Of a stretch of DNA of 64,000 nt, positions 1 through 64,000 are shown in pieces. The DNA is from Squalus acanthias (taxonomy: Eukaryota): contig CM059430.1 in NCBI GenBank assembly GCA_030390025.1, forward strand, positions 33,790,001 to 33,854,000, written 5' to 3'. Position 1 is the first letter of the stretch. Every line of letters begins with the position of its first letter. The position numbers and the translations under genes were made by a program. The notes under the pieces were generated by a model. It worked only from the letters and a program-made list of their open reading frames with translations. It searched no databases and had not been told where the DNA came from.

Positions 1-189
1 GATGGGTCTTGCCACATCCAGAAAACAAATTTCATAAAAAAAACTGCATGTCAGTGAGGAATAACACATGAACTTCCAGCTTTTGACATTTCAACTGAAG
101 GATGCTGCCTGTGCAGGGTGATTACCACAGATACCGAACTTTCACAAACGTACTTTAAGGTGGCACATACAAACCAAGGCAATGCATCA

Positions 190-482
190 TGTGCGGGTTA
201 GGTTGATTTGGCTATGATAAATTGACCCTTAGTGTTAGGGGGGGATTAAATATGTGGGGTTATGGGGATAGGATAGGAAGGGATATGTTAGGGGGAATTA
301 AATACGTGGGGTTACGGGGATAGGGTGGGATATGTGTCGGTGCAGGCTCGATGGGGATTCTGTGTGAGAAAGCAGGGACAGGGTACTGGATTTGGATGAT
401 CAGCCATGATCGTATTGAATGGTGGAGCAGGCTCGACGGGCCGAATGGCCTACTCCTGCTCCTAGTTTCTATGTTTCTATGA
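190..482 (+). mobile_element. HE1-type SINE, 5'-truncated
   Basis: Ends in the CR1/HER1-type tail gggccgaatggcctactcctgctcct...tttctatg; near-identical to the copy at 24177-24607. Confidence 0.8.
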
Positions 483-1202
483 CACAAACGCGTAGCCTTT
501 TATAAGTCTCTGGTTTACTCTGCATATATTCAAAGGTGGTTGCATTTTCTTAGAGAAGAAAGCCCAGTGAACTTGCTCCATGTAAAGGAAAGCTGTAATG
601 TTTGTCAATGTCGCTTACTGTGTACGCATCTGAGACAGCTGGTCACATCTCCCACAGTTGTGAGCTTGTTGATCTTGGTCCACTGAAGCAGCATTCATTT
701 TTAGCCCTGTTCAATCCAGAAAAATGCTGAATGCAGTAACAGATTACATTCTGTGTCCTAATGAAATACATTTTTCTTACCCTGTAGTCTAGCTCCTAAA
801 CATCCTTGACATGACGTCGGGCTTGAGATTAAAAGTTTCAGGAACAGAAGCAGTAAATGTCATTGCTCTACAACAAAAAACACTGCCCTGTCAATACTAG
901 AGAGAATAAAAATGTTCATGTTGTTCATCCACCAGAAGTGACCCAAGCAGAGCCTGCACAGGAAGCTTCCTGCATGTGTTCCTGTAGCATAGTCAGCGAA
1001 CATCAGTGTTGGAATGTGTGCACCTGTCTGTTAGGCTAGTTACACTACCCTAGTCAATGGCTGTCACTAGATTCAGTGTTGGAGAATGATTTTCCTTTTA
1101 AGCTCTAGTCACATTTATAAAAATATAGGAGTCAGATCTAGTCAGCAGATCTTACATTCAACTTTGAAATGTTTTGCACACCTTTGAAATGCCTTGATAT
1201 AA

Positions 1203-1204
<2 letters not shown>

Positions 1205-1259
<55 letters not shown>
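1205..1259. repeat. (TA)n microsatellite
   Basis: Direct reading. Confidence 0.98.
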
Positions 1260-1263
<4 letters not shown>

Positions 1264-2339
1264 TGTATTATTTCTCAGTTCATGCCCCTGCACTGGTAGG
1301 ACGAAAGCCTTCTCTCTCTGCTGGCTGTAAGGATCCGAGGGGAGCGTCGGTTTCCGCATGAAATGGGCGGGGCAATTTCACGTGGCCCGAGGCCCGATCG
1401 AAATTGACCTTCGGGCATCAACTGCACGAAATCGGCGTGCTGTGGACGGCAGTTGGGTGTTTGATGCAGCTTACAGTTTGGAGCTGTGGGAATTTTAGTC
1501 GGCTCTGCACCGAGCCGGCCCACAGGTAGATCCTGGGAGTGGGGGAGCGGCGAGACTGGGCCAGCAGCAGCCCGCTGCGTTTCTGTGGAATCGGGAGAAC
1601 TCCTGCTCTTCCAGGCGCCACAGCAATTATAATCTAAAAACTTTCCTCATCTTTTTGTGGACGGCCTCGAGTGGTTCCTTTAAGGGCTGCTGAAGACCTG
1701 GAACAACTGGGTGGGACATATGGTTTTCAGCTGATGACCAATTTTGCATTGGGGTCCTAAAACTAGTGCTAGGACCCCTATTTGCATATTCAAGACACCC
1801 AACGCCTGTTTCAGGCGAGTGCCCATGCCAGCGCACTTCCGGGGGAGACTGGGCGTGAGAGATTGTAACCTGATATTCTTCCCCCCAACGCTCATTGTCG
1901 CCCAGAAAATGGGCACAACGCTGTCTAATTTCCACCCCCTAGTCTCAATCCATTTTCTAGTGGGGATGGGTCCACAGCACGAAACTGCTCCTAATTTGGT
2001 ATTTAGGGGATAATTCTGTGATTCTTCCCTTCCAGCAGGGAACCAGACTGATAGAGAGAGTGCTGGTTAGTACTGTAGCCCTATCTCTGATCTGCACTCT
2101 CTTCCATTTGACTGTCCTGTTTGGAACACACGTTTATGGGATCAGGGCGTCGCTGGCAAAGGGATGGGCAATAAATGCTGGAATTGCCAGCGACGCCCTG
2201 ATCCCATAAACGAATAAAAAAAAAATGTAAAAAATTTCCCCTTAAGTAACCAGCCTTATTCAGGGAGGGGAGAAGGATGTTTGGTGTGGGAAATGGAAAA
2301 TGGCTGTCAAGATAGTCTTCAAAATTCAGACTAAAGTAC

Positions 2340-2480
2340 ATTGTTGGGACAGAGTAAAAGGGAGCGTTATGCTAAAGCTGGCTGTGTTTAACCTGAGCTG
2401 GGAGTGTTTGATACTGGTTGCCATAAAAGGGAAGTGTTCCATTCTTAAGCATCAACTTCCTTTGCTTTAGTGACTACAAA
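2340..2480 (+). mobile_element. Ancient SINE fragment, LF-SINE-like
   Basis: gggacagagtaaaagggagc...ctgggagtgtttgatactg...gtgttccatt resembles the LF-SINE core as I recall it; not aligned. Confidence 0.45.
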
Positions 2481-3369
2481 AAACCACCAAAGAAAGTTGC
2501 TACAGATTCCTTTTCTGACCCAATTCTAATCCTAGTCTGAAATTGTTTTATAAATAGTAGACTTTTTGTCATGTGACACAATGTAAAATCAGAGTAAGTT
2601 CTAAAAAAAACTATACACATCTTTCTTTAAAATGGTGCCTGAAGGGCATTTAGGCTGTAATATGCTCTTAGCATTTGGTTATGGCATTATTACAATATTA
2701 TAATTTCAGACTAGGATTAGAATTGAATCAGCTAAGAAATTTGTAAGATGCTCTCAGCATTCGGTTTATGATATTGTCTCACCTCTTGAATAAATTACAG
2801 CCTTGTAATGCACTCAGCCATTGTTTGCTTCCTCTATCTTAACTATTAAATGCAGGTGTTAAGCTAGTGCATTATTGCACAAACAACTGCTTATGACACT
2901 AATCAGTACATGGTTATGCAGATCATGCAAAACTTTTCACATATGATTTCTGTAAATCTGCACTGATGAATACTCTGCAGTATTGAATCAATGCAACATA
3001 CTGGAATAGACTGAATAAAGCACTCCCTGCAGTTTAGGTTCTGTTGATGACATGCTACTAAGTCCTTAAAATATTGAATTTGCCATTAATATTTTAATAT
3101 TAAATATCCAGTTTTTTCACTGTACTGAACATTTTCATACTGTCAGTATGTTTAGTCAGAGGAGGCAGGTTAACACGGTTATATGATGATGTGGGTCTGA
3201 ACACTTAGACCGGGACCAGAACACAAAAGGACAATTATGTCTTTATGGGCTGGGCTTTACTTAGCAACCACGCCGTTCTGGTGCTCACAACATAAACTTA
3301 CAGCAGAAACTTTTATCTTCAGCTGTACATCTGTGCAATATACATACCGATACACTTCATTTTCTGAAA

Positions 3370-3454
3370 TTAATTCAGTCGAAGATTTGGGTTTTTATGA
3401 CTGGCATTTTTCAATCTTTCCTTTCCATCATTTGATATTTTATTCACCAGAATC
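3370..3454 (-). CDS. Exon 12: terminal LRR/cap (ILVNKISNDGKERLKNASHKNPNLRLN*)
   Basis: Long polypyrimidine tract ending ttttag, phase 2 start, NKISNDG LRR motif, TAA at 3372-3370. Confidence 0.85.
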
Positions 3455-6400
3455 CTAAAAGAAAAAAAAGTTAAAGAATTTCAGAAGTGAGAACACAAAA
3501 ACTATGTATTAAAATCCTTGCGTTGGTAAAACTGTCAGACCCCAGAATATTGAAATCAAAGGTCATATTGTAACAGCAATTCCTGCTGTTCCTACTTCCT
3601 CCAGAGGGGGGTGGGGTGCTGCAACCTCTTTAAAAATAACAAAAGGGCCAATTTTGCTCTTGTTGTACTTGGATATGAAGGATGCAGTGAGTGCACAAAG
3701 GAAAATCAGGGGTGGGATCTCACATACATAATGGAGTACACTCAATCTTCCATCCAACTAAAATGCAGTAAGAGAAAGATCTGCACTAATACGACAAGGC
3801 CGAGCGTTATTTCTATTTCCTTTAGAGGTGGGTACTGCAACTTCTTTCAGTCTGTTACAACAAGCACAGCTAAAAGATATACCATTTCCTCTAACTCACT
3901 GCGAGCAAGGTCATAGGAGCCTGAGCAGTATTATGAAATATCATAACAGTTTAATTATTTTGCTAGATATTTGAGGTGATTCTGAAATTAACAATTTACA
4001 GAATAAATGCATCTTATTGGTTGATACCTAACATTAGCAGATGTTTTCAATACAGGCAGGATTATTACATTGCGATTTTTTTGGCACACTGAAATTAATC
4101 ATTATTTATTTTCAAATAGCACTGATTGGAAAACTTAAATTATTTGCACTGTTAAGTAAGATAAACAGCATACTTACTAATTTCTTACACTTTCCCTTTT
4201 AAATCAGTGGCATTTTACATAAGGAACGTTTTATTCTTAATAATACAAAAGTCAAATTGGTATGACATGGACATGTGCTAGTTTTACTTCCTTTAGAGGT
4301 GAGTTCACAGAACCTGTGATCAGACACACGAGACTGACGTTTTAGAGTTGAAATCTACTCACTAAAAAAAATGCACCTTTCCAATAAAAAGACTGCCTTG
4401 TGTATATGATCGTAATGTACCAATAAATTCTAAATAAACAACTTTTTAAACACATGTACAATTAAAACAAAATTCTTACCACAACTCTTCAAGTGTGCCA
4501 TTCACTTCTAAAGCACTTCTAAAGTAATCACTCCCCTTTTCAGTGATATCATTGTCTCCAAGTCTGCAAACAAGTATTGTCCATTTTATTACGCAGCTAC
4601 CAACACAGTACAGGTAACATGTAAAATGAAATTCTTTAAATATGAAGGATCTGAATTACAGAATATATATTGAACACGAAACAACGCAACACTTTTGTTT
4701 TAAAGGAGCACTTCTCATAATATACAATGAACAATTACTTCCATTGTTTAACTGAAAATGATATAAAAGTGAAAATGAAAGCGTTAATAGTTTTGGCCAA
4801 GATTAAAGAATAGAGCTTGAAACGTAGCACTTATTCATAAGTTAGTAATTAACTCTTTTAATTAATTAAACTTCTTCACTAAGGACACTCCACAAGGTGA
4901 ACAATGTTAAAACATGCTGAAAAGAGATATTTAAGTTTAATTATAAGAACAGTAATCTATACGCACATGGCTGTATTAGTAACTTAACAGGTTGTCAATA
5001 AAAGTAGTGATTTCCCATCCAAGATAGTTGTGGGATTGAGTGAGTGTAAGAGCTGTCTGCCATTAAAATCTGTCTTTCAAATTAAATTAAATTAAAAATA
5101 AATAAATTGAGAAACCAATTTGAAAGGCTAAGTCCATAGTGCAGGACACTTCCAAGTTGCAAAGAGTAAAAGGGGTGGTGAGGTAAACCAAGAAGTAATA
5201 ATTAGCTGATGCCAAACTTGAATCTTAAAAGGCTGAGGATAGTAAGAGGAAGGACATACTGAATGGATGGTAAGAATCTCCACAGTCTTATGGTCCAGTG
5301 AAGGAATTAATTAGATTGGGAGACTATGTGGTGGGCTTTGATTCTAACACAGTGAGGTCCTGAGTAGGGAAAGAGTGTAAAGAACAGCATATCTGGAGGT
5401 TAGGAGGAACAAGAAAGGAAAATTCAGAGAAACACTGATCATAATAGTATTGATAAAACACAGAGAGAAAAAATAAGTCACAACAGAAATAGATAGAAGA
5501 GGCTTGAGATGAGAAATGGATCGCCTATCAGATGATAAGGAATGAGAGAAAGTTATTAGAAAAGCCTCCCCAAATATGGGAGTAATATTCAAGTGGACTT
5601 GAGGTTTAAAGAGAGTTAAGGATTTTTGAGAGGAGAACAAGTATTTAGCATGAAAGTGGAACCCAAACCTCGTGGAGGCATCCTTAGCAATGGATAAGAT
5701 GTGGGAGTTCCATTTGAGGTCAGAGGAGATATTAAGGCCAGGAATGTTGATAAAAGAGGGCTCTTAGACTGAGGACTTGCAACCTGAAGGAGGTTGATGA
5801 ATAACAGAGTGGAATCATCAGTTGAAGAGTGGATATGATTGGATGATGACTGTAAGGATCATTAATATGAAAAAGGAATTGAGTAGCAGAGAGGATGGAG
5901 CTCTGGAGAACCCCTGCGTTAATGGAAAAAGGAGTCAGACAATAAGCCACCAACTATTGCACATATGGAATGATTTGAGAGGAAGCTATCTAGCCAAAAA
6001 ATTAGCTTTGGTGGGAAGCCATATGATTGTAACTTAGAAGTGCACCTGGTCAAAAGTTTTGGAGATGTCCAGACATGTTGAAAACCATATTGTTAAAGAT
6101 TAGTCTGGAACTTTCAAGATGTGGAGATGCCGGTGTTGGACTGGGGTGGACAAATGTGAGAAGTCGCACAACACCAGGTTATAGTCCAACAGTTTTATTT
6201 GAAATCACAAGCTTTCGGAGTGCTGCTCCTTTGTCAGGTGAAGTGAAGAGCTGTGCCTATATACATCTCTTCACTTCACCTGACGAAGGAGCAGCGCTCC
6301 GAAAGCTTGTGATTTCAGATAAAACTGTTGGACTATAACCTGGTGTTGTGCGACTTCTCACTTTTGGAACTTTCAAAGTAATGGATAATTTGAGAATGAA

Positions 6401-9400
6401 CAACAGCTTATACAGCCTTAGAAAGTACAGCGGTAAAGGCAAGAGGGTAGTACTTGGAAAGATAAGAGTGACTGCTTATCTGAGGAATAGGATGAACACG
6501 AGCAAATTTCCAAGAAGAAAAGGTGAACTGGGAGTAAGAGAAATTGAGATGTCATAGAACAAGGGTGAGTTTGGAGGCACAAGTCTTGAGGGAGATAGGA
6601 GGGATATTATCAGCATCACAAGTCATATTGGAATCCAGAGAGTGGGAGATCCAACAGATCTAGCAGGGGTAACAGAATGGAGCAATGGAGGGAGGTTATT
6701 TACGAGGGTCGTCGAGAGTAGAGTTGGAGGGGAAAAGTGAATCAAAAAGGTCAGCTTTATTTTAGGACAGCTAGCAATAGAATTATGAGGGCAGAAGAGA
6801 GGTGCAAAAGAGGACCTATAGAAGTCACAACTCTGGCAGATAACTGAATCCCTACTTATAACTTTTTTCTTTCATGTGCAGCCACTTAACTTCAATTGTC
6901 TGCATCCTTTTAAATTTACCCAACACACCTTACAAGCTTGCCTGAATGGCTGCTTACATGTAATTTCCTGCTCCACTCTGGATAGCTTCCAATGCCAGGT
7001 CCAGTATCTGCTGGGAGTGTGCCCACACTATGTAAATAAAGCTCACCGCGAAAAATCAGCTAGGCTCAGCAGACCAACAGTCAGGCAAGTGCTAATGCAC
7101 CATTCAATTAACACCTGTTTGTAAAATTTAACTCAAGAGTTCTTATGGAAGTGAGTGTGCCTGGGAGGGGGTGAGATTGGAGACAGTTTTAATATGTGAG
7201 TTTAGATTTAAACCCTTACCTTAATTCAACCAAGCTGCGATTTCTTTTTACTGCTTGTGCCATGTACATTGCGCCTTCATCCCCGATCTTGTTAAATTGT
7301 AAGCTGAATTAGGACAAAGGCGTATATATTAATACAAAAGCAAAATACTGCGGATGCTGGAAATCTGAAATAAAAACAGAAAATGCTGGAAATACTCAGC
7401 AGGTCAGGCAGCATCTGTAGAGAGAGAAACAGAGTTAACGTTTCAGGTCGATGACCCTTCGTCAGAACTGGAAAAAGTTGGAGATGGAACAGGTTTTTAA
7501 GCAAGTGCAGGGGCAGGGAAAGGGAGGAGGGGAGGAAAGAACAAAAGGGAAGGTCTGTGATAGGCTGGAAGGCAGGAGAGATTAAGAGACAAAAGGGATG
7601 ATGGTGCAAGGCAAAAGGAGATGGTAATGGGACAAGTTAAGAAACAAAAGATGACTTTAGATGAAGTGTAAATGGCAATGGCAGAATGAAAGACAGCTGC
7701 CATGTGAGAGAAAAAAAAATAAAAAAAATATAGGGGCAGAGGTTATGGTCTGATATTGTTGAACTCGATGTTGAGTCCAGAAGGCTGTAAAGTGCTTAAT
7801 CGAAAGGTGAAGTGCTGTTCCTCGAGCTTACGTTGAGCTTCACTGGAACAGTGTAAGAGGCCGAGGACGGAGAGATCAGAGTGGGAGTGGAGCGGAGAAT
7901 TAAAGTGACAGGCGACTGGAAACTCAGGGTCACCCTTACAGACTGAACGGAGGTGTTCCGCAAAGCGGTCACCCAATATGCGTTTGGTCTCTCCAATGTA
8001 GAGGAGACTGCATCGTGAGCAGCGAATACAGTATACTAAATTGCAAAAAATACAAGTAAATCGCTGTTTTACCTGGAAGGAGTGTTTGGGGCCCTGAACA
8101 GTGGGAAGGGAGGAGGTAAAAGGGCATGTGTTGCATTTCCTGCGCTTGCACGTGAAGGTGCCGAGCGAAGGGGAAGGGGTGTTGGGGGTGATAGAGGAGT
8201 GAACCAGGGTGTCGCGGAGGGAGCGGTCCCTTCGGAATGCTGAAAGGGGAGGTGAGGGGAAGATGTGTTTGGTGGTGGGATCACGCTGGAGGTGGCGGAA
8301 ATGGCGGAGGATGATCCGTTGAATGTGGAGGCTGGTGGGGTGAAAGGTGAGGACAAGGGGATCCTTATCGTGGTTCTGGGAAGGAGGGGAAGGGGTGAGA
8401 GCAGAAGTGCGGGAAATAGAACGGACACGGTCAAGGGCCGTGTCAACCACAGTAGAGGGGAATCCTCGGTTGAGGAAAAAGGAAGACATGTTGGAAGCAC
8501 TAGTATGGAAGATGGCATTGTCAGAGCAGATGCGGCGGAGATGGAGAAACTGGGAGAATGGAATAGAGTCCTTACAGGAAGTGGGGTGGGAGGAAGTAAA
8601 GTCCAGGTAGATGTGGGAGTCAGTGGGCTTATAGTGAATGTTTGTCAATAGCCTATCCCCAGAGATGGAGGCAGAGAAGTCGAGGAAGGGAAGGGAAGAG
8701 TCGGAGATGGACCATGTGAAGGTGAGGGAAGGGTAGAAATTGGAAGCAAAGTGAATGAAAATTTCTAGTTCAGAGCGAGAGCAGGAAATGGCACCGATAC
8801 AGTCATCAATGTACCGGTAAAAGAGGTGAGGGAGGGGACCCTAGTAGGACTGGAACAAAGAATGTTTTTACGTATATAGTAATGCTCTTCTAGCTCCAAA
8901 ATGACTCTGTTGATTAATATATTGAGCTGTGTGGAGCTGAGTCACACAGACCGGCAAGTTCCCAGGTTCAATCTTCAATCTGTGCTAAGTTAGCTGATTT
9001 GACTTTAGGTGGTGGAAGGGGTGTTACAGTTGGCTTCAGTGCCCATAGGTGAAAGAGGGAAAAGGAAAAACAGCCAGGCTTTCTCTCTAGATTTCAAACT
9101 AGTGACTCCTGCTGTGCAGTCACTGGATGAGGACAGCATCAGGCTCAGCTACACTTGTGATACCCTTTTGTTTGAAAAGCCTGCTACAACAACTTGTATT
9201 TATATAGTGCCTTTAACATAGCAAAACGTCCCAAGCCACTTCACAGGAGAGTTATAAAACAAAATTTGAAACTGAACCACATAAGGAGATATTAGAGCAG
9301 GTGACCAAAAGCTTGGTCAAAGAGGTAGGTTTTAAGGAGCGTCTTAAAGGAGGAAAGAGAGGAAGAGATGCAGAGAGGTTTAGGGAGGGAATTCCAGAGC

Positions 9401-12400
9401 TTAGGGCTTGGCAGCTGAAGGGATGGCCACCAATGGTGGAGTAATTAAAATGCCAGAATTGGAAGAGCGCAGAGATCTCGGAGGGTTAAAGGGCTGGAGA
9501 AGGTTACAGAGATAAGGAGGGGTGAGGCCATGGAAGATTTGAAAACAAGGATGAGAATTTTAAAATCGAGGCATTGCTTCACCAGGAGCCAATGTAGATC
9601 AGCGAACACAGGAGTGATGGGTGAACGGGACTTGGTGCGAGTTAGGACACGGGCAGCAGAGTTTGGATCACCTCAAGTTTACAGAGGGTAGAATGTGGGA
9701 GGCAGGCCAGGAGTGCTAATACTCACTATCTAGACTTGTGCATGAAGAAGCGCACCCATGGAACCATCCTGCAACAGGAAGCAGTGCCTTCAGGAAAGAA
9801 GGGGAGAAAATAGGAAAAAAATAGAAAAGCTGGATTTTCCAGGGATGATGATGCAGTGCTTTGGAGCACCAATGTGCTACGCCATAGATTTTACACCTGC
9901 ATCCTCTCATGTGGTGAGTTTCCATCCTTAGCCATGCCAACTGAAGGCCACAAGAGGAGAGGAAAAGGTCAGAGAAAGAACTACCCAATGTTGCTGTTGC
10001 AATCTTCCTAAAGAGCAGCATTACTGGAAATCTGGAGCAGATAGTTTGTTCACATCTTTTCATCCAGGGATGCTGTGTGGTAAAGGGAGATCACAGAGGG
10101 GGAGGGGAGAAAATAACAAATTCCTTACCAAAAAACACAGCTCCGAAAGACTGATAAAACAATCAACTGAAACATAACTTCCTGTTACATCTGAAATCAT
10201 ATCATTTTTGTAAATTCTAGCGCTTTGGGCTTTTCATGTTTTTTGACATGAATTGCAAAAAATAAAGCAAACATTGAATCAAAACAAAATGAGAATGCCA
10301 ACTCTTGGAATACTTATCCCATACGAAGCTCATGAGCCACTGGGCCCATGAAACTGTCAAGGCATGAAAACCAACCAAAGATGAATAATGCAGGTTGTAA
10401 GCTTGGATTTTACCTGACTACCTTGGTGGGTGGAGGAGCAGAAACTTTATAGAAACTTCCCTCAGAGATGAAATAAATTGAGGAGAATTGGGTAGAGGTC
10501 TTGATAGAGAAAATTGTGTATGTTCTGTGGAAGGAATGGGTTTGATGACCCAAATGGCTTTTCTTGTTCCATGCTCTTGTATGTTTTTATATTCTTACAC
10601 AGGAGAACTTCCAGTGGGTCCTTATGAATATTAAAGGGGCAAGGTTGGCAGAGAAAAGTTTCATGGCTCCAAAATTCCTCGGGTCGCAATCCTGGTGGTA
10701 AGACTGGGATCGCACCGATCATTCCCTCCAGCACTGATCCCACGTGTTTGCAGGCTGAACCAGATGAAATCTTATTTGCATGGGTCAGGTGGGTATAAGG
10801 GCCACCAGGCACATCTTTGGCAACAGCCTCTCCATGCCTGGCAGGAACTCTGGTGCCCGTTTATCCTTGGGGGAAGAGGTTGCTCAGGCATCCACCCTCC
10901 CCCCACCCCTGAACCTGGCAGTAGTCCTATATATAGATAAGGAAGCCAATCTGACCCCACCAGTGGGGTCCACATTAACCCTTGTGGAAGCCAGTATGCC
11001 TCCACTCTGCATACCAGCTGCCACCAATATACCGGGTCACACTGGAACTCCTGGCTTAGGGTGGCCCACCAATGCCTCTGTCCCTGGCTGTCATTTGCTT
11101 TGCAGGGAGTTCTGTCCCTTACAAGGCATTGAGGAAATGGCGGTGACTCAGCACAACTCGCAAGGAGTTTCGGGTCATATTTATAAACAAATCTAAGGCA
11201 CAATGCTCTCATTAAACATTTGGGGATGTAATTGTGTCTCTAGTTACAGCTGGGTGATACAAGTTTATTTTTTTGATTTTAGTTTTACTGAAAAACACAA
11301 ATAATAAAATGCACAAGTTGAAATGTTAAGACTTCAGCATGTATAGCACAGGCTGCAACGAGAGGTCCTGTTGGTCAATATGAGGAGCCACGATGGGGTT
11401 TACAAAGCAAGCCACAAACAGTGCTGCCCTGAAATTCTGTAATATGGCAAAGTATTACACAAAAAAGAATAATTCAGGGGAAAAAAAAACATACCCGACA
11501 ACTCTCAATGTTGTGTTGATCTCCAGAGCTTCAGCCATTGAACGGGCACCTTTGGCTCTGACAGCATTTGCTCTTAATCTAGTGAATACAAAGTGATCTC
11601 GTTAAAATAAGGGAACTAACATCATAGCCATCACGACGGCAGTGTAGCTAAATCAATTGATTGATAAATTCTCCTGAAAGTTTGACAAGTATTCTAATTA
11701 ACCAGGTTTAATACACACCCCAATGTTTTCAGACTGCTGTTTGTTTTCAAAGCTTCAGCTATTTGCGCTGCTCCTTTCTCCCCTATGGAGTTGTGCTTCA
11801 ACCTGTGAAGATTCCAGACATTCGGTTAATCTATTATTTGTACCATATGTCTGGACTTTAAATTAGTGATATCCAAATATTATATACAAATTATAGCATA
11901 TGATTTAATGATAATTGAGTTGGAAATATTCCCGATTAGCCTAATTTTCAGCATTGCATGGCATAATGGGAATTATTTACTGCATTAAAAAAATTAATAG
12001 GCAGACTGAATAGCAAGAAGTTATTTTCATGTGCTAAGCAGAGTTTATTGCACAGTGTGTTATTGTAGAATATATTACCCTGCTTGTCACTAGAACCAAC
12101 CATGTGTGCAAATAACATTTCAAATCATTTTTACTGTTGATAAACAAGATTATTTAAACCAACTAAAAATAGAATGATGCAATATATGTGAAAAATAAAC
12201 TAGACAACTCACATACCCCGTCCCCCATCATCAAAATCAGTTTTTTTTTAAAATTCATTCATGGGATGTGAGCATCACTGGCAAGGCCAGCATTTATTGC
12301 CCATCCCTGTTTGCCCTTGGTGGTGGTGAACCGCCTTCTTGAACCGCTGCAGTCCGTGTGGTGAAGGTACTCCCACAGTGCTGTTAGGGAGGGAGTTCCA

Positions 12401-15400
12401 GGATTTTGACCCAGCGACGATGAAGGAACGCCGATATATTTCCAAGTCTGCAGTGTGTGACTTGGAGGGTAACTTGGAGGTGGTGGAGTATCCTTGGGCC
12501 TGCTGCCCTTGTCCTTCTAGGTGGAAGAGGTCGCGGGTTTGGGAGGTGCTGCCGAAGAAGCCTTGGTGAGTTGCTGCAGTGCATCTTGTAGATGGTACAC
12601 ACTGCAGCCACGGTACGCTGGTGGTGGAGGGAGTGAATGTTTAAGGTGGTGGATGGGGTGCCAATCAAGTGGGCTGCCTTGTCCTGGATGGTGTCGAGTT
12701 TTTTGAGTGTTGTTGGAGCTGCACTCATCCAGGCAAGTGGAGAGTATTCCATCACACTCCTTACTTGTGCCTTGTAGATGGTGAAATGCTTTGGGGAGTC
12801 AGGAGGTGAGACACTCACCGCAGAATACCCAGCCTCTGACCTGCTCTTGTTGCCACAGTATTTATGTGGCTGATCCAGTTAAGTTTCTGGTCAATGGTTA
12901 CACAGAATCATGATTGACTTTGCCATCCTGTGGAGTTCATTAACCTGTCCTTGCACATTCATGGATTTTTTTTCAAAACGATCTTCTTTAAACAGTGAAT
13001 GTTGATGATACTGTCAGGAAACTGGCTTGGAAAAGTTACCTTGTTGGACTATGTGTGGGAGCATAAATAATATATACACAATCGACATGGTATAATAATC
13101 ACTGAAACACCCAGAATTCATTATGACATTTCTGCTAATTCACATCTTTTGCGCCAGTAATTTCAATGAGTCCTCTGAATTTCCATTATGCCATCAGCAT
13201 GCAGTATTTAAACCAAATATTCCCCCCAAAATTAATAAAATAGACAGAAAATGACATTAATCATAATTTTTTAACAGTTTGATCTTTAAAATGGTCCCAG
13301 TAAGATACAATTTCCAGGTTTCTATAAAGTACAAATGTTAGGAATCAAAAATCACACTGTTATGAGGTAACAGTTGTAGGAAAGACCTCATAATCACTAC
13401 TGAATGTCACTCTTAAGCTGTGAAATTTTAAATTCTAAAAAATATATTTTTTAATGAACCTTCAATTTTTTTTCTCTATATTTTTGTATTTAACCAAAAC
13501 TCATAGTTCATCTTTAATTTAACTACGGTGCCATTAAAATAAAAACAATCTTTATCAATGTGGTGTATAAAAATGGAACAGGCATGGAAATTTTACCTTA
13601 AGATTTCTATTCTGCACATTTTACTTTTGAGTGCATTGGCAAGGATCTCCGCACCTTCATCCTCCAGCATGTTTCCCTCTAAACTGTGAATAAAAATAAA
13701 ACAATAATTATCTTTTCTTTAGCTCTGCCTCTGTGAATGCAGAATGTATTTTTGAACCAAACCAATGAAGTATTCACTTACTGAACTATAATTATTCTAT
13801 TTAAGCTCTGCTAGCATACTCCCACATACTAAAGAGTGTAATTTCTTTCTTCCTGTCTCTTATTAACCAACAACTTGCATTTATATAGCAGCTTTAATGT
13901 AGAAAAATATCCAAAAGCACTTAACAGAGGCACAAAGGAAAACTAGATGCCGAACCAAAGATGGAGATATTCGAGGGATGACCAAAAGCTGGGTCATAGA
14001 AGTGGGTTTTTAGGAGGATGGGGAGCTGGAAAGGCAGAGGGGTTTAGGAACAGAATTCTCGAACATGGGGCCTAGGTGGTTAAAGGCACATCCGCCAATG
14101 GTGGGGTGAAGGGACGGGGATATGCACAAGAAGCTAGAGGAAGAGGAATGGAGTTTTCAGGCAGACATGTAGGAGGTTAGAGAAATCAGAAAGGGTGAGA
14201 CTATGGACGAATTTAAACATAAGGATGAGAATTTTAAATTTAAGGCACTGGGGGAGCAGGAGCCAGTGTAGGTCAGTGAGGACAGATGTGATGGGTGAGT
14301 GGGACTTGGTGCAGGTTAGGATGCAGGCAACAGAGTTTTGTTGAGCTGCAGGTTAATGAATGACGAAGGATGGGAGGCTAGCTAGGAGAACATTGGAATA
14401 GTCGAATCTAGAGATGACATAGGCATGAATGACGGTTTTAGCAGCAGATGGGCTGAGATGGGGTGGAAGTGGATGATGTTAGAGGTGGAAGTAGACAGGA
14501 AATGTCATTTCCCTGGGGACTTCACTGGTCTCCTGGTAGATATACAAAGGGAGACTGGCAGAACCCCCATAAAATTTCAGGGCTTAAATATTTTTCCCAT
14601 GGAGGGAATTTACTTAGTTTTTATTTTTTAATTATATTGAAAGAGTTGCGTTTATATAGCACCTTTCATGAACTCAGGACGTCCCAAAACGCTTTACAGC
14701 CAATTAAGTACTTTTGAGGTGTAGTCACTCTAGTAATGTTGGGAAACGTGGCAGCCAATTTGCGCACAGCAAGCTCCCATAACAGCAATGAGATAACAAC
14801 CAGATAAAGAAAGGCTTGCATTTATATAGTGCACTTCCTGAACTCAGGTCGTCCCTTAGTGCTTTAAATCCAATAAAGTACTTTTGGAGTGTAGTCACTG
14901 TTGTAATGTAGGAAACGTGGCAGCCAACTTGTGCACAGCAAGCTCCCACAAACAACAATGTGATAATGACCAGATAATTTGTTTTAGTGATGTTGGTTGA
15001 GGGATAAATATTGGCTAGGACACCAGGGAGAACGCCCCATCTCTTCTTCGAATAGTGCCATGAGATCTTTTACATCCACCTGAGGGGCCAGACTTGGTTT
15101 AACGTCTCATCCAAAAGGCGGCATCTCTCGACAGTGCTCCATCAGTGCTGCAGTGGAATGCCAGCCCAAATTATGTGCTCAAGTCTCTGGAGTGGTACTC
15201 GAACCCAAGACCTTCTGACTGAGTCACCGCCGACACCATATTGACTGACGAGCACCACTGTACTTGAGAGAGCATCTGAGGCACGACTCAAATTTGCAGT
15301 AATTGGTCATAGTAAATAACTAGTCCTACAACAACTGTATAAGCATTTTAAACTAAAGGCCTTTATGTGGCCTGCTAGCAACTGTATTGGACCATTTTCC

Positions 15401-18400
15401 TCTAATGCTATGATTAATCACAAATTAATTTAATATAGTAATCAAATATTAATATTTTCATGTTTGGTGTTTTTGCTGTTTTAATCAAAGTTCAATATAA
15501 AATATATGAATTAAGAAAAGATTTAACAATATTAGACACAATATAAATGTATCAATTGCAAAACAACTCAATTTTAAAGCCAAAAAGCAACCTTAATATT
15601 TATTATAGGCAAGTGTGAATATTATTTACAGTATCATCTAAATACAAGGCGTGAGACTCATCTGTCTGGTTATCTGTACGTATATTAAATATATTTTCAT
15701 TAACAAGAATTTAATTTATCTTTGAAAGACACAGTGGCTGAATCACCAAAATTCCAGAACATTTCTAGTACTTCTAGTTCATGTAACAAAAACCACATTT
15801 TAATACCTCAATGTTTTGACTCTTGAGAAAACAGACTCCAATCTTTGGAAACCAGAAGCTCCAGCTTTGCACCCATCTAATTCCAACGTTTCAATAGTTG
15901 TATGGTAAGAAAGAAGGTTTGCAATTGCAGTGCAGTCAGTCACATTCAAAGAGATGTAAGAAAAATTTACGACGTCACTGGTTTGGGAGGCAACTAGTTG
16001 TGTTAATTCTTCATTTGCCGCTTCATATAGACAATGAGAGGCTGTTAGTTTTTGTCTTTTATGTGCTGTATATTTTGCAATATTTTCTGGACTTAACGTG
16101 TCTTCCTTTGGAACTTCAACAGCAGCAACATTTTTGATGGCAGCAAAGACTTCTCTTTCTTTAACTTGATGATGTTCAGGCACCAACTGCTTCACAAGTT
16201 TTCTGTTGCTGCGAGAGACTAGGCCAGCAGTGAACCTCAGTACAATCTCAAATACATTGCTCTTTGAACTGAAGGCTTTGTGCACATGATCCACACCAGG
16301 CTCATTTGCAGAAATGCAATAGAGTGCTGCAAAAAACTCCTGGTGTGTCAAATGGAAAAACTGCCATATGTGGGATTGCATCATTTTCAGGCTCTCTTTG
16401 GTGAGAATTTTCTTCCAGAAGGATTTTGTGTCCTTGGGGTTTTGGGCGATGTTCCTTTCAATGTCTTTTGCTGAAAATATTATTGTTTTATTGATGACCC
16501 CATCCCATGCAAGTTGCGCCAATGTAATTATTTCATTTTTGTCTTCATCATTTTCGATACAGAAGGATTCAGGGTCTTCTTCCTCATCATTGTTACAGAC
16601 CAGTAAACACTTGGTGAATCTGAGGAACAAATCTGTGATTGTCCTGGGAAAGGAAGACAGCTGAGACCACTTGCCTTTACAGTGAAAGGATTTATGCAGG
16701 TAGAAGCACAGGATGTCACAAAATGCAGGAACATAGCAAAGTCCGTACAAGGAATCGATGCTCTTCACCGTTCGAAAGACATGATCTGCAACTTTTGTAT
16801 CCTTGAGGCGCTTCACAAAGTATGCACCAATTTCCTTTTTGGAAAATCCTAAAATTTCAGCACATCGATTGAAATATGTTTTGTTATCTAAATCAATTGT
16901 GGTTGGGCGGGATGTAATAAGAACAGATGCCTCACGAACAAGATCTCCCTTTATGATACTTACAATCAAATGGTTAATGTGTTGAGCAATGGACGGGCCA
17001 ACAATTGAATGAACGTTAAATTCAAGAGACAGTTTGAATTCATCCAATCCATCAAATAAAAATAGGATCCCACCAGGAAAGTCCAGCATCTTATTGCACG
17101 CTGCTCTCAGATGGGGGTAACTACGTATGATGAGCTCAGTCAAACTAATTTTTTCGGTGATTGTGTTTAACTCTCGAAAACTGAAATACAGCAGCATATA
17201 AAACCCAGCACAAATTGTTCCACAGGCCCAACTGTGAGTGAGCTTCTGCATCATAACGCTTTTGCCTATACCTGCCACTCCTTGCACTAGAGTGACTCGT
17301 GGTGGCTTTTCCCCAGGTGCAGATGGTGAAAGAAGCTGTTTCAAATCTATACGCTCACACGCTGTATAGTCCCTGTGTTGCAGGAGCTCATGTTCCGTTT
17401 TGTTCCTTTCTCGAACATTGAGAATGACTAGGCTGGTAAAATGTTCCTGCAGCAATGGTGCGGCGTTATCAAATGCAAAGTATGGTTTTATTCTCTCCAT
17501 CTGTGCTTTTAATGTGCGCTTATGTGTTGCCACTGCTTCAGAGATTTCTGTAATTACAAGAGAAAAGTAATGACCTACAGTGAAGCCTCCATTATCCACC
17601 ATAATGAATGGAGCCTCCCCCAATGAATAATAGAATTTGACACATATGTTCCCAAATTTTGGTTGTTACACATATGATACAGTAATACAATGGACACAGA
17701 ATGAAAACAAGTACAACACAAATCACAGAAAATGAATTTAATCTTTCTTGGTCTATGAGGTTGATTTATGCCGAACCAGGGAGAATGGGTTTTGTGTCTG
17801 ATGCAATGGGAGGACGTCAGCTAAAAGGCTTTGTTCTACAAGAATGAAGGCTAATCTGGAAGACAAATAATTGGAACCTGGGCAATGGAGGTTTCATTGT
17901 ATATAAATAAAGGAATGCAAAACATCTGATAAATTGGATGATGTAGTTCATGTTAAGAACTGAAATATTTCTTGTAGAAAAATACGAAGCTGCCCAGTAA
18001 GCTTCTTCAAACTATAATCCACACCATTCCACCTACGTGGTAGATAAAATCTATTATTGAAATCAGTTAGCAGGAGTGTTTGGATTTTAAGCTTCGCAAA
18101 ATCCCCCAGAAACTTGTATAGAACCCTAAAAGGGGTGATTTTTGGATTTTTCATACGAATTTGGGATGATGGGACCTAAACGAAGTGATTTGAGGCAAAC
18201 ACCTCAGTTTTGGACATTTTTAAAGATCAGGGAAGAAAACCCCTGAGGAAAATGACTTTTGGATATGACTATTGGGAAAAACACCTTTCACAGACACAAG
18301 ACAGGCTGCGGGGGGTGTGGTGAGGCAGTGGACAGCTTTTGGATATTGGGGCCCAGTCGAGCGGTCTGGAAAAAGTTTGCACTGCAATCCAAGCAGGAGG

Positions 18401-21400
18401 AAGAGCCTCACCCAAAACCTCACAAACACATCCAAAATTGAATAATTCAAGACACCTTTTGAATATCCCCAGGCCCAAACAGGATGCTAGAAGCCTGAAA
18501 ACAATAAAACATCCAGTACACCCATTACCCCACCAATCACCTGTAATCAACCGAAGAGATCGACAGGACGCAACCCATTTGACACTTACAGAACCCATTA
18601 AAGACATGCATAAAGATAGGAGTCCTAGGCCCAGCAAGAAACCCGAAACATGAGGACAATGCAAACTCCGATTAAACAACAGATCGACAGGATGGAGAAC
18701 CACTTCACACATTTACAAAACCAGTTAACATGCTAGTAAAGTCGTTACTGTTAACGAGGTCTTACAATGACTAGGATTTGATTTGGTTTTGACAAGGCCA
18801 CTTCAATTTAGTATAATTGAAGGCCCATCAAGCAGTTACAACAGTTTCAGTAAGAAGGGAGTTCAAGTTCTCCAGTTACAGTTCAAGTTCAACAGAAGGC
18901 AGTTCTGCAGTTCAATCGAAAAGCCTGAGTTACAGCAAGAAGTCAGTGCTGGAGTTACAGAGTTCAGGACAAGCAGGCAGAAGGCAGTTTCCACAGTTCT
19001 GCAAGAAGGCAGTTCCACAGCTCGGAAGAAGACAGTTTAAACAAAGGCAGAGTTACAGCAAGAAGTTCAACAAAGAAGGCCAACAGCTTCACAAGCAGAC
19101 CGACACGCAAGAAGAAACCAGAGCGACTGCCTCAGTGACCATCGGACACCTCGTGGCAACAAGGGCCTTACGAAACCTTTTTACTCAAAAGACTCTAAAC
19201 CCTAACTCTAAACTGTCAAGGATTCGTTTGGTGAGCATTATCCCTGGTTCTCCAGAGTCCAACCTAGCTAGTGAAGTGGGATTGGGAGGGGTGAAGTATT
19301 CTTCTAATGTTTTTTTTCCCCTCGCTTGTACCGAAGTGTTCCCCACCTTTAGAGTGATAAGAGTGTTTGTGTTGTGTTTTACTTCCTTGAATAAAAATCA
19401 AAGTTCTTTCTTCAAACCTGTTGTCTACTGCACCTTTGTTCACAACCCCCAAATAAGTCCAAGGTCTAGAACCAGGGGCGTGGGAGCGATTCGAACCGCT
19501 CACTGAGTCAGAGGTGAGGCTGACCCCTACCACACCACCCCCTACAGGATACTTGATTGTCACATATTATTTTCAAAATACAGTTAACTCTTTTGTATCC
19601 GGCACCTATGGGACCAGGATGGTGCCGGTTGATGAAAAATTCTGGATAACAGAGAGGTATACCTACCAAGGCAATTTTTAACACAAACAAAAATAAAAAC
19701 CACTGACTAACTCGGCCACCGCGGGAGACTCGGACTCGGCAAAACGAGTGCTGGATGGATTCGGCAAGATTACCGGTTATTGAGGTGTTGTTTTGTATTG
19801 AGATATATCTATTTTGCCGGTTATTAAAGTATTCCGGATGATTAAGTGCCGTTTAAACAAGAGTTTACTGTATAACCTGTATTTGTGTGATCATCTGTAC
19901 AGTGACACAACAATTCCCCAACTCCAGACATGTCCTGAATGTAGCAAATGTGAATTGTTATGGATGGGTGAAAAATTATACCTAAAACAATGTGATTAGT
20001 TTCACCTTGTACCATAGTTCATATATCGTTCATCATACTTAATCTGCTCTCTGCTGGGTCTCATTGCTTTGTTTTCCAGAAAAGGAAAAATTTCACTTCT
20101 TCCAAACTCTGAGGAAGGAATTCTGGTCCAGGCAAGATTCCCAAATAAAAATCTAGGGGGAAAAATTCAGCTGCTTGCGCCTCCCGTTAGCGCCTTAAGA
20201 GGGCGCTAATGGGGCGTAAAGCAGCTAACGCCCGGGCGCAGCGCCGCCCACGCCTCCCGAAAAATTCAGCGGGAGGTTAGCGGCGGCGGCAGCCGGTAGC
20301 GCCCTGTGGCGCTGCGCCGCCGGCGATGACGTCATCGCCGTGCGCAGCACCCTGCTCGCGCCCCGGCCGTGATCTTCAGTCGCGCTCCCTGATTTACCGC
20401 CAGACGCTATGTCCGACGGGTTCAGGGAGGCGTACGTGCGGCCGGGGCGGCGATATTTAAAGGGGAGGTGGCAGGCGGCCATTTTTGTTGCTGGCCGCCT
20501 GCCAGCACCTGCCCCCGTTGCTGTCCCCGGCCCCCGTGAAGCCCCCCCACCGTGAAGTGCCGGCTGCGCTCCAAGAGCCCGGCACTTCTCTTGAGTGCCG
20601 GGCTCTTTTGCCGGCACTCCCGATCCCTGGGGGCCCAGCTGGGCCCCGGTTCGCGCTGCGCAGGGTCCCTCCCCTTTAAGAAGGGGAGGAAGGCCTGCAA
20701 TACCGCGGCGCGACGTGCCGCAGCGCGTGGCACTGCGGCACATAGCGCCAGGATATTCCCTCGCAGCGCCCCAAGAGGGATGCGGGGTGCTTCCAGTGGC
20801 GCCCCGCTTCCCTCTTGGGGCGCAACCACTGAAGTTCCGGCGCGGGGCCGCTAATTTTTTCGGGGCGCTAAAAGTCGCGCCCCGGCGAGGTTAGCGCCCC
20901 AAATGGGGCGCGACTCAATTTTTACCCTCTAATCTCTTGGATATAATTTTGGATTCATTTATTAATATAAATTCTGTAAAATCTGGTGTATAAATTGTTC
21001 TTTAAAGTACCTTTTTAATCAATAAAAATGAGATAGCAATGCCACATGAATTGAACACCATGCGACGTATACACTGCTGTAACTGCTCTGCAACACAGAA
21101 AGTGGGTATGGGAACATAAGAAACCATGGAATGAGAAAGGCTTTTTGCCCAATGTGCTCATTCCCTCCAATGTACCATGCACAACTATACTGTCATGGCT
21201 TCCATCTAACCCAATCCAGAAAGTCCTGAGGAATGCTACTTAAACCAGCTAAAACTTCCTAAAGAGTGAAAACAATGAAGTCTGCAGAGTGCTTCAATTG
21301 TAGCTGTGGACTCGGCAAAACTAGGTGGCATCGATATCAATGATGATCTGTGGGGTGGAAGCTTATTATAGATCTGCATTTATATAGTGCTTTTCACGAC

Positions 21401-24400
21401 CACTGGACGTCCCAAAGTGCTTTACAGCCAATGAAGTGCTTTTTGAAGTGTAGTCACTGTTGTAATGTAGGAAACGTGGCAGCCAGTTTGCGCACAGCAA
21501 GCTCCCACAAACAGCAATGTGATAATGACCAGATAATCGGTTTTGTTATGTTGACTGATGGATAAATATTGGCCAGGACACCGGGGATATCTCCCCTGCT
21601 CTTCTTCGAAATAGTGCCATGGGATCTTTCACGTCCACCTGAGAGAGCAGACGGGGCCTCGGTTTAACGTCTCATCCGAAAGACGGCACCTCCGACAGTG
21701 CAGCTCTCCCTCAGTACTGCACTGGAGTGTCAGCCGAGATATTTGTGCTCAAGTCTCTGGAGTGGGACTTGAATCCACAGCCTTCTGACTCAGAGGCAAG
21801 AGTGCAAGAGGCAAGAGTGCGACCAACTATTATTGGTGAGTGGATGACCTGGATCAGGTGGTGCTCTGGACGGGAAATGGAGGGGAGTATGGGCAAGGGA
21901 GCAGTTTAGGAGAAGCGATGTTCAATGAGTTGCTTGCGAACAACTCTGGCTGCAGACTGATGCTGGAGGCCTCCTGCTGCAGTTGCCCCATCCAAAAACA
22001 GGGATGAAAATCGCCCACTTTGTGTGTGAAAATTTCAAACCAAGCATGATTAATGCAGACCCAACAACAGGTACTCACCTCTGTCAAATAAGGAAACTGA
22101 AACACTAGGATAAACCATATCTATATCATTACAGAGTACTTCGATATTTTATCTGTAATAATTGTGTTTCCATCCATCAGTATTAAAGAACTTCCAAACA
22201 AATAGGTCCAAACTATTAATGATACTGGCACCTTAAACATGGAGATGCCTATTCATTATTAACATGTAAGACATCACCTTTGACAAAGCACGCTTACCTT
22301 CAGGGAAATTGGTTATTCCGATTTTTTCATTGTTGACCTCAAATGAAACAGTTGGCAGGTCTTCATGGAGGAGATCAATAATTGGCCTGTCATCTCTGTC
22401 AATGTAGGATTCCAGCAGTGATTTTATATACTCCTTTATGCCAGGATAAAGGTCTTCAGTGTCTTGCAGCACATTGAAAAAATGAGCGCAAAGCTGCTGA
22501 CCTCTGTGGCTCAGAATGTCGAGAAGAGTTCGCCCTTTATCAACGTCTAGTTTATCTTTTACTACAGTGTGGTCATCTTCAGAGATTATTTTCTTCTCCA
22601 TCAAAAGGTTTAAGAGTGGCAGTATGTTTGGACTGATGTAATTAACCACAGTACGACGACCTTCTTCAATAGCATGTATTGCCCAGTCTTCCCGTTTCAT
22701 TTTTGATGGAAAATATTCAGTATTGTCACAAGCACCTGTTAAGAATGGCATGAAGACATTTAAAATCAAACATTACCAATAATCAAATTAAGCTGTCTAA
22801 AAGATGTGAGATTTGGTTATTACAGCAAAAATAACTTATCATTTTTCAACTACCGTATAATTCTACGACCTGCCATATTATTTTTGTCTGGCGACTTTCT
22901 ATCATGGTTTGAAGTACTAATTGTTTTCTTTGTTTAGTAGGTTAGATTATACACATAGCAGAACAGTTTTTGCCCAATAATCCTAGTTAGTGTTTATTAT
23001 TCCCACTTCTGCTCGTTTTTGCTCTAGTAAGTGGGCACTGGAGTCACCATTGCTGTCCGAAGCTAATGCTGGAGCCATCTTAATGCAGGGCGAAGTAGAA
23101 ATGTCTGTTCTTTTTTGAGTGAAGTTCTCTGGTGCCTGCACTGGTGAGTAATGTAACAGGTATGCAAAAAGTTGGTCATACCCACACCAGCTGCTTTAGG
23201 GGTTTAAACACACAAGCCTGGAATTTCTGCAGGGTTCTCTAGCAAGAAGTGGGTGAAACCCCTGGAAAAATAGTGCACATTATGAAAAATGGCCATTTAT
23301 GCCATTTCTCCAAGGCCTCCACAGCCAGAAAATCAGGAGAACCCCACAGAATTTCAGGGCCATAACTATTACTATGAGAAGTAAGCATCTTTTACTTTCT
23401 CTTTTAGTCTACCAAGTTTCTCTCCTCTCCTCTTCCTTTCAAAAGACATTGACTCCTTGCTCAACTATGGTTCTATAGGCATCTCTGATACCTGATCCAT
23501 TCTTCATGTGTGAGCCAAGAGCATCATAGCGGAGTCTGATCCTGCCCTACCTGGCATTCACACGTGCTCACTTTCAGCAAGATTTGCTGCATAGCGCTCT
23601 TAATTTTAGTACCCCTACCACTACCACCACTCTACCATAGATAAGCCAACTCCAGAGGGCATGAATCAAACCTGGGACCCTCTTAGTCATGAAGTAAACA
23701 TTTAAAGGGTATATTTTCTTGTTCGTAAAGTTAAAGAAAAAGTTCCCAAAATACTAAGAATATGTTGAGCAAAATGGTGCCGTTCAGGTATAGAGGACCA
23801 GAATTTCAGTCCTCTTTTCTACGACTAAACTGCTAATTGGATACATGACATCACAATAAGACTGTTAACTTTGGTAAAAGGGACAGCAGATGGGCTACCG
23901 ACTCTTCAAACTTAGCAATCTGGTTAATATTTTGGTATCCTGGAGGGTACCTCCTGCTCATTTCACTAGGGGCATTTTAAGAGCAGTTAAAGCATTCAGT
24001 GATATCCTAGAAATTACTGTGCGATATTAGCGTATGGACACTCGATGCATTCGTATGACATTCCTCTGCCCATTTTTTTAACCAAGGCAATAGCCCAACT
24101 ATTGTAAATGGGTTCATGCCTCCATTAAAATAATAGACAAGGAATTCAACTAAATGCATTAAGTGCCTGTATGCTAATAGAAACATAGAATCTAGGAGCA
24201 GGAGTAGGCCATTCGGCCCGTCGAGCCTGCTCCACCATTCAATACGATCATGGCTGATCATTCAAATCCAGTACCCTGTCCCTGCCCTAATCCCCACAGT
24301 ACACATATCCCACCCTAGCCCCGTAACCCCACGTATTTAATTCCCCCTAACATATCCCATCCTATCCCCATAACCCCACATATTTAATCCCCCCCCCCTA

Positions 24401-27400
24401 ACACTAAGGGTCAATTTATCATAGCCAAATCCACCTAACCCGCACATTTTTGGACTGTGGGAGGAAACCGGAGCACCCGGAGGAAACCCAAGCAGACACG
24501 GGGAGAATGTGCAAACTCCACACAGACAGTCACCCGAGGCCGGATTCGAACCCGGGTCTCTGGTGCTGTGAGGCACCAGTGCTAACCACTATGCCACCGT
24601 GTTGCCCAATATTGCACACAATAATTTGTAGGTTATATTATACACAACAATGTACAATGTCAAAGGATTTTAATTTTGTTATTTAATCATGCCCACTTTG
24701 GCACAGATTAAAACAATTATAATTTTTTTTTTTTAAACAGCAACTCACCTTTGATTTCTAAAACAACTATTTTTGAAATAGTTTCCTTTAGAGAGTCATG
24801 CTGGACTTCAAAAGAATACGTTAGCTTTCTTTTTGCAGCTTCTGCATATCTGAAGGTGAGCTGAGATATTAAACTATAGGTTCCACTTCCTTTGTGATTT
24901 TTCAAAGTCATGGCAATGTCATATTCTCCTTCTGTGAAGTACATTGTTTTGTCTTGTTCCGGTTCCCTCTGAAAATAATCTTCTATCCTCCTGTATTCAC
25001 GTTGTTTTACAGATGATGAGGGGCTGTCCCATTTACTGATGAGAACTCTCGAGAATTTACCCTCTTCCTCTCTGTACCAAGAGACACGGATTGCTTTTGG
25101 TTTGAACCAGAGAACAGCACAAGCCAGAGAGAGTGGATCATCCATATGGAAATGGCTTGGTTTAATAATATCTGTCACTTTGGGAGCAACTGAAAAACAA
25201 AGGAGGAGCAGAATCACACAGTCGTTCTTTTCTGAAAAAAATATTAAACTTTCATTCTAGTACTGTGCTGCATTGATCATTTTCCCACCATTTTTTATTT
25301 ATTTTAGTGCTCCGTTCTCTTTGGATAGAAGCTAGGTGATACCCTTCAACTGATCTGATTGGTTGACAACTGTCAATCCCAGTGAACAAAAGTTGATTTC
25401 TCCTGTGAAATGCTGACAAGCTGACAACATGGATTGAAGCACTAAATGTCAGCTTAAAAAGCCAACAACTATGCAAATCTGGTTAGAATGCCGTGCATAT
25501 TTGAATGTTGTGGCTGAAAAAATAATTACAATGTAGGGTACCAGGGACAGAAGGAAATAGTGTTATCTTTAAAATTGGATCATCATCACTGGGTCACTAT
25601 CCTGTAATTTTCTACCTAACACCATTGAGGGAGCATTATCACCACACGTACTGCAGTGGTTCAAGGAGACGGCTCACCACCACCACTTTCTCAGGGCAAG
25701 TAAAGAGGGGCAATAAAGGCAGTCTTGCCAAAGTCACTCGCATCCCGAAAACAAGTTTAAAAAGAGATTGGTTATTTACCTTTTCTTTTATTGTTGTAGA
25801 AAATAAATGTTCCAAAGCAAACAACTGCTGTGATCATAAAAGTTAGAAAAATAGTGAGAAATGCTCCTGAGTGGATTCTTGGGTTGGAACCTATAAAAAT
25901 CGCAAGACCAAAGAAGTGTTATTGATTATTTGCTGCTCTTTCTCTGTGCTGACTATAGCAAGACTGTGCTTGTGGCAGAAAACAAAATTGTAAATTTGGT
26001 TGTAGCACAGCATAAAGCAACATCACATTTAAATAAGTGAAAGCACGCTTTATTGATAAATGATGCAGAAACTGCTATTTCATTTACAATGTCTGGTGAA
26101 ATGGACAAGACTTCTGTTGGTACGTCAAGAGGCCTTTCCATACTCCATCTTGTATTATAATTCGCGACATTTTTAAACATATCTATATTTCAGAGGGCTC
26201 CTAGTCCTCCGCAAATGGAATTCTTTCAACAACAAAAAGTGAAACTTGTGACAGTTCAGTGTCTGCATTGCCATTTATATCGTGAGGTCAATGTGAAAAT
26301 AGTCACTTATTGTTCAAGTATCCCACCCAGCCCCACTCTGCACCCAAGATGTATGGCATGACACAAGCTGCCCTATGTAGGTTCTTCCACCAAGTCTGTC
26401 TAATAGCTGATGAGGGAACTGAGACTTGAGACAACTAATGCTGGAGGGTGTTAAATGGAAGTTACTTTCTCATATATCCAGGGCCCAATACCTAACATAA
26501 TTGGCTTGCAGAGAGGCAAACAGCTACTTCTCAAGTTACACAACCCCAAATAGTATGGTGTATGATGTGTGTCCATGCTGTGGTCAGCATGATGATGGCA
26601 ATGCACTCACACATTTTATGGTCAGTTCTGATGCTCACTTCACCACTTTGAGGAGCTCTAGTTACCTGCTAGCCACCCAGCAAGGACTCAAACCTGCATT
26701 TGTCAATTGTCTATTGACAAAATAGTTACGACCTTCTCTGGGGGCGGGGGGGGGGGGGGGGGGGGGGGGGGAAAGAGGGGCAGGGTGGTAAACTGAATCT
26801 CTTTGGCGTCAAGGTGGCTCCAAGATGATACAAGTGGTTATAGAAATTCAGAACTAAGTTAACTCGCTGTGGCAGACATGTAATCCAATATCTGAGCCAA
26901 GCGGATCCCAAGTGCATAAGGGCAATGTTGATGACTGCCCTGTCAGGCTGGCTCACTAATGGAATCTAGTCAGTCCATTAGGGGTAGGCTCATCACTGGG
27001 GGCTGGGAATTTTACCATTGGTTTGCAGAGTTATCTGGAGCCAATCTACAGGCTTTAGCTGTAGCACTATTCCTGTCCCCAAGCCCTGGCTCTGCCAACC
27101 TACACCTAAGCTCGCTAGACTTAGGAGAGTGGGTTATGTCCCAAAGGGGTGAGTGTGTGCATTCCATATTGAAATTCAGAGACTCTTAAACATGTTGGTG
27201 GGTCTACCTATGTGTTGGATAGCCGACTGACCAAAAAATAAATTATTTGGTTTAATCTTTACTAATGATAGTTATGAAAACTGTTGAATTCTAACAGTAA
27301 AAAACTGTTTCCTTGCATATTTTGACCTACAGAATGAACTTAGAAATTCCACATAATTCAGACATAGTATTAATATTCAGAATACTACTGCTTTGTTGTC

Positions 27401-30400
27401 TTGAACTTTCATATGAATTTACTAGAAATGTATGTCAGCATTTCTATTGTAATACCTCTGAATGTTTTCTGAAAAATGTTCAACAATTCTCCCAATTTCA
27501 AAGAACAATCTGAATGACGAAGAAAAACGGGGCCAAAATGAGAATATGGCGCGGCTCACTGTAAGGAACAGATGTTTACACGTGTAGGAACTGGATAATG
27601 TCTGTTCCTTATAATGACCCATCTGTTGTGTGGCTTATTTACACAAATTCAAATCAAGTTTCCCCAAGTGAAAATAAAACAGAATTCCTGCTATATTAGA
27701 ATCAGTAAAATGAAATGCTCCTCGTCATTTACTAGATACCATTCTCCTTTATTATTACTCACCCTTGATGGTCAAACTAACAGCTTTTTGTAGAGGTGTC
27801 TTTAAAGCTTCATGACTAACTTCACAGATGTAATAAGCTCCATCATCTGTTTGGTTGCCTTTGATGATTAGGAATGAAAGCAGATTAAATGTCCCATCTT
27901 GATTTTGTTGAGGTAATCCTGTAACCGCTCTTGATGTGATATCAACTTGGTGTCCACTGTCTTTTGAGCCACTTTTTAACCAAGAGACAGAATGGTTTTC
28001 TGGATAAAAGTTTTTCATTTCACAAACGATGGTTTTATCTTCCCCAGGTTCAATGATAATGTTTACGGTGTTTACTGAAATTGTAGGAGGTGCTACAAAG
28101 GTAAAAGGAATAAGGATAAATATTGTATTCCTTTTATGAGCTTTCTTTATTGATGTCATCTTAAAATGCAACACGCTCATGTTAGCCATTCAAAGGAACA
28201 GGAGTTCAGCAAGCCTCGAGCCTGTTCTGCCATTCAATGAGATCGTGGCTGATCTGTGACCTAACTCCTTATACCCGCCTTTGCCCCATATCCCTTAATA
28301 CCTTTGGTTAACAAAAATCTATCAATCTCAGATTTAAAATTAACAATTGACCTAGCATCAATTGCTGTTTGCGGAAGAGAGTTCCAAACTTCTACCACCC
28401 TGTGCGTGTAGAAGTTTTTCCTAACTTCATTCCTGAAAGGTCTGGCTCTAATATTTAGACTATGCCCCCTCGTCCTAGAATCCCCAACCAGCGGAAATAG
28501 TTTCTCTCTATCTACCCTATCTGTTCCCCTTAATATCTTGAAAATTTCAATCACATCATCCCTTAACCTTCTAAATTCCAGGAAATAAAACCCTAGTTTG
28601 TGTAATCTCTCCTCGTAATTTAACCCTTGGGAGTCCAGGTATCATTCTGGTAAATCTATGCTGCACTCCCTTCAAGGCATCTGGTATTTATTTACAGCAG
28701 AATCTGAAGGGCGATGTTCATTCGTTCAATCGGACTTCAGATCACTTTTAATTTTAGGGTAACATACTCTTTAGATACTACAGTAGTTAGTCACCAGAGA
28801 AGATATTCTGTCCCATCTGTTTAACAGTTCTGATGAAAGGTCATCGACCGGAAATGTTGGCTCGGTTTCTCTCTCCGCAGATGCTGCCTGACTTGCCGAG
28901 TGTTTCCCAGCATTTTCTGTTTCTATTTCAGATTTCCAGTAGTCGCAGTATTTTGTTTCAGTAAGCACTGCACTGGTCGGGAATTTCAATTTCAAAGTTA
29001 AAGCAATGTTCTGGCCTAAACACAATGGAAATTGTGGCAAAGTCAGGAACATTGAATTTCTGGAGGAAAAGGATATTTTGAGCTGTTGACTTATGTCCAC
29101 TGGGACTGAGACTGCATCTGCCCAGTCATTTCAGGGAAGGATCTATAATTAGCTATCAGAGGGAACAGATGTTTCGTCCCAACTGCTTAGGCTGAACATT
29201 AGTTCAGTTTGCTGAGGATAAACAACATTACTCCAACTCACTTTGCCATTCAGTATGTGTGTGTTTTATTTTAATTTGCAAGTGCTGGAAAAGACAGAAA
29301 CAATTACTGCGGATGCGAGCAAGTTTTGCATTGGTATTTTTCACGGATATCGCACTGTTGTAACAGTATCACACAGCTGGACAAATTACCTACTTAGTGA
29401 GTGTTTCATTCCTACAGTTCTATCTGTATCTATAACTATCACTAGTATAGATTAATGCAATTACATAAATTAAATTGGCTGAAAGGACAAACACATTTAT
29501 TTTATTTGAGAAAAGTCTGATGTGGTGACGTTTTTATATCCAACTGACAGCATACTTTGCTGCATTTCTGGCACTTCAGCTGAGTCCAGCCAGTTTCAGA
29601 TTTGATTTGATATCCTCTCCCCTCCTTCTTCAGTACAGTGGCCTATTCTGGAGTGTGCTATTGCTTAATCTGTATGAATGCCCAAAATATACTGGCCTTA
29701 CATTTGATAGAGTCCACAATTAGGGGCCATTTAATTTCTGCTCTGACTTTTATGGTGGTTCTGTGGTCCTTATATTTTACATTCTTCTTCTCTAACATTG
29801 ATTATTATTACTGCTTTAAGTAAGTCCCTTAAAGACACATCATTCATTTGTATCTTTCTCTAATTACCATCGATTCTGCCTTTACAAAGTATTTACAGCA
29901 CAGGAACAGGCCATTCGGCCCAACAGGACCATGCCGGTGTTTATGCTCCACACGAGCCTCCTCCCACCCCACTACATCGAACCCCATCAACATATCCTTC
30001 TATTCCTTTCTCCCTCATGTGTTTATCTAGCTTCCCCTTAAATGTATCTACGCTAGTATCTTCAACCACTCCGTGGTAGCGAGTTCCACATTCTAACCAC
30101 TTTCTGGGAAAAGAAGTTTCTCCTGAATTCCCTATTGGATTTATTAGTGACTATTAGTGAGAAAAGAGCCCGATCCTGTTCAATCTTTCTGGATAGGTAT
30201 AACCTCGCAGTTCTGGTATCATTCTAGGAAATCTTCTTTGCATCTTCTCCAGTGCCTCTATATCCTTTTTAGAATATGGAGACCAGAACTGTTCACAGTA
30301 CTCCAAGTGTGGTCTAACCAAGGTTCTATACAAGATTAACATAACTTCGCTGCTTTTCAGTTCTATCCCTCTAGAAATAAACCCCAGTGCTTTGTTTGCT

Positions 30401-33400
30401 TTTTTTATGGCCTTATTAACCTGCGACACTACTTTTGGTGATTGGTGTATCTGTACCCCCAGATCCCTCGGCTCCTCTACCCCATTTAGACACTTATTTT
30501 CCAAGGAGTACGTGGCCTCCTTATTCTTCCAACCAAAATGTACACTTATCTAAACCTTTATCATGTTTATGACTGAATCAATGCTTCTTGTGGTCATATC
30601 AATTTCTTCACAATCTTTTTCAAACTCGAGTTCATTTTTCAAACAACACAGTACATCTTTCAGTAATTTGCTCCTTTTCCATTTAATCTTTTTCCGTGCA
30701 CATGGATAGTATCCAATGGAAATTGGGTCAAATCTCCCTAAAGACTTTTATCAGCAGTCAGGCAGAGGTGATTTTTAAACCTATCAACTTGGATTGGATC
30801 AAATTCAAGCCCAGAGGTGATTGTAACTTTTCTAAACCAATATATGCTGTCAAATCTCTTTCTTTCAAGCTGCTTGATTTCTTTACAAATATTTCTCCTG
30901 AGATGTTAAAGCGTGGCTATTCCCATCCTGTCAGTAGATCGTTTTTTTTTAGACTTTTATCATTTTGCAAGACCATCTTCAGACTATTTTTCTGTCATCT
31001 CTGTCAGAGCTATCTATTTTCTCTTATCGTATATAGTTTTTCACTCTTCCATCCAGGACCTAATTCTCAGTAATAGGACCCGATTGGTGTTCAGCTATAT
31101 TCTGATCCACATAAACTGTCTCTTCTACCAACTTACTGGATATATCAGCTACCAATATGTCCACTGTTTACTTTCTGTAACCCAAACTCACTTGGTGATG
31201 GTGCAAACACATTAAACTTCATTTTTCAAGCTCATTACTTAAAATTGTAAAATCTATTCCACAACTCCAGTCTCGTGCTAATTTTCAATTCTTTTCCCCC
31301 TTTTTCATAATATGCAGCTTTAACTGAAGTTTCCCAATCAATCAATAAAAGTAGTCAAATTTAGCTTCAGACTCTGTTTTGGCTTTTTCTCTCATATTAG
31401 AGGCAGACTGGTCCATCTCAGTGGATATTTCTCTATCAATAAATATAACGTCACCAGTGAGGTAACTTAAAGCATTCAACCAAATTTTGGAAGTGCTTTT
31501 CTCTCATCATCTCTTACCAATGGGTATATTAAAATCTGTCTGAGAATGGATCTCAAAGAATCCAAATACACGTTTTTTTGTTTAGCTCAAATACGTGATG
31601 CTAACTTCTCTGTTTGCCATTTTACAGCAAACTTGTGCCGATATCCAACTGACAATATTTGCATCTCTCTATTTTTCTTATCAGCGCATTTTTACACTTT
31701 TCAAAATCAGCTGGAATTTTTATTTGCATCATTAACATTTCCAGTGAATATAGTTAAAAAAAATCCCAACACTTCTTGAAGGATTACACTTCAGATATTA
31801 TAGGGGAACGGTAGCATAGTGGTTATGTTACTGGACTAATGATTCGGAGGCACGAGTTCAAATCCCACCACGACAGCTGGGGAATTTAAATTCAGTTAAT
31901 TAAATAAATCTGGAATAAAAAGCTTGTGACCATGAAACTATCAGATTGTCGTAAAAATCCATCTGGTTCACTAATGTCCTTTAGGGAAGGAAATCTGCCG
32001 TCCTTACCTGGTCTGTGTAACTCCAATGTGGTTGACTCTTAACTGCCCTCTGAAATGGCCTAGCGAGCCACCCAGTTGTACGAAAAACAATAAGAATAAA
32101 ACCGGATGGACCACCCGGCATCGACCTCGGCACCAGATTCGGACACGACAACGGCACATCCAGCACAGTCGACCCTGCAAAGACCTCCTCACTAACATCT
32201 GCGGACTGGTGCCAAAATCGGGAGAGCTGTCCCACAGACTAGTCAAGCAACAGCCCGACATAGTCATACTCACAGAATTAGCCAATGTCCCAGACTCCTC
32301 CATCATCATCCCTACAGGTGGCGGCACAGTGGTATACAGTCGGGAGGGAGTCGCCCAGGGAGTCCTCAACACTGACCCCATGTCTCATTGCTTCAGGTCA
32401 AGCATGGGCAAGGAAACCTCCTGCTGATTACCACCTACCACCCTCCCTCAGCTGATGAATCAGTACTCTTCCATGTTGAACAACACTTGGAAGAAGCACT
32501 GAGGGTAGCAAGGGCACAGAATGTACTCTGGGTGGGGGACTTCAATGTCCATCACCAAGAGTGACTCGGCAGCACCACTACTGACTGAGGTGGCCGAGTC
32601 CTGAAGGACATAGCTGCCAGTCTGGGCCTGCGACAGGTGGTGAGAGAACCAACACGAGTGAAAAACCTACTTGATCTCGTCCTCACCAATCTACCTGTCG
32701 CAGATGCATCTGTCCATGACAGTATTGGTAACAGTGACCACCGCACAGTCCTTGTGGAGACGAAATCCCATCTTCACACATGGGCCCCCAACGCTGGTTC
32801 AATGAGCAGTGCAGAAGAGCATGCCAGGAGCAGCACCAGGCATAGCAAAAAAAAATGAGGCGCCAACCTGGGGAAGCTGCAACACAAGACTACATACATG
32901 CTAAACAGCGGAAGCAGCATGCTATAGACAGAGCTAAGCAATCCTACAATCAACGGATCAGATCAAAACTCTGCAGTCCTACCACATCCAGTTGTGAATG
33001 GTTGTGGACCATTAAACAACTAACGGGAGGAGGCTCCATGAATATCCCCATCCTCAATGATGGCGGAGCCCAGCACGCGAATGCAAAAGACAAGGCTGAA
33101 GCGTTTGCAACCACCTTCAGCCACAATCACAGAAGCCAGTCTTCAGCCAATTCGATTTACTCCACGTGACATCAAGAAACGCTGAGCGCACTACATACAG
33201 CAAAGGCTATGGGCCCTGACAACATCCCGACTGTCGTGCTGAAGACTTGTGCTTCAGCACTAGCTGCGCCTCTAGCCAAGCTGTTCCAGTACAGCTACAA
33301 CACTGGCATCTACCCGACAATGTGGAAAATGTCCTGTCCACAAAAAGCAGGAGAAATCCAATCCGGCCAATTACTGCCCCATCAGTCTACTCTCAATCAT

Positions 33401-36400
33401 CAGCAAAGTGATGGAAGGTGTCGTCGACAATGCTATCAAGCGGCACTTACTCACCAATAACCTGCTCACCGATGCTTAGTTTGGATTCCGGCAGGACCAC
33501 TTGGCTCCCGACCTCATTACAGCCTTGGTCCAAACATGGACTAAAGAGCTGAATTCCAGAAGTGAGATGAAAGTGACTTCCCTTGACTTCAAGGCAACAT
33601 TCGACCGAGTGTGGCACCAAGGAGCCCTCGTAAAATGGGAATCAGGGAGAAAACTCTTCACTGGCTGGAGTCATATCTAGCACAAAGGAAGGTGGTTGTT
33701 GGCGGCCTATCATCTCAGCCCCAGGACGTCGCTGCAGGAGTTCCTCAGGGCAGTGTCCTAGGCCCAACCATCTTCAGCTCCTTCATCAATAACCTTCCCT
33801 CCATTATAAGGTCAGAAGTGGGGATGTTCGCTGATGACTGCAAAGTGTTCAGTTCCATTCACAACTCCTCAGATAATTAAGCAGTCCATGCCTGAATATA
33901 GCAAGACCTGGATGGCATTCAGGCTTGGGCTGATAAGTGGCAAGTAACATTCGTGCCAGGCAATGACTATCGCCAACAAGCTAAAGTCTAACCACTGCCC
34001 CTTGACATTCAACAACATTACCATCGCCAAATCCCTCAACATCCATCCAGAGGCTGGGTATTCTGCGGCGAGTGTCTCACCTCCTGACTCCCCAAAGCCT
34101 TTCCACCATCTACAAGGCACAAGTCAGCAGTGTGATGGAATACTCTCCACTTGCCTGGATGAGTGCAGCTCCAACAACACTCAAGAAGCTTGACCCCATC
34201 CAGGACAAAGCAGTCCGCTTGATTGGCACCCCATCCACTACCTTAAACATTCACTCCCTCCACCACCAGCGTACCGTGGCTGCAGTGTGTACCATCTACA
34301 AGATGCACTGCAGCAACTCGCCAAGGCTTCTTCGACAGCACCTCCAAAACCCGCGACCTCTACCACCTAGAAGGACAAGGGCAGCAGATGCATGGGAGCA
34401 CCACCACCTGCAAGTTCCCCTCCAAGTCACACACCATCCTGACTTGGAAATATATCACCGTTCCTTCATCGTCACTGGGTCAAAATCCTGGAACTCCCTC
34501 ACTAACAGCACCTTCACCACACGGACTGCAGCGGTTCAAGAAGGCGACTCCCCACCACCTTCTCAAGGGCAATTAGGGATGGGCAATAAATGCTGGCCTT
34601 GCCTGCAACGCCCACATCACAGGAACAAAAAATAAATAAAAAATTCCCACACTCACCTGTTACTGACAGGGTAACTCGCCCCGTTGCTTTATCAGAAAAT
34701 ATTGTAACTGTGCAGGAGTATGATCCAATGTCATGAATAGTAACATTTTTTAGGAGTAAAGAAGCATTTGCTTTGCTTATTTCATTTAAAAAGAGACTTG
34801 ATCCTGGTCTATAGCTTTCATATTCTCCAAAGTCGAACACACATACTGCTTTTTCATCATCTCCCACTCTGTGGTTCCATTCAATCACAACGTATCTCAA
34901 ATCAAGCTCAACGGTGTGAGAAAATAAGCAGCCTAGCAGGACATCTTCACCAATTGTGGCACTGAACACAGCTGGGCTGACCACCACTTCCAGGGTAGCT
35001 GCATAAAAAAAAATACATATATAAGGAAATAGGTTCTAAACATAGGTAATAAATCATGAATTGAAATACATTTTTTATTTAGTAAAACTCCACAGGGGAG
35101 AAATACAATTCATGGCCATCATTTTAGCGGCCAAGAGTTGCAAAATGCGGGGGGGCACCTTGGCCACCCCATTGGTGCCCAAGGCCGACCTGATGCCGTA
35201 TTCAGATGGGCCTGTAAATGGTGGAGCAGCCTGCCCACCTGAAACAGGCATCAGGCTGCTTTGCTACACAAATCAGGGCCCGACGCCGGTTGTAGGACGG
35301 CGATGCAAAATTCAGGTACAAATGGGTGGAGCTTGCACTGTGCAAGTTGTGCCGGGTCGTGAGAGGCCTAACCAATGGTCCTTAAACAGACCGCTCAGAA
35401 AAAGGCCACAAAATAATGGTTCCTTCCTATGTCCAGATTTCAAGTGAGCTACACAATACTGCACAACTGCAATTTCGGCATTTGAATGGGAATATCAGCA
35501 GCTTCTCCCATCTGGAGAAACACTAGGGGGGTGATTTTGCCAGCCCTGGGGAGGCGGGTATGGAGGCGGGACGGCCGGGAAAATGGCAGAATCTGGGAGC
35601 AGGTACCCATCCCGCCCTCAACCCGCCTCCGTGCCATCTTCCCAGGAGGCGGGTACCCGACCTGCGCTGGGAGCCGCCTCAAGGCGGGAAGGGGATTAGT
35701 GGCAATTAACTGCCTGTTAACAGGCAGTTTTTTTTGATAATCCCTATTTTGCGACCTAAAGTGTGGGCTTCCTGACGGCTCCGAACCTCGCCAGGGTCAG
35801 CGAGGTGAGCCGTGGGTCTGCAGGGGTCGGAGGGGCCGAAAAGTGCGCTGTGCAGGTGAGTGATGAGTGCAAGTGTGGAGAGGTAAGTGTGTGAGGTGAG
35901 TGTAGAGTGTTTTAATAAGATTACTTACCTTTGCTTCTTCCTCCAGGCTTCATCTCTTTAGGCTGCGGAGCTGCCTCATCTCACCGGCAGAGAAAGCAGA
36001 ATGGCCGCTGCATTCTTAAATGCAGCAGCCTTCTGCTTTCTGCTCAGGAAAGCTTTCTAAGTGAGTCTTCAGTAAAGGACTCAACTTAGAAGACAGATTG
36101 TCAGTGTTTGACAGCTTCACAGAGCTGTCAAACGATGACAATTCATCTGTCAAAAAATCTTGACAGATGAAACGTCATACGCTGACGTTCTCTGTCACCG
36201 GCTTTCCCTTAATTGGCCTGCTAAGCCCGCTGGGCGGGCTTAACAAGATCAATCAAGGGAAAATAGTGTGGGTTGGCCGGACGTCGATGGAGACGGGACT
36301 AAAACCAGACAAGCAGCAGTCCCGCCTCCATCACGTCCCCATTGATAAAATCACCCCCATGATCTCCCTAACATTAGAGAGATCCCACACTTGGCAGGAA

Positions 36401-39400
36401 TACAACAACAGAGAGGCCTCTGATTTGTTTGATTGTATATCCTCGTGTTCATATTTAACTAAGGGAACAAGTATGTGTACTATTCCTAAAAGGAAGTAAA
36501 TCCATGGCCCCGATATTTAAGAGGAGGGTGCGGATGAGGTCAAAAACGGCTGAAGAAGCCGGCAAGGACGGGGACGCGGAGGTCAAGGCCGATCATTGCA
36601 TTTTGGAGGCTCCTTCAGGGAGCAGGAGTACTGAAAGAGGCACTTACCTTGTGGAGCTGGCAGCTCCTGCCTTGCTTTCACTGCCGAGATTCCTGACCCC
36701 TGGGAAACCCGCGCAGCAACAGTAAATTTTAAGTCGGGCTCCCAATTGCACCGTTAATGACCGTTATCTGCTGCAACGTGCGCATGCGCGGCGGGTTGGG
36801 GGTTGCGTTGACTGTATTTAACTTTTTAAACTGACCCCCGACCCTCTCCCGCCCGTCGTGTGGATGTTAATATCGAGGCCCCTGTTTCTATTCAAAATTT
36901 AAAGAACACCAAGGCTGAATTTCCTTAAGGCCTGTTTTCTGGCCTGAAATGGGCGCCACCACCAACCGGGAGGACTGCGGTCGTCCAGAATGTTGGCCTC
37001 AGAGCTCAAAATAAACAATCTATTTGGTGGAAGCCAATTGTTAGGCTGCATCCACACCTGGAAAACCTGAGAAGAGCAGGCAAATTTTCCTGCGGGGTCC
37101 GAGAACAGAAATTAGGTCCCACATTAAAGAAAGACTTGCATTTATATAGCGCCTTTCACGACCACCGGACGGCTCAAAGCGCTTAATAGCCAATGAAGTA
37201 TTTATTGAAGTGTAGTCGCTGTTGTAATGAGGGAAACGCGGCAGCCAATTTGCGCACAGCAAGCTCCCACAAACAGCAATGTGATAATGACCAGATAATC
37301 TGTTTTTAGTGATGTTGTTTGAGGGATAAATATTGGCCAGGACACCGGGGATAACTCCCCTGGTTCTTCTTCGAAATAGTGCCATGGGATCTTTTATGTC
37401 CACCTGAGAGAGCAGACGGGGCCTCGGTTTAACGTCTCATCCAAAAAGACGGCATTTCCGACAGTGCAGCACTCCCTCAGCACTGCACTGGAGTGTCAGC
37501 CTAGATTTATGTGCTTATATGCAAGGAGCCTATTACCTGTTTTGGGCAGCCACCCCGAATGCCTGAAATATGGCCTGACCCAGTATGGGGTCAAAAGTCT
37601 TTCAGACGTTCTTCTGATGCAGGTCGTTGATCCCCAAAATTGCCCCTTGTTTTGCCCGTAAAACAGAACCAACAAGGTCCAATTTCTAAATAACAACAGA
37701 AAACGCTGGAAAAACTCAGCAGGCCAGGCAGCATCCGTGGAGAGAGAAACAGAGTTAACGTTTCAGGTCAAAGACCTTTCGTCAGAACTGGAAAAAAGCA
37801 GGAAATGAAATAGATTTTAAAGTAAGTATAGGGCTGGGAAAAGGGGGAGGGGATGAAATAACAAAAGGGAAGGTCAGTGACAGGATAGAAAGCAGGAGAG
37901 ATTAAGAGACATTCAAGGCAAGAGGAGGTGGAAATGGGACAGGCTGAGGAACAAAGGATGGCTCTAGATGAAGTGTGAATTGCGCTGGTAGAATGAAGGA
38001 CAGCTGCCAGCTTCTGGGAGGGAAGAAAAAAAAGGCCAAACAAAAGGGTGGATAAAAAAATATATATATATATATATGTGATGGGGGCCGGGGTTATGAT
38101 CTGAAATTGTTGAACTCTATGTTGAGTCCAGAGGGCTGTAGAGTGCCTAAACGAAAGATGAGGTGCTGTTCCTCGAGCTTACGCTGAGCTTCCGTGGAAC
38201 AATGCAAGAGGCCGAGGACGGTGAGGTCAGAGTGGGAGTGGAGCGGAGAATTAAAGTGACAGGCCACCGGGAGCTCGGGGTCCCCCTTACGGACTGAACG
38301 GAGGTGTTCCGCAAAGCGGTCACCCAATCTGCGTTTGGTCTCCCCAATGTAGAGGAGACCACGTCGTGAGCAGCAAATACAGTGTACTAAATTGCAGGAA
38401 GTACAAGTAAATCGCTGTTTCATCTGGAAGGGGTGTTTGGGGCCCTGGACAGTGGGAAGGGGGGAGGTATAAGGGCATATGAAGTTTTGGGAAAGGGTTT
38501 TCTGTTTGAAAAAGAGAAGATCCAGAAATGGCAGGCATCACTCTTGCCATGATGCTCTGCACAAGTGACATGATGATGTACTTCAACTAAAGTTCTGTCA
38601 TCATCTTGTGTGACAAACAGCAAGCATTTTTGTCCAATGTACATCATGCTATTGGTTTTGTTGATTTTGTCACAGTACATACAGGGTATAAAAACTAGCA
38701 TTATTCACAGTAAAACATGCCACCGCTTATTTTGATACAGTAGTAGCTGTTTTGGTTGGTTCAGATATATATTTGATTAGCTGCTCTTTTGGAGCTTAAT
38801 AGACAATTACTTAAATTGGCTTGATGCAGTTGCTTTCGGAAAGTATTTCTCAGCCTGTCTGGTTCATACTGGAGTCTGTCTGAAGCTTATGAAAAAATAA
38901 TCAGGCCAGAAGGTTTTTGTGGATGGTGAGGAAAGAATAGAACTGGCAAATTAGAATATTATATGTGCATTATAGATTAGCGCAGCAGTCACAACTATTT
39001 GTTACTTTCTATTTACTGAAGAAGATAATTTAGCTTAAAAGCTACTGTAAAAATCTACGGCAAGATCATGCTACTGGCTTATTCTTTCGTTGTTTAATAA
39101 ATTTGTTTGGCAGTTAATGCCTACGTCACAGCCTGGTGTAACATTCAGCCGCCTTCCAAAAGGCAAGAGGGATCACAAAGGCCCATGATCAAACCAGAGA
39201 CTGAAACAAAGTGAAGCAGGTTCTCCGTTTGATCCCTGCGCATGCCACAACTTTACCTCAATATATCTGAAGCAGCCTTGCACTAACTCTGACTCGATCA
39301 TGTGGACATTCCCAATTTATATTTGGTTAATTGAAGTCCACCATTTAAGTAACTTCCTGTTCTTCTTTCACATAAAACGTCGAACCAGAATTATGTAACT

Positions 39401-39582
39401 TTCCACCTCCCTGGTATATAGGCCTACTTTACAGCAAACCCTTTACTGCCCTTAAATTAAAAAAGAAATTGACTTCCTTATCGGGAGTGACAGAGACGGA
39501 AAACAAATTTTAAAGGAAATCCCCACTTACCTGCTAAAGAGACAAGGTAAACGATCATCAATTCTACTAGAAAGCAGTTCAT
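3370..39582 (-). CDS. Predicted 12-exon Ig-domain/NLR chimeric gene (SP-IgV-IgC1-IgC1-like-CARD-NACHT-LRR), about 1261 aa
   Basis: Exons 39582-39531, 34998-34657, 28092-27763, 25189-24749, 22735-22298, 22096-22079, 17547-15807, 13683-13597, 11578-11495, 7303-7220, 4563-4480, 3454-3370. All introns are GT-AG with compatible phases (1,1,1,1,1,1,2,2,2,2,2); total 3786 nt with no internal stop. That the Ig and NLR halves form one transcript is inferred. Confidence 0.75.
4480..4563 (-). CDS. Exon 11: RI-type LRR (LGDNDITEKGSDYFRSALEVNGTLEELW)
   Basis: 84 nt, phase 2-2, ttgcag acceptor, gtaaga donor. Confidence 0.92.
5100..6800 (-). mobile_element. Heavily decayed non-LTR retrotransposon (RT remnant)
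   Basis: ORF 5732..5953 INAGVLQSSILSATQFLFHIND resembles the RT motif GVPQGSILSPTLF...IND; boundaries approximate. Confidence 0.65.
6118..6364. mobile_element. Palindromic Penelope-terminus-like insertion with 12-bp target site duplication
   Basis: Inverted arms 6156-6250 and 6267-6361; tggaactttcaa duplicated at 6106-6117 and 6365-6376; hammerhead-like core at 6280-6304. Confidence 0.8.
7220..7303 (-). CDS. Exon 10: RI-type LRR (LQFNKIGDEGAMYMAQAVKRNRSLVELR)
   Basis: 84 nt, phase 2-2, ttcag acceptor, AAG|gtaagg donor; NxIGDEGA consensus. Confidence 0.93.
7335..8868 (-). mobile_element. Penelope-like element, 5'-truncated (RT thumb plus GIY-YIG endonuclease)
   Basis: ORF 7743..8648: YKPTDSH.YL...SSHP, NLVYCIRC..C.LLYIGETKR.L..RF.EH, LQPSGLN. 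Confidence 0.92.
8925..9800 (+). mobile_element. tRNA/Deu-domain-type SINE split by an L2 fragment
   Basis: Head with ggttcaatc B-box at about 8965; body resumes after 9715. Confidence 0.5.
9186..9715 (-). mobile_element. L2-clade LINE 3' fragment
   Basis: Same tail (acaacttgtatttatatag..cctttaac) and body as the RT-coding copy at 40183-41215. Confidence 0.85.
11495..11578 (-). CDS. Exon 9: RI-type LRR (LRANAVRAKGARSMAEALEINTTLRVVG)
   Basis: 84 nt, phase 2-2, GT-AG; typical NOD LRR exon size. Confidence 0.92.
12250..12900 (-). mobile_element. CR1/L2-group LINE 3' fragment (same family as 31802-34642)
   Basis: ORF 12384..12818 [17 protein letters not shown]... Confidence 0.88.
13597..13683 (-). 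CDS. Exon 8: RI-type LRR (LEGNMLEDEGAEILANALKSKMCRIEILR)
   Basis: 87 nt, phase 2-2, GT-AG; translated by hand, not in the ORF track. Confidence 0.92.
13868..14500 (-). mobile_element. Older L2-clade LINE 3' fragment
   Basis: Diverged similarity to 9186-9715 and 40183-41215. Confidence 0.7.
14640..15240 (-). mobile_element. tRNA-derived SINE with L2-like tail and duplicated 3' part
   Basis: Homologous to 21372-21828 and 37128-37515; segments 14645-14805 and 14815-14980 form a tandem duplication. Confidence 0.8.
15807..17547 (-). CDS. Exon 7: NACHT NTPase, HD1/WH/HD2 and first LRRs (NOD1/NOD2/NLRC3-like)
   Basis: ORF 15800..17623: Walker A GVAGIGKS, Walker B ILFLFDGLDE, sensor-1 VLITSRP, EILGF, LCYVPAFC, winged-helix FFHLTHQEFFAALY. 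1741 nt, phase 1-2. Confidence 0.96.
18115..19502 (+). mobile_element. Possible solo LTR or other unclassified repeat
   Basis: Internal short repeats (gagttacagcaagaagt, gaaggcagtt), TATA-like motif at about 18810, AATAAA at about 19390, ends in CA; no TSD found, so boundaries are uncertain. Confidence 0.35.
19581..19870. mobile_element. Tc1/mariner (Tigger-like) MITE
   Basis: Terminal inverted repeats cagttaactctt / aagagtttactg flanked by TA on both sides. Confidence 0.8.
20154..20929. mobile_element. GC/CpG-rich non-autonomous DNA transposon
   Basis: Imperfect TIRs tagggggaaaaattca / caatttttaccctcta; abrupt rise in GC; internal palindromes. Confidence 0.7.
21372..21828 (-). mobile_element. 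tRNA-derived SINE with L2-like tail
   Basis: tRNA-like head at about 21760-21828 (gtggattcaagtcccactc on the minus strand); L2-type tail at 21372. Confidence 0.85.
22079..22096 (-). CDS. Exon 6: candidate 18-nt microexon (VSLFDR)
   Basis: tgtttcag|TTTCCTTATTTGACAGAG|gtgagt; frame-preserving, phase 1-1; the ORF also works without it. Confidence 0.5.
22298..22735 (-). CDS. Exon 5: CARD (death-fold) domain plus linker
   Basis: ORF 22233..22769: RRTVVNYI..ILPLLNLLMEKKIISEDDH...KGRTLLDILSHRGQQLCAHFFNVL, matching the CARD pattern R.LLD....G...C..F...L. Acceptor taacag, donor AAG|gtaagc, 438 nt, phase 1-1. Confidence 0.88.
23214..23362. mobile_element. Small MITE-like element
   Basis: Imperfect inverted ends gcctggaatttctgcagggttctc / gagaaccccacagaatttcagggc. 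Confidence 0.55.
24177..24607 (-). mobile_element. Full-length HE1-type SINE
   Basis: tRNA head with A box tggcatagtgg and B box ggttcgaatcc; CR1/HER1-type tail. Confidence 0.88.
24749..25189 (-). CDS. Exon 4: atypical C1-set Ig domain (insertion, second Cys missing)
   Basis: ORF 24717..25217: LSLACAVLWFKPKAIRVSWY...GTYSLISQL...YSFEVQHDSL. 441 nt, phase 1-1, GT-AG. Confidence 0.88.
26740..26772 (+). repeat. Poly-G tract
   Basis: Direct reading. Confidence 0.9.
27763..28092 (-). CDS. Exon 3: C1-set Ig domain (tapasin/B7-H6/SIRP-like)
   Basis: ORF 27755..28189: IVCEMKNFYPENHSVSWL...NQDGTFNLLS...YYICEVSHEAL (CxxxxFYP and YxCxVxH motifs). 330 nt, phase 1-1, GT-AG. Confidence 0.93.
28195..28680 (-). 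mobile_element. CR1/HER1 LINE 3' fragment
   Basis: ORF 28261..28554 ...RTRGHSL...RVVEVWNSLP. Confidence 0.9.
28825..28957 (+). mobile_element. Penelope terminal fragment with hammerhead-like core
   Basis: Matches the reverse complement of 7335-7470. Confidence 0.8.
29895..30545 (-). mobile_element. CR1 LINE 3' fragment
   Basis: ORF 30154..30504 [18 protein letters not shown]. Confidence 0.9.
31802..34642 (+). mobile_element. Long decayed LINE (APE-RT remnants) with a tRNA-like 5' head
   Basis: Fragments [45 protein letters not shown]; A-rich tail at 34625-34642. Confidence 0.9.
34657..34998 (-). CDS. Exon 2: V-set Ig domain, B7/butyrophilin/NCR3LG1-like
   Basis: ORF 34514..34987: GEDVLLGC...VIEW...NASLLLKNVTIHDIGSYSCTV, with both Cys, the Trp and DxGxYxC. 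Acceptor tgcag, donor CAG|gtgagt, 342 nt, phase 1-1. Confidence 0.92.
35526..36358. mobile_element. Non-autonomous DNA transposon with TIRs
   Basis: gggggtgatttt / aaaatcaccccc inverted termini; internal hairpin at about 36096-36143. Confidence 0.7.
36505..36881. mobile_element. MITE-like element
   Basis: Imperfect TIRs ggccccgatattt / aatatcgaggcc. Confidence 0.55.
37128..37515 (-). mobile_element. SINE with L2-like tail, 5'-truncated
   Basis: Homologous to 21372-21750. Confidence 0.82.
37692..38480 (-). mobile_element. Penelope-like element 3' fragment (GIY-YIG)
   Basis: ORF 38094..38423 LLYIGETKRRLGDRFAEH...LQPSGLN. Confidence 0.9.
39515..39524 (-). promoter_or_regulatory. NF-kB consensus site GGGGATTTCC at the start of intron 1
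   Basis: Matches GGGRNNYYCC and follows directly after the gtaagt donor of exon 1. Confidence 0.45.
39531..39582 (-). CDS. Exon 1: signal-peptide-like leader MNCFLVELMIVYLVSLA
   Basis: ATG at 39582, 17 mostly hydrophobic codons plus 1 nt, strong donor CAG|gtaagt; phase 1, as expected for an Ig-superfamily leader exon. Confidence 0.75.
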
Positions 39583-39812
39583 TGTCCCATTTGTCTTATC
39601 CGCAGTATTTTGCTATTGTCTTATTTTGATACTGATTTGTAAAAAGAAATGTACATCATTTTTAACCAAATACGCCAGATCTTCCAGCCACTTCTGACAA
39701 AAGGTCTTCGACCTGAAACCTTAACTCTGTTTCTCTCTCCAATGATGCTGCCTCGCCTACTGAGTTTTTCCAGCGTTTTCTGTTGTTCTTCCAGCCACTT
39801 AACTGAATCGTC

Positions 39813-39834
39813 AAAGTGAAAGTGAAAGTGAAAG
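39813..39834. promoter_or_regulatory. Tandem IRF-E/ISRE motif AAAGTGAAAGTGAAAGTGAAAG
   Basis: Three AAGTGA hexamers (overlapping GAAAnnGAAA) about 230 bp upstream of the Ig-NLR ATG. Confidence 0.65.
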
Positions 39835-39984
39835 CAAATAACAGTTACACAACACAAAACAAATTAAAGGGGCAGTGCCTTCATGAAAAGTGTATGGCAA
39901 GCCTTTTTTATATTTGGGGAGGACATGATACATTTCAACAATAATTTATGTCATTTCATCGTGCATTCGCAAACAAATGAAAAA

Positions 39985-41660
39985 ATTGGCCTTTATTACA
40001 AGAGGATTTGAGTATAAGAGTAAAGACGTCTTACTGCAATTATATAGGGCCCTGGTGAGACCACACCTGGAGTATTGTGGACAGTTTTGGTCTCCTTACC
40101 TAAGGAAGGATATACTTGCCATAGAGGGAGTGCAACAAAGGTTCACCAGTCTGATTCCCGGGATGGGGGGATTGTCCTATGAACAACAACAATAACAACT
40201 TGTATTTATATAGCGCCTTTAACGTAGTAAAACGTCCCAAGGCGCTGCACAGGAGAATTAGAAGACAAAAAAATTGACACCGATCCACATAAGGATAAAT
40301 TAGGGCAGGTGACCAAAAGCTTGGTCAAAGAGGTAGGTTTTAAGGAGCGTCTTAAAGGAGGAAAGAGAGGTAGCGAGGCGGAGAGGTTTAGGGAGGGAAT
40401 TCCAGAGCTTGGGGCCTAGGCAACAGAAGGCACGGCCACCAAAGGTTGAGCGATTATAATCAGGGATGCTCAAGAGGGCAGAATTAGAGGAGCGCAGATA
40501 TCTCGGGGGGTTGTGGGGCTGAAGGAGATTACAGAGATAGGGAGGGGCGAGGACATGGAGGGATTTGAAAACAAGGATGAGAATTTTGAAATCGAGGCTC
40601 TATTTAACCGGGAGCCAATGTAGGTCAGCGAGCACAGGGGACATGGGCGAACAGGACTCGGTGTGAGTTAGGACACGGGCAGCCGAGTTTTTGATGACCT
40701 CAAGTTTATGTAGGGTAGAATGTGGGAGGCCAGCCAGGAGTGCATTGGAATAGTCAAGTCTAGAGGTAACAAAGGCATGGATGAGGGTTTCAGCAGCGGA
40801 TGAGCTGAGGCAAGGGCGGAGACGGGCGATGTTATGGAGGTGGAAGTAGGCGGTCTTTGTTATGCTGCGGATGTGTGGTCGGAAGCTCATTTCAGGGTCA
40901 AATACGACACCAAGGTTGCGAACAGTGTGGTTCAGCCTCAGACAGATGTTAGGGAGAGGGATGCAGTCAGTGGCTAGGGAACGGAGTTTGTGGCGGGGAC
41001 CGAAAACAATGGCTTCGGTCTTCCCAATATTTAATTGGAGAAATTTTTTGATCATCCAGAACTGTATGTCGGACAAGCAGTCTGACAATTTAGAAAACAT
41101 GGAGGGGTCGAGAGAAGAGGTAGTGAGGTAGAGCTGGGTGTCGTCAGCGTACATGTGGAAACTGATGCTGTGTTTTCAGATGATGTCACCAAGGGGCAAC
41201 ATGTAGATGAGAAATATGAGGAGAGATTGAGTCAGCTAGGACTATATTCTCTAGAGTTTAGAAGAATGAGAGGTGATCTCATTGAAACATACAAAATTCT
41301 TACAGGACTTGACAGGGTAGATGCAGGGAGGATGTTTCACCTGGCTGGGGAGTCTACAACCTGGGGTCACAGTCTCAGAATAAGGGGTCAGCCATTTAGG
41401 ACTAAGATGAGGAGAAATTTCTTCACTCAGAGGGTGGTGAATCTTTGGAATTCTCTACCCCAGCGGGCTGTGGAGGCTCAGACATTGAGTATACTCAGAC
41501 AGAGATCGATAGATTTTTGGATATTAAGGGAATCAAGGGATATGGGGATAGTGCAGGAAATTGGAGATGAGGTAGATGATCAGCTATGATCTTATTGAAT
41601 GGCGGAGCAGGCTCGAAGGGCTAAATGGCCTACTCCTGCTCCTATTTCTTATGTTCTTAT
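39985..41660 (+). mobile_element. CR1/HER1 LINE 3' fragment interrupted by an L2 element
   Basis: ORFs 39977..40195 and 41155..41589 are the two halves of the sequence seen intact in ORF 59558..60496. Confidence 0.9.
40183..41215 (-). mobile_element. L2-clade LINE 3' portion
   Basis: ORF 40600..41154 YADDTQLY...LNIGKTE...[17 protein letters not shown]...LHWLP. Confidence 0.92.
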
Positions 41661-44439
41661 AAGGTTTGCCAAACACTTCATGAAGATTGTGCCCTTTTAA
41701 AAAAGGAACATTACTTTAAAAAAGGAACATTACTATGTGGGGAGGAGGAGGAGGAAGAAATAGCTACTTTAATTTAGAAAAGAACAAATAATAAGTGATG
41801 GAAATCTGAAATAAAAACTGAAAGTCAGAATTATACTGCAGGTCCATGAGTAAAACAGACCAGATGGAATTCCTTCAGAACTGAAAAAGGGCAGTATGAC
41901 TCTTTAAAAGACTAATTAAAACAAAGATGGGCGGGGAGAACAATGGGCAATGCCAAAAGTACGGATATACTATTATAAAGAGGCACTAACTGAGGTTTTA
42001 CAGTCTGTAAACAGGTTCAATTAAAGCTGGAAAGAGCTAAAAATGCTGGGTGCTATACAAACCTCCTCAAAGTCAGGCTGTGAAAAGGCATTAAAAAGGA
42101 CAAAAATGGTGGAGTGCGAATGGGGAAAAAATGACAGGAAAATGGGATGGACTGGAGCAGTGTAGGAAGCCAAAGACCGAAAGATCAGAGAGGTTTGAGG
42201 AGGGGTGTGTGAATTTGAAGCAGCAAGTCACAGGGAAGTCAGGATCATATCTGCAGACTGGAAGATGTTATTCAGCAAAGCTGTCATGCAACCTTCATTC
42301 TTGAGCACCCTGCAGCCTCCTGTACCAGCCATTCCAATGGAGCAAAATCTTGACTCTCTGGTGCTAAATGTCACTTTGGGGCTGAAAATCCTCCTGACCA
42401 CTGTACGTTGCTGACCTCTAATCCTGACCTCACCAGAGTGCCCAGGGTCAGGGTGGTTACCTCGTAAATAATTTCAGCAGGTGCCCACACCAGAATTAGC
42501 ACGTGGTGGGCGGGGGGAGGAAAGAGTGGAAGGAAGATGGGGTACCGAATAGATTCTTGGGTATACTGCTAGTGGCCTCCCTCTATAGTGCAATCTCCTT
42601 GCCCTGCCCCTCCTTTATAAGAAAAATTAGTTGGCATCAATTCCAGGGAGTTCCAAACCATGACGTTGACCTAGAGACCCCAGTGAGTGTCACATCTGCC
42701 TCTACAATGATCTAGATGCTGTTTTTCTTCCCAGAAACCAGATCACTGTATGGAAAGGAGGCAGCCGACGTCTTATTATGCCAGCGGCCTTATTTTTTTG
42801 AGGTGGGTGAAACTTCCATCTGCTTCAAGCCCTGTTGGAAACTGGCAACGGCTCAGCTTCTGGATGGTGGCCCACCATTTCTGGGTCTCACCCGAGTTTC
42901 CTCTACCTCCACTGTACTCCTGGTCAACTTACTCTGCGAGTGTACCTCAGGCCCCAAAACAATTCAGGGCCCTTTCCTAAAAGTATTTTTTAAGCTCAGC
43001 TTCACTCACAGCTCATACTCATATACAAACATTTAATTGTCCATATTTGACAAAAAGTGTCATTTCAAATGACAAAATAACAACACACACAAAATTCAGG
43101 AAGAGAAACAAATGAATGTTCCTTGCTTTACTATGGGCTAAATTGAATTGCCTAAGACATACCTGACAATTTGCAATACATCATATTTCACAGGCAAACT
43201 CAAACTTAATGTGAAATTGATCCGGTTTTTCAATTTACATTTTGTTGTGCAATGCCATATGACTACAATTTGAAGGCACCTTTTACATTGCCTATTGCCC
43301 ATTGTCTGCCTGTAGGGAAGGTGACCTCCATCTGCCGCATTTTCTCTTTTACTTTCAGTTGGGCGTCAGTTATGTTGGGTCCACCCTGTAATGTGGACAG
43401 CCAAGTGCTTAATAGACTGTAAACGTGGGAATTGGTTTCCTACGTCTAGTGACAACAACTCCCTTACTCTGCCGGCACATTTTCAATTGTACAATATATT
43501 CAGTCACCCAAACATCTGGGTGTTTATACTATGGAATGTGCATCATCCATTGTCTGCACGCTCGTAAAATAAAAGTGCCTTTCTATGATTGGGGAATTTC
43601 AGCAGTGCATTATTTTCAAATTTTTTTTAAGACATTATGTAAACTGCCACTGTTGCTTTTATTGCTCGAGTCTAGCTGTCCCTTTTCTCAGACTTCTACA
43701 TCTAAAATTGTCTCAATAAAATGTAACACCTGAACAATTTCAAAGATCACCGCCTTAAAAAGTTGCCTTTGCTACAAGCGATGGTGTTGGGTATTGTCAT
43801 CGATTAATCACTTCATTGAATGGCAGCGATAGATCTACCTTTTATTTTCTTAACACTTTAACCTGCAATCCGATAGCTAAAATGCATGAATGACAGTTAA
43901 AAGCATCAATTTTATTTGCTAATGATGCATCTGCTGCATGAAAGAATCAAGGCGAAACAGCTCAGCTATTGGAAAATCGCTCCCCATGTATTTTAAGTCA
44001 GACTGCAGATAAGATGTGAAAATAACAAAAGTTAATGTGTCATTGAAGTGATTCATCAATCGTAATAGCAGACCCTGTCATGCATAGAGGTATGAACTTC
44101 TTTACTTTAAAGTTTGCAGTTTGAAAAAACAGGCAAAACGGTTGCTGAAACCAGAGGAAAATGAGGACATCTAACAGGAAGTTAATGGGATGATTTTTAC
44201 CATCATTTTGCTTTTATTAAATATGCATTTAAAATATTCAATTTCACAAAAAGCAAATGCAAATTCGCAATTAAATGTCCAGTACAGCATCCTGTGGCCG
44301 CGTCAGTGGAGCAACACAGGTGCTGACCTCCCCTATTATTGCATCCAGGAGTCTGGATTGAGTGCCGGCAGCTTATTCAGCCACAGGGATCGTCACAGCC
44401 AAGCCATATCTTGTCCTTACCCAAACTGTGTGCGCACAC

Positions 44440-45250
44440 ATTGCTCTCACTCAGTAACCTTTACCTCCTCGAAATCGTCAATGACAAAACATACTGCAGT
44501 GGCAGTAACAAAGGTCAGGTTTCTCTCCCTGAAGCAGAATCTAACTCCATCCCCCTCTCTGGTCACTGTCTCAGGCTGAACCAGACTGTTCGCAACCTCG
44601 GCATCCAATTCGACCCCGAGTTAAACTCTCCATCACAAAGACTACCTACTCCCACCTCTGCCCAACTACTGCTCATCCAAGCATCTATGCTGTTGTCATC
44701 TCCAGACAAATGTGCTCTAATGCTCCTCCTGGCTGGCCTCCTATCCTCCAGCCTCAGTAAACTGCAGCTCATCAAAAACTCTGCTGTCCATATCCTAACC
44801 TGCACCAGGTCCCACTCATCCATCACTCCTTTCCTCACTGACCTGCACTGGCTCCCCTCCCACAATGTATCAATTTTAAAGTTCTCATTTAAATTCCTCC
44901 TCATCCTTGCCCCTCCCCAACTCTCTCCTCCAGCATCACAACCCTCCCTGAACACACTCGTTTCTCTGACTCCAGCCTCTGTGCATCTCCCCCTGTTTTC
45001 ATCCCACTATTAGCAGTCATGCCTTCAGCCCTGTAGGATTCATGCTCTGGAAATCCCTCTAAACCAGTCTGCCTCTCCGCTTCCCTCTCCTTTTGAAGAC
45101 CCTCCTTAAAACTCACCCTGTTTGACCAAGTTTTTGGTCACCCCTCCTAATGTCTCCTCTATTGGCCCGGGACCCATTTCTTCTTACGCCTCTGTGAAGT
45201 GCACTGGGACACATTTCTTTGTTAAAGGTATATAAATGCAAGCTGTTGGT
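44440..45250 (+). mobile_element. Decayed L2 LINE 3' fragment
   Basis: ORF 44339..45013 VRNLGIQFDPEL...LHWLP. Confidence 0.8.
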
Positions 45251-45618
45251 GCTGTCAATATAAGCAATGATTTAATTTTGGCTTTTGTATATTTTAATGA
45301 ACTTTAATGAAACCAAACACTTGGCAAACAAGCAAATTATTTCCAGTATGTGTTAATTCACTGTCTGAAAAGATAACGTAGATTAGGACACATTTACTGA
45401 ATGTTGTGACGAATCCTTTCGTTGCTCAGCAATTGAATGCAGGAACTTGATGGGGAATTGCACTGCAAGTTTAAAAAAAAGATCCCAGCAGACAAGACAA
45501 TCGATTCATGTTCCCACTGGTTGAGCTGAACACACAGGGCCACATTTCGTCCAGTGAAGTTGTGCCAAGGAGTCGATGATTGCAGTTGTTAACGGGCACC
45601 AGCTGCACTGCCCTCCAT

Positions 45619-48600
45619 TTAAAGGTCTATGCTTCCTTTCCCTTTAAATTTCTTAGCAGAGCGTTCACTTGATCGCAGCTGAAACTTGCTGCCGTAGATG
45701 TAGGAAACAAAGCCATCGATTTCCACACTGAAGATACTATTTTGCTTGGGAATAACTGGGGTTGCAGGACAGGAAAACAAATAAAAGAGTTAGAATAGTA
45801 TGTGAAATCAAGTTTCTAACTTTCTTCAATTCTTTAGTGTTTGAATGTTTTACAACAGAAGTTATGCTTTAATATAAATGTTCTATAGACAAAGCTGGTA
45901 AAGTCACCACCACTACAGAATCAATATTTTGAGAATTAACAACAAAATTTACAGCTCGTATGAAAAACAGAGAATAATTGATATCTGGGAATGATTATAA
46001 ACCACTAATTTGAGGAAATGGTACAAGCCCAGCGCCAAACAATAATTTATGCTTCACGATCCACCACTTTTCCACATATAGCCTTCAGTTAACTGACTTT
46101 GACTGAAATTATGGGCTACAAAAATTGAAGCTCAAATGGGATTTAATCCCACACAGTGGAGTTTACACGGCAGTGAACACAAATTACTAGAGGAGAGGCT
46201 AAGCAGAACTTTATTTTAGCTGCTCTACCAGAGTTAAGCTGACCACATGGGGACAAGATGTACAATGTGGTCACGTTTTGAGATCCATCTATTTTGCCAC
46301 AGAAGGATCGTAAAATGATTTACAATAAAATGCTACTTTAAAGTTAACATTTACTCAGAAGGGTCTAAATCCCCTTTGCAGCCAGAAGCTGAGGGGAGGG
46401 AGGACAGGATGTGTATTAAAGGTAGGCGGACCAGTTTGTGGACTGCTCCTACTTACATACCACTTTAAACTGTGACAATAAGGGTTGTTAACTCATCCCT
46501 CAGACAGCCTTAGTCATTTGGGAAACAGTAGGATAGTTGCTGGGGCACCTCCACCCAGGGGTATGGTAGTTGGTTTAACTGGCCAACCCCAAGACAGGGA
46601 AAGCTGGTCCCGCTGGACCGGCTAGGAGCTGCGCTGGGGTTTCTTAGAGGGAATGTGGGTCAGAGGTCAAACTGCTGGTTTCCTGTTCAGCTAGGAAATG
46701 AGAACAAGGAAACGCAAGGCCAGTCAGTCCAGTTTTAAAAAAACCTGACTTAGCAAGAAGAAGCACTCTAATTTTAAGCTCAGAACTGGTCAGAATCAGA
46801 AATAATCGACCAGAAGAGTCTTACTTTAGAAGACTGGAAAAATAAACAGGGAAACACGCAAGAGTTTATCCAGTTCATTTACTACAGGGCTTTATTGCTA
46901 TGACCCAAGTCATGCTATCATATGACTAGATAAAGTCCTCATTGTAAAGGGTGTGGCATCCACTTACAGAACAGACCAGTGATAATAAACCCTAGAGCAG
47001 ACCTGAAATTTGTAACAATACCTTTAAGCTTATTTTCCACAGTGATAATCTTGAATATATGTTTCATTTCCTGTAGAATAATTCCTGTGACCCCTACATA
47101 GGAGGGACATTTGGACTTCACCACTGTAATGCAAACAGATTTTTAATATAAAAATGTGGATCTCACCAAAAAATGTTTAAAGTTTTTTTTATGCTTATAG
47201 ATTGATGGATTAGAATAATTGTTTGCATATGTGCGCTGTGCAAAAAGAAATTAATTTTACATTTCTGAAACCTGCTGGATCTAATTATTTTTCTAGGGAA
47301 ACTGAAAGATCAGACCCTTGGAGACAGAGTTGTGTTTGCTGGTAGGAGACTAATAAATACAAACTCTAACACTTCACATACCATTTCTATAACCGTACAC
47401 AATACGTAACCATCATAGGACCATCATTACAGCAAAAAAAGTTAAACACAACACCTTCGCACTTAAGTGATGCAATCTTAACTGAAGCATTCAAAAATTT
47501 AGACTCCGAATTCAACAGAGAGTAAAAAGACACGAGCTCGACAAGAAGGATACAGTAGTATGGATGGTGCTGGGTCAAAAATCAAAATTGTTCTTAATTC
47601 AGACACTAATGGAAAGTGTGTTTTAAGCAATTTCCAGCATTTGCAGTGTACTTTTATATATAGAATCATAGAAAAGTACAGCACAGAAGGAGGTTATTCG
47701 GCCCATCGAGTCGGCGCCGGCTCTTTCGAAGAGCAATCCAATTGGTTCCACTTCCCAGCTCTTTCTCCTTCAATTATTAATCCAATATTCTTTTGAAGGC
47801 CACTATTGAATCTGTTACCACCACCCTATCAGGCAGTGCATTCCAAATCCTAGTCACTCGTTGGGTAAAAAAGTTTTTACTCATGTCGCCTCTGGTTCTT
47901 TTGCCAATCACCTTAAATCTGTGCCCTCTGGTTATCGACCCTTCAGCCATTAGAAACAGTTTCTCTTTATTTACTCTATCTAAACTCTTCATGATTTTAA
48001 ACACCTCCATCAAATCTCCTCTTAGCCTTCTCTGCTCGAAGGAGAACAACCCCAGCTTCTCCAGTCTAAATTTGCACAAGTTAGATGGGTTGAACACTAT
48101 ATCCATGATCTTACCTTCTTACAAAAAAACGGTATGTTCTACATCTTAGGGTTTATCTCCGTGCTATAGGTTCTCCATACTTTGCTTACTAGTAAACAAA
48201 TCTATCTACATGTGTACCTGTCACAATGGCTCCATGAAAGTCTGCCTTCAGCAGTTTGGTCTGGATCATCTGTGTCTGCCTATAAATATAAAAAAAATAT
48301 CATAGCAATCAAGCAGGCAGGTTGACAACTGATTTAGAAAAGATTTTTGTAATTTATTGTCATTCAGTGGGACTCACCAGGAACCTGAACTGCAATTTAA
48401 ATCATTTTTTTTTACTTCTACATACACCTCAGCCAAATTAAAGTAAATCTTTAAAAATAAAAAATAAATTAATCTGAACATCAATATTTTTAGAAGGATT
48501 TCAATATTTAAGAAACACAAAGATGTGATTATCAAGTTCCACCCAACCTCCTTCACAGTGCTATCTGACCACTTCCATATTCAATACTTCTTTCCAAAAG

Positions 48601-51600
48601 TGAGGGGCATACTGCCAGGGTTCACTGATGCAAATCAAAAAACCGAATAGGGAAAAAAAAAAACTCAGTATCAAAAATGTTTGCATCAAAATGAATTGAA
48701 ATTATTTAAATGTGCGTGTCTTAAACTGCAGCAACCAAGTTTTAAAATGTGATGTTCACACCCGCATTTCCAGCAGGAGTCACTGGATAACGAGCAGAAG
48801 CAGGGCTTTCCTCTCACTAACCAAACGCCACCCGAACCGAGATCAGCTAGCTCAGCGATTGTAATGACACAATATTAAAAAAAAATGGGTTATAGACCCT
48901 TTGTCAGTTGTGATTTCCAATGAAGGGTTCACACCTAAAGCATCAGCTCACCTTTTCCTGCAATTTTTGAACGGATATTGGACCTGTGACCTCCCTGGGT
49001 CGTGTGGCTGGGTACTCACTGCATGAACTCGCTGAATCACTGGGAAAACCACTACTTACTCTTTGAGTTTGCCAGCCCTGCCTCTAACTTTAAATGCTAG
49101 CATTTTGGTTTACAACTGCTAATGGTTCAACGCTAGAACAAAAAAAGTGCAGACAAATGTGTAAGGAAGAAGTGGGCCCAGTAGGAAGAAATGAGACAAT
49201 GAATCACACACAGCAAGTGTACTCAAATGCAGAAATACTGGCTCCTAAACATGAGCTACTGCTATTGAATCTATTTTTTCTATTGCATTGATGGAAAGCT
49301 CTGTTGAGATTTGTTTGCTATGCCGAAAAGTAGTGGATGGGTACGGGAATGGTAGCATAGTGGTTATGTTACTGGACTAGTAATCTAGAGGCCTGGACTA
49401 ATGATCCGGAGACACAAGTTCAATGGCAGCTGGGCAATTTAAATTCAGTTAATTAAATAAATCTGGAATATAAACGCTAGTATCAGTATTGGTGATCGTG
49501 AAAACCCATCTAGTTCACTAATGTCCTTTAGGGATAGAAATCTGCCGTCCTTACCTGGTCTGGCCTATATGTGACTCCAGACCCACAGCAATGTGGTTGA
49601 CTCTTAACTGCCCTCTGAAATGGCAGAGCAAGCCACTCAGTTGTACCAAACCACTATGACAAAGTCACTGTGGAGTACCTTCACCACACGGACTGCAGCA
49701 GTTCAAGAAGGCAGCTCACCACCACCTTCTTAAGGGCAATTAGGGATGGGCAATAAATGCCGGCCATTCCAGCGACGCTCACATCCCGTGAATGAATAAA
49801 AAAAGGATATGCCATGGTGTTGCTTGTGGCAAGTTGGAAGATTCAAAAAATCTCAAGGCCAGATGAGACCATAGAGCACAACTTTCCTGCTTCTTGCTGC
49901 CAGAGAACGCTCAAATCACTGGACACAAAGATCAGGTAATAGAAGCGAGCCCGAGATATCCAGGTCTCTGCTCCTTTTACCTTCTCGCAGGATTTTCCTG
50001 GGAGAGGTGTCAGAAAATCTGCTCTATAGGTCCATTTAACACTCTTTCCTGCTGTCCTAGCCATTGCAACTGATTGTGTTTCTTGAAGATGGTTGTTCAA
50101 TTTGATCTTGAGGAAATCTAAGCTACTTGCCCCTACTATTTCCCTTGTTAAGTTGTCCCAAAAATGACCATCTTCTTGGTGAAGTAACACTTTAGCTCCT
50201 TTTTAAATCTACCTCTTTTCACTTGTACTTGCACACTCTGGTTCTGCTGTCTCATACCAAATCAAATATCCCTTACTGATCTTCTACATCCTGAGCCTTA
50301 TTAATGTGAAAAGCTCAATCAAAACTCCAGTCTTTTCCTCTCCAATGAGAATAGTCCCAGTTCTGCAAGTCTCTCTTCATACGTTTTATACTCCAGTTCC
50401 ATTATCATTCTAGTAGCTCTTCTCTGCACAGTTTCCAGCTTAGCTACATCCTTCCTCTAATGAGGGTTCAGAAAAGCACACAATACTCCAGGAAATGTAC
50501 AATATATTATTCTGCTGCCAAGGTGGAGCTCTGCTCCTTTAATGCTACAAAGTCTAATTGTTAAGTAATGAGAGCTTCAGATCAGAGTTTAACTGTGCAA
50601 ATTGCAAAATGCTTGTTAGTTTCTGGCTTTACTTCACAAGCACCCAGAACAGAATTGCTTTTTAAAATTTTTGTCTCAGTAACAAAATGTGAAGAACAAA
50701 ATTTGCGATAGATGCTCTTACCTATCCAATCATAGCCAGAGAATCTCCTGATATGGCTTTTTAAAGATGTATTCATTCATGGGATGTGGGCATCACTGTC
50801 AAGGCCAGCATTTGTTGCCCATCCCTAATTGCCCTTGAGAAGGTGGTGGTGAGCCACCTTCTTGAACGGCTGCAGTCCGTGTGGTGAAAGTATTCCCACA
50901 GTGCTGTGGTTAGGTAGGGAGGTCCAGGATTTTGACCCAGCGACGATGAAGAAACAATATATTTCCAAGTTAGGATGATATGTGAATTGGAGGGGAACTT
51001 GGAGGTGGTGGTGTTCCCATGCATCTGCTGCCCTTGTCCTTCTAGGTGGTAGAGGTTGCAGGTGTGGTTGCTGCCGTGGCAAGTTGCTGCAGTGCATTTT
51101 GTAGATGGTACACACTGCAGCCACGTTGCAGCTGATGGTGGAGAGAGGGAATGTTTAAGGTGGTGGATGGGGTACCAATCAAGCAGACTGCTTTGTCCTG
51201 GATAGTGTCGTCAAGCTTCTTAAGTATTGTTGGAGCTACACTCATCCAAGCAAATGGAAGCTACACTCATCCAGGCAAGTGGAGAGTATTCCCTCACACT
51301 CCTGACTTGTGCCTTGTAGGTGGTGGAAAGGCTTTGGGGAATCAGGAGGTGAGTCACTTGCCACAGAATACCCAGCCTCTGATCTGTCCTTGTAGCCATG
51401 GTATTTATGTGGCTGGTCCAGTTATGTTTCTGGTCAATGGTGACCCCCAGGATGTTAATGGTGGGGGAATTAGACGATGTTAATGCCATTGAATGTCAAG
51501 AGGAGGTGGTTAGACTCTCTCTCTTGTTGGAGATGGTCATTGCCTGGCGCAAATATTATTTGCCATTTATCAGCCCAAGCCTGAATGTTGTCCAGGTCTT

Positions 51601-54600
51601 GCTACATGCGGGGACAGACTGTTTAATTATCAGAGGAATTGCGAATGGAACTAAACACATCCCTACTTTTGACCTTATGATGGAGGGAAGGTCATTGATG
51701 AAGCAGCTGAAGATGCTTGGGCCGAGGACCCTGCCCTGAGGAACTCCTGCAGCGATGTACTGGGGCTGAGCTGATTGGCCTCCAAAAACCACAACCATCT
51801 TCCTGTGTGCTAGGTATGACTACAGCCAGTGGAGAGTCCCCCCGCCCCCCCAATTCCCATTGACTTCAGTTTTGCTAGGGCTCCTTGGTGCCACACTTGG
51901 TCAAATGCTGCTTTGATGTCAAGCGCAGTCACTCTCACCTCACCGCTGGAATTTAGCTCTTTTGTCCATGTTTGGACTAAGGCTGTAATGAGGTCTGGAG
52001 CCGAGTGATCCTAGCAGAACCCAAACTGAGCATTGGTGAGTAGGTTATTGGTGAGTAAGTGCCGCTTGATAGCACTGTCGACGACCCTTCCATCACTTTG
52101 CTGAGGATTGAGAGTAGACTGATGGGGCGGTAATTGGCTGGATTGGATTTGTCCTGCTTTTTGTGGACAAGACATACCTGGGCAATTTTCCACTTTGCTG
52201 GATAGATGCCAGTGTTGTAGCTGTACTGGAACAGCTTGGCTAGAGGCGCGGCTAGTTCTGGAGCACAAATCTTCAGCACTACAGCTGGGATGTTGTCGGG
52301 GCCCATAGCCTTTGCTGTATCCAGTGCGCTCAGCCGTTCCTTGATATCACATGGAGTGAATCGAATTGGCTGAAGACTGGCTTTGGTGATGGTGGGGACC
52401 TCAGGAGGAAGCCGAGATGGATCATCCACTCGGCACTTCTGGCTGAAGATGGTTGTGAATGCTTCAGCCTTGTCTTTTGCACTCCCGTGCTGGGCTCCAC
52501 CACCATTGAAGAGGGGGATGTTCATAGAGCCGCCTCCTCCGTTAGTTGTTTAATTGTCCACCACCATTCACGACTAGATGTGGCAGGACTGCAGAGCTTT
52601 GATCTGATCCGTTGGTTGTGGGATTGGTTAGCTCTGTCTGTAGCAGACTGCTTCCACTGCTTAGCATGCATGTAGTCCTGTGCTTTAGCTTCACCAAGTT
52701 GGCATCTCATTTTCAGGTACACCTGGTGTTGCTCCTGGCATGCTCTTCTACACTCATTGAACCAGGTCCACTGGCTTGATGGTAATGGTAGAGTGAGGAA
52801 TATGTCGGGTCATAATGTTACAGATTGTGGTGGAATACAATTCTGCTGCTGCTGATGGCCCACAGCGCCTCATGGACACTCAGTTTTGAGCTGCTAGATC
52901 TGTTCTGAATCTATCCCATTTAGCACAGTGGTAGTGCCACACAACACGATGGAGGGTGTCCTCAGTGTGAAGACGGGACTTTGTCTCCACAAGGACTGTG
53001 CAGTGGTCACTGCTACCAATACTGTCATGGACAGATGCAACTGTGACAGGTAGATTGGTGAGGACAAGGTCAAGTAGATTTTTCTCTCGTGTTGTTTTTT
53101 TAACCACCTGCTACAAACCCAGTCTGGCAGCCTTCAGGACTCGGTCAGTAGTAGTTCTACCAAGCCACTCTTGGTGATGGCCATTGAAGTCCCCACCCAG
53201 AGTACATTCTGTGCCCTTGCTACCCTCAGTGCTTCTTCCAAGTGGTGTCCAGCATGGAGGAGTACTGATTGATCTGCTAAGGGAGGGTGGTAATCAGCAG
53301 GAGGTTTCCTTGCCCATGTTTGACCTTTGCCATGAGACTTCATGGGGTCCAAAGTCAATGTTGAGGACTCCCAGGGCCACTCCCTCCCAACTGTATACCA
53401 CTGTGCCACCGGACAGGGATAGTGATGGAGGATTCTGGGACGTTGGCTGAAAAGTATGATTCTGTGAGTATGACTGTCAGGATGTTGCTTGACTAGTCTG
53501 AGACAGCTCTTCCAATTTTGGCACACGTCCCCAGATGGAGTGGAGCGGAGAATTAAATTGATAGGTGACCAGATGCTCGGGGTCACGCTTACGGACTGAA
53601 CAGAGGTGTTCCGCAAAGTGCTCACCCAATCTGCATTTGGTATCCCCAATGTAGAGGAGACCGCATCGTGGTCTTCCGGTCGCCTGTCACTTTAATTCTC
53701 CGCTCCACTCCTACTCTGACCTCTCGGTCCTCGGCCTCTTATACTGTTCTAACGAAGCTCAACTTAAGCTCGAGGAACAGCACCTCATCTTTCGATTAGG
53801 CACTTTACAGCCTTCTGGACTCAACATCGAGTTCAACAATTTCAGACCATAACCTCGGCCCCTATTTTTTTTTACAATGGCAGCTGTTGATGATTCTGCC
53901 ATTCCCATTTACACCTCATCTAGACTCATCTTTTGTTTCTTAATTTGTCCCATTACCATCTCCTTTTGCCCTGCACCATCATCCCTTTTGTCTTTTAATC
54001 TCTCCTGCCTTCCATCCTATCACAGACCTTCCCTTTTGTTGTTTCCTCGCCTCCCCCCTTTCCCTGACGCTGCACTTGCTTAAAAATCTGTTTCTAACTT
54101 TTTCCCAGTTCTGGCGACGTGTCAGCGACCTGAAACGTTAACTCTCTTTCTCTCTTCACAGATGCTGCCTGACCTGCTGAGTATTTCCAGCATTTTCTGT
54201 TTCTATTGCTGGATTATTAGTCCGGGCCTCTGAATTATATGCAGTAACATAACCACTATGCTACCGTACCCGCTTCTCTTCCCACTCCTGCACCCCTACC
54301 TCTGGAGTTCCTGAAGAATCTATTCTCAGCCCCCTCCTATTTCTCATCTATGTGCTGTCCCTCGGTGACATCAGCCGAAGACATGACGTCAGGTTCCGCG
54401 TGTACACTGACGACAACCAGTTCTACTTCACCTCCACCTCTCTCAACCCCTCCACTGCCTCTATGTTGTCAGCCTGCTTGTCAAAGACATCCAGTCCTGG
54501 ATAAGACACAATTTCCTCCAATTAAACATTGGGAAGACCGAAGCCATGGTCTTCAGCCCCCACCACAAACTCTATTCCTTCGCCACTGATGCTATCACCC

Positions 54601-57600
54601 TCTCCAGCCGTCTCAAGCTGAACCAGACTGTTCGCAACCTCAGCATCCTATTTGACCCTGAGCTGAGCTTCCGAGCCTGTATCCTCTCACACAAGGATCG
54701 TCTACTTCAACCTTTGTTACATCATCCGTCTCCGCCCCTGCCTCAGCCCATCTGCTGTTGAAACCCCCATCCGTGCTTTTGTTACCTCCAGACTCGACTA
54801 TTTTAATTGTCTCCTGGCTGGCCTCCCATCTTCCACCGTACATAAACATGAGCTCATCCAAAACTCTGCTGCCCCTACCAAGTCCCAGTCATCCATCACC
54901 CCTGTGCTCACTGACCTACATTAGATCTCGGTGCACCAACACCTCAAATTTAAAATTCTCATCCTAGTGTTCAAATCCTTCCTTGGCCTCGCCCCCTCTC
55001 TATCTTTGTCACCTCTTCCAGCCCTACAACCCTCAGAGAACTCGGTGTTCCTCCAACTCTGGACTTTTACTCATCCCCCACTACCTTAACCCCACCATTG
55101 GTGGCTGTGCCTTCAGCCGTCTAGGCCCTAAACTGTGAAATTCCCTCCCTAAAGCTCTCCGCCTCTCTCTCTTTAAGACCCTGCATAAAACATACCTCTT
55201 TGTCCAAGCTTTTAGTCTCGCCTACTAATATTTGGCTGAGTGTCAATCCCTGGCTGATTACGCTCCTACGAAGGTGCTATATAAATGCAAGTTGTTGCTC
55301 GATATATAATAATAATGTGTGTGTCAGTTGAGTGCCTTCTGTTCATAAAATTGTGCATTAGTTTATACAATTACTTATACAAATCTATTTGCTAAAGGTT
55401 TTGTAAACTGTATTTTGTGTAGTAGCTACAAGCTAAAAAATGACTGAAATCAAGGCCGCTCATTATATTTGACAAATCTACTTCCACAAAACATGACACT
55501 TTCTAAGTCTCGAGGACACTAATTAGTCTTGAAATGGTTTATAAAATGTTACTGTATAGATATTTTTACAATTGATGGATTATTACACTGCAACCTTGAG
55601 CCTGAAGCACTCAATAGCTATTTCTAGTTGGAGAATTCTTTTGTGGTATTATTGCAAACTAAGAGGGACCCATTTGGAAAAACTCTCAGTGAACACAAAC
55701 CCAGTGTTTGAGAAGGTAAAAGCAATTATGAAGATTGACTAAATCTGCTGAATTATTTTTGCACATTGGAGATGAGGAGGGGAGATGTTAAATACTCACT
55801 AGTAGCAACACAATATAAACTCCCATCTCATTTAAGGGGCATCATCTATAATATTTAAAATCTTAGGTCTGCAAGCACATCCGGTCAACTTTTTCCATTC
55901 TAAATTCCAATGTCCACATTTATAATGGAAGCTTTCTATGTAAATTTCTCACACTCCTGCCAGTAAAAGTCACTAACACCCTCAGCTTTGCACCTCCCAG
56001 CCCTTCACCCTCCACTGCAGAGAAACTGCTACGGCCAACCCTACTTCTCTGCTTCCCAAATTGCTGGATATTTTGCTATTTACTATAAATAAATATTAAA
56101 TGAATGTAGTAGGCAAAATAAGGACAGAATATATGACTTTGTAAAAATGGGGACAATTACTTCAGTATTCCTCTGTCCTGTAACCCTTCTTCACTTCAAG
56201 ACCACACTTGATCTCGACTCCCCATGTGCAATGCCACAAGAGATCAACTAGTAAATTATTAAAAATCTTGTGTACACTTCCTATCAACTTTTTCCATTAT
56301 ACATTTCTATGTCCTCAATTATAATGAAAATTGTCTATGTAAACTTGACATGTTGTCGTTACATTCGCCACCCAGTGGAGATGCTACAATGCCATCACTG
56401 GCAGGAGGGTGTAATAACAACATGACAAGCTTACACAGGTAGTATCCGTTGTAAATGTAGACATAGGAATGCATAATGTAAATATAAAAACAAGGACAGA
56501 ATGTGGGGACTGAACTACATCAGCATCCCTCAATTTCTAAGCACACTTTACCTGAACACTACACTTAAAAGATGTGTGTAATCACCACAGGTGACTGAGT
56601 ATTCTTAATTTAAAAAAACGTGCTTGGCAAAAAGAAATATCGTTGCTTATAAACACATGATGCAACATTGCAAATCATAAACTTATATAGCACCTTAAAC
56701 ATAGAAAATGCCCCAAGATGCTTCATGGGGAGAAACGGATACTAAGCAGAAGTGGAAGTCAAAATTAATTATTGCGTTACTAATATATTACTTCACTGTG
56801 ACAAATAATAAACCAGCCCTTGTGTGAATTAACACCCTAACAAACTTTAACTTTGGTAAACACTTCTGCAATGAAGACAGTGCCTCTTAAAAAGAAACTA
56901 TAAAGGAATGACTTTTTCATTTTATCCGCAATATAATTAGGTAGAGGTGCCTTTTCTGATCGAAAAACAGCCCAAATTAAAATAGACATCTTGCCCACTA
57001 ACACTGCTAGCAACAAGGAGCAACACAAAAATTATTTTTTTCCCCCTCCTTCCCCTCAGTAAAGTGAGCAATATACCTGGGGTCACAGGCACATTGCTGC
57101 CAATGATTTTCACTTAATATTTTTTGTGTATACTTCCACAGCTCAATGAGAAGCAACAGTTAAAGACTGGGGCAAAATTAAAAGCACCTATTTCTTAATC
57201 TGCAGTGTTCTGTGAACTATCTTTTTATATTTTGACCTTGAAAGAGTTCAATCAATTTAAAAATCAGTGCTTTAGACATTTATTAAATTGCTGATAGATT
57301 ACTGTTTCCATATCTTCCGCACTTGTGTGTGTGATAAAAGGATCTTTTGAGCTTCACGCACGTACAATGTAATTGTTCAGTAACCAATAACTGTAAAGGC
57401 GCCCATTCTATAGAACAAGTACTGTACTTACATGTCAGGTTTCAAGCCATTACACAAGTCTCGAATGTATTGCTTCCACAGCTCATGCAAAGGGAGAAAC
57501 AATTCATACCTGGAAAAAATTAAATGGTTCAAATTAGCATTTTAACATCTACGGATTAAAAGTGTCTGAATCGTGTCAATCTGATAGGCAAGAATGAGCA

Positions 57601-60600
57601 TTTTACTGAAACCCCCTTTGATACAGAGGAGAAATGTATAGAATGTAGAAAATTTGATCAGTTCACAGTGTAGAACAAGCTTCACGACCACATTAGGGGA
57701 TGGCATCCAACAGGAAATTAGAGATGCATGTATAAAATTCTGACAGGGCTAGACAGACTGGATGCAGGGAGGATGTTTCCCCTGGCTGGGGGTTCTAGAA
57801 CGAGGGGTCACAGTCTCAGGATACGGGGTAGGACATTTAGGACTGAGATGAAGAGAAATTTTATTCACTCAGAGGGTGGTGAACCTGTGGAATTCTCTAC
57901 CACAGAAGGCTGTGGAGGCCAAGTCACTGAATATATTTAAGAAGGAGAGAGATAGATTTCTAGACATCAAGGCATCAAGGGGTGTGGGGAGAGAGCGGGA
58001 ATATGGTATGGAGATAGAGGATCAGCCATGATCATATTGAATGGCGGAGCAGGCTCGAAAGGCCGAATGACCGACTCCTGCTCCTATTTTTCTATGTTTC
58101 TATGTTCTATGTAACAAGGGTACTACAGTAATCATGGGTGACTTTAATACATATAGACTGGCCAAACCAAATTAGCAATAATACTGTGGAGGATGAATTC
58201 CTGAAGTGTGTACGAGATGTTTTTTTTAGACCAGTACGTTGAGGAGCCAACTAGGGAACAGGCTATCCTAGATTGGGTATTGTGCAATGAGAAGGGGTTA
58301 ATTAATAATCTTGTTATGTGGGGTCCTTTAGGGAAGAGTGACCATAACATGATAGAATTCTTCATTAAGATGGAAAGTGAAGAAGTCCAATCCGAAACTA
58401 GGTCCTAAATCTAAATAAAGGAAACTACGATGGTACGACGAGGAGTGAGTTGGCTATGATAGATTGGGGAGCTTCATTAAAAAGCATGACGGTGGATAGG
58501 CTAACATTTAAGGAACAAATGCATGAATTGCAACAGTTATACATTCCTTTCTGGCGCAAAAACACAAAAGGAAAAGCGGCCCAACCATGGCTAACAAAAG
58601 AAATTAAGGATAGTATTAGATCCAAAGAGGAGTCATATAAAGTTGCCAGAAAAAGTAGCAAGCCTGAGGATTGGGAGCAGTTTAGAGTTCAGCAAAAAAG
58701 GGGAAAAAGAGAGTATGAGAGTAAACTTACAAGGAACATAAAAGCAGACTGTAAAAGCTTCTGCAAGTATGTAAAAAGAAAAAGATTAGTGAAGACAAAT
58801 GTAGGTCCCTTACAGTCAGAAATGGGAGAATTTATAATGGGGAACAAAGAAATGCAGAGCAATTAAACAAATACTTTGGTTCTGTCTTCACGGAAGAGGA
58901 CACAAATAACTTCCCAGAAATGCTAGGGAACCAAGGGTCTAGTGAGAAGGAGGAATTAAAGGAAATTAGTATTAGTAAAAAAATAGTGCTGGAGAAATTA
59001 ATGGGACTGAAAGCTGATAAATCCCCAGGGCCTGATAATCTGCATCCAGAGTACTAAAAGAGGTAGCCATGGAAATAGTGGATGCATTGGTTGTTATCTT
59101 CCAAAATTCTATAGATTATGGAACAGTTTCTTCAGATTGGAGGGTGGCAAATGTAACCCCACTATTTAAAAAAGGAGGGAGAGAAAACAGGGAATTACAG
59201 CTTAACATCAGTAGTAGGGAAAATGCTAGAGTCTATTATAAAGGATGTGATAACAGGACACTTAGAAAATATCAACGGGATTAGACAAAGTCAACATGGA
59301 TTTATGAAAGGGAAATCGTGTTTGACAAACCTACTGGAGTTTTTTGAGGATGTAACTGGTAGAATAGATAAGGGGGAACTAGTGGATGTGGTGTATTTGG
59401 ATTTTCAGAAGGCCTTTGATAAAGTCCCACATAAGAGGTTAGTGTGCAAAATTAAAGCACATGGGATTGGGGTAATATACTGGCAAGGATTGAAAATTGG
59501 TTAACAGACAGGAAACGGAGAGTAGGAATAAATGGGTCTTTTTCAGGGTGGCAGGCGGTGACTTGTGGGGTACCGCAGGGATCAGTGCTTGGACCCCAGC
59601 TATTCACAATATATATCAATGATTTGGATGAGGGAACCAAATGTAATATTTCCAAGTTTGCTGACGACACAAAACTAGGTAGGATTGTGAGTTGTGAGGA
59701 AGATGCAAAGAGGCTTCAAGGCAATTTAGACAAGTTGAGTGAGTGGGCAAATACATGGCAGATGCAGTATAACGTGGATAAATGTGAAGTTATCCACTTC
59801 GGTAGGAAAAACAGAAAGGTAGAGTATAATTTAAATGGTGATAGATTGGGAAATGCTGATGTACAAAGGGACCTGGGTGTCCTTGTACACCAGTCACTGA
59901 AAGCAAACATGCAGGTGCAGCAAGCAGTTAGGAAGGCAAATGGTATGTTGGCCTTCATTGCAAGAGGATTTGAGTACAGGAGCAAGGATGTCTTACTACA
60001 GTTGTACAGGGCCTTGGTGAGACCACACCTGGAGTACTGTGTGCAGTTTTGGTCTCCTTACCTAAGAAAGGATATACTTGCCATAGAGGGAGTGCAGCGA
60101 AGGTTCACCCGACTGATTCTTGGGATGGCAGGACTGTCGTATGAGGAGAGATTGGGTCGACTAGGTCTGTATTCTCTAGAGTTTAGAAGAATGAGAGGGG
60201 ATCTCATTGAAACGTATAAAATTCTGACAGGGCTAGACAGACTGGATGTAGGGAGGATGTTTCCCCTGGCTGGGGGGTCTAGAACGAGGGGTCACAGTCT
60301 CAGGATACGGGGTAGGACATTTAGGACTGAGATGAGGAGAAATTTCTTCACTCAGAGGGTGGTGAACCTATGGAATTCTCTACCACAGAAGGCTGTGGAG
60401 GCCAAGTCACTGAATATATTTAAGAAGGAGAGAGATAGATTTCTAGACACAAAAGGCATCAAGGGGCATGGGGAGAGAGCGGGAATATGGTATTGAAATA
60501 GAGGATCAGCCATGATCATATTGAATGGCGGAGCAGGCTCGAAGGGCCGAATGGCCTACTCCTGCTCCTATTTTTCTATGTTTCTATTACAAAGGCTTTA

Positions 60601-62079
60601 TTAAACCGTAGCACTTAAAAATTGTGATTTGTCACTCAAAAGAGTTACACTATTACACTTCCCTCCAGACAAGGACAGAATTAATACAGAGATTGGGCTA
60701 TATCTGCCCAGCACTTGCTTAAGATAACCACTGTGAACCAATACTGATAAAATTAAATACTGTAGAAATGCAGTTTGTTCAAGTGCTCAATACAGTAAGT
60801 GATCAATAAGAATTTTCAAAGTTACAAGTGAATGCCACTACCACGAGTTTGAATACGATTTACTCGTGTATAATTACCACCAACCTCCAATCAAGTAGTT
60901 TATTTTCTCATTTATAACGCTTCCATTTAAAAAAAATTCAATTTTTCTGCATTCTCAGCTTCATATGATCTCCAGCTAGGACAGCAGGCCAGACTGTGGA
61001 TTTCACCATATTCACCAATTCAGCTCAGAATCTCGGAGATGGTACCCGTCACTAACCTGAGGTGTTGTATCATGTGAAGTTCTATGAAACTCAAAAGACT
61101 GACTTGACAGTTGAAATTGGGATCCAAAACTGGACACTAAACAGGACTCCAATAATCTGTTGCACAATGTGTGTCTTCTTTTGAAATAGAAATTTTGGAA
61201 AGAATACACAAGTTTCTTGTGCATCATTTCTCTGGATTTTTTTATTCTGCAACTGTACGATACAGAAAACCAGCATCAGTAAAAAAACAAGTCTCAACAC
61301 AGACACAACCAGCCTACCTTTGTTGTTCTGGCTTGAGCTCAAATATCCTCAATTCCCGCCTCTCTTTAGCAGACAGACACTTTGTTTTTCTCCTCTTTTC
61401 TTTCTTGCGCTTCTTTAAGAAATGCTTGAGGATAACAGCCTTTCTGTTCAAATGTGTCTGAATCTGCTCAGTGCCCAACCGTGGTAAGCTGCGCTTGAGA
61501 AAGGCATTGACAAATGCGCCAGCCTCTTTGGATCCCAGAGGCTGTCGGAAGGAATTTAGGAATTATTTGAAAATTGCAGACAACTTTTCATTCGGTTGAC
61601 AACTGCACTCCCCAAACAAATGACATTAGACTTTAGCCACTATTCATACTGCACTGAGCACAAAATTATTCCCGTTTTAAATCCATAATTGCAAATAAAT
61701 TGGTACAAAATTACATAATTCTCATGTATTAGTGTGTACGTATATACAAAATACAAAGCACAGAGGCATAAACAAAAAAACTTAAGCATTACACCTGGCC
61801 AATCAATACAACGTGGAAATAAGGAGAACATTATTTCCAAATATAGTAACATTTAAGGTCAGTTGTATGATATATTCACTATGAATGTGCTTTCACTAAA
61901 AACAGTACAACTCACGTTGTGTTCAAGCTCTCTTACACAGACAGTGCTACATAATCTAACCGTGCTGTTCTCAGGACTGCCAGCACAGAAACACCAGAGG
62001 GCAGCAGTGACCATAAAGTAGCGTACCTGAATGTCCAAGTGGTCTGTCTCTTTCACAGAAATCGTGCTGTAAACAATAT
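45619..62079 (-). CDS. POP4: Ribonuclease P/MRP protein subunit p29 (coding exons 2-7; exon 1 not found in window)
   Basis: Exons 62079-62027 ([17 protein letters not shown]), 61541-61318 ([18 protein letters not shown]...[15 protein letters not shown]), 57509-57432 ([19 protein letters not shown]), 48279-48218 ([10 protein letters not shown]), 47123-47022 ([18 protein letters not shown]), 45755-45619 (IPK...[26 protein letters not shown]). All GT-AG and in phase; recognisable vertebrate POP4 sequence. Confidence 0.96.
47660..48070 (-). mobile_element. CR1 LINE 3' fragment
   Basis: ORF 47777..48106 [15 protein letters not shown]...TRGH...WNALP. Confidence 0.88.
49340..49803 (+). mobile_element. 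tRNA-headed SINE sharing both ends with the LINE at 31802-34642
   Basis: 5' ggtagcatagtggttatgttactggact and 3' accacacggactgcagc...gggcaataaatgc match the LINE termini. Confidence 0.82.
50770..54272 (-). mobile_element. Second long copy of the tRNA-headed LINE, with a nested Penelope fragment
   Basis: ORFs 51977..52525, 52880..53107, 51556..51798; tRNA-like head at 54210-54272. Confidence 0.88.
53535..54207 (+). mobile_element. Penelope fragment with an inverted 5' segment
   Basis: 53535-53670 is antisense GIY-YIG sequence; 53675-54207 is the sense GIY-YIG end plus terminus. Confidence 0.85.
54280..55297 (+). mobile_element. Decayed L2 LINE 3' portion
   Basis: Homologous to the reverse complement of 40183-41215; tail gctatataaatgcaagttgttg. 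Confidence 0.85.
57726..60588 (+). mobile_element. CR1/HER1 LINE: short 3' copy in tandem with a longer frameshifted ORF2 copy
   Basis: ORFs 58208..60496 cover APE-RT ([35 protein letters not shown]); 57726-58110 nearly duplicates 60213-60588. Confidence 0.93.
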
Positions 62080-63577
62080 CTTCAACAGGGAGACAAAGAA
62101 CCTCAGTTAAACTGGGCAAAAAAATGGCAGCGGGAATAAAACAAGATAGTCGGTTCTACTATTTTATGCTAAGCTCAGAGTTATTTCAGATAGAAATACA
62201 AATCATACAAAATGCAAGCCGCACATTTATCGCATTAATCAAAGATATTCTGCCAGAATATATGGCAAATGCGGTCTGCAGTGTAGGAACATATAAATAA
62301 AACATTACTGAAGTTACAAAACAAGACCGTGCTTCCTATAAAGATCAGAGGTACATTGACTGAAATTCATGGACAAGATAACAAATTTGTTGGGTTGGCA
62401 ATAAATATTTTCCATTCCCTCCACCCTTGCCAAACCAAGCAAAGATGCTTAACTCAGCACAGATCAGGGACTGAACCTGGACATGTTTTGATGTTTGACT
62501 TAGTATCACATTGGGCAGTAAATGCACCAGCTGAGTCATCGGGAAGATTTGATTGCATTTCTAAGCAAGATTTATGACATTTTCTAGTGCTTGAGGCTAA
62601 GTAAAGTAAAATAAAGTAACACATTTGTGTGCACCAAACCACACTGAAACCTTTTTTGTAGATGGGGGTGGGGGGAAGAGGAGGAGGAGATTAACCACAG
62701 ACCTGCATTTAAACCCACGGCAACATCTCTGACAAGTTACATACTTTAACATTTTTATATGCCTTTTGCCAAAATGGATTTAAAAAAAATCCCACCAAAT
62801 TCAGGTGATATTTGATTTCCTTGGTGGGTCTGCATTTGACTGTTCTTTGAACAAGTCTCTTTGAAGCTTTCACTTCAGTCATCTGCCTAGAACATTTATT
62901 TGTTTTGCTTAAATTGTACAATTCGCAAAACACATCAAGTCAACTGATTCACAAAGCACAGCAAACAACTCCTTCAACGCTCTGCTGGACTATTTGAGCA
63001 AAACAAAAATCAATTCAAAGCTAAGGAGAGCAATTTAAAGCCTAATTTTATTGCCCAACAGGTTTGTCATCAAATAAAAGTGTAAAGCACGAATTACAGA
63101 AAATAATTCCAGATAAATTCATTGGCTTTTTGTCCAGATTCAATCTATGGCTACATCGATCACTGACTGGACAGAGCCAAAGGGCCCACAAGCATTTGAA
63201 GAATTTGAGACTTTATTAGACCAGCCAGATCTAAACCAGCTCAATTAAAAAAGTATGAAACAATAAGTGCTACACTTATTAGAACGAAGCACAACAGCAA
63301 TATTTACTACGTGGCTGCAGATGTAAGTTGTACCAATCACTTTTAAAATAGTCTGTCAAACAACTTGATTAGAGAATTCTAGGAAAATAATTTTTTTAAA
63401 TAATGTATTTAATGCATTCATGAGGCTAGGTACTCCAACCAATCAAAATCATAGAAAATCTGTTTGGGGGGAAAGGATAAAGAGAAGGGAAGAAAAATCA
63501 GATGAGCTGTTTAAAAAAATATACACCATGAAGACAAGTAGATTATTCACATTACATCATATGAATATGCATCAAAT

Positions 63578-64000
63578 ATGTGATGGAATACTCTCCACTT
63601 GCCTGGATGAGTGCAGCTCCAACAACACTCAAGAAGCTCGACACCATCCAGGACAAAGCAGCCCGCTTGATTGGCGCCCCATCCACCACCTTAAACATTC
63701 ACTCCCTCCGCCACCGGCGCACCATGGACCAACTACAAGATGCACTGCAGCAACTCGCCAAGGCTTCTTTGGCAACAACTCCCAAACCCGCGACCACTTC
63801 CATCTAGAAGGACAAGGGCAGCAAGCGCATGGGAACATCACCACCTCCAAGTTCCCCTCCAAGTCACACACCATCCTGACTTGGAAATATATCACCGATC
63901 CTTCATCGTCGCTGGGTCAAAATCCTGGAACTCCCTACCTAACAGCACTGTGGGAGTACCTTCACCACACGGACTGCAGCGGTTCAAGAAGGCGTCTCAC
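63578..64000 (+). mobile_element. 3' fragment of the tRNA-headed LINE family, running off the window end
   Basis: ORF 63580..63807 [20 protein letters not shown]. Confidence 0.88.

What the first reader, a model, noticed from the sequence alone, without database searches (positions are those of the whole stretch)
3370..39582. Chimeric immune gene: B7-H6/tapasin-like Ig domains fused in frame to a complete CARD-NACHT-LRR receptor
Seen in sequence: 12 exons with canonical splice sites join into one ORF of about 1261 aa, SP-IgV-IgC1-IgC1-like-CARD-NACHT-LRR. The last Ig exon (phase-1 donor at 24749) is only about 2 kb from the CARD exon (phase-1 acceptor at 22735). That gap holds SINE/MITE sequence, and I found no transmembrane exon, terminal exon or separate first exon in it. 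Walker A/B, sensor-1 and the winged-helix His are intact. Established: vertebrate NLRs normally begin with CARD, PYD, BIR or FISNA domains and are cytosolic, while V+C1 modules belong to lumenal or surface B7/tapasin-family proteins. I know of no described vertebrate NLR with N-terminal V/C1 Ig domains. Inference: exon shuffling via phase-1 introns produced an Ig-sensor NLR, analogous to plant integrated-domain NLRs, linking a jawed-vertebrate C1-set module to NOD-type signalling.
Basis: partly seen in the sequence, partly recalled or inferred. Interest (0 to 1): 0.95.

Follow-up and report, generated by a model that had tools for sequence, protein, structure and literature searches.

The report
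Shark B7H6 fused to membrane NLR

Summary
The fused reading frame is real, but it was described incompletely. On the minus strand I find 13 GT-AG exons, not 12, totalling 3957 coding bases (1319 codons, not 1261). The predicted protein is therefore a type I membrane protein. Signal peptide, IgV and IgC1 lie outside. A disulfide-less C1-like Ig domain, CARD, NACHT and LRR lie in the cytosol. That removes the "topology paradox".

The architecture is colinear with proteins from 17 named elasmobranch species. Most are RefSeq models called NLRC3-like or NOD1-like. One is an author-deposited nurse-shark protein named B7H6 (QTT61908.1, 1318 aa). CARD-skipping isoforms exist. No methionine in the CARD exon is conserved, which argues against a separate CARD-first gene.

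Ten searches of the open paper library found no description of a vertebrate Ig-TM-NLR. The three shark B7H6/NKp30 papers I asked for by id were not held.

Verdict: a real, conserved gene and an ortholog of a deposited family. Its mechanism is only inferred.

The parts
39818..39833 (+). ISRE/IRF-like repeat GAAAGTGAAAGTGAAA, 236-251 bases upstream of the ATG
   Evidence: the pattern GAAANNGAAANNGAAA has 2 matches in 64 kb against 0.02 expected. Sequence read. Function not tested; the ISRE naming is recalled.
39531..39582 (-). Leader exon, coding part: ATG at 39582, 17 codons plus 1 base (MNCFLVELMIVYLVSLA), donor G|GTAAGT, phase 1
   Evidence: The hydrophobic N-terminus is conserved in 11 of 12 orthologs.
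34657..34998 (-). IgV exon, 342 bases, phase 1-1
   Evidence: splice sites. V-set 3.2e-8; nearest solved chains are CD276/B7-H3 at 6.8e-14 and NCR3LG1 at 1.5e-6.
27763..28092 (-). IgC1 exon, 330 bases, phase 1-1
   Evidence: splice sites. C1-set 1.2e-12; the nearest non-antibody chain is NCR3LG1/B7-H6 at 5.3e-16.
25780..25890 (-).
   Evidence: local tblastn with the Narcine protein P0121, E 0.002, 40% identity; acceptor TATAG|GT, donor AAAG|GTAAAT. Kyte-Doolittle 2.30. Present in all 12 aligned orthologs.
24749..25189 (-). Third Ig exon (C1-derived, cytosolic by topology), 441 bases, phase 1-1. The F-strand Cys is replaced by Phe and there is a charged insertion.
   Evidence: aligns to the C-kappa B-C and E-F-G strands; only one conserved Cys; best match is a 1168-aa Ig-NLR at 9.5e-37.
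22298..22735 (-). CARD exon, 438 bases, symmetric phase 1-1; a cassette exon skipped in some ortholog isoforms
   Evidence: CARD 4.8e-9. (splice sites). ICEBERG 7.2e-6, NOD1 CARD 1e-3. P0121 and P0198 lack it.
15807..17547 (-). NACHT-HD-WH exon, 1741 bases, phase 1 in and phase 2 out
   Evidence: NACHT 2.5e-31, NLRC4_HD2 1.1e-11. NLRP3 4.8e-40, rabbit NOD2 entry 3e-29. Boundaries. 78-94% identity to orthologs.
13600..13683 (-). LRR exon 1, 84 bases, phase 2-2
11719..11802 (-). LRR exon 2, 84 bases
11495..11578 (-). LRR exon 3, 84 bases
7220..7303 (-). LRR exon 4, 84 bases
   Evidence: LRR_6 5.7e-4, below Pfam's cut-off for this 27-residue piece alone.
4480..4563 (-). LRR exon 5, 84 bases
3370..3454 (-). 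Last coding exon (...NPNLRLN) with stop TAA at 3372-3370

Best explanation
The window holds one intact 13-exon gene of about 36 kb on the minus strand. It is the ortholog of the elasmobranch gene deposited for nurse shark as B7H6 (NCR3LG1) and modelled in RefSeq as 'NLRC3-like' or 'NOD1-like'. It encodes a 1319-codon type I membrane protein. The order is: cleavable leader; a B7-type IgV plus IgC1 ectodomain; one transmembrane helix; then, in the cytosol, a C1-derived Ig domain that has lost its disulfide; a CARD on a skippable cassette exon; an NLRP3-like NACHT-helical-winged-helix ATPase with Walker A, Walker B and sensor motifs in place; and about six ribonuclease-inhibitor-type LRRs. Shown here: the exons, phases, domain content, colinearity and conservation across sharks and rays. 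Inferred: the topology (from hydrophobicity and the leader) and the mechanism. The mechanism I commit to is a membrane-tethered NLR in which ATP-driven NACHT oligomerisation is physically coupled to a B7-H6-type ectodomain. The coupling could run either way. Cytosolic danger sensing could cluster the NK-cell ligand on the surface (inside-out). Alternatively, engagement of the ectodomain by an NKp30-family receptor could nucleate CARD signalling in the target cell (outside-in). The CARD-less splice form would act as a modulator. An ISRE-like repeat upstream suggests interferon inducibility.
For: Domains per exon. All splice sites are canonical and the phases are compatible. The Ig3 exon alone, searched against 1.84 billion representatives, has as its best match at 9.5e-37 a 1168-aa Narcine protein with V-set, C1-set, NACHT and LRR. 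That is 1 of 73 hits carrying NACHT. With that protein as query, 14 Ig-NLR proteins from 12 species were returned, of 17 proteins at E<=1e-20; 12 of the 14 have CARD. Cluster look-up gave 33 proteins of 1134-1352 aa in all, bringing five more named species, among them QTT61908.1 'B7H6' of Ginglymostoma cirratum. The twelve window exons after the leader lie end to end on residues 25-1318 of that protein. The TM segment and the leader are the two most hydrophobic 19-residue windows in 11 of 12 orthologs. IgV and IgC1 keep their Cys pairs and IgV keeps two invariant N-glycan sequons, whereas Ig3 keeps one Cys only. No Met column of the CARD exon is conserved (best 9 of 12), while Y-F-P upstream of the window's in-exon Met is invariant. 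Shark-ray identity per domain is 50-81%.
Against: Most orthologs are predictions from one pipeline. I could not see whether QTT61908.1 comes from cDNA. Topology rests on hydrophobicity only. Read-through of the Ig3 donor meets a stop after 10 codons, with two ATTAAA hexamers just beyond, so a short NLR-less isoform is possible. Neither direction of signalling is tested.
Confidence: 0.87

Rival explanations
1. There are two neighbouring genes that prediction pipelines join wrongly. One is a B7H6-like membrane gene (leader, V, C1, TM, Ig3) that ends by read-through and polyadenylation just after the Ig3 exon. The other is a separate CARD-NACHT-LRR gene that starts from its own upstream non-coding exon and the in-exon ATG (MKREDW...).
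For: An in-frame ATG lies 12 codons into the CARD exon. Read-through of the Ig3 donor gives a stop after 10 codons, followed by ATTAAA at 24687-24682 and 24674-24669. I saw no RNA evidence.
Against: That Met is present in only 8 of 12 orthologs and no other CARD-exon Met column exceeds 9 of 12, whereas residues upstream of it (Y, F, P) are invariant. The Ig3 exon is open to its last codon and keeps a consensus donor. Frame compatibility Ig3->CARD->NACHT and Ig3->NACHT is kept in sharks and rays. Isoforms that skip CARD still join Ig3 to NACHT (P0121, P0198). An author-deposited nurse-shark protein has the full fusion.
Confidence: 0.07
2. One reading: a secreted or lumenal Ig-sensor NLR without any membrane anchor, working like a plant integrated-domain NLR.
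For: No credible TM exon lies in the 24748-22736 gap. The only hydrophobic open frame there, at 23408-23283, is at chance level and has a purine-rich acceptor.
Against: A conserved TM exon lies at 25890-25780, between IgC1 and Ig3. An ATPase and a CARD in the secretory lumen would have no known partners (established knowledge of NLRs, recalled).
Confidence: 0.02
3. In this species the gene is a decaying copy or an assembly artefact.
For: Introns are full of repeats, and LINE/SINE-like open frames are seen throughout.
Against: All 13 exons are open, with canonical splice sites. They are 83-94% identical to the sawshark protein and have no frameshift or stop. The same exon order in other species excludes a local misjoin. 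The window has no N.
Confidence: 0.03

Closest known systems
Nurse-shark 'natural killer cell cytotoxicity receptor 3 ligand (B7H6)', QTT61908.1 / UniRef A0A8A9WQJ7, and the RefSeq 'NLRC3-like / NOD1-like' models of sharks and rays
   Same: Same order: leader, IgV, IgC1, TM, Ig3, CARD, NACHT, LRR. The window exons after the leader lie end to end on residues 25-1318. Pfam content is the same. Lengths are 1289-1352 aa for full forms, against 1319 codons here.
   Different: A different species. Per-exon identity to nurse shark is 61-96%. The closest is the sawshark Pristiophorus japonicus at 83-94%. The RefSeq names hide the Ig part and the B7H6 name hides the NLR part.
Mammalian and reptile B7-H6 (NCR3LG1) and other B7 proteins (CD276/B7-H3, PD-L1)
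   Same: A leader-IgV-IgC1-TM layout encoded by phase-1 exons. These are the nearest named relatives of the ectodomain (turtle NCR3LG1 6.5e-30).
   Different: Known B7-H6 proteins have a short cytoplasmic tail without CARD, NACHT or LRR (recalled). The two turtle NCR3LG1 proteins listed carry Ig Pfam families only. Binding to NKp30 was not tested here.
Cytosolic vertebrate NLRs: NLRP3, NOD1/NOD2, NLRC3
   Same: NACHT with helical and winged-helix parts (NLRP3 4.8e-40, rabbit NOD2 entry 3e-29). CARD nearest ICEBERG and NOD1. 84-base LRR exons.
   Different: Only 31-34% identity to the best 120 ordinary NLRs listed, none of which carries Ig Pfam families. Here the NLR sits behind a signal peptide, an Ig ectodomain and a TM helix, and the CARD is internal.
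Sea-cucumber AjNLRC4 and AjNLR-new (membrane Ig-TM-NACHT receptors); TM-containing NLRs of sponges
   Same: Ig domains, a membrane span and a NACHT in one protein. AjNLRC4 is reported with extracellular Ig and intracellular NACHT (PMC8699970, passages read; PMC13133943). Sponge TM-NLRs are mentioned in PMC12909245.
   Different: AjNLRC4 lacks CARD and LRR and has two predicted TM segments. I had no sequences to compare, so independent origin is my inference. The Ig part there is not of the B7 V-C1 type as far as the passages say.

Membership tests
NLR (NACHT-LRR) family | NACHT NTPase domain with P-loop and Walker B | tested here: met
   Pfam NACHT 2.5e-31 plus NLRC4_HD2. GVAGIGKS and LFLFDGLDE read and invariant in orthologs. 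The motif names are recalled.
NLR (NACHT-LRR) family | C-terminal leucine-rich repeats | tested here: met
   Five 84-base exons with the LxxNxIgdxGa pattern. They are 73-100% identical to the LRR part of orthologs, which score LRR_6 at 8.4e-11 to 2.7e-14. Alone, only 1 of 5 window exons reached E<1.
NLR (NACHT-LRR) family | Death-fold effector domain (CARD or PYD) before the NACHT | tested here: met
   CARD 4.8e-9. It is internal and on a cassette exon, not N-terminal.
NLR (NACHT-LRR) family | Soluble cytosolic protein (typical, not strictly defining) | tested here: not met
   A leader and one TM helix are predicted by hydrophobicity and conserved. No experimental topology.
B7 family / B7-H6 (NCR3LG1) | Leader, IgV, IgC, TM, each on its own phase-1 exon | tested here: met
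B7 family / B7-H6 (NCR3LG1) | Sequence nearest to named B7-H6 rather than to other Ig families | tested here: inconclusive
   For IgC1 the best non-antibody chain is NCR3LG1 (5.3e-16). For IgV the best is CD276 (6.8e-14), with NCR3LG1 at 1.5e-6. Turtle NCR3LG1 scores 6.5e-30. The nurse-shark ortholog was named B7H6 by its depositors. No tree was built.
B7 family / B7-H6 (NCR3LG1) | Binds NKp30 (NCR3) | not testable with these tools
   Needs a binding assay.
   IgV-IgC1 are separated from the NLR by a TM helix. Only the degenerate Ig3 is on the NLR side.
Echinoderm membrane Ig-NACHT receptors (AjNLRC4 type) | Extracellular Ig, TM, intracellular NACHT; no CARD, no LRR | tested here: not met
   The layout is shared, but CARD and LRR are present here (paper passages). 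Homology was not tested because no sequence was held.

The most novel reading that the evidence does not exclude
Elasmobranch B7H6 is a true membrane-spanning NLR, and it may be the first in a vertebrate whose nature has not been set out in print. It ties an NK-cell ligand to an inflammasome-type switch. NACHT oligomerisation on cytosolic danger would array the B7-H6 ectodomain for NKp30-family receptors, or NKp30 engagement would nucleate CARD signalling and death in the target cell. An unchecked note from this scan reports a second Ig-TM-NACHT-LRR gene elsewhere in the same genome. If that holds, membrane NLRs would be a small family in sharks.
Probability: 0.3. Interest if true: 0.9.

Novelty: new member of a known kind. 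Interest (0 to 1): 0.62.

Why it matters
In the paper passages I read, vertebrate NLRs are described as intracellular, with five N-terminal effector classes and no membrane-spanning class. Here a complete CARD-NACHT-LRR is the cytoplasmic part of a B7-H6-type surface protein. The arrangement is kept in both sharks and rays, so it is old and under constraint.

If the two halves work together, it would link NK-cell or T-cell recognition of 'induced self' directly to an oligomerising danger switch. It would also bear on how B7-H6 and its variable cytoplasmic tail arose.

The database names (NLRC3-like, NOD1-like, B7H6, even PLEKHF1 for the basking-shark model) each hide half of the protein, so NLR and B7 surveys may both miss it. 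The gene is directly testable by topology mapping, NKp30-family binding and CARD partner assays.

Tried and rejected
I looked for a TM or terminal exon in the Ig3-CARD gap. The hydrophobicity scan of 24748-17700 gave 11 windows at Kyte-Doolittle >=1.8, which is chance level. Two lie in the gap. The better one, at 23408-23283, has only a purine-rich phase-1 acceptor, so I rejected it.

The NACHT exon as query in the word-indexed protein search gave only 31-34% identical ordinary NLRs, because the true orthologs exceed the length limit of 1.75 times the query. The Ig3 exon as query in the same tool, whose length limits admit only candidates of about 80-255 aa, found nothing, so no short transcript-derived fragment was recovered.

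Local tblastn of the 120 ordinary NLRs outside the gene gave only weak repeat-related hits at 54.7-60.4 kb. ORFs of 110 aa or more in 40-64 kb look like transposon remnants. I did not find POP4 or PLEKHF1 in the window, and I had no reference sequence for them.

Single LRR exons are too short for Pfam: 1 of 5 reached E<1.

None returned a paper on a vertebrate Ig-TM-NLR or on B7H6 with NACHT. Three papers were not held when I asked by id: Flajnik et al. 2012 and Ohta & Flajnik 2015, both cited in reference lists that I read, and Kinlein et al. 2021, first recalled and then confirmed in a reference list. They may describe the nurse-shark gene. I did not ask for supplements. The whale-shark paper's NLR list (its Supplementary file 12, named) may contain this gene, possibly among its 'three NOD1'. 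That is unverified.

The runs found cannot be interpreted. Eight are 'RNA?' guesses holding 0.29-0.37 of the sampled words, and the three exons in that stretch make up 0.28 of it, but repeats could give the same share.

I never joined the window's exons into one protein, either for a search or in a script. Exons were searched one by one, and natural full-length orthologs returned by the tools stood in for the whole.
Full report
**What is in the sequence.**
The gene lies on the minus strand. Pfam scans of the five long open frames gave:
- V-set, 3.2e-8
- C1-set, 1.2e-12
- a partial C1-set, 3.3e-6, over residues 18-52 only
- CARD, 4.8e-9
- NACHT, 2.5e-31, with NLRC4_HD2 at 1.1e-11

The third Ig exon ends AAAG|GTGAGT, with its last base at 24749. 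The CARD exon begins after ACAG, at 22735. Both are phase 1.

The other boundaries:
- The leader starts at ATG 39582 and ends G|GTAAGT.
- IgV is 34998-34657.
- IgC1 is 28092-27763.
- The NACHT exon runs 17547-15807.
- Five 84-base LRR exons and a last exon follow, ending in TAA at 3372-3370.
- All introns are GT-AG.
- The window contains no N.

I searched the Ig3 exon alone against 1.84 billion representative proteins. It gave 73 hits at E<=0.001. One stood far above the rest: P0121, at 9.5e-37, 1168 aa, matched at residues 284-424.

P0121 is XP_069757801.1, 'NLRC3-like isoform X4' of the electric ray Narcine bancroftii. It carries V-set, C1-set, NACHT and LRR. Between IgC1 and Ig3 its sequence shows a hydrophobic stretch.

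Local tblastn of P0121 on the window found the matching exon. Read, it is TATAG|GT...AAAG|GTAAAT, at 25890-25780. It is 111 bases, phase 1-1, and encodes (G)SNPRIHSGAFLTIFLTFMITAVVCFGTFIFYNNKRK.

Its best 19-residue Kyte-Doolittle mean is 2.30. In 11 of 12 aligned orthologs the two most hydrophobic windows of the whole protein are the leader and this segment, at 1.85-2.63. The twelfth is a Narcine isoform with another N-terminus and has the TM peak only.

The gene therefore has 13 exons. The coding sum is 3957 bases, or 1319 codons.

**One gene or two.**
With P0121 as query, 17 proteins scored E<=1e-20 among 7573 candidates.
- Fourteen are Ig-NLR proteins from 12 elasmobranch species. Twelve of these carry CARD and two do not.
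- One is an ordinary NLRP3-like protein.
- Two are turtle NCR3LG1.

Cluster look-up listed 33 proteins of 1134-1352 aa in all, with many isoforms. It brought five further named species, plus one whose name was cut off in the output. Among them is QTT61908.1, 'natural killer cell cytotoxicity receptor 3 ligand (B7H6)' of the nurse shark, 1318 aa. By its accession type this is an author deposit and not a pipeline model; that reading of the accession is recalled.

Pfam finds V-set, C1-set, CARD, NACHT, NLRC4_HD2 and LRR_6 in it. The twelve window exon translations after the leader map to it in order and abut:

| Exon | Residues in QTT61908.1 |
|---|---|
| IgV | 25-136 |
| IgC1 | 138-246 |
| TM | 248-283 |
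| Ig3 | 284-427 |
| CARD | 429-573 |
| NACHT | 575-1149 |
| five LRR exons and the last exon | 1151-1318 |

Only the split codons lie between them. The window is closest to the sawshark Pristiophorus japonicus, at 91, 90, 83, 90 and 94% for IgV, IgC1, Ig3, CARD and NACHT. The source is therefore probably a squalomorph shark.

**Evidence against an independent CARD-first gene.**
- The in-exon Met of the window (MKREDW) is present in 8 of 12 orthologs.
- No Met column of the CARD exon exceeds 9 of 12.
- Y-F-P upstream of that Met is invariant.
- The CARD exon is symmetric (phase 1-1, 438 bases). Two models skip it exactly and join Ig3 to the NACHT exon: P0121 of Narcine and P0198 of Pristiophorus.
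- Every part is conserved between sharks and rays:

| Part | Shark-ray identity |
|---|---|
| IgV | 72% |
| IgC1 | 70% |
| TM exon | 50% |
| Ig3 | 54% |
| CARD | 63% |
| NACHT | 79% |
| LRR | 81% |

**Evidence that weighs the other way.**
- I saw no RNA.
- None of the 17 runs listed is on record as RNA.
- No short protein fragment across the junction exists in the collection.
- Most orthologs come from one prediction pipeline.
- That RefSeq isoforms imply transcript support is my recollection of how that pipeline works, not something I tested.
- Read-through of the Ig3 donor would end after 10 codons, with two ATTAAA hexamers just beyond. A short NLR-less isoform is therefore conceivable alongside the long one.

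**Topology and domains.**
- With a leader and a single TM helix, IgV and IgC1 face outward or into the lumen. Ig3, CARD, NACHT and LRR face the cytosol.
- IgV and IgC1 keep their Cys pairs (12/12 and 12/12; 11/12 and 12/12). IgV has two invariant N-x-S/T sequons.
- Ig3 aligns with the B-C and E-F-G strands of antibody C-kappa. It reads Y-S-F-E-V where C-kappa has Y-A-C-E-V and keeps one conserved Cys only. That fits a reducing compartment.
- Its other relatives are unnamed multi-C1 proteins of bichir, frog, lungfish, caecilian, newt, coelacanth and the sawshark. Of the 73 hits, only P0121 has a NACHT.
- The ectodomain is B7-like. For IgV the nearest solved chains are CD276 at 6.8e-14 and NCR3LG1 at 1.5e-6. 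For IgC1 the nearest non-antibody chain is NCR3LG1 at 5.3e-16.
- The NACHT is nearest NLRP3 (4.8e-40), ahead of the NOD2 entry (3e-29). None of the 120 best ordinary NLRs listed is named NOD1 or carries Ig families.
- The CARD is nearest ICEBERG (7.2e-6) and NOD1 CARD (1e-3).

**Regulation.**
GAAAGTGAAAGTGAAA lies 236-251 bases upstream of the ATG. The pattern GAAANNGAAANNGAAA occurs twice in 64 kb against 0.02 expected. The second copy is in intron 2. Reading it as an IRF/ISRE site rests on recall.

**How it most likely works.**
Shown: one conserved gene with this domain order. Inferred: it is a membrane-tethered NLR. The NACHT motifs are intact (GVAGIGKS, LFLFDGLDE, TSRP, FFHLTHQEFF; read, motif names recalled). 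ATP-driven oligomerisation is therefore expected, and it would necessarily bring the ectodomains together.

I favour a coupling of B7-H6-type ligand display with NLR switching, but the evidence does not choose a direction:
- inside-out: danger sensed by LRR/NACHT clusters the ligand for NKp30-family receptors;
- outside-in: receptor engagement nucleates CARD signalling.

CARD skipping would give a signalling-dead or modulating form.

**Comparison with what is known.**
The paper passages I read describe NLRs as intracellular receptors. The whale-shark genome paper, which lists 43 putative NLRs, says so (PMC8455134). A 2026 paper lists five vertebrate subclasses by N-terminal domain (PMC13133943).

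Membrane Ig-TM-NACHT proteins are described in a sea cucumber. They lack CARD and LRR, and the 2021 authors wrote that Ig plus NACHT had not been reported to their knowledge (PMC8699970, passages). TM-bearing NLRs are noted in sponges (PMC12909245, passage).

Ten searches of the open library found no paper on a vertebrate Ig-TM-NLR or on B7H6 together with NACHT or NLR. That library omits most subscription papers, and the three shark B7H6/NKp30 papers I asked for were not held. I therefore cannot say that the fusion is undescribed.

**Verdict.**

The gene is an ortholog of a family already on public record under names that each hide half of it, so I class it as a new member of a known kind. 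It remains of interest because the mechanism is untested and, as far as I could search, not discussed in print.

I worked beside it and sent none of it to any search afterwards.

Noticed in passing
window 24717-24749 and 24669-24687: If the Ig3 donor is not used, the frame runs GELLFKKKKL and stops at 24719-24717. Two ATTAAA hexamers follow at 24687-24682 and 24674-24669. A short membrane isoform (V-C1-TM-Ig3) without the NLR is conceivable. The A-run could also cause internal priming in oligo-dT libraries.
   Followed up: no
window 28914-28929: A second match to GAAANNGAAANNGAAA (GAAATAGAAACAGAAA, minus strand) lies inside intron 2, between the IgV and IgC1 exons.
   Followed up: no
window 23283-23408 (minus strand): An open frame with a hydrophobic stretch followed by basic residues and a stop, in the Ig3-CARD intron. 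The hydrophobicity is at chance level for the region and the only phase-1 acceptor is purine-rich. It could be chance or a relic.
   Followed up: partly
window 7743-8648, 12384-12818, 32000-34650, 40600-41600, 51977-53649, 58450-60496: Long open frames that look like reverse-transcriptase and other transposon remnants fill the introns and the upstream 24 kb. I judged this by reading and did not scan them. Two NLR database proteins (P0021, P0025) hit such repeats at 54.7-60.4 kb, which suggests repeat sequence inside those models.
   Followed up: partly
protein P0238 (Cetorhinus maximus, XP_078400485.1): A 1317-aa basking-shark model with V-set, C1-set, CARD, NACHT and LRR and no PH or FYVE domain is named 'pleckstrin homology domain-containing family F member 1 isoform X1'. 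The locus was probably merged with a neighbouring PLEKHF1 gene.
   Followed up: partly
protein P0204 (Mustelus asterias), alignment A1 columns about 303-336: A 34-residue insert repeats the start of Ig3. It is either a partial exon duplication or a model artefact. Rhincodon P0206 and Heptranchias P0205 each lack one 28-residue LRR that other isoforms have.
   Followed up: no
same genome, another piece (note s1-888606): An unchecked first-reader note reports a second membrane-anchored Ig-NLR (signal peptide-IgV-TM-NACHT-LRR, 977 aa) elsewhere in this genome.
   Followed up: no
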